Shown piece after piece: positions 1 to 24,694 of a DNA stretch of 24,694 bases. The stretch's first letter is position 1, and the number at the start of each line of letters is the position of its first letter. Source of the stretch: Emiliania huxleyi CCMP1516. Lineage: Eukaryota. The notes beneath the pieces were generated by a model. The model saw only the letters and a list, made by a program, of their open reading frames with translations, did no database searches and had not been told where the DNA came from. The position numbers were made by a program, and so were the translations under genes. The DNA lies in the NCBI RefSeq assembly GCF_000372725.1, contig NW_005201183.1, positions 191,972-216,665 on the forward strand, given 5' to 3'.

Positions 1-599
1 GAGGAGGCGAGTACGCGCTGCCAGGCCTTCCGCAGACAGCCTCTTGGCCAGACTGAGGGTCGGCTTTGTGTGGCGTGGCCCGTGCGCTGCGCTGCACAAA
101 GCTGCGTAAACTGCGGGAGCATCCTGTGCTTCCTTTGGGAAGTGCGCACTTCCTGCAGCTGGTGGAAGGCCGTGCCGCCGCTCGTCTGCTCCGTGGACAG
201 GGCGGGGAGGCGGCACCGCAGCGCCGCAGCGTCCGCTGCACGCCGGTGCAGCACTCTGCTGCCTGGTGGGCAGCATGCTGGTGCTGTGCGCGGTGTTTGC
301 GAGGCGGCTTTGGCGCTGTACTGCCAGCCGAGGCGAGTGGCGCGCGGCACGCGCGGCGCCGCGCGTGGCCCGGATGGCGCCTGAGAGCGCGCTCGATGAG
401 CCAGCCGGCGCGGCGCGAGCGCCGTGCAAGCTGGCACATCGTCTGCATGCTGCCGTCGATTCTCTGGTCGACGGCGGTCAATCTCACGATTGTCGATCAA
501 AACCGGCGGGCTTTGTGACGCCGTTTACGCAATCGTTTTTTGGCCTCGCTTTCTCTTTTGCTTGGTTTTATTTTGTTTTTTCGTTTGCGAAGCGACAGA

Positions 600-1350
600 G
601 GGGGGGGCGGGCGGGCGCTAACTATGGGCAACTACATGTCGAAGGTTCGAGGTCGACTACTCCCCCCCTGGGTTTTTTGGGGGGGGGGGTTCCTTAAAGG
701 ACCGGGGGGGCCCCTTTCCCGGGGGGGGGAAGGTCCCCTTTTGACGTAAAAAGGGGGGGCAGGGAAAAGGGCCCCACTCATAAATTCCACTAATTTTTTC
801 CCTGGCCCCCCCCCCCCCTCGGAGGCCGCGGCCTTTCCCCTGGGGGTCCCCCCCTCCGGCCTCCTCCTCCTTGGTCCTTCCCCCCCGGCCGCCGCCTTCC
901 CCGTCACCTCCCTGGCCATCCTTTCCTTCACCGCCTTCCTGGAGGTTCCCCCTCCCTCCCCGCCGGGACCGCCTCCCCNNNNNNNNNNNNNNNNNNNNNN
1001 NNNNNNNNNNNNNNNNNNNNNNNNNNNNNNNNNNNNNNNNNNNNNNNNNNNNNNNNNNNNNNNNNNNNNNNNNNNNNNCCTTTTCCCTTTTTTTTTTGGG
1101 GGGCCCTCCCCTTTAGGGATCTTTTTCACCCCCGGGGTTTAGTTTTTGGGGGGGTTCCCCCCAGGCGTGTTTTTTTCAAAAACCCCGGAACCAAAATTTT
1201 GCCCGGGGGCCCAGCATATTAAACGGGTTTTTTGGCGGTTCCCCCTCTAACCTCGGGGGCCCCCCCCCCCCCCCCCGCCGCCGTTTCCTTAATCTTCTCT
1301 CTCGCCGTTTTTACAGGGCGGCTTCCTTTTCCCCCCCCCCCCCCCCACAC
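600..1350. other. Low-quality read ends flanking assembly gap 979-1078
   Basis: Inflated homopolymer runs on both sides of a 100-N gap; ORFs here are unreliable. Confidence 0.8.
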
Positions 1351-1482
1351 GCCCCACGGCCGCGGAAGCTGCCCGCCGCGGAAGCTGCTCGATAGGTGTC
1401 TCGCAGCTGCGTATTCTCGTATTCTCGTATTCTCGTCGCGTAGTGTGATATTGCGGTGGGGCGGTGCGTATTCTCGTATTAC

Positions 1483-1625
1483 TAGCTCCGAGTAGAGGGC
1501 AGCGTCCTGCAGTTAAGGGGAAACCTGGTACGCGGGTCCAACCCTCGGAGAGTACTCTTTAGCTCCGAGTAGAGGGGGCGCTCCGCTGCTAGGGGAAACC
1601 TGGAGCGCGGACTAACCCTCGGAGA
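1483..1625. repeat. Two tandem diverged ~67-nt structured repeats (77-bp period)
   Basis: TAGCTCCGAGTAGAGGG...AGGGGAAACCTGG...AACCCTCGGAGA at 1483-1551 and 1560-1625; outer stem CTCCGAG/CTCGGAG and hairpin AGG-GGAAA-CCT in both. Confidence 0.8.
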
Positions 1626-1694
1626 CGTGTTATGGCCCTGCGACCGCGCACCCCCGGGGCTAGGGCTCTCTAGCCCGTAACCCGATGCCGAGCG

Positions 1695-1773
1695 TCCGGC
1701 CAACTGGGTGCGCTTCTCAGCTCCCCGGTCCTGGGCGTGAGGTTACTGATTGCACTCCAAGTGCTCCAAGTGC
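1695..1773 (+). mobile_element. 79-bp dispersed repeat ending in (CTCCAAGTG)2; putative SINE/LINE 3' end, copy 1
   Basis: Colinear with 14217-14295 (about 9 substitutions); stem GGGTGCG/TGCACTC followed by a 9-mer tandem tail. Confidence 0.6.
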
Positions 1774-1813
1774 GTGGGCGGTTGAGCATCCCTCCGGGGG
1801 CCCCTCTGCGCCG

Positions 1814-2013
1814 TGCTGCCCAAGAAGGTCGAGGCCTTTGCAGGGCGGCGCGTCGTCGCTGTGTCGGCTGGACGCAGCCACAGCCTCACCACCACCGCCG
1901 ACGACGCCGTCTTTACCTGGGGCAAGGGCGGCCGCGGCTGCCTAGGCCACGGAGAGGACCTGTCGAACCAGCTGCTGCCCAAGAAGATCGAGGCGTGGGG
2001 TCCGGGGCAGTGA
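1814..2013 (+). pseudogene. 5'-truncated C-terminal fragment of an RCC1-repeat gene
   Basis: LPKKVEAFAGRRVVAVSAGRSHSL...GCLGHGEDLSNQLLPKKIEAWGPGQ* nearly identical to the C-terminus of 2293..3723; no upstream coding continuation. Confidence 0.85.
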
Positions 2014-2292
2014 GGAAAAGGGCGAAGGGTGCACAGGAGTGTGCTGCCATGTGCCCATTCTTCACGTTGCGAACGTCTCCGAGAGTGGGGAGAGGCGAAT
2101 CCGGAAGGGTAGAGGTTTGTGCATGCTCCACTGTTTCCTGCGGGTTGCTGCACGTCTGGGCTTTGTTGCTCGGCCGTGATGTGGCTTCGCGATGGCATGA
2201 ATGATCGTGTGTCGTACACTGTTGAGGGCCCGGGTTTTTCTTCATTTCTCACCTGTGTCGAGCCCGTCGCATTTTAAATTCTTTTTCTCACG

Positions 2293-3723
2293 ATGTCCAC
2301 CCCGCCGCGCCGCCGCTCGCGCCGCCTCGCCCCCGCCTCCTCCGCCACCCCCTCGCCAGACACGCCGCCGCCCGCCCGCCTCCTCGACCTCCCCACGGAG
2401 CTCCTCGTGCGCGCCATCTCTCGCTGCGACCCCGCCGACATCGCTCGCGTCGCGGCCGTCTCGCTGCTCTTCCACGCCTCGCTTGCGCTGGAGGCCATCC
2501 GCTTGTGGGCGCAGGAGCGCGGCTTCGAGCTGCCGGCGCTGCCAGAGGGCGAGAGCTGCGCTGTGCGGTGGCTGTGCTATTCTGCGCTGCTGCGCGAGTC
2601 CAACCCGCCGGCGAGGGCGGCGGCAAGCCAGTATCACAGCCTCTTCATCGTCGGCGAGGGGCGGCTCTCGTCGTGCGGCTGCCCGCCGGATCACGTCCCA
2701 GGCCTGCTCGGGCACGGCGAGGGCGTAACGCGGCTCAACACGCCGACCCGCCTCCCGTCGACGCCGGGCGCCGAGCGTGCAGTGAGTGTGTCGGCTGGAG
2801 GATTCCACAGTCTCGCCCTCACCGGCAGCGGCGCCGTCTGGAGCTGGGGCCAGGGAGTCTTGGGCGCGCTGGGCCACGGCGACGATCAGGACCTGTGGCA
2901 GCTGACGAAGGTTGAGGCCTTGGCTGAGCAGCGCATCATCGCAGTCTCGGCTGGACGCGAGCACAGCCTTGCCCTCACCGCTGACGGAGAAGTCTTGAGC
3001 TGGGGCTGGGGAAGGTCAGGCCGGTTGGGCCACGGCGACGAGGAGAAGCAGCCGCTGCCCAAGAAGGTCGAGGCCTTGGCGGAGCGGAGCGTTGTCGCTG
3101 TGTCGGCCGGAGGTCTGCACAGCCTCGCCATCACGGCCGACGGCGCCGTCTTGAGCTGGGGCGGTGGAGCCTCTGGCCGGCTGGGCCACGGCGACGAGCA
3201 GATCCAGCTGCTGCCCAAGAAGGTCGAGGCCTTGGCTGGCCAGCGCGTCGTCGCTGTGTCGGCTGGAGTGGTGCACAACCTCGCCCTCACCACCGACGGC
3301 AGCGTTTGGAGCTGGGGCGATGGAGCCTTTGGCAGGCTTGGCCACGGTTTCGACACGCAGAGCCAGCTGCTGCCGAACAAGGTCGAGGCCTTCGCTGGCC
3401 AGCGCGTCGTCGCTGTGTCGGCGGGATACTTCCACAGCCTCGCCATCACCGCCGACGGCGCCGTCTGGAGCTGGGGCGGTGGAGCCTATGGCCAGCTGGG
3501 CCACGGCGACGAGCAGATCCAGCTGCTGCCCAAGAAGGTCGAGGTCTTTGCTGGCCAGCGCGTCGTCGCTGTGTCGGCTGGAGGTCTGCACAGCCTCGCC
3601 CTCACCGCCAACGGCGCCTTCTTTACCTGGGGCGAGGGCGGCCGCGGCTGCCTAGGCCACGGAGAGGACCTGTCGAACCAGCTGCTGCCCAAGAAGGTCG
3701 AGGCGTGGGCGCCGGGGCAGTGA
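2293..3723 (+). CDS. RCC1/BLIP-II repeat beta-propeller protein with N-terminal F-box-like motif, 476 aa, intronless
   Basis: About 6 repeats of VVAVSAGxxHSLALTADGxVxSWGxGxxGRLGHGD; N-terminal LLDLPTELLVRAISRCDPADIARVAAVS resembles the F-box consensus; strong GC3 bias. Confidence 0.9.
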   Translation: MSTPPRRRSRRLAPASSATPSPDTPPPARLLDLPTELLVRAISRCDPADIARVAAVSLLFHASLALEAIRLWAQERGFELPALPEGESCAVRWLCYSALLRESNPPARAAASQYHSLFIVGEGRLSSCGCPPDHVPGLLGHGEGVTRLNTPTRLPSTPGAERAVSVSAGGFHSLALTGSGAVWSWGQGVLGALGHGDDQDLWQLTKVEALAEQRIIAVSAGREHSLALTADGEVLSWGWGRSGRLGHGDEEKQPLPKKVEALAERSVVAVSAGGLHSLAITADGAVLSWGGGASGRLGHGDEQIQLLPKKVEALAGQRVVAVSAGVVHNLALTTDGSVWSWGDGAFGRLGHGFDTQSQLLPNKVEAFAGQRVVAVSAGYFHSLAITADGAVWSWGGGAYGQLGHGDEQIQLLPKKVEVFAGQRVVAVSAGGLHSLALTANGAFFTWGEGGRGCLGHGEDLSNQLLPKKVEAWAPGQ

Positions 3724-4047
3724 GCAGGGAGGCTCCACACCCCGTAGGTGACGTTCTCGTCCTTGCTCTCTTAAGAGACGGTGGCACGGTGCCCAGTCTC
3801 AGCAACCCGCGCACACGCCCTTGGCGCTTGGGCTACAGTTGTATTCAGATTTTTGAGATCTTGACCTCCGGTCGAGATCCGGTCGAGATCGCCACCCGTG
3901 AGCCGTGTCACCAGATCGAAAGTCCAGCTCCAGGAACTGTGTTCTACGAGACTCGAGACTACGACCGTTCCACAACTCCACAAGGGCGAACAACCCGCTC
4001 TCACTAGTGAGTAGTGTGGGCGAAAGACGGCGCGAGGGCACAGCCGC

Positions 4048-7000
4048 TCAGCCCTTTGCGTCGGCCTTCGCCTTCGCCTTCGCCTTGCGCTCCGTCTTGA
4101 GCGCGGCGGTGGCGGCGGAAGGCGCCACGAGCTTGACGTTGGAGATCATCTGCCGGACCAGCTCGTCGTCCTTGATGGCCTACACGAGGCGCAGCAAGAG
4201 CGCTAAGCGGGGAGCGCCGACCAGCACGCCGCTCGTCCTACTCCGCAGCCGCCCGCATCAGCTCGCGCTCTCGCTCGCTCGCGCCGCCCGCGCCGCCGCA
4301 AAAGATGCCGACGGCCTGACGGCGGCAGGAGGTGTGACTACCAGTGCTATGGACCGGACCGGCGGACCAAATGCCGCCCGCCTGCTTGGCGGCCTTGCCC
4401 TTCTTCTGCGAGCCCGGCGTGAGCTTGACGCGGAATCGGTACGCCTGTTCACAGCTGCCGCCGTGAAGAGGCGCTCTCGACAGCCGCGAGCTCCGCGCCG
4501 AGCTCGCGCGCCGACAGGGCCGAGTACGGCGCGCAGACGGGCACCGCGTAGAGGAGCGAGTCGCCCTCGGCGGGCAAGGCCTTGAGACAGGGGGGGCGAG
4601 TGGTGGACGCGTCGTGGACACGCCCCACACAGCGGAACGCCCTCTTCGGCGGGGGTCGGGGTGGGGCCGGGGTCGTGAGGGAGTCGTGCTACCTCTCGGC
4701 TACCTCTCGGCTACCTCTCGGCTACCTCTCGGCTACCTCTCGGCTACCTCTCGGCTACCTCTCGGCTACCTCTCGGCTACCTCTCGGCTACCTCTCGGCT
4801 ACCTCTCGGCTACCTCTCGGCTACCTCTCGGCTACCTCTCGGCTACCTCTCGGCTACCTCTCGGCTACCTCTCGGCTACCTCTCGGCTACCTCTCGGCCA
4901 CCTCTCGGCTACCTCTTGGCTACCTCTCGGCTACCTCTCGGCTACCTCTCGGCTACCTCTCGGCTACCTCTCGGCTACCTCTCGGCTACCTCTCGGCTAC
5001 CTCTCGGCTACCTCTCGGCTGTCTCTCGGCTATCTCTCGGCTATCTCTCGGCTATCTCTCGGCCGTGAGGGCGTCATGCTGCGCGAGCGCCGCGCGCTGC
5101 CCCTCGTCGAGCTCCTGCGGGGCGTGTCAGTGCATCACCGGCGCATGCTCTTGGAGCAGCGACCCCACCCGCCCCTCCTCCTCGCCTGTATGCTCGGCTC
5201 CTCGAGCAAACTCCTGCGCGCGCGGAGGGAGGGGGAGGGGGGGGGGGGGGGGTTCCCGGCCAAACAAGGGCAGAGGCGCCTCCAAGGGCAAGGGGGGGCC
5301 ACCGCAGCTCGGCTGCTCCAGCCGCGTCAAAAGAAGCGGGGGCAGCCTTGTCGGGGACCGCAGTCGCCCCCGCCCCCGCCGAATGCCGCTCCTTGGGGGC
5401 CGTTTCCGCCTGGTCACGAAAGCTCCCAGTGAGTCCCCGGGACGGCTCCCCGGCTGTGGGGCTCCTTGCGCCGGGGAATCTTTCCTCCCGCTGCTCGGGG
5501 ACGCGGCGCGCCTGCTTCTCCACGTTGTCCTTGTGCCCCTGAACCTGCTGGCAAACCCGTCCTGTGAAGAGGCAGCTGTCTCCTCCCCTCTCCGGGCCGT
5601 CCCTTGCGCCGCCGCGCCTTTTGGGCCTCCCTCGGCGCCTTTNNNNNNNNNNNNNNNNNNNNNNNNNNNNNNNNNNNNNNNNNNNNNNNNNNNNNNNNNN
5701 NNNNNNNNNNNNNNNNNNNNNNNNNNNNNNNNNNNNNNNNNNNNNNNNNNNNNNNNNNNNNNNNNNNNNNNNNNNNNNNNNNNNNNNNNNNNNNNNNNNN
5801 NNNNNNNNNNNNNNNNNNNNNNNNNNNNNNNNNNNNNNNNNNNNNNNNNNNNNNNNNNNNNNNNNNNNNNNNNNNNNNNNNNNNNNNNNNNNNNNNNNNN
5901 NNNNNNNNNNNNNNNNNNNNNNNNNNNNNNNNNNNNNNNNNNNNNNNNNNNNNNNNNNNNNNNNNNNNNNNNNNNNNNNNNNNNNNNNNNNNNNNNNNNN
6001 NNNNNNNNNNNNNNNNNNNNNNNNNNNNNNNNNNNNNNNNNNNNNNNNNNNNNNNNNNNNNNNNNNNNNNNNNNNNNNNNNNNNNNNNNNNNNNNNNNNN
6101 NNNNNNNNNNNNNNNNNNNNNNNNNNNNNNNNNNNNNNNNNNNNNNNNNNNNNNNNNNNNNNNNNNNNNNNNNNNNNNNNNNNNNNNNNNNNNNNNNNNN
6201 NNNNNNNNNNNNNNNNNNNNNNNNNNNNNNNNNNNNNNNNNNNNNNNNNNNNNNNNNNNNNNNNNNNNNNNNNNNNNNNNNNNNNNNNNNNNNNNNNNNN
6301 NNNNNNNNNNNNNNNNNNNNNNNNNNNNNNNNNNNNNNNNNNNNNNNNNNNNNNNNNNNNNNNNNNNNNNNNNNNNNNNNNNNNNNNNNNNNNNNNNNNN
6401 NNNNNNNNNNNNNNNNNNNNNNNNNNNNNNNNNNNNNNNNNNNNNNNNNNNNNNNNNNNNNNNNNNNNNNNNNNNNNNNNNNNNNNNNNNNNNNNNNNNN
6501 NNNNNNNNNCGTCAGAGTCGCTGGCGAGCCGAGCTGCGTCTTGCGAACCAGCGGTGGTCACGACATGCCTAGAAGGTTCCTAGAAGGCTCCTGGAAGGCT
6601 CCTAGAAGGTTCCTAGAAGGCTCCTAGAAGGCTCCTAGAAGGTTCCTAGAAGGTTCCTCTGCGGTGGTCTCTCGCGCGACCGCCTTGAAGAGGACGCCGA
6701 GCCCCATCAGCAGCTGCGTGGGCGGCAGGTACTCCTTGCTGCCCCGTATGACGAACTGGCCGGCGGGCAGCCGGTCGCCCGTCGCCCTCTGCTTGTGGAC
6801 CTGGTCGTGGGCCACGTGCCACGCCGACGTGACCGTGCGAGAGGTCCACGCGCCTGCGGGAAAGTGGCTGGTGGAGGGGGGCCCAAGGGGGAAGGGACGT
6901 CACACCGCCAGAGGCCCGCGCGCGCCCGAGCGGCAGAGCACGTACGACCCAGCTTGCGAGAGAGTGAGCGGCGGCACCGCCGCCGCCGCGCCGTTCGCCT

Positions 7001-10000
7001 TGACGATACACGGCAGCGCGCCGTCGATGTCGCAGCCAACGAAGACGTCCCCTGGCCCGAGGTGTCGCTGGGCGAGCAGCTCCGCCTGCGAGACGCAGCC
7101 GAGATACAGCCGAGATACAGCCGAGGTGCAGCCGAGGCGCAGCCGAGGTGCAGCCGAGGTGCAGCCGAGGTGCAGCCGAGATACAGCCGAGATACAGCCG
7201 AGGTGCAGCCGAGGTACAGCCGAGGTGCAGCCGAGGTGCGGCCGAAGTGCAGCCGAGGTGCGGCCGAAGTGCAGCCGACGTGCGGCCGAGGTGCAGCCGA
7301 GGTGCGGCCGAGGTGCGGCCGAGGTGCGGCCGAAGTGCAGCCGACGTGCGGCCGAAGTGCAGATCTCGTGCAGATCTCGTGCAGATCTGCTGCAGATCTC
7401 GTGCAGATCTCGTGCAGATCTCGTGCAGATCTGCAGCAGATCTCGTGCAGATCTCGTGCAGATCTCGTGCCTGCGCCCCGTCATGCGGCGCGAGGACGAG
7501 GCAGTTCTCCGACGAGATGAACCATGCGAACTTCTCCCACCAGCCCGTCGACCGCACCTAGAAGGTTCCTAGAAGGTTCCTAGAAGGTTCCTCTGCGAAC
7601 TTCTCCCACCAGCCCGTCGACCGCACCTATAAAAAAGAAAAAACACTTGCCGCATGGTGGGAGTGTTTTTCTTTATTATCACCAGCCCGTCGACCGCACC
7701 GCCCGGATCGAGGCGCTCACCTTGATGGCCGCCACCGACGCCTGCGCCTTCGACTCGGCCGACCGGACCGCCCCGTCCGCCGCGGCGATCGTCTTTGCCG
7801 TCTTGAGAGCCGCGGCCTTCTTCTGCGCGTAGAAAGCGCGCGCGTTGGAGAGGGCCGACTCCCGCACGTCCAGCGCGACGAGCGTCGCCTGCAGGAAGAG
7901 GGACAGAGACGCGTCGAGGGGTGGGCGCCCTCCTCCAGAGGCGGCAAGCCAGAAGGACGAGCGTCGCCGGCCGAGTCAGCTCCTCCTCGCTCGCCTCCTC
8001 GTCCGCCTCGAGCGCCACGGTCACCGAATGGCGAGCCAAGTCGAGCCGGACCACCTAGACACTCCCTGGACACTTCCCAGACACCTCCTTGGCCACACCT
8101 CTCAAGTCGAGCCGGACCACCATCGCCGCTAGCTGGTCGCCCGCCCGAGCAGATTCGTCGACCAGCTCCTGCAGAGCGGTCCACGCCATCCCGCGGCCGA
8201 GGCCTGCGCGGAGCGACGCGAGGAGCGAGTCCACCTCGCCCGCGCGCAGCTCGAGCAGCTCGCCTGTTCACAGCTGCAGGTGTGAAGAGACGCTGTTCAC
8301 ACCTCGCCCGCGCGCAGCTCGAGCAGCTCGCCGCGCCGCCGGTCCTCCTCTTCCTTTGCGCGCAGCTCGCCCACCCTCCGCTCCTGCGCCTCCTTCACCT
8401 TGTCCACCTTCTTCCACGCCGCCGCCTGCTTGCTGCTCACCTCGTCCACGCCCCGCTCCATCTCCACCTACCCTCCCAACCAGCCACAGCTCCTTGCCGG
8501 CGGCCCGCACCCCGGCCCTCCGCCCGGCCCACTCCGCCACTCCGCCTTTGCGTAGAACTCGTCCACCGCCTCCCAGAAGGCAGCGTACCGCAGCAGCCGC
8601 CTGCCGGCGTGCTGCGCAAGCGTGTACGGCGCGAACTCGAGGAAGAGCCGGCCGTCCGAAGCCTCGCCGCCCTCGCCGCCCTGCTGGCCTCCGCCCGCGC
8701 CACCCCCTCCCCCCCCCCCTCCTCCACCCCCTCCTCCACCCCCTCCCCCCCCCCCTCCTCCGCCCCCTCCGGCTCCGTCCCGAAGCACGATCCAGCCCAG
8801 CGGCGCGGTCGACGCGCGCAGCTCGCCAGCCCCCTCCCCTGCCACCACGCCCGCCGCCACACCGCCCGCCGCCACACTTCCCGCCGGCGACTCGGGTGGG
8901 TGAGCTGGGGAGTCGGCCTCGTCCGCCGCCGCCTCGTCCTCTTCGGCAAGGACGGGCGGGGGGGCGTCGACGAAGAGGGCCGCCGCCTACGTGGGGAGAT
9001 ACGGGGAGGTGTGGGGAGGTGTGAAAGAGGGCCGCCGCCGCCCACACGTGTCGCAGGCTCACGAGGAGGACTGCTGCTCCTCTCTCTCTCTCTCAACCCG
9101 ACTGTGCAGGCGAGGGGGGGTGCGAGGCGCCTCCTCCAGCGCGCCGACCAGCCGCCCGAAGGCCTCCCCTTCCCACGGCCTCGCCGCAAGCCGTGTGCCA
9201 GCCGGCAGGTCTGCGGCGGCGCAGGCGTGCTCCGCTATCTCTCTGCCGAGGGGGACGGCGCGGAGGAGGAAGGCGCCGAGCTGCTGAGAGCCTGTGAAAA
9301 CGGTCGGAGAAGGGGCCGGGGGTGGGGTCCTGGAGGGGGGGGGGGGGGGGGAGGGCGCCGAGGCTGCTGCGAGCCGTCTGCCGCCGCCATCTTGGCTGCG
9401 AGCCACGCCTGCAGGAGGAAGGGTCCGGGAAGGGTCCGGGAAAGGTCCGGGAAAGGTCCGGGAATCGCAGCGCCCGTCTGCTCGGCAGGCCCGCGCCTCG
9501 GAGAGCGGCGGCAGCTCGCGCGAGGCGGAGAGCGGGTACGCCTCCTTGACCGTCACGCGCGCCTGTGGGAAGGGCTCAAAGACGGCTCGGAAGAAGGCTC
9601 GCGGGAGAGACGGCACCGACGGCGACGGCAGCAGCATCGCCTCGCTGTCGTGCTTGGAGGAGCGGAGGAGGGTGAGGATGGTGTGGGAGCAGTCGGTGAG
9701 CACGACGTTGCCCTTGTCGTACAGCTCGACGATCAGGTGGTGCCGCGCCTCGCCCGAGCCGCACGCCACCACCAGCACCCGGTCTGCGCCCGGCTGCAGC
9801 AGCTGCTCGATCCGCTTCCCCTTGAGGTGCTTGCGCAGCTTCATCGTGAAGCCGCTCGGCGTGCCCTCCTTGTCGCGCGCGTACCGCGTCAGGTGGAAGC
9901 GCACGCCCGACTCGAGCAGCAGCAGCAGCTTTGGCGCTTCGGGCTTGGAGAGCTTGAGGATGTAGGTGCGCGGGTTGGCGTCGTAGACGTTGGTGATGCG

Positions 10001-10090
10001 GTAGCCGGCGATCATCGGCTCGAGCGACGTGGCCATCGCACGGACGTCGAGCGACGAGAAGCGCGATTTCGCGGCCTTGCCCTTCCCCAT
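4048..10090 (-). CDS. NEMF: NEMF/Rqc2/Tae2 (NFACT family) ribosome quality-control subunit; multi-exon, spans gap 5643-6509
   Basis: N-term KSRFSSLDVRAM, GYRITNVYD, LLLESGVRFHLT, PSGFTMKLRKHL, HHLIVELYDKGNVVLTD; NFACT-R WWEKFAWFISSEN, VPPLTLSQAG, GQFVIRGSKEYLPPTQLLMGLGVLFK; C-term LLYAVPVCAPYSAL, YRFRVKLTPGSQKKGKAAK; stop TGA at 4048-4050. Resolved introns include 4180-4252, 4445-4511, 4581-5063, 8264-8331 (all GC-AG). Confidence 0.93.
4444..4482. repeat. 39-bp intron-associated core, copy 1 (diverged)
   Basis: CCTGTTCACAGCTGCCGCCGTGAAGAGGCGCTCTCGACA; supplies the 3' splice site (GTGAACAG on minus) of NEMF intron 4445-4511. Confidence 0.75.
4689..5063. repeat. Intronic 11-mer array (CTACCTCTCGG)n, about 34 copies
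   Basis: Directly visible; lies in NEMF intron 4581-5063, whose GC donor is at the array edge. Confidence 0.95.
6568..6660. repeat. Intronic 11-mer array (CCTAGAAGG[T/C]T)n
   Basis: About 8 copies; same unit recurs at 7557-7593. Confidence 0.9.
7091..7470. repeat. Intron made of two abutting 11-mer arrays (GCAGCCGAGGT)n and (GCAGATCTCGT)n
   Basis: Fills the NEMF intron between ...HDGAQ and AELLAQR...; switch of unit near 7358. Confidence 0.92.
8263..8301. repeat. 39-bp intron-associated core, copy 2, with 33-bp flanking duplication
   Basis: CCTGTTCACAGCTGCAGGTGTGAAGAGACGCTGTTCACA; perfect direct repeats at 8232-8264 and 8300-8332. Confidence 0.88.
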
Positions 10091-10373
10091 CGTGGCGGCT
10101 GTCGGCCTCAGTCAGGGGGCGACAGCTGGGGGCGACAAGAGAATTTCGGGCATTTTCTTTTTCCGGTAACACTGTAAAAAAAATGCCAGAATTTCCAAAC
10201 CTCGGCGGTGGCGCGCGCCGCGCCGGGACACTTTGGACCCGCAGCCTGGCATACGCCAGGCCACAGATCCGCCGGCAGAGCCTTACAGCTGCATCCGCGA
10301 TCCGCACCGGCTCTCAGGAGAAATCCGGCGCGGTGCTGTCTGCAACCCGAGCTATCTGGCGGACCTCGCGCGC
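10091..10373. promoter_or_regulatory. Short divergent intergenic region, probable bidirectional promoter
   Basis: 283 bp between head-to-head ATGs (10090 minus, 10374 plus) with an AT-rich patch at 10140-10200. Confidence 0.5.
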
Positions 10374-10820
10374 ATGAGCGGGCTCGCCTTCCCCGCGCTC
10401 CTCACCAACCAGGCGTGGCAGTTTGCGTGGGCGACCTGGTACAGCGCGAGGCACCCCGCCCGCCAGGTGCAATTCACGGCGCAGGACCCCGATCATCGAA
10501 CGCCCTTCTGGGACTTTCCGCACGCCAGTGTGGACGCCGCCATGAGCTCGTTTCGGATGTCTGCCCTGTACGATACCGTCATCCACGACACCCTCACGAG
10601 GCTCGCCTCCGAGGAGGCGGCCGCCGGCGGAAGCAGCTTCCTGCCGTGGGCGCTTCAGGTGGCGCACCTCCTCGCCCTCGGCCACTGCGCCTGGTTCGGC
10701 GACTGGCTCGTGCTGCGAGGACGGCGGGCGCGCGACCCGCAGGCTCAGGGCGCTCGCGAGGTCCTCGAGGCGCCGCTCCTCCCCATCAAGGAGCAGCCGC
10801 AGCTCGTGGCCGCGAAGTAG
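10374..10820 (+). CDS. Hypothetical protein, 148 aa
   Basis: ATG at 10374 in ORF 10233..10820; GC3-rich codons and complex Trp-rich sequence; no family recognised. Confidence 0.55.
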   Translation: MSGLAFPALLTNQAWQFAWATWYSARHPARQVQFTAQDPDHRTPFWDFPHASVDAAMSSFRMSALYDTVIHDTLTRLASEEAAAGGSSFLPWALQVAHLLALGHCAWFGDWLVLRGRRARDPQAQGAREVLEAPLLPIKEQPQLVAAK

Positions 10821-11116
10821 GTGCGAGCGGTGTGGGGGCGTGCTGTCAAGGAGCAATCGTTGCCACGCCACGTGATCCAGAGAAGGCGGAGTCTGATGTC
10901 TGTGGGCCGCGGTGTCGCGTGTCGCTCCCGGCAGTGCTGTTAGTTACATACATATTGATTCGAGTTTCGACATATTGATTTTATGGCGTATACGTGTTCT
11001 TCCCTGCGGCTGCTCGTCATCACAGCTTGTGAGACTGGTGATACACGTATCACGCATCAGCCAGCAACACGACAGTCTCTCACACGACCGCTGTCACCTA
11101 GCTTGAGCATCATCGA

Positions 11117-11542
11117 TCATGACTGCAATCGGCCCAGTATGACGACCTTGCCGTGCGAAGAGAAGGTCACCTCGACGGGAGGCAAAAATGGCTCGCCTCT
11201 GCCGTTCAGAAAGGCCTGCACGCCCTCGTGAAAGCTCTTGCCGGTCTGGGGGAAGTGCGCGTTCCTGCCGCGCGTAAAGCTGAAGCCGAAGGCTTTGCCC
11301 GACGCCCCTACACCCGCCGCGTCGGTCGTCAAGAGCTTTTTCAGGCCTCCCGGGTGAGAGTTGACCATGTCGGTAGCGTCCACAACATATCCATCAACGA
11401 CTGCCCAGAAGTTCTCTCCGCCTCGACCGTTGTGCTGCCTGACCTCGTCGTGCGTGATCACCCGCGGCGAGGCAGAAGCCGGCAGGGAGAGGCCTTCTGC
11501 GCAGAAGCGTTCATGCGCATGGTCGTCCGACACGACCGCCAT
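11117..11542 (-). CDS. Cytochrome b5-like heme/steroid-binding domain protein, 141 aa
   Basis: ITHDEVRQHN...FWAVVDGYVVDATDMVNSHPGG matches the b5 fold including HPGG; in-frame stop two codons upstream of the ATG. Confidence 0.85.
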   Translation of the reverse strand: MAVVSDDHAHERFCAEGLSLPASASPRVITHDEVRQHNGRGGENFWAVVDGYVVDATDMVNSHPGGLKKLLTTDAAGVGASGKAFGFSFTRGRNAHFPQTGKSFHEGVQAFLNGRGEPFLPPVEVTFSSHGKVVILGRLQS

Positions 11543-11709
11543 GCCTCAACGCCTCAAGTGCTTGGGAGCACCTTGCCCTGCGGGCCGCGTCGGCCTAGCT
11601 TGATGACTGAAGAATTTAAACAAAAGAACTCTCTCTCACAGCAGACAGGCTCGACACAGGTGCGAACTGGCGCGTGCTAGTACTATCACCGGCACACCAC
11701 CGGAGCCGC

Positions 11710-12753
11710 CTAAGCGACTCCGTTAAGAACGGCAATGCACTTAGCTCCGTGCACAATGCCGCTGTCCCCGCACGCTAGCTCGTTCACCGTCTGCCACGCC
11801 ACGGCGGTGTGGAGAACGACAGACAAGCGCTGCATCTGCAGCCCGTGCCAGTTCTTGGTGGTCCATGTGACCTCATCGAGGTGCTGAGCGTGCGAAAGTT
11901 TGTTACTCAGCTGGTCCGCCGCCTGCCGAAGAATTCTGCGGACGCCGTCCCCGAAGCCGCCGAACGTCTCGAAGTCGAGCAAACGCAGGTCGCAATTCTT
12001 CTCCCGCGCGAACCGGTATTCGCCCTTCTCGTAGCGGGCCGTCACAGGTGCCCCCGCCTCCGCCTCCCCCTCACTCTCCCCCTCCTCCTCTTCCGCCGCC
12101 GCCGCCTCCGCCTCTGCATCCTCCGCCTCCCTCCCCCCCTCCCCCCCCCCTCCCGGCCGCGGCCATGCAGCATGCCCTAACACTAAGTCGAGCAGCGCCC
12201 GCTCGGTGTTGCCGAAGGCGACAAAAGCCCCCTTCCAGCCGAGCCGATCGCCACCCTTGCACGCAAGCGAGCTCGTCAGTTTCAAGTCGCCAACGAGGCG
12301 CACATGCCCTTTGCCGATGTTCGCCGCCGCCACGTCAGGTTGTTTTGGGTTACTGTAACTGAGGTGTGCAGTCGGCTCCATCTCGATGAGCATGCCCCAC
12401 GCCGAGCGAAGGGTCTTGACGAGTCGTTTGAGCAGGTATTTGTGTCGTGTCGCGTGCTTCGCACGCGGGTTGACCATTGCGGCATCGCCGAGTTCTTCGT
12501 GCGGCTTGCCGTTTGGCGCCTTCTTGCCCGCCTCCACCGCCTGGCAGGCAACATCGAGCGGGAGGCCGAGGCGGCGCTGAACTGTCATGCGCATCGCCCA
12601 CGTCTCCATCTTCATATCATCCCGCATGGGGATCGCATTCAGGAAGGCGCCAGCCCCCTCCTGGCTGACTGCGACGAACCGAATCGCCTCGCGCCAGCAC
12701 TTGTGGTTCTTGCACCTGCCAGTCTTGTAGCGGCCGCCCTGCCGGGACGACAA
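11710..12753 (-). pseudogene. C-terminal restriction-like endonuclease (PD-(D/E)xK) region of a CRE-clade retrotransposon ORF; open frame, no RT
   Basis: AGAFLNAIP...RRLGLPL, RH, EP, QPDV...VGDLK, FETFGGF motifs typical of CRE/SLACS-type C-termini; homologous to 19770..20705. Confidence 0.82.
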
Positions 12754-12887
12754 GGACAGCGACAGAATGGCGTTGCGCCACAGGAGGAGCAGTGGCGGCA
12801 GCAGAGGGCAGAGACGGCAGAGGCAGGGGCGGCGGCTGCGGAGGTGGAGGGGGCGGAGGAGGTCGAGGCAAAGGCGGAGGCACAGGT

Positions 12888-13321
12888 GGGCTGCTGCTCA
12901 GGCTGCTGCTCAGGCTGCTGCTCGGGCTGCTGCTCGGGCTGCTGCTCGGGCTGCTGCTCGGGCTGCTGCTCGGGCTGCTGCTCGGGCTGCTGCTCGGGCT
13001 GCTGCTCGGGCTGCTGCTCGGGCTGCTGCTCGGGCTGCTGCTCGGGCTGCTGCTCGGGCTGCTGCGAGGGCTGCTGCTCGGGCTGCTGCTCGGGCTGCTG
13101 CGAGGGCTGCTGCGAGGGCTGCTGCGAGGGCTGCTGCGAGGGCTGCTGCGAGGGCTGCTGCGAGGGCTGCTGCTCGGGCTGCTGCTCGGGCTGCTGCTCG
13201 GGCTGCTGCTCGGGCTGCTGCTCGGGCTGCTGCTCGGGCTGCTGCTCGGGCTGCTGCTCGGGCTGCTGCTCGGGCTGCTGCTCGGGCTGCTGCTCGGGCT
13301 GCTGCTCGGGCTGCTGCGAGG
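12888..13321. repeat. 12-mer array (GGGCTGCTGCTC/GGGCTGCTGCGA), about 36 copies
   Basis: Directly visible; reads (EQQP/SQQP)n on minus. Confidence 0.95.
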
Positions 13322-14216
13322 CGAGCCTTGTGCCTGGAGGTCGGGCCGTGGCAGCAGCAGGAGGCTCGGGGACCAGGCTGTCGCGTCGCAGCGGCCGGCC
13401 GGGAGAGCTCTGTTGGGGTTGGCGCTGGTCTAGGGCACCAGAGCGTCGTCCATCAGAGCGTGGCCCACCGGCCGGCAGCGCGTGTACCGAGCTGAAGTCC
13501 GTGCGACTGGTGCCTTCGGCAGCGGCCGCGGGCGGCTGCAGCCGCTGAGGATCTCCAGGTCGGCTCCCACGGTGGCAGCCGCCAAGGGCAGCCACCATCG
13601 TGGGGACGCGCGAAACTTGTACGAAGAATTTAGACAAAACAACTCTCTCTCACAGCAGACAGGCTCGACATAGGTGCGAACTGGCGCGTGCTAGTACTAT
13701 CACCGGCACACTGAAGAAAACGAAAACGTTTGCCCGCAACCCGATCCCGATCATGCATTCCTGTCGTCTGTTGTTTGTTGTGCCCTTGTTTGTTTCTCTT
13801 GGCACCTTGGAGTGCTGGGGGGGGCGACAGGGAGGATGTGGCCTTGAGTTATGTGTACGCCAACTCAGGGTGTGTGGCAGCCAGCTGGCTGTGTGTCTTG
13901 TGAGCTTGTTTGTGTCTGTGTGTCGCTCGTGCGTGTCGTCATCATCTGTCCAGCGTCCACCCATACCGCGTTGGTGTCCAGTCCGAGCCTGGCTGTTCTT
14001 CACCTTTCTACCTACCTACCTACCATGCATGAAGGTTGCAGCGAGAATCGGCGAGAGACTGCGAAGAGAGATAGGAAGAGGCAGACTCCCTAGGGTGGGC
14101 GACGGATAGCGCACCACACACCTCTCCTTAAAATCCCTGTGTGGTGGCGGCGTGCCGTCCTCCCATCCCTCCCTTGGGTTGTCTGTTTTCTTTCTTTCTT
14201 TCTTTTTTCCCGATCA

Positions 14217-14295
14217 TCCGGCCCGCTGGGTGCGCTTCTCCGCTCCCCGGCCCTGGATGTGAGGCTAATGACTGCACTCCAAGTGCTCCAAGTGC
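14217..14295 (+). mobile_element. 79-bp dispersed repeat ending in (CTCCAAGTG)2, copy 2
   Basis: Matches 1695-1773; preceded by a long imperfect hairpin (14080-14186) and a CTTT tract. Confidence 0.6.
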
Positions 14296-14609
14296 CAGTG
14301 TCTTGTTCCGCTTGTCCTGTTGTCCTGGTTGCTTGGATATATCTCTCCCGGCCCAAAGACGGACGAACCAGAGCTCGGCGCAGCCTGAGGGGTGGCCCGT
14401 CTACCGTCTACCGGTAGACTGGGGTAGACTGGGGTAGACGGTAGACCATTTGGTAGACGAGTCTACCACGAGTCTACCGCAGTCTACCGGTAGACCGTAA
14501 TGAACCTACGACACCAGTTCTACCGGTAGACCGTAATGAACCTACGACACCAGTCTACCGGTAGACTTGGTAGACCGCGGTAGACTTGGAGCACTTGGAG
14601 ACTGGTCTA

Positions 14610-15160
14610 CCCCTTTTTCGCCGCCGAACGGCAGACCGCCGCCGCCGGACGGTAGACCGCCTCGGCCGTTTGAATATGCAGCCTCCAGTTCTCCACTCTG
14701 GCGCCACTTTGGCAGACGAGCGCCGGCAGATGCCCTCGCGGCCTGCCGGCGAACGTCCGTCCGGCGAGAACGCGCGCCATAATGGACGTGTGGCTGTCTG
14801 GCGAAAACTCGCTCTCGAGAGCCGCGAGAGGGCGGCGCTCTGCAGTGAGCGGTTCCGCCCGATGAGTGTGTAAAGACGTTCATTTGATCTCATAAAAGAC
14901 ACGGAGCTCGCCTCGCACGGAAATGGCATGAGGTGAAGCTCACAGCGACCGCGCTCAACAGCCTCTCTCACCGGCAGATTTCGCCCGCGCGGCAGACCGC
15001 ACTTTCATCGCGCGTTCTCGCCGGACGGACGTTCGCCGGCAGGCCGCGAGGGCATCTGCCGGCGCTCGTCTGCCAAAGTGGCGCCAGAGTGGAGAACTGG
15101 AGGCTGCATATTCAAACGGCCGAGGCGGTCTACCGTCCGGCGGCGGCGGTCTAAAAGGGG
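14610..15160. mobile_element. 551-bp MITE with TA TSD (Tc1/mariner-like signature)
   Basis: TA|CCCCTTTT...AAAAGGGG|TA; about 144-bp inverted repeat 14633-14776 vs 15009-15152; empty site GGTCTACCGTC visible in the opposite arm (17860-17870). Confidence 0.88.
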
Positions 15161-15182
15161 TACCGTCGGGTACTTATTTTAA

Positions 15183-17421
15183 AGGCCAAGGTAGGCCGCC
15201 TATTGAAATCGAACAGAGCGCTAGCGCTCTCTTCGCGCAAGCTCGCACGGCCTCTCACGCTCCGCTGCTGCCCTCTTGGCGGCTCTCCGCCCGCCAGCTC
15301 GACCAACTCGACCGCCGAGAGGCTGGGATTGGCCGGCGGCGCGACGCGTGGCCTCTGCTGCGGCCATCTCGGACGCTCAAGCGGCGCCAGCCAGCGGCTC
15401 GGCCGCGCATCCTTCACACACGCCGCCACGACCAAGCTGAGCGGGCCCGGTGTCGAGTCATGGTGCGAGATGCATGTCAGGGGCGGCTGTGGCCACAGCA
15501 GGTCCACCAGACGGGCGTCAAAGCTTGCCGTCGGCGTGCTGTAGTGGCGAGAGCCGAGACCGCTGCAGAGGAGCCGAGTGCAGTGGCGAGCCAGAGGCTA
15601 CCAGGGTCACCAGGTGGTAGCCCTTGCCCATTCTGAGCAGGGATGTGCTTTGATGGGGTTGTGCTTGAGCGTGTGTGAAGTGGGAGTGCGTGCCGGCGGT
15701 GTCTGTGGCTGAAACGGGCGTGTGTGAGGCTGCAGAGCCGTGGTATGAGCCAGAGTGAGCTTCATCACCCAAGATAAGTGCGGTTTGGGACGGCTCAGAC
15801 TTGCTGTTGATGGGCCTGGGCCAGGAGAGCGACAGAGAAGGCGAGGTGGTCAGCTGGGAAGCCGCTTTGTCGGCACCTGGACGTGTCGCGATGAAGTGCC
15901 AAAAAGTACTATTTGCGGCTATTGCTCCAAACTTCGGGAGACAAGGCCTACATATTATGACTGCATCCATGAGCCTAGTGCATGAGGGCTGTGGGTCGGG
16001 ACATTTCACAGTCGATGGCGCCGATAATGACCTCCGTAATGCCCTCGCAATCGGCTCGGATGGGGTCCACCGGGGACAATCTCGGAGCCCTCTCCGTGGC
16101 ATCACGAGCCGGTGTGAGCTTGAAGACCCGAGGTAAGTGCGGTTTGGGACAGCTCAGACCTGATACTGATGGGCCTGGGCCAGGAGAGCGACAGAGAAGG
16201 CGAGGTGGTGAGCTGATAGGCTGAAGAGTCCGCGTGTGACCTTGTCGCGATTAAATTGCCACNNNNNNNNNNNNNNNNNNNNNNNNNNNNNNNNNNNNNN
16301 NNNNNNNNNNNNNNNNNNNNNNNNNNNNNNNNNNNNNNNNNNNNNNNNNNNNNNNNNNNNNNCCGAGGTTTTCTGCTCTCAGCTCACCACCTCGCCTTCT
16401 CTGTCGCTCTCCTGGCCCAGGCCCATCAGTATCAGGTCTGAGCTGTCCCAAACCGCACTTACCTCGGGTCTTCAAGCTCACACCGGCTCGTGATGCCACG
16501 GAGAGGGCTCCGAGATTGTCCCCGGTGGACCCCATCCGAGCCGATTGCGAGGGCATTACGGAGGTCATTGTCGGCGCCATCGACCGTGAAATGTCCCGTC
16601 CCGCAGCCCTCATGCACTAGGCTCATGGATGCAGTCATAATATGTAGGCCTTGTCTCCCGAAGTTTGGAGCAATAGCCGCAAATAGTACTTTTTGGCACT
16701 TCATCGCGACACGTCCAGGTGCCGACAAAGCGGCTTCCCAGCTCACCACCTCGCCTTCTCTGTCGCTCTCCTGGCCCAGGCCCATCAGCAGCAAGTCTGA
16801 GCCGTCCCAAACCGCACTTTTTCTTGGGTGATGAAGCTCACTCTGGCTCATACCACGGCTCTGCAGCCTCACACACGCCCGTTTCAGCCACAGACACCGC
16901 CGGCACGCACTCCCACTTCACACACGCTCAAGCACAACCCCATCAAAGCACATCCCTGCTCAGAATGGGCAAGGGCTACCACCTGGTGACCCTGGTAGCC
17001 TCTGGCTCGCCACTGCACTCGGCTCCTCTGCAGCGGTCTCGGCTCTCGCCACTACAGCACGCCGACGGCAAGCTTTGACGCCCGTCTGGTGGACCTGCTG
17101 TGGCCACAGCCGCCCCTGACATGCATCTCGCACCATGACTCGACACCGGGCCCGCTCAGCTTGGTCGTGGCGGCGTGTGTGAAGGATGCGCGGCCGAGCC
17201 GCTGGCTGGCGCCGCTTGAGCGTCCGAGATGGCCGCAGCAGAGGCCACGCGTCGCGCCGCCGGCCAATCCCAGCCTCTCGGCGGTCGAGTTGGTCGAGCT
17301 GGCGGGGCCGGCGAAGATTTCGGGGACGTGACCACAACTCGGGCAGCGACAGCGCGCTTGAGCTTAGCTTGTCCGACACCCCTCAAAATCGGGGTCTTTT
17401 CAATAGGGCCCACCTTGGCCT
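15183..17421. mobile_element. TTAA-flanked element with long internal inverted repeats (Kolobok-like termini), spans gap
   Basis: TTAA at 15179-15182 and 17422-17425; ends AGGCCAAGGT/ACCTTGGCCT; near-identical inverted arms 15290-16216 and 16379-17306; no transposase visible. Confidence 0.78.
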
Positions 17422-17425
17422 TTAA

Positions 17426-17844
17426 GAGCAGGTAAACAGCAATAGATCCGGCCCTCAAGCGGCCTAATCGATACCCAGTCCTCACGGAATCGGTCCCTCG
17501 TTGTACAGCAATCGATCCTTCACACTGCCCGCGCTGCCAAACTTGCTGAGAATCGGTCCCCCCACCTGTGGCGCGAAGCTGATATGTCTCCCGCGCTCGG
17601 CGCGCCGACCGCGCAGCGGCGGCAGACCACCCTCCGGTTCGAGGGGCGCCTGGGGGTGAGCGGGCTGCCTCCGCCAGAGTTTGGCTCGCCCACCTGTGCG
17701 GGCCCCCCTGTACCCCCTCCCCAAGTCCCTCCCCCCCCCGGCCCGGGTGTCTAGCAATTGGTCCCTTGGCAAGCGCGAATCGGTCCCCCTGGCTCCAGGA
17801 ACTGATCCGGCACTACACCCGGATCTATTGCTGTTTACCTGCTC
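17426..17844. mobile_element. 419-bp MITE with TTAA TSD (Kolobok-like termini)
   Basis: Perfect 26-bp TIR GAGCAGGTAAACAGCAATAGATCCGG; TTAA at 17422-17425 and 17845-17848; internal GAATCGGTCCC three times. Confidence 0.9.
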
Positions 17845-18025
17845 TTAAAATAAGTACCCGACGGTAGACCAGTCTACCGCGGTCTACCAAGTCTACCGGT
17901 AGACTGGTGTCGTAGGTTCATTACGGTCCACCGGTAGACTGCGGTAGACTCGTGGTAGACTCGTCTACCAAATGGTCTACCGTCTACCCGGTCTACCGGT
18001 AGACGGTAGACGGGCCACCCCTCAG

Positions 18026-18306
18026 GGCGCAGCTGGTCAAGCGGGTGCGCATCGCCCTCGAGCCGCTCGACGGCATCATCCAGCTGCGCGACGCGCCCAG
18101 CCTCGACATCGCGCAGCAGGCGCAGCACTGCCTCATGCGCTACTGCTCCAACACCACCCTCGTCTACTTCCTGCGCACCATGCCGCCGTCCATGTGATCA
18201 TCGAGGCGGCGCAGGAGCACGACCGGCTCATCGCCTCGGCCTTCCACCGCATCGTCGGCTCCGAGGCGGGCTCGCCGGCGCAGTGCGAGCGTGCGCTGCG
18301 GCAGGC
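18026..18306 (+). pseudogene. RT C-terminal/thumb remnant of CRE-like element B
   Basis: AQHCLMRYCSNTTLVYFLRTMPP / IIEAAQEHDRLIASAFHRIV...ALRQA resembles the CRE post-RT motif; frameshift near 18190. Confidence 0.72.
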
Positions 18307-18309
18307 GCT

Positions 18310-19435
18310 GACGGCGGAGGGGGAGATGGCGGAGGCGGTGACGGTGCGGGTGGCGATGGTGGAGGCGGCGAAGGCGGGGGCGGCGATGGCGGGGGCGGCG
18401 AGGGGGGGGGAGGGGAGGGTGGAGGTGGCGATGGATGCGGCGGCGAGGGTGGAGGGGGCTTGAGCGAGCCATTAGCCCCGCGTTGAGCCGCCTGAGCTCC
18501 GCCACCTCCTGGTCGGCCTGTGGACTCGCCACGGTGTGCTCCCTCCAAGCTTCCGCAAAACGGCGGCCAAAATGGTTGTACAGTGCCGTGTCGACTGCGC
18601 TGACGGATCGTGCGCGAGACAGCTTGAGAAGCTGGCAGCCCGTGGTGTGCCTTTTCATGGGGAGGCCCGCGAGCGCTGATAGTGGCCACTGCATCTTGCG
18701 CCTCAGCAGCAGGAGACCCTCGTCGAGGCGGTCTAGCAGCATTACCAGGCCCAGACTCGCATCGATCGAGTCGCGCCACAAACCGCGATATCGCAGTGTC
18801 GTCTCTATCGTGCGCCGTGCTGCAGTTGCGTTTGTACCAGTCCAGGTCGAAAGCTTGCGAGTTGAGGTGTCGGGTGTACAAGTAGCCACCCCTGTCTCGC
18901 GCACGCAGTCGAGACTCTCGAGCCGCTTGAGATGTGCGTCCCACGCAGCGGAGCAGGCTGCGCCAGTCGCGTTAACACCCCCATTTCTTCCACCCATCAC
19001 GTACCAGTTGAAGGCGCTCAACATCTGTCCTGCTGGCTCGCGCAGGATTGTCACCACAAATGGCGCGGCCCCGAGAAAGGTGCGCATCTTTGGAAGGTCC
19101 ATCACTGCGTGGTTGCAGATGAGGTCGAACTGGTGGACGGCAGGGGGACTGTCGAGCAGCACACCCGGGAACGAACCAGGATGGCCAAGGTGGGTGCCAT
19201 CGGCGGGCATCAGTACAGACAGGTTCTTTTGCAGGGCGAGGCGAAGCAAGATGCTGGCGACAGTTGATCCGCCTGTTTTGTGCGTCTTGACAAAATTGCG
19301 CTGGCGACGTAATAGCCCAAGTCGAAGAGTGCGCGAGCCGCCATCTTGGACTGTGAGGCGAGTATTTGCAACCGGGAGCTCGCCGCCGCCCCTACACCGC
19401 CGCGGCCGCCCTCCCGATGGCATGAGAGAGTTCAT
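18310..19435 (-). pseudogene. Galactose-3-O-sulfotransferase-like gene with SPPPP tail, frameshifted
   Basis: 5'-PSB motif FVKTHKTGGSTVASILLR, ICNH, 3'-PB VTILREPAGQMLSAFNWY, LVMLLDRLDEGLLLLR, DTALYNHF. The expected NSQAFDL segment and the Pro/Ser tail are in another frame. Start uncertain. Confidence 0.82.
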
Positions 19436-19607
19436 CCCACCATCGGCACCGTATTCGCCCACACGCCATGATATTCATATAGGTCTAGTGCACACATCAG
19501 CTCAGCGAGACCAATATCTCCAGCCTCCTTCATCTTGGCTGCTGCTTGGGAGCCAACACTTGCAAGTGAGTGTCAGAGTGTCGGAACTCGGGGAGCATCC
19601 GTCATCA

Positions 19608-19715
19608 TTCACGTTCACACTCGCTAGGAAAAGTGAAATTTCGTTTCACATGAAATGTGAAGTGAAAGTGAAAGTGAAATCGATTCGCTGTTTCCATGTG
19701 AAATCACGAACCCTG
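19608..19715. mobile_element. Solo hAT-like transposon end with GTGAAA subterminal repeats
   Basis: Cluster of GTGAA(A)/TTCAC motifs ending CACGAACCCTG (reverse complement CAGGGTTCGTG); partner end not found. Confidence 0.45.
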
Positions 19716-19769
19716 AACGTTCCACAGTTTTTGTAACGAGTTCGTGACACTTAAAAACCTCATGCGGGC

Positions 19770-20705
19770 GTGCAGCATGGCTCGGCTTTTGGAATGCGTT
19801 GCAGCTACCGGGCGTGGCTAGGCGGGAGGCGGTGCGCTTCATCGCCGTCAGCCAGTACCAGGCGGGCGCCTTCCTCAACGCCCTCCCCTCGCGCCGCGAC
19901 TTTCGTATCCCGACGTGGGCGCTGCGCATCGCCGTCCAGCGGCGCCTCGGGCTACCACTTGACGAGGCGCTCGCGCGGGGCGCGCCGACCTGCTCGGCGC
20001 GCGGCGGCAAGGTGCAGGACCCACTGGGCGAGACGCGGCCAGCAACATCGGCCGCCTCGGGCATGCGGCCGCCATAACAGCCTCCTCGCCGCCCTGGCCA
20101 AGGTCATGCGGAGCGTGTGGGGCATGCTCGTCGAGGTGGAGCCGCGGGACCACCTCGGCTACTCTAACAACTACCGGCCCGACGTCTCGGTGGCGGGCGC
20201 CGGCCGCTCGCGCTCGCGCCTCGTCGGCGACGTCAAGTTCAAGGACTCGCTCTCCTCCAACCCGGAGGACGTCGGCCAGCGAGGCGCTTTCGTCGGCCTC
20301 GGCAACACCGAGCCCGGCACGAGCGCGGACGTCTTCGGCCTCGAGCAGCGCGGCGCTGTCGGGGACGGCGACTTCAGGCCGAGCGACGGCGGCGGCTATG
20401 TGGCGTACAAGAAGGCGGACTACGCGCACGCCCTCTCGCGCTCGGACACCGACGTGCAGATGTACCTGTTCGAAATTTTCGGCGGGTGGTGCAACGCGGT
20501 CAAGCGGCTGTTCTACCAGATGAAGGACAAGGTGCGCAACAAGCTCTCGAAGCGGCAGCACGAGGACGAGGCGAGCTGGTCGACGCGGTCGTGGCTCTCG
20601 CTGCAGGCCCAGCGCATGTCAGTCGCGCTGCAGCTCGCGGCGGCGGAAGAGATTGCGACCGAGCTCAGGCTCGCCGCGGCGTCGGAGGACGCCGCCGTCG
20701 CCTAG
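19770..20705 (+). pseudogene. Restriction-like endonuclease region of CRE-like element B, frameshifted
   Basis: REAVRFIAVSQYQAGAFLNALP...RRLGLPL then RHNSLL...EP...RPDV...VGDVK...FEIFGGW; frameshifts near 20030 and 20068. Confidence 0.85.
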
Positions 20706-21088
20706 ACTCCCCTGCGTCACTACGTGCCTCCCCGTCTTTGTAGCCTGGCGTTTGTGCCCCGTTTGTGCCGCGTCCCGTGCCCCCGAGTTCATTTTATTAT
20801 ACCAGAGCTCTGACGTGAAAGAGACGTGGATGGGGTGTGTGTCCTGGGTGCCTCACTCACAGCTCTGCCACGTGCCGTGCGTGTGATCACAATTTGCGAC
20901 TCCTGTATGTTTCCCTGACAGTATTAAAGGCCCATTGCGCCGTGTTTTCAGCCAGGTTTGATCGCCCCAGCAGTGTCGGGGGCCCCGCAGGTTGTGCCCG
21001 GTGAGCTCGGGGTGCTGTCGGCTCTGAAAGAGGCGGCCTCATCACGAGGGCTACTGGCTACGTGCTCACAGCGTCTCCTGCTCGGGCG

Positions 21089-24000
21089 ATGCTGCTGCTC
21101 AGACGACCGCGGCGCACCGCCGTCGCCCGGGCGCGCGCCGCCTCGAGCGGCGCGGCGCAGTGGCGGCCGCCGCGCCGGCTGCCGCCCAAGCAGGGCCTGT
21201 ACGACCCGGCGCTCGAGCGAGACTCTTGCGGGGTGGGGATGGTGGCGCACCTAAAGGGGCAGGCGAGCCACGAGATCGTGCGCGACGCAAACACGATGCT
21301 GGTGCGGATGGCGCACCGCGGCGGTTGCGGCTGCGAGCCCTCCTCGGGCGACGGCGCTGGCATGCTCACCGGCATGCCGCACGCGTTTCTGACCGAGGCG
21401 GTCGGCGCAGACCTCGGTGTGGCGCTGCCAGCGGCGGGCGCGTTCGGCGCGGGCAACGTCTTCTTCCCGCGCGACCCCGCGGTCGTGGCCGAGTGCAAGG
21501 CGGTGGTCGAGCGCCACGTCTCGCGCCTTGGCCTGAGCCTGATCGGCTGGCGGCCGGTCCCGGTGGACAACTCCGCGCTCGGCCCGACGTCGCTCGAGTC
21601 GGAGCCGCACACAGAGATGCTGCTTGTGGGCGGGCCGTCCGGCGGCGCGCCGCTGCCCGAGGGAGCGCTCGACCGCGAGCTCTACCGCCTTCGCCTCGCC
21701 GCTTCGAACGAGATCCACGCGACGGGAGGCGACGCGGCGGCCGACTTTTACGTCTGCTCGCTCAACACGTGCGCACGCCTCGTGTCGCGACCGCGTCGGG
21801 GAGGGAGAGGAGGGCGCGGGCGAGGAGTCACGCACCTCGCGGAGTGTGCGTGTGTAGGTCGACTCTTGTCTACAAGGGCCAGCTCACGCCGGAGCAGGCG
21901 CGCGCGGCCCCTCCCCTACCGCCACGGTATCCGAACCCATCCCCGCCCCCCACGGTACCCGAACCCTGTGACAGGCGCGCGCGGCCCCTCCTCATATCTC
22001 CCCATATCTCCCCGTATCTCCCCATATCTCACGCGAGAGCAAGCGCGCGCGCCGCCCCTCCGCTCCCCTCGTCGTCCTCTCCCCTCCTCTCGTCCTCCCC
22101 TTGGCCGCCAATCCCCCGCCGCTTGCGCAGGTGTGGGGCTACTTCGTCGACCTCCAGTCCGCGCAGTACACCTCGCACCTCGCCCTCGTCCACTCGCGCT
22201 TCTCCACGAACACCTTCCCCTCGTGGGCGCGCGCGCAACCCTTCCGCGCCCTCTGCCACAACGGTGAGGCCCATAGTACCTCGCTGCACAGTAGCGCGCG
22301 CAACCCTTCCGCGCCCTCTGCCACAACGGTGAGGCCCATAGTACCTCGCTGCACAGTAGCGCGCGCAACCCTTCCGCGCCCTCTGCCACAACGGTGAGGC
22401 CCATAGTACCTCGCTGCACAGTAGCGCGCGCAACCCTTCCGCGCCCTCTGCCCGCAACGGCGAGAAGACCACAGCGGCGGGGGAGCACGAGTGCATCTGT
22501 CGGGCGACCGCATCGCCCCTCCTCGCGCGCAGGCGAGATCAACACGCTGCGCGGCAACAAGAACATGATGCGCTCGCGCGAGGCGCCGCTGCAGTCCGCC
22601 CCTCTCCGGCGATGCCCTCGTGTGCCACGGCCCCGACGCGCCCTCGGCATGTTCCGCAGGCGCTGCTGCAGTCCGCCTACTTCGGCGAGGCCATGTCGGA
22701 GCTCGGCCCAATCTGCTCCGACGATCTGTCCGACTCGGGCAACTTCGACGCCGTCGCCGAGCTGCTCCTCCGCGCAGGCGAGATCATCTCCCCCCATACC
22801 TCCCCATATCTCCCCGAGCTGCTCCTCCGCGCGGGCGAGATCCAGCCGAGATCTCGCTCGGGATTGCCGACCCCTCCGCGCGGGCTGCCGTCCTCCGCGC
22901 GAGTGTGCTGCCGCCCACTGCCTGCTCATGAGTGCTCTGCAGGCGACCGTCCGCTGCACGAGGCGGTGATGATGATGGTTCCCGAGGCGTGGCAGGGCAA
23001 GCCCGGCAGCCCGGCGCGCAAGGCCTTCTACGCGTACAACGCAAACCTGATGGAGCCGTGGGACGGGCCCGCGATGATGTCCTTCACCGACGGGAGATAC
23101 GTCGGCGCGTGCCTCGACCGGAATGGGCTGCGCCCCTCGCGGTGCCACGCTGCAACCGAGGGCGGCCGCCGGGGCAAGGTCGGGGCGTGGACGGGACGCG
23201 TGTCCGTCTGCCCGTTAGGTACTACGTGACTACGGACGATCGCGTGCTGCTCTCGTCTGAGGTTGGGGCGTCCCAGCCATCCCTCCCCTACCCCCACGGT
23301 ACCCGAACCCATCCCCTACCCCCACGGTACCCGAACCCCTCCCCTACCCCCCACGGTACCCGAACCCCTCCTCTACCCCCACGGTACCCGAACCCCTCCC
23401 CTACCCCCCACGGTACCCGAAACCCTCCCCTACCCCCCACGGTGCCTGAACCCCTCCCCTACCCCCCACGGTACCCCAACTCCTCCCCTACCCCCCCACG
23501 GTACCCGAACCCCTCCCCTACCCCCCACGGTACCCGAACCCCTCCCCTACCCCCCACGGTACCCGAACCCAGTGCTGCTCTATCTGAGGTGGGGGCGTAC
23601 CACTCACCACGTGGAGCAGCGGCGGCTGGCAAGCCCACCCCCCTCCCTCCCTCGCCCGCAGGTGGGCGTGCTCGACCACCACCTGTTCACAGCCGGACGT
23701 GTGAAGAGGCGCTGTTCACACCTCGCCCGCAGGTGGGCGTGCTCGACCACCTGGACGAGGCGGTCGTCAAGACAAAGGCGAGGCTCGAGCCGGGCCGCAT
23801 GTTCCTGATTGACTTTGCGCAGCAGCGCATCGTCCCCGACGAAGAGCTCAAGGAGACGATGGCGGCGGCGAGGCCGTACGAGGCGTGGATGGCGTCGCAG
23901 CCGCTCCTGCTGGACGAGTGGGTCGCGGAGGCGCGCAGTCCGCCGCACCGCCCCCTCCCCTCCCCCCTCCTCTCGGCTCTCACCCCGGGGGGGTGGACCC

Positions 24001-24694
24001 GACGCACAGGCGGCCGTACCGCCGGCGCCGCACCCGGCGCGCGGAACGCTAAACTCGACGCTCTCGATGCACGGCTTCACCAAGGAGTCGTCCGACCTGC
24101 TCGTCGCCGCAATGGCGCGCGGCGGCGGAGGCAGCTTGTCGGCACCGGCTCTAGACACGGCGTGTGTGAGCGATGGCGTCGCCTGGTCGCAGGCGCGCGG
24201 CAAGGAGGCGCTGGGCTCTATGGGCGTGGACACGCCGCTCGCCGCCCTCTCGTCGCAGCCGCGCATGCCGTCGCACTACTTCAAGCAGCTCTTCGCGCAG
24301 GCACCCCGCCTCACTCTCACCACGCCGCCCTTCCCGCGCCGCGTCGCACGGCTCCGCTCCCTCGCAGGTGACCAACCCGCCCATCGACCCGATCCGCGAG
24401 GAGATAGTCATGTCGCTCCAGACGCCGGTCCGACTACCCGGCCCTGCAGCCGCGGGCGTGTCCGCGACACGTCCGCGACACCGCGGCGTGCGCGCTGTAG
24501 GTTGGGCCGGAGGCGAACCTGCTCGAGGCGACCGAGGCGCACGCGCGGCGGCTCGTGCTGCCTCATCCGGTGCTATCGCTGCAGGAGCTCGAGGCGCTCA
24601 AGAGCGCGCCTCACAAGGGGTGGGCGGCGACCACACTCGACGCAACCTACCCGAAGAGCGAGGCGGACGCCTCGCCGACGGCGATGCGCGACGC
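21089..24694 (+). CDS. GLT1: Glutamate synthase (GOGAT), probably NAD(P)H-type; 5' portion, multi-exon, runs off window
   Basis: [108 protein letters not shown]. Confidence 0.95.
22229..22452 (+). repeat. 65-bp tandem repeat of exon end plus 30-bp insert, about 3.5 copies
   Basis: GGTGAGGCCC at 22263, 22328, 22393; each unit repeats the 35-nt exon end GCGCGCGCAACCC...CACAACG. Confidence 0.92.
23281..23570 (+). repeat. Intronic 28-29-mer array (CCCTCCCCTACCCCCCACGGTACCCGAAC), about 10 copies
   Basis: Directly visible; same unit occurs twice in another intron at about 21910-21967. Confidence 0.93.
23682..23720. repeat. 39-bp intron-associated core, copy 3, with 31-bp flanking duplication
   Basis: CCTGTTCACAGCCGGACGTGTGAAGAGGCGCTGTTCACA; perfect direct repeats at 23650-23680 and 23721-23751. 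Confidence 0.88.

Follow-up and report, generated by a model that had tools for sequence, protein, structure and literature searches.

The 24,694-nt stretch of Emiliania huxleyi CCMP1516 DNA analyzed here (contig NW_005201183.1; hereafter, the window) raises the question of where new spliceosomal introns come from. This question has long been open, and the repair route proposed for it has so far been based on short repeats and few cases. Here, we find that many introns consist of a 20- to 40-bp copy of the adjacent downstream host sequence plus a 28- to 60-nt insert ending in AG. A preliminary description of the window had proposed this layout of host copy, insert and host copy. The layout was borne out and is present far outside the window, as were the range from perfect to decayed duplications and the statement that these are long and variable, unlike the short target site duplications (TSDs) of transposons. 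As for the intron-generating system proposed at the same time, layout and frequency are shown; intron gain itself, which an empty allele would prove, is a proposal. Long and frequent footprints of this kind can be counted in public data, and the series of perfect to decayed events makes rates, templates and enzyme testable.

Copy-plus-insert units in two host genes

All seven duplications previously listed as perfect are exact; none can be extended, and they measure 15 to 36 bp with periods of 52 to 77. The near-perfect pairs 22581/22658 and 22757/22814 are identical at 19/20 and 28/30 positions, respectively, the decayed pair 7877/7956 retains 13 exact bases and is significant in the scored test, and the copies of the pair 23244/23572, read from the sequence, are alike with one gap. 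By contrast, introns 6854-6925 and 4445-4511 are not supported as duplications, their scores being matched by 8% and 41% of shuffled pairs, respectively. Overall, 6/23 window introns beat all 506 shuffled intron/exon pairs, two further introns are in the top 1%, and 15/23 show no duplication by this score. The mirror test on the window introns, in which the intron end is compared with the upstream exon end, gave no signal.

One host gene, on the minus strand, encodes the ribosome quality control protein NEMF (5' two-thirds at 6683..10090), as established by protein alignment to homologues. Here, an exact 36-bp duplication (7525-7560/7594-7629; unit 7525..7629; RNA skip 7537>7680) encloses a 33-nt 11-mer array and, of the two events that hit one G|GT site, is the inner one, and a 21-bp duplication (7607-7627/7680-7700; unit 7607..7700; exact match and RNA) encloses a 52-nt AT-rich insert (7628-7679) that forms the sole strong hairpin among the inserts (z −3.4). 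Together, these two units make up intron 7558-7699. A 19-bp duplication at 8037..8121 surrounds an 11-mer array of 47 nt (intron 8055-8120; 66 nt, GT..TAG), a 33-bp duplication at 8232..8332 encloses an insert of the dispersed family A described below (intron 8264-8331; 68 nt, GC..CAG), and at 8973..9130 a 15-bp duplication (8973-8987/9025-9039) with a 37-nt 10-mer array lies at the 3' end of the 144-nt intron 8987-9130. Two units supported by RNA and score are decayed, i.e., 7877..7968, with 13 exact bases (intron 7889-7967; 79 nt, GC..CAG), and 9275..9374, which is absent from the preliminary description and in which intron 9292-9374 opens with a gapped version of the exon that follows. At 4445..4511, frame model and score point to a 3' intron (GC..CAG) that ends in a diverged family-A insert and in which a host copy is undetectable.

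The proposal that splicing removes the insert plus one copy exactly holds in part. At several NEMF sites, copy and insert are jointly left out of an RNA contig, in skips of 142, 79, 83 and 68 nt (the 68-nt skip is possibly a graph collapse), the mRNA is restored according to the gap-free protein alignment with homologues, and, as proposed, the donor G|GC or G|GT is host derived while the insert provides the AG. However, the skip seen in the RNA contig at 8973/9025 measures 144 nt (8987-9130) rather than 52 nt; the 7525 and 7607 units, two different inserts at one site, are removed jointly as 142 nt; and the 8055-8120 unit is kept in the single RNA contig seen. The latter unit contains an in-frame stop, and the homologues require its removal. 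Moreover, the exact splice register within a duplication cannot be fixed from RNA: 8264-8331 (GC..CAG) and 8235-8302 (GT..GAG) give the same mRNA.

The other host gene, of which the 5' part with 11 introns lies on the plus strand at 21050..24694, is putative and, from its motifs, is taken by us to encode glutamate synthase; its junctions follow from reading-frame continuity. An exact 20-bp duplication starting from the donor of intron 21898-22130 in the frame model encloses a 57-nt insert of two 28/29-mers (21895..21991), three tandem copies of a 65-nt copy-plus-insert unit occupy the donor region of intron 22264-22532 (22229..22463), and a near-perfect 20-bp duplication lies at intron 22583-22659 (22581..22677; 77 nt, GC..CAG). 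A near-perfect 30-bp duplication with a 10-mer array between its copies lies across the donor of intron 22778-22942 (22757..22843), a ~27-bp duplication with an expanded 28/29-mer array lies across a donor (23244..23598), and an exact 31-bp duplication with a family-A insert antisense to the gene lies across an acceptor (23650..23751). When the latter target is read on the strand of the insert, it is again CAG|GT. In the frame model, the units at 21895, 22229, 22757, 23244 and 23650 either copy a junction of an existing intron or lie across one and, therefore, create no new intron position. About three of the seven perfect cases are simple new introns, and the others re-hit or straddle existing junctions.

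Other DNA assemblies speak against an artifact of the window. Contigs from runs X2 and X7 run through units 7877 and 8037, X2, X7 and X8 hold both junctions of unit 8973, and independent metagenome assemblies repeat the layout at other genes. Two units are absent from DNA contigs. Both have duplications of >30 bp, a length that can be collapsed in a 31-letter assembly graph; units with shorter duplications were found wherever contigs covered them. Because of this possible collapse, neither the DNA skip 8231>8300 (three of three DNA runs) nor a 69-nt unit missing from X7 was accepted as a polymorphism. No unit difference was seen in the overlapping locus pairs L003/L041 and L055/L075.

Unrelated inserts in units of constant length

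Family A is a dispersed repeat with a ~40-nt insert found in 127 metagenome loci. These loci were picked by the family-A pattern, come mostly from a few related marine assemblies and make up a survey of 215 kb including the window. An upstream copy of downstream host sequence is present at 65/129 family-A copies versus 3/3,822 shuffled pairs, and 64/129 are without an anchored duplication at score 12. The duplications measure 10 to 43 bp, mostly 20 to 34 bp, and thus exceed the short, fixed TSDs of 2 to 9 bp typical of TIR and MITE introners; the units have a period of 59 to 78 (median, 69), and a G directly precedes the first copy in 64/71. The insert has sharp ends (>200 distinct flanks in run X7), an 11-nt direct repeat at both ends and a G after its 3' end, and an internal GT..AG of exactly 37 nt is present in 76/139 copies. 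As in introners, similar repeats form introns at many unrelated positions, with similarity limited to the 3' ~40 nt. The short terminal direct repeats and the oriented target are also features of Replitrons. Copies of confident orientation are sense to the host frame in 32/34 cases; on the antisense strand, a G|GY preference was seen in only ~5 cases and is not claimed as intrinsic. Family-A copies at the same locus are closer to each other than copies from different loci (4/39 versus 75/9,958 pairs; permutation p 0.024), and the far junction has microhomology of at least 2 nt in 7/8 clean cases, a small and partly circular sample. The family-A pattern had no matches in viral contigs, and 13 scattered matches in prokaryote genomes were taken as chance. 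Rfam had no match in 4300-10200, and family A is without a tail.

AT-rich inserts and 10/11-mer arrays have their layout in common with family A. The same geometry is found across unrelated inserts, i.e., family A, AT-rich, 10/11-mer array and hairpin, and unit length is ~70 nt whatever the class (period medians, 68 to 72). A single transposase family would not give one geometry to unrelated inserts. A survey of all classes identified 148 events in 203.5 kb; the copy starts at AG|G[CTA] in 82 of these versus ~22 in the control; the near end is sharp at G|G[C/T/A], and the far end is variable. Two different inserts can occupy one site (window 7525-7700; also L013), and tandem arrays of one unit are common (window 22229-22452; L027, L101 and L112). 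Local templating was weak for inserts other than family A (4/60 versus 125/4,217 pairs; p 0.11), and clustering of AT-rich inserts had a p of 0.053. Because the way in which decayed ends are assigned accounts for part of the negative correlation between copy length and insert length (rho −0.70), the period alone was used. As in Daphnia, an exon-derived direct repeat is enriched over controls.

Possible origins of the units

We suggest staggered-break fill-in with templated insertion, filtered by splicing, as the most likely mechanism, with about an even chance of being correct. Two nicks 20 to 40 bp apart would be filled in to give the duplication. A host repair polymerase would prime at the AG|G end of another, often nearby, intron through a match of one to three bases and would then copy the last 30 to 55 nt of that intron, or slip into AT-rich or 10/11-mer synthesis, before the ends are rejoined by microhomology. 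Polymerase-theta-like synthesis-dependent end joining is a candidate repair route. Exonic events would survive only in units of at least ~60 nt whose first copy opens with a usable donor, and intron ends that copy and splice well, such as family A, would multiply as parasites that encode no enzyme.

A wider and more doubtful reading is that most introns and the GC-donor majority could derive from one still-running, enzyme-free copying route in which ~30 bp are duplicated from G|GY and an insert is pasted in. A host break-repair or reverse-transcription activity would then use the last 40 nt of another intron or new low-complexity DNA as the insert, and intron 3' ends and 10/11-mer repeats would evolve as selfish cassettes without a transposon. 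That most introns arose by duplication assumes decay, because 64/129 family-A copies and 15/23 window introns show no duplication.

The main rival to break repair is target-primed reverse transcription, in which the endonuclease and reverse transcriptase (RT) of a non-LTR retroelement would use, in trans, intron RNA with a terminal AG. The products would be short, SINE-like inserts flanked by target duplications of long and variable length. We consider this rather unlikely, although the strict near end, the loose far end and the long duplications fit it as well as they fit break repair and, as for SINEs, the 3' junction is fixed, the 5' junction is variable or truncated with microhomology and the duplications vary. 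The window also has two retroelement fragments, one within 89-bp direct repeats; an RT domain is present in P0112, their relative (for which the PDB had no match), and long TSDs of LINEs have been described (PMC9977147). However, the duplication at the sole window retroelement with clear ends is 10 bp long and begins with something other than G[C/T], the inserts lack a common tail and include unique AT-rich strings, and a constant unit length is not expected from the enzyme.

It is improbable that family A and related inserts belong to the non-autonomous DNA transposons, as introners of a Replitron/HUH-like or MITE-like type whose transposition leaves long duplications. The terminal direct repeats, hairpin, sharp ends and many flanks of family A within one run would suit such elements, as would locus L123, where an entire L024-type unit lacks a local host copy. 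Replitron-1 likewise combines terminal direct repeats and an RG target with fuzzy ends and TSDs that vary (PMC10288648). Against this, family A is at ~40 nt below the 52- to 53-bp termini conserved in Replitrons, its fold is unremarkable (z −0.6 and −1.6), it has direct repeats in place of a terminal inverted repeat pair, and unrelated and unique inserts show identical geometry; moreover, the TSDs of TIR introners are 3 to 9 bp (PMC9860276). Still less probable is remodeling without gain, in which local tandem duplication across the acceptor would have copied exon starts into old introns. Several window cases at existing junctions and the common one-unit tandem arrays are in line with it, but at 8055, 8264, 7889 and 22583 coding exon directly precedes the first copy with no upstream insert remnant, and events at the same site have different inserts. 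Assembly artifact or chance in GC-rich sequence, for which the repeat-rich window in a gapped draft gives some reason, is already refuted by the presence of units in independent DNA runs and metagenome assemblies and by shuffled controls near zero.

GC donors and relation to known systems

The host-derived donors of the 129 family-A copies are GC in 73, GT in 46 and GA in 9 cases (57/36/7%), matching the published E. huxleyi usage of 56/40/4% GC/GT/GA (PMC4028052). All 23 window exons begin with GC or GT, and donor and exon start are identical in 19/23. Under the fill-in mechanism, most donors would be GC because C mostly follows exonic GG. The donor split and the exon starts support the previously suggested link between duplications and the GC-AG excess, which the reporting paper ascribes to genome GC content (PMC4028052). 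Introns made by duplication would explain why most E. huxleyi introns start with GC, providing a mechanical reason for the GC-donor majority in a globally important alga.

The novelty suggested for the system is confined to its architecture, as E. huxleyi introners are already catalogued. For CCMP1516, Gozashti 2022 reported 653 elements in five families with a mean length of 37 or 70 nt (PMC9860276), and a 2025 catalogue assigns 45 introns to a 37-nt GT family and also lists one of 70 nt, with the remark "10bp terminal direct repeats" (PMC12130899). These are likewise repeated short introns in the same species, and family A is likely among them, as judged from its 37-nt GT..AG. In the available portions of both catalogues, TSDs are entered as "?", "N" or 2–4 bp and the mechanism as unknown or "LTR" (PMC9860276, PMC12130899). 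By contrast, the intron described here is the insert plus a 20- to 40-bp host copy; cutting just 37 nt from the 8264 intron would leave 31 nt and a frame shift. Our findings suggest that such introns are missed or wrongly delimited by ab initio gene models and by introner screens that compare whole introns. Within the accessible portions of the published E. huxleyi literature, the long duplication, the constant length and the GC-donor link were not found in print.

Beyond E. huxleyi, the parts of the literature available to us offer several partial parallels. TIR/MITE introners of Micromonas, Aureococcus and Symbiodinium likewise carry one splice site and co-opt the other from the TSD, but they have fixed 3- to 9-bp TSDs and TIRs (PMC9860276, PMC11282704), neither of which is found here. 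Replitron-1/N1 of Chlamydomonas shares short terminal direct repeats, an oriented G-ending target, variable TSDs and carried flanks; however, these are 0.9- to 3.6-kb elements with a Rep transposase and are not intron makers (PMC10288648), and they are depleted from coding sequence and introns (PMC9977147). In AGGT tandem genomic duplication, duplicated exon sequence also gives a splice site and the mRNA is restored (PMC3443670), whereas here the copy gives only the donor and a foreign insert between the copies gives the acceptor. Finally, in intron gain by staggered double-strand breaks in Daphnia pulex (Li 2014, PMC4202315), there is likewise an exon direct repeat at the far end of the new intron, with AT-rich inserts and repeated events at one site. 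The Daphnia repeats measure 4 to 12 bp (33 cases in a set of 90 introns) and flank unique inserts; here, by contrast, the duplications measure 20 to 40 bp, inserts belong to high-copy families, the unit length is constant and the copy provides the donor.

Host duplications at introns of two genes

The inserts flanked by host duplications form a real and widespread system; its behavior is that of an introner whose copies arise through duplicative insertion. The anatomy of the units (host copy, insert, host copy), their frequency, the bias at their junctions, several classes of insert and repeated events were all seen directly. Two host genes carry them in the window. On the minus strand, a homolog search identifies NEMF, whose spliced product is 61% identical to the homolog P0001; on the plus strand, frame continuity supports the 5′ part of a gene that we take, from its motifs, to encode a putative glutamate synthase (an open frame of ∼650 codons with 11 introns). 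The joints of the 23 window introns come from RNA (10), protein homology (1) and frame (12). The intron start resembles the next exon with a score above all 506 shuffled pairs in six introns and within the top 1% in two more, while the remaining 15 lack signal; the mirror comparison of intron end with upstream exon end gave no signal in these introns. The downstream exon begins with GC or GT in all 23 introns, the donor has the identical dinucleotide in 19, and the upstream exon ends in G in 22; GC predominates among the donors. The preliminary description had proposed intron-generating inserts between host duplications; the seven pairs it called perfect are all exact at the sequence level, and the enrichment over shuffled pairs agrees with it.

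NEMF was compared, at contig level and among the joints listed, with contigs of one RNA and three DNA runs out of 17 runs. The RNA contig skips 72, 385, 142, 79, 68, 78, 144, 83, 88 and 78 nt. The claim that splicing removes exactly the insert plus one copy is borne out at 7558 (where two units are nested), 7889, 8264 (where the skip may also reflect graph collapse) and 9292, but two sites depart from it in this contig. At 8973, 144 nt are skipped, which places the duplication in the 3′ end of a longer intron. At 8055, a 66-nt unit is kept in the RNA contig; it contains an in-frame stop, and with it taken out the homolog alignment is gap-free. The available text of PMC4028052 describes intron retention as frequent in E. 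huxleyi.

In the DNA contigs, which are 1 to 2% divergent, units with 13- to 21-bp duplications are present wherever covered. The unit with a 33-bp duplication is skipped in all three DNA runs, and that with a 36-bp duplication is missing from one of them (X7). These assemblies use a 31-letter word, and repeats longer than the word, as both duplications are, tend to collapse; these gaps may therefore equally reflect graph collapse or true absence.

Family A, other inserts and GC donors

The family-A insert (window copies at 8265, 23681 and 4445) is a dispersed repeat of ∼40 nt with an 11-nt direct repeat at each end. In X7, more than 200 contigs diverge into unlike sequence at its 3′ end, the best-supported all after AG|G. 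In 127 metagenome loci obtained by a pattern scan (an estimated 630 stretches, with a few assemblies supplying most), an exact upstream copy of at least 12 nt accompanied 40 of 140 family-A copies vs. 1 of 2,776 shuffled; after exclusion of 11 low-GC copies, an upstream host copy was found for 65 of 129 vs. 3 of 3,822 shuffled pairs. The period from copy to copy has a median of 69 (range 59 to 78; 71 copies), and G precedes the first host copy in 64 of these 71. Among 64 copies scored, 32 of the 34 confidently oriented are sense to the host frame, and all three phases are represented. The copy at 23650 is antisense to the gene but still reads CAG|GT on the insert's strand; it does no harm, since its duplication spans an acceptor. 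Copies at the same locus are more alike (4/39 pairs vs. 75/9,958 between loci; permutation p 0.024); among non-A inserts, this signal was not significant. Two window copies 15 kb apart (8241–8300 and 23650–23720) have 10 nt of far-junction host flank in common, which may reflect chance or homology-guided joining. Two metagenome loci, L024 and L123, carry the same host-copy plus family-A unit of ∼70 nt; L024 has both orientations, and L123 has the entire unit without a matching local exon or host copy, a possible whole-intron transfer.

A pattern-free scan of 203.5 kb, with six loci judged foreign excluded, gave 201 exact matches vs. 0 to 1 in each of five triplet shuffles, a lenient control. 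With filters applied, the scan yielded 148 events, and 82 of them show AG|G[CTA] where the host copy begins, against ∼22 in the control. Their period has a median of 70 (quartiles 66 to 73), and class medians are 68 to 72 for family-A, AT-rich, 10-mer, 11-mer and other inserts. Intronic repeats of 10 to 11 bp were reportedly noted in the 2013 E. huxleyi genome paper. Several units within existing introns are shorter (52 and 57), while the shortest window introns are 66 to 68 nt, which suggests that splicing sets the lower limit of unit length. Different inserts have entered one site repeatedly, both at 7525–7700 in the window and at the metagenome locus L013. Clusters of three to five events, some at one site, lie at L013:100–700 and L105:1–468; their inserts are unique, AT-rich and palindrome-rich within a GC-rich genome. 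Two introns of a single gene (21915–21971 and 23279–23570) have one 28/29-mer as their insert, present twice at the first and about ten times at the second.

The preliminary description also tied the GC-AG excess to the duplications. This link is supported: the family-A target dinucleotides are GC 73, GT 46, GA 9 and GG 1 (n = 129; the first G is fixed by the pattern and a few sites are double-counted), and the available text of PMC4028052 gives donors of 56% GC, 40% GT and 4% GA among 241 junctions. In window coding sequence, the base after GG is C in 218 cases, G in 121, A in 84 and T in 57; thus, GC leads by supply. Relative to that supply, GT is enriched and GA and GG are depleted, as expected from splicing selection.

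Neighboring elements and the source of the units

A 5′-truncated non-LTR retroelement (14374–14383, 18027–18307 and 19712–20800) has parts 95 to 100% identical to P0109, and its relative P0112 has an RT domain; a retroelement ORF in the window matches an E. huxleyi CCMP1516 protein. The truncated element has a short AT-rich tail and is interrupted by a 3.6-kb element (14384–18026) and by a long ORF that contains a galactose-3-O-sulfotransferase domain (18164–19474, minus strand). In the 3.6-kb element, a palindromic 14-mer abounds in the long terminal inverted repeats; a 6-bp duplication flanks the element, and a near-perfect internal inverted repeat of ∼2 kb (15290–17306) lies around an assembly gap. 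A second retroelement-like ORF (11710–12897, minus strand), 40% identical to P0109 and with a 12-nt repeat tract upstream, lies between 89-bp direct repeats (11609–13711); these could represent a target duplication of unusual length. The window also holds an uninterrupted F-box and RCC1-repeat ORF (2317–3723, plus strand), a second RCC1 tail fragment upstream of it (1790–2013) and a small cytochrome b5-domain ORF (11117–11545, minus strand).

The system is not a TIR introner. We favor host end-joining synthesis, at about an even chance, as the source of the units because unrelated and unique inserts have one geometry in common; the idea builds on the behavior of polymerase theta. Offset nicks would be filled in, giving the host duplication, and a short template, often the 3′ end of another intron, would be copied starting from AG|G microhomology; alternatively, the insert could arise by slipped AT-rich or 10/11-mer synthesis. 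Rejoining would proceed through microhomology, which was present at the junction in 7 of 8 clean cases, a small and partly circular sample. Selection would then keep events that supply both a donor and an AG and are at least about 60 nt long.

Target-primed reverse transcription would account for the junction asymmetry, and its machinery is present in the two RT-associated retroelement fragments of the window, presumably CRE-like from their motifs. However, the sole window retroelement with clear ends, the 5′-truncated one, has a 10-bp target duplication of another kind. We consider this origin less likely than end joining, but it is the main rival. A Replitron-like or MITE-like transposon (Replitrons are treated in the available parts of PMC10288648 and PMC9977147) suits family A but no other insert and is the least probable of these three sources.

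Relation to published introners

Tandem duplication and repair models of intron gain are presented in the available text of PMC3443670. The available parts of PMC11282704 and PMC10290126 contain nothing on a duplication-plus-insert layout. In the literature as available, we found no account of 20- to 40-bp duplications in haptophyte introns and no link of such duplications to GC donors; further detail may be contained in the 2013 genome paper, its supplements or the introner files on GitHub. Introners of E. huxleyi were cataloged by Gozashti 2022 and 2025, where the available text gives TSDs as unresolved; family consensus sequences were not found in the 14 accessible files of the 2025 paper. 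An internal GT..AG of 37 nt is present in 76 of 139 family-A copies, and because 37 nt equals the mean length reported there for three E. huxleyi introner families, the family-A insert has likely been cataloged already, with narrower ends. Daphnia neointrons, as described in the available text of PMC4202315, have exon-derived repeats of 4 to 12 bp, whereas the E. huxleyi duplications span 20 to 40 bp.

What the first reader, a model, noticed from the sequence alone, without database searches (positions are those of the whole stretch)
8232..8332. 39-bp mini-element in three introns, both orientations, with a shared target motif
Seen: core CCTGTTCACAGC-N6-YGTGAAGAGRCGCT(GTTC)ACA at 4444, 8263 and 23682. 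The two best copies have a TTCACA/TGTGAA hairpin and CTGTTCACA at both ends (29-nt period). In NEMF it supplies the acceptor GTGAACAG for two GC-AG introns (67 and 68 nt). In GLT1 it is antisense and duplicates an existing acceptor. The duplications at 8232 and 23650 both contain CCTCGCCCGC right after the core. Inference: a tiny mobile introner-like unit, possibly targeted by base-pairing of its template with CCTCGCCCGC.
Basis: partly seen in the sequence, partly recalled or inferred. Interest (0 to 1): 0.8.

Follow-up and report, generated by a model that had tools for sequence, protein, structure and literature searches.

The report
Duplicate-and-fill intron-making element in Emiliania
In the alga Emiliania huxleyi a 39-base repeat sits at many sites between two copies of 10-34 bases of the host gene, forming a unit of about 68 bases that reads as an intron; it likely spreads by being copied from nearby copies, and unrelated fillers show the same layout, which likely points to a general way this genome makes new introns.

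Summary
Observation confirmed: three cores, none in 100 shuffles. The window is Emiliania huxleyi. A metagenome scan gave 134 further distinct copies. Read in splice sense, 136 of 137 end GTGAACAG, and 116 of those 136 are followed by GC or GT. In 86 of 129 copies the host sequence after the AG is duplicated upstream (null 7 of 638), at a period of 59-78 nt. The duplicate supplies the donor and the core supplies the acceptor. The core's other end is ragged and shares bases with neighbouring copies. CCTCGCCCGC is not a family target motif; it is likely parent-target microhomology. The same ~70-nt layout occurs with unrelated fillers (56 of 94 non-core duplications), so the process is probably not core-specific. 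Splicing is supported for one metagenome copy by RNA and for two window copies by homology. An empty allele at 8263 appears in two DNA runs but could be assembly collapse. The insertion signature matches Chlamydomonas Replitron-1 point for point, but no transposase was found. Published introner tables probably list the family as 'Unknown' with a 2-nt duplication (sequences not seen).

The parts
8263..8301 (-). 39-nt core, young copy; 10-nt near-palindromic terminal direct repeats; fixed end supplies the acceptor AG
8264..8331 (-). 68-nt NEMF intron = copy of the downstream exon + core (GC-AG; an equivalent GT-AG cut lies 3 nt further on)
   Evidence: frame needs removal of 68 nt
8232..8264 (-). 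target duplication, exon-side copy (33 nt, begins with the G of the acceptor AG)
8300..8332 (-). target duplication, intron-side copy; supplies the G|GC donor
4444..4482 (-). older core copy, distal repeat decayed
4445..4511 (-). 67-nt GC-AG NEMF intron with a decayed duplication (17/29)
23682..23720 (-). core copy antisense to GLT1
23650..23680 (+). 31-nt duplication, first copy, holds the first acceptor AG (23660-23661)
23721..23751 (+). 31-nt duplication, second copy, holds the in-frame acceptor AG (23731-23732)
8302..8311 (+). CCTCGCCCGC beside the ragged end (also 8234, 23650, 23721); likely parent-target microhomology, not a family motif
8055..8120 (-). sibling 66-nt intron: 18-19-nt duplication plus an unrelated filler; spliced in RNA run X12
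7889..7967 (-). sibling 79-nt intron: 12-13-nt duplication plus an unrelated filler; spliced in X10 and X12
7558..7699 (-). two successive duplicate-and-fill units at one site (73 nt, AT-rich filler; 69 nt, 11-mer array filler)
8987..9038 (-). sibling 52-nt unit: 14-nt duplication plus a 10-mer-type filler
4048..10090 (-). host gene NEMF/Rqc2-like (NFACT-R and NFACT-C domains)
21089..24694 (+). host gene glutamate synthase (GLT1), runs off the window; first exon 100% identical to the E. huxleyi CCMP1516 protein

Best explanation
This is a copy of an abundant E. huxleyi intron-making insertion: a 39-nt core ending in AG lies between two copies of 10-34 nt of host sequence, and it likely spreads by one-ended copying from a nearby parent copy during repair of a staggered break, by machinery that is likely not specific to this sequence. 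Steps. (1, inferred) A target is nicked or broken at G|GY, with the other strand cut 10-35 nt away. (2, inferred) The 3' end primes on a nearby existing intron at its AG|G junction through 2-3 nt of microhomology. (3, product shown, process inferred) Synthesis copies the last 36-59 nt of that intron: the core plus a ragged bit of the parent's own flank. (4, inferred) It rejoins the target by microhomology, which duplicates the target stretch; the net insertion is about 68 nt (shown). (5, shown for some copies) In sense orientation the duplicate gives the GC/GT/GA donor and the core gives the acceptor, so splicing restores the mRNA. Antisense copies likely survive when the duplicate holds an AG|GY (GLT1, L064). 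Selection likely removes the rest. The anatomy and the introner status are about 0.9 sure; the confidence below is for the copying route.
For: Fixed end: 136 of 137 copies end GTGAACAG, then GC 62, GT 54, GA 10, GG 2, other 8; background GY is 18.6%. Duplication in 86 of 129 copies (null 7 of 638), and 87 of 109 by gapped alignment (null 43 of 863); 64 of those 87 start at the G of AG. In 33 young copies the duplicate (10-34 nt) and the copied part (36-59 nt) are anti-correlated, r = -0.84, SD of the sum 3.6 against 6.2 and 6.4 for the parts. Ragged ends of 6 nt or more are shared in 8 of 35 same-locus pairs (3 of the 8 are tandem arrays, 5 are separate sites) against 32 of 11,085 between loci. 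In L039 the shared bases are target-derived in one copy and foreign in the other; in L037 the pair is in opposite orientations with the same rare loop. Both orientations occur: codon model 58 sense, 16 antisense of 74 (cross-validation 23 of 24); Pfam gives 9 genes sense and 2 antisense, one of those a likely chimeric contig. 8 of the 10 clearest antisense calls still have GY (two are alleles of one site). Sequence independence: 56 of 94 non-core two-copy duplications have period 60-82 nt (null 0.5 per replicate; a few rows are the same site), with AT-rich, 11-mer-array and unique fillers. Splicing: RNA contig joins L039 355 to 435 while DNA contigs of three other runs read into that intron.
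Against: No enzyme, break or intermediate was observed. This model does not explain why the total stays near 68 nt; selection on intron length or in-register copying must be added, and length inheritance in 5 local pairs is only suggestive (p = 0.07). Local pairs differ at 2-4 of 38 core positions while most of their duplications are near-perfect, so they may be siblings or conversion products, not parent and daughter. Terminal direct repeats and an 11-bp inverted repeat look like protein-binding features that a sequence-blind route does not need. 43 of 129 copies have no clear ungapped duplication; these are more decayed (2.4 against 1.1 mismatches in the distal repeat). The search pattern fixed 21 positions and the 3' end, so 3'-truncated copies could not appear. 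Both young L039 copies were present in the DNA contigs of X2 and in part X8, so no empty allele was seen there. The AG|GY rescue of antisense copies is not significant (6 of 10 against 13 of 47, p = 0.07).
Confidence: 0.42

Rival explanations
1. A minimal non-autonomous HUH transposon (Replitron-like or one-ended Helitron2-like): a Rep transposase binds the direct repeats and hairpin, joins the fixed end to an RCC-3' target, and resolves the other end sloppily, leaving parental flank and a variable duplication.
For: [quoted passage not shown] Chlamydomonas CRe Helitron2 elements show one-ended insertion with 7-19-bp duplications and extra captured bases. Tandem arrays of duplicate plus core occur. 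Putative Replitrons are reported from two haptophytes.
Against: That survey reports haptophyte Replitrons only from Phaeocystis antarctica and Chrysochromulina tobinii, and says the duplications and fuzzy ends are seen only in C. reinhardtii. The target is RCC, not RG. The core (39 nt) is shorter than one aligned Replitron terminus (about 53 bp). No HUH or other transposase domain in 20 window frames or in 150 of 253 locus frames. Unrelated fillers share the layout. The hairpin is not stable above shuffles as sense RNA.
Confidence: 0.25
2. RNA-templated gain: a spliced or reverse-spliced intron RNA is reverse-transcribed from its 3' AG at a nicked target (TPRT-like, or RNA-templated repair in cis), which makes any intron's 3' half a potential introner.
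For: The fixed end is exactly the intron 3' end in the core family and in the splice-readable non-core units; the other end is ragged like a 5' truncation; duplications are long and variable; donors are local; unrelated fillers behave alike. A whole-intron template would explain the constant length.
Against: Antisense copies exist and mostly keep GY after the AG (GLT1, L064), which a free intron RNA does not carry. Copying runs about 20 nt past the likely branch point, so it needs a debranched RNA (inference). No reverse transcriptase was found. No poly(A) or simple-repeat tail.
Confidence: 0.25
3. No dedicated spreading step: ordinary tandem duplications at AG|GY make introns, and ectopic gene conversion later spreads the core among them.
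For: Several duplicates contain AG|GY (GLT1, L064, the far end of the 8263 duplicate). Local sharing of ragged ends and tandem arrays could be conversion or unequal crossover.
Against: The core sits between the duplicates with one end at a fixed register in 64 of 87 copies. Only 13 of 47 sense copies have an internal AG|GY option. Perfect duplications flank consensus cores, which suggests they arose together.
Confidence: 0.08

Closest known systems
E. huxleyi CCMP1516 introner families of Gozashti et al. 2022 (PMC9860276, Suppl. Tables 5-6) and 2025 (PMC12130899, Dataset sd07 fam24)
   Same: Same species. 653 introner copies listed; a 70-nt family of 158 copies; fam24 spans 70 nt, 'co-opt 5' carry 3'', '10bp terminal direct repeats'. 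Probably this family.
   Different: Classed Unknown; target duplication '?' (2022) or 2 nt (2025). The rows read do not record the 10-34-nt duplication, the ragged end or local hopping. Identity is unproven: four core motifs were not found in the supplements (the 2022 file is cut).
Replitron-1 / Replitron-N1 of Chlamydomonas reinhardtii (PMC10288648)
   Same: Oriented insertion, terminal direct repeats, fuzzy end from the parent's flank, variable duplication including the target, imperfect 11-bp palindrome.
   Different: 0.9-3.6 kb, RG target, depleted in coding sequence and introns, not described as intron-making in the parts read, has a known Rep transposase; no constant total length reported.
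CRe-1/2/3 Helitron2 one-ended insertions (PMC3627910)
   Same: One intact end, one variable end, duplications of 7-19 bp (sometimes longer), extra captured bases.
   Different: TTTT target, asymmetric inverted repeats, kilobase elements carrying Fanzor; not introns.
TIR/TSD introners of Micromonas, Aureococcus, Symbiodinium and Polarella
   Same: [quoted passage not shown]
   Different: Their duplications are fixed and short (3-9 bp) and the intron is nearly all element. Here almost half of each intron is a copy of its own exon and the length is variable.
Intron gain by tandem duplication of AGGT, and by break repair with short direct repeats (recalled; search listing only)
   Same: A duplicated AG|GY gives both splice sites in the antisense cases; direct repeats at intron edges.
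   Different: Here a multicopy filler is inserted between the duplicates and normally supplies the acceptor.

Membership tests
Introner (broad sense) | similar sequence in introns of many unrelated genes | tested here: met
   137 distinct copies (some are alleles of one site); unrelated host genes by Pfam
Introner (broad sense) | spliced out, restoring the mRNA | tested here: met
   RNA join with DNA retention for one L039 copy, in different samples; domain and homologue continuity for 4445-4511 and GLT1
Introner (broad sense) | recent insertion shown by empty alleles | tested here: inconclusive
   68-nt skip in DNA contigs of X2 and X6, but the 33-nt duplication allows graph collapse; none seen at L039 or in 24 overlapping locus pairs
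TIR DNA-transposon introner (MITE) | terminal inverted repeats and a short fixed duplication | tested here: not met
   terminal repeats are direct (near-palindromic); duplication 10-34 nt; one end ragged
Replitron | short terminal direct repeats | tested here: met
   10-nt repeat at both core ends
Replitron | oriented target, fuzzy parental end, variable duplication (Replitron-1 type) | tested here: met
   the target is RCC rather than RG
Replitron | Rep HUH transposase (PF21859) in an autonomous partner with the same ends | tested here: inconclusive
   none in 20 window frames or 150 of 253 locus frames; the genome is not held
Helitron / Helitron2 | TC...CTRR ends or asymmetric inverted repeats with a 3' hairpin; A|T or T-rich target | tested here: not met
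   target G|GY, direct repeats
SINE / non-LTR retroposon | 3' A-rich or simple-repeat tail | tested here: not met
   the duplication starts at the AG with no tail
SINE / non-LTR retroposon | partner reverse transcriptase; RNA-derived head | not tested
   no Rfam scan run; genome not held
Penelope-like element / retrozyme | pseudo-LTR tandems, reverse transcriptase with GIY-YIG, hammerhead ribozyme | not tested
   paper passages read; the 39-nt unit is too short for a hammerhead (own knowledge)

The most novel reading that the evidence does not exclude
E. huxleyi mass-produces introns by a sequence-independent duplicate-and-fill reaction. It copies the 3' half of an existing, often neighbouring, intron (or new low-complexity DNA) in front of a G|GY site and duplicates enough host sequence to give about 70 nt. 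Intron 3' halves would then be selfish replicators without a transposase of their own, and this 39-mer would be the most visible lineage. That would be an intron-gain route distinct from classical transposon introners, active now and polymorphic among strains.
Probability: 0.4. Interest if true: 0.9.

Novelty: new variant of a known kind. Interest (0 to 1): 0.72.

Why it matters
How new introns arise is a long-standing question, and about 72% of catalogued introner families have no assigned mechanism (PMC12130899). Here each intron records its birth: target, duplication length, ragged end and often its likely parent. The layout (nearly half of the intron copied from its own exon, constant total length, many unrelated fillers) is not that of the short-duplication introners in the papers read. 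It would also account for many GC donors here, since the donor is simply the first bases of a GC-rich exon (inference). The alga is culturable and many strains are sequenced, so empty alleles, parent-daughter chains and the enzyme can be tested directly. The repeats are also a practical hazard for short-read assembly and gene models.

Tried and rejected
Whole genome not held, so no genome-wide count. Viral contigs: 0 matches. CCTCGCCCGC as target motif: rejected. Stable RNA hairpin: not above shuffles; the DNA fold and covariation were not tested properly because the search pattern fixed one arm. Longer parent element: all-against-all BLAST of core-masked flanks showed only alleles, decayed cores and other intronic repeats in the part of the output shown (cut). 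Pfam: no transposase in 20 window frames or 150 of 253 locus frames; 103 shorter frames were not scanned. Empty alleles among 24 overlapping locus pairs: none. L039 young copies: no skipping joint among those listed; RNA run X10 did not bridge them. Summed depth over the core (about 750,000 against 70-108 on the flanks in X2) is not used as a copy number. The relaxed search included mirrored hits; the counts used come from the true-orientation sets. Literature: ten searches listed no paper describing long exon duplications in E. huxleyi introns; subscription papers are not in the library and the genome paper was not among the listings. Earlier scan notes: nothing by sequence or place. A homologue search with a Replitron transposase was not run because no session tool had supplied such a protein, so its presence in E. 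huxleyi is open.

Full report
Setting. The first GLT1 exon is 100% identical to an Emiliania huxleyi CCMP1516 glutamate synthase. The minus-strand gene is NEMF/Rqc2-like (NFACT-R and NFACT-C). No whole genome was held, so family evidence comes from marine metagenome contigs and public runs.

The observation. All three cores, both duplications and the CCTCGCCCGC positions are as stated. The 67-nt intron splits NFACT-C cleanly and has a decayed duplication of 17/29. In GLT1 only the second acceptor keeps the homologous frame [13 protein letters not shown]; whether the 71 nt go in one step or as a second GT-AG intron cannot be told. The hairpin is not stable above shuffles as sense RNA.

The family. 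With the window there are 146 matches and 137 distinct flanks; several are alleles of one site in different assemblies. Contigs of four runs and loose ends at the core (212 contigs ending before 8261-8263 in the rows shown for X2) indicate at least hundreds of sites per genome; I give no exact number. That the metagenome copies come from E. huxleyi or close kin is inferred from shared intronic repeats and from cultured-organism runs covering L039.

Anatomy, in splice sense. 136 of 137 copies end GTGAACAG; the next two bases are GC 62, GT 54, GA 10, GG 2, other 8 (background GY 18.6%). Of 129 copies with enough flank, 86 have the sequence after the AG repeated upstream (score 9 or more; 7 of 638 in mismatched pairs), at 59-78 nt, mostly 65-72; the base before the donor is G in 74 of 86. 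Gapped alignment finds 87 of 109, 64 starting at the G of AG. So each intron is a copy of the start of the next exon, then a ragged junction, then the core. In 33 young copies the duplicate is 10-34 nt, the non-target part 36-59 nt, r = -0.84, and the sum varies about half as much as the parts. The 43 copies without a clear ungapped duplicate are more decayed. Tandem arrays of duplicate plus core are common.

The target motif. CCTCGCCCGC abuts the core only in the two window copies, and is in other targets at background rate (3 of 149 against 1.9%). But ragged ends are shared locally: 6 nt or more in 8 of 35 same-locus pairs (3 are arrays) against 32 of 11,085 between loci. In L039 the shared bases are part of one copy's own target and foreign in its neighbour; in L037 neighbours in opposite orientation share 9 ragged bases and a rare loop. 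The window pair's 10-mer fits this: a parent flank matching the new target at the far end of the duplication. Against simple parentage, these pairs differ at 2-4 core positions.

Orientation. A codon model trained on 2,976 nt of window sequence (one short training segment was in a wrong frame; cross-validated strand 23 of 24) of 74 copies sense and 16 antisense. Pfam agrees: 9 genes sense, 2 antisense, one a likely chimera. Antisense copies mostly keep GY (8 of 10), so the bias is probably not only selection for a donor. GLT1 and L064 are tolerated because the duplicate holds AG|GY; as a trend this is p = 0.07.

Splicing and polymorphism. RNA contigs of X10 and X12 skip 8232-8299 along with neighbouring introns. 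DNA contigs of X2 and X6 skip the same 68 nt while keeping the other introns. This is either an empty allele or collapse of a 33-nt repeat in a k=31 graph (the k value is recalled); if empty, those RNA joins say nothing about splicing of this copy. The control on L039, where exact duplicates are under 30 nt, showed both young copies present in DNA and no empty allele, and showed an older core intron (356-434) removed in RNA while DNA of X1, X2 and X8 reads into it.

Not specific to the core. NEMF itself has sibling units of 52, 66, 69, 73 and 79 nt with other fillers, two stacked at one site. Across all loci, 56 of 94 non-core two-copy duplications of 12 nt or more have period 60-82 (null 0.5); 18 of the 56 read as donor...AG within 2 nt of an exact duplicate end (chance 8%); a few rows are fragments of one site. 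Fillers include AT-rich DNA (down to 9% GC), 10-11-mer arrays and unique sequence. This is the main reason to prefer sequence-blind machinery.

Mechanism. I favour one-ended templated copying from a nearby intron during repair of a staggered break (0.42), over a minimal HUH transposon (0.25), RNA-templated gain (0.25) and duplication plus conversion (0.08). Shown: the products, their register, local sharing, both orientations, splicing of some copies. Inferred: the break, the priming, the template molecule and the enzyme. Unexplained: the constant length; inheritance from the parent is only suggestive (differences 0, 0, 1, 3, 5; p = 0.07).

Comparison with what is known. Gozashti 2022 (PMC9860276: passages and supplement rows, file cut) lists 653 E. 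huxleyi introner copies, including a 70-nt family of 158 with TSD and TIR '?'. Gozashti 2025 (PMC12130899: main text parts 1-2 of 7 and supplement rows) lists fam24, 70 nt, Unknown, 10-bp terminal direct repeats, co-opting the 5' site, with a 2-nt duplication. This is probably the same family, but no sequence was seen, and data deposited outside the supplements may hold more. Craig 2023 (PMC10288648, parts 1-5 of 7) describes the Replitron-1 signature, which matches, and names no Replitron from E. huxleyi in those parts. Bao and Jurka (PMC3627910, passages and section 8) describe one-ended Helitron2 insertions. Passages only: PMC9977147, PMC8557442, PMC11282704 and bioRxiv 2020.10.14.339549, where introner duplications are 3-8 nt. 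It works like a Replitron-1-type insertion and is an introner in the broad sense; it fails the TIR, Helitron-end and SINE-tail tests, and Replitron membership is open.

Verdict. Real, abundant and probably already counted as an unclassified introner family, but its long-duplication, ragged-end, constant-length anatomy and its sharing with unrelated fillers were not found in print in the ten searches made. New variant of a known kind; interest 0.72.

Noticed in passing
window 14384-18026: Element with long terminal inverted repeats (40 + 87 + 68 nt arms) enclosing a near-perfect 488 + 444 nt inverted repeat around a gap; no Pfam hit in the frames scanned; may be partly an assembly artefact.
   Followed up: partly
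window 12201-12695 and 19821-20313: Two diverged inverted copies of a transposon-like coding fragment (I10/I12/I22/I25); no Pfam hit.
   Followed up: partly
window 7558-7699: Two duplicate-and-fill units with unrelated fillers stacked at one site; similar stacking in L078 and L096, so a used site can be hit again.
   Followed up: partly
window 22229-22464: 65-nt unit repeated 3.6 times inside GLT1; period close to the ~70-nt class, possibly an amplified duplicate-plus-filler array.
   Followed up: no
window 8055-8120: The 66-nt sibling intron is spliced in the X12 contig but retained in the X10 contig.
   Followed up: no
runs X10 and X8: A core-30 nt-core contig has depth 4,091 in RNA run X10 and 2,217 in DNA run X8, about four times the single-copy depth there: likely a transcribed tandem array.
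   Followed up: no
L004 1-743: A cytochrome b coding sequence (Pfam) runs directly into a core array; the gene looks bacterial (own judgement), so the contig is likely chimeric.
   Followed up: partly
L055, L056, L078, L096, L104: Very AT-rich fillers (9-37% GC) rich in TTAATTAA in a 63-65% GC genome, unlike each other; they look newly synthesised rather than copied.
   Followed up: partly
window 19608-19702: AT-rich cluster of TTCAC/GTGAA motifs unrelated to the core.
   Followed up: no
core loop positions -18 to -16: Variants that improve pairing of the inverted repeat are commoner in decayed copies (G at -17 in 10 of 43 against 10 of 86); one arm was fixed by the search, so this is only a hint.
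   Followed up: partly
window 2278-3723 and 11117-11545: F-box/RCC1-repeat gene and a cytochrome b5-like gene.
   Followed up: no
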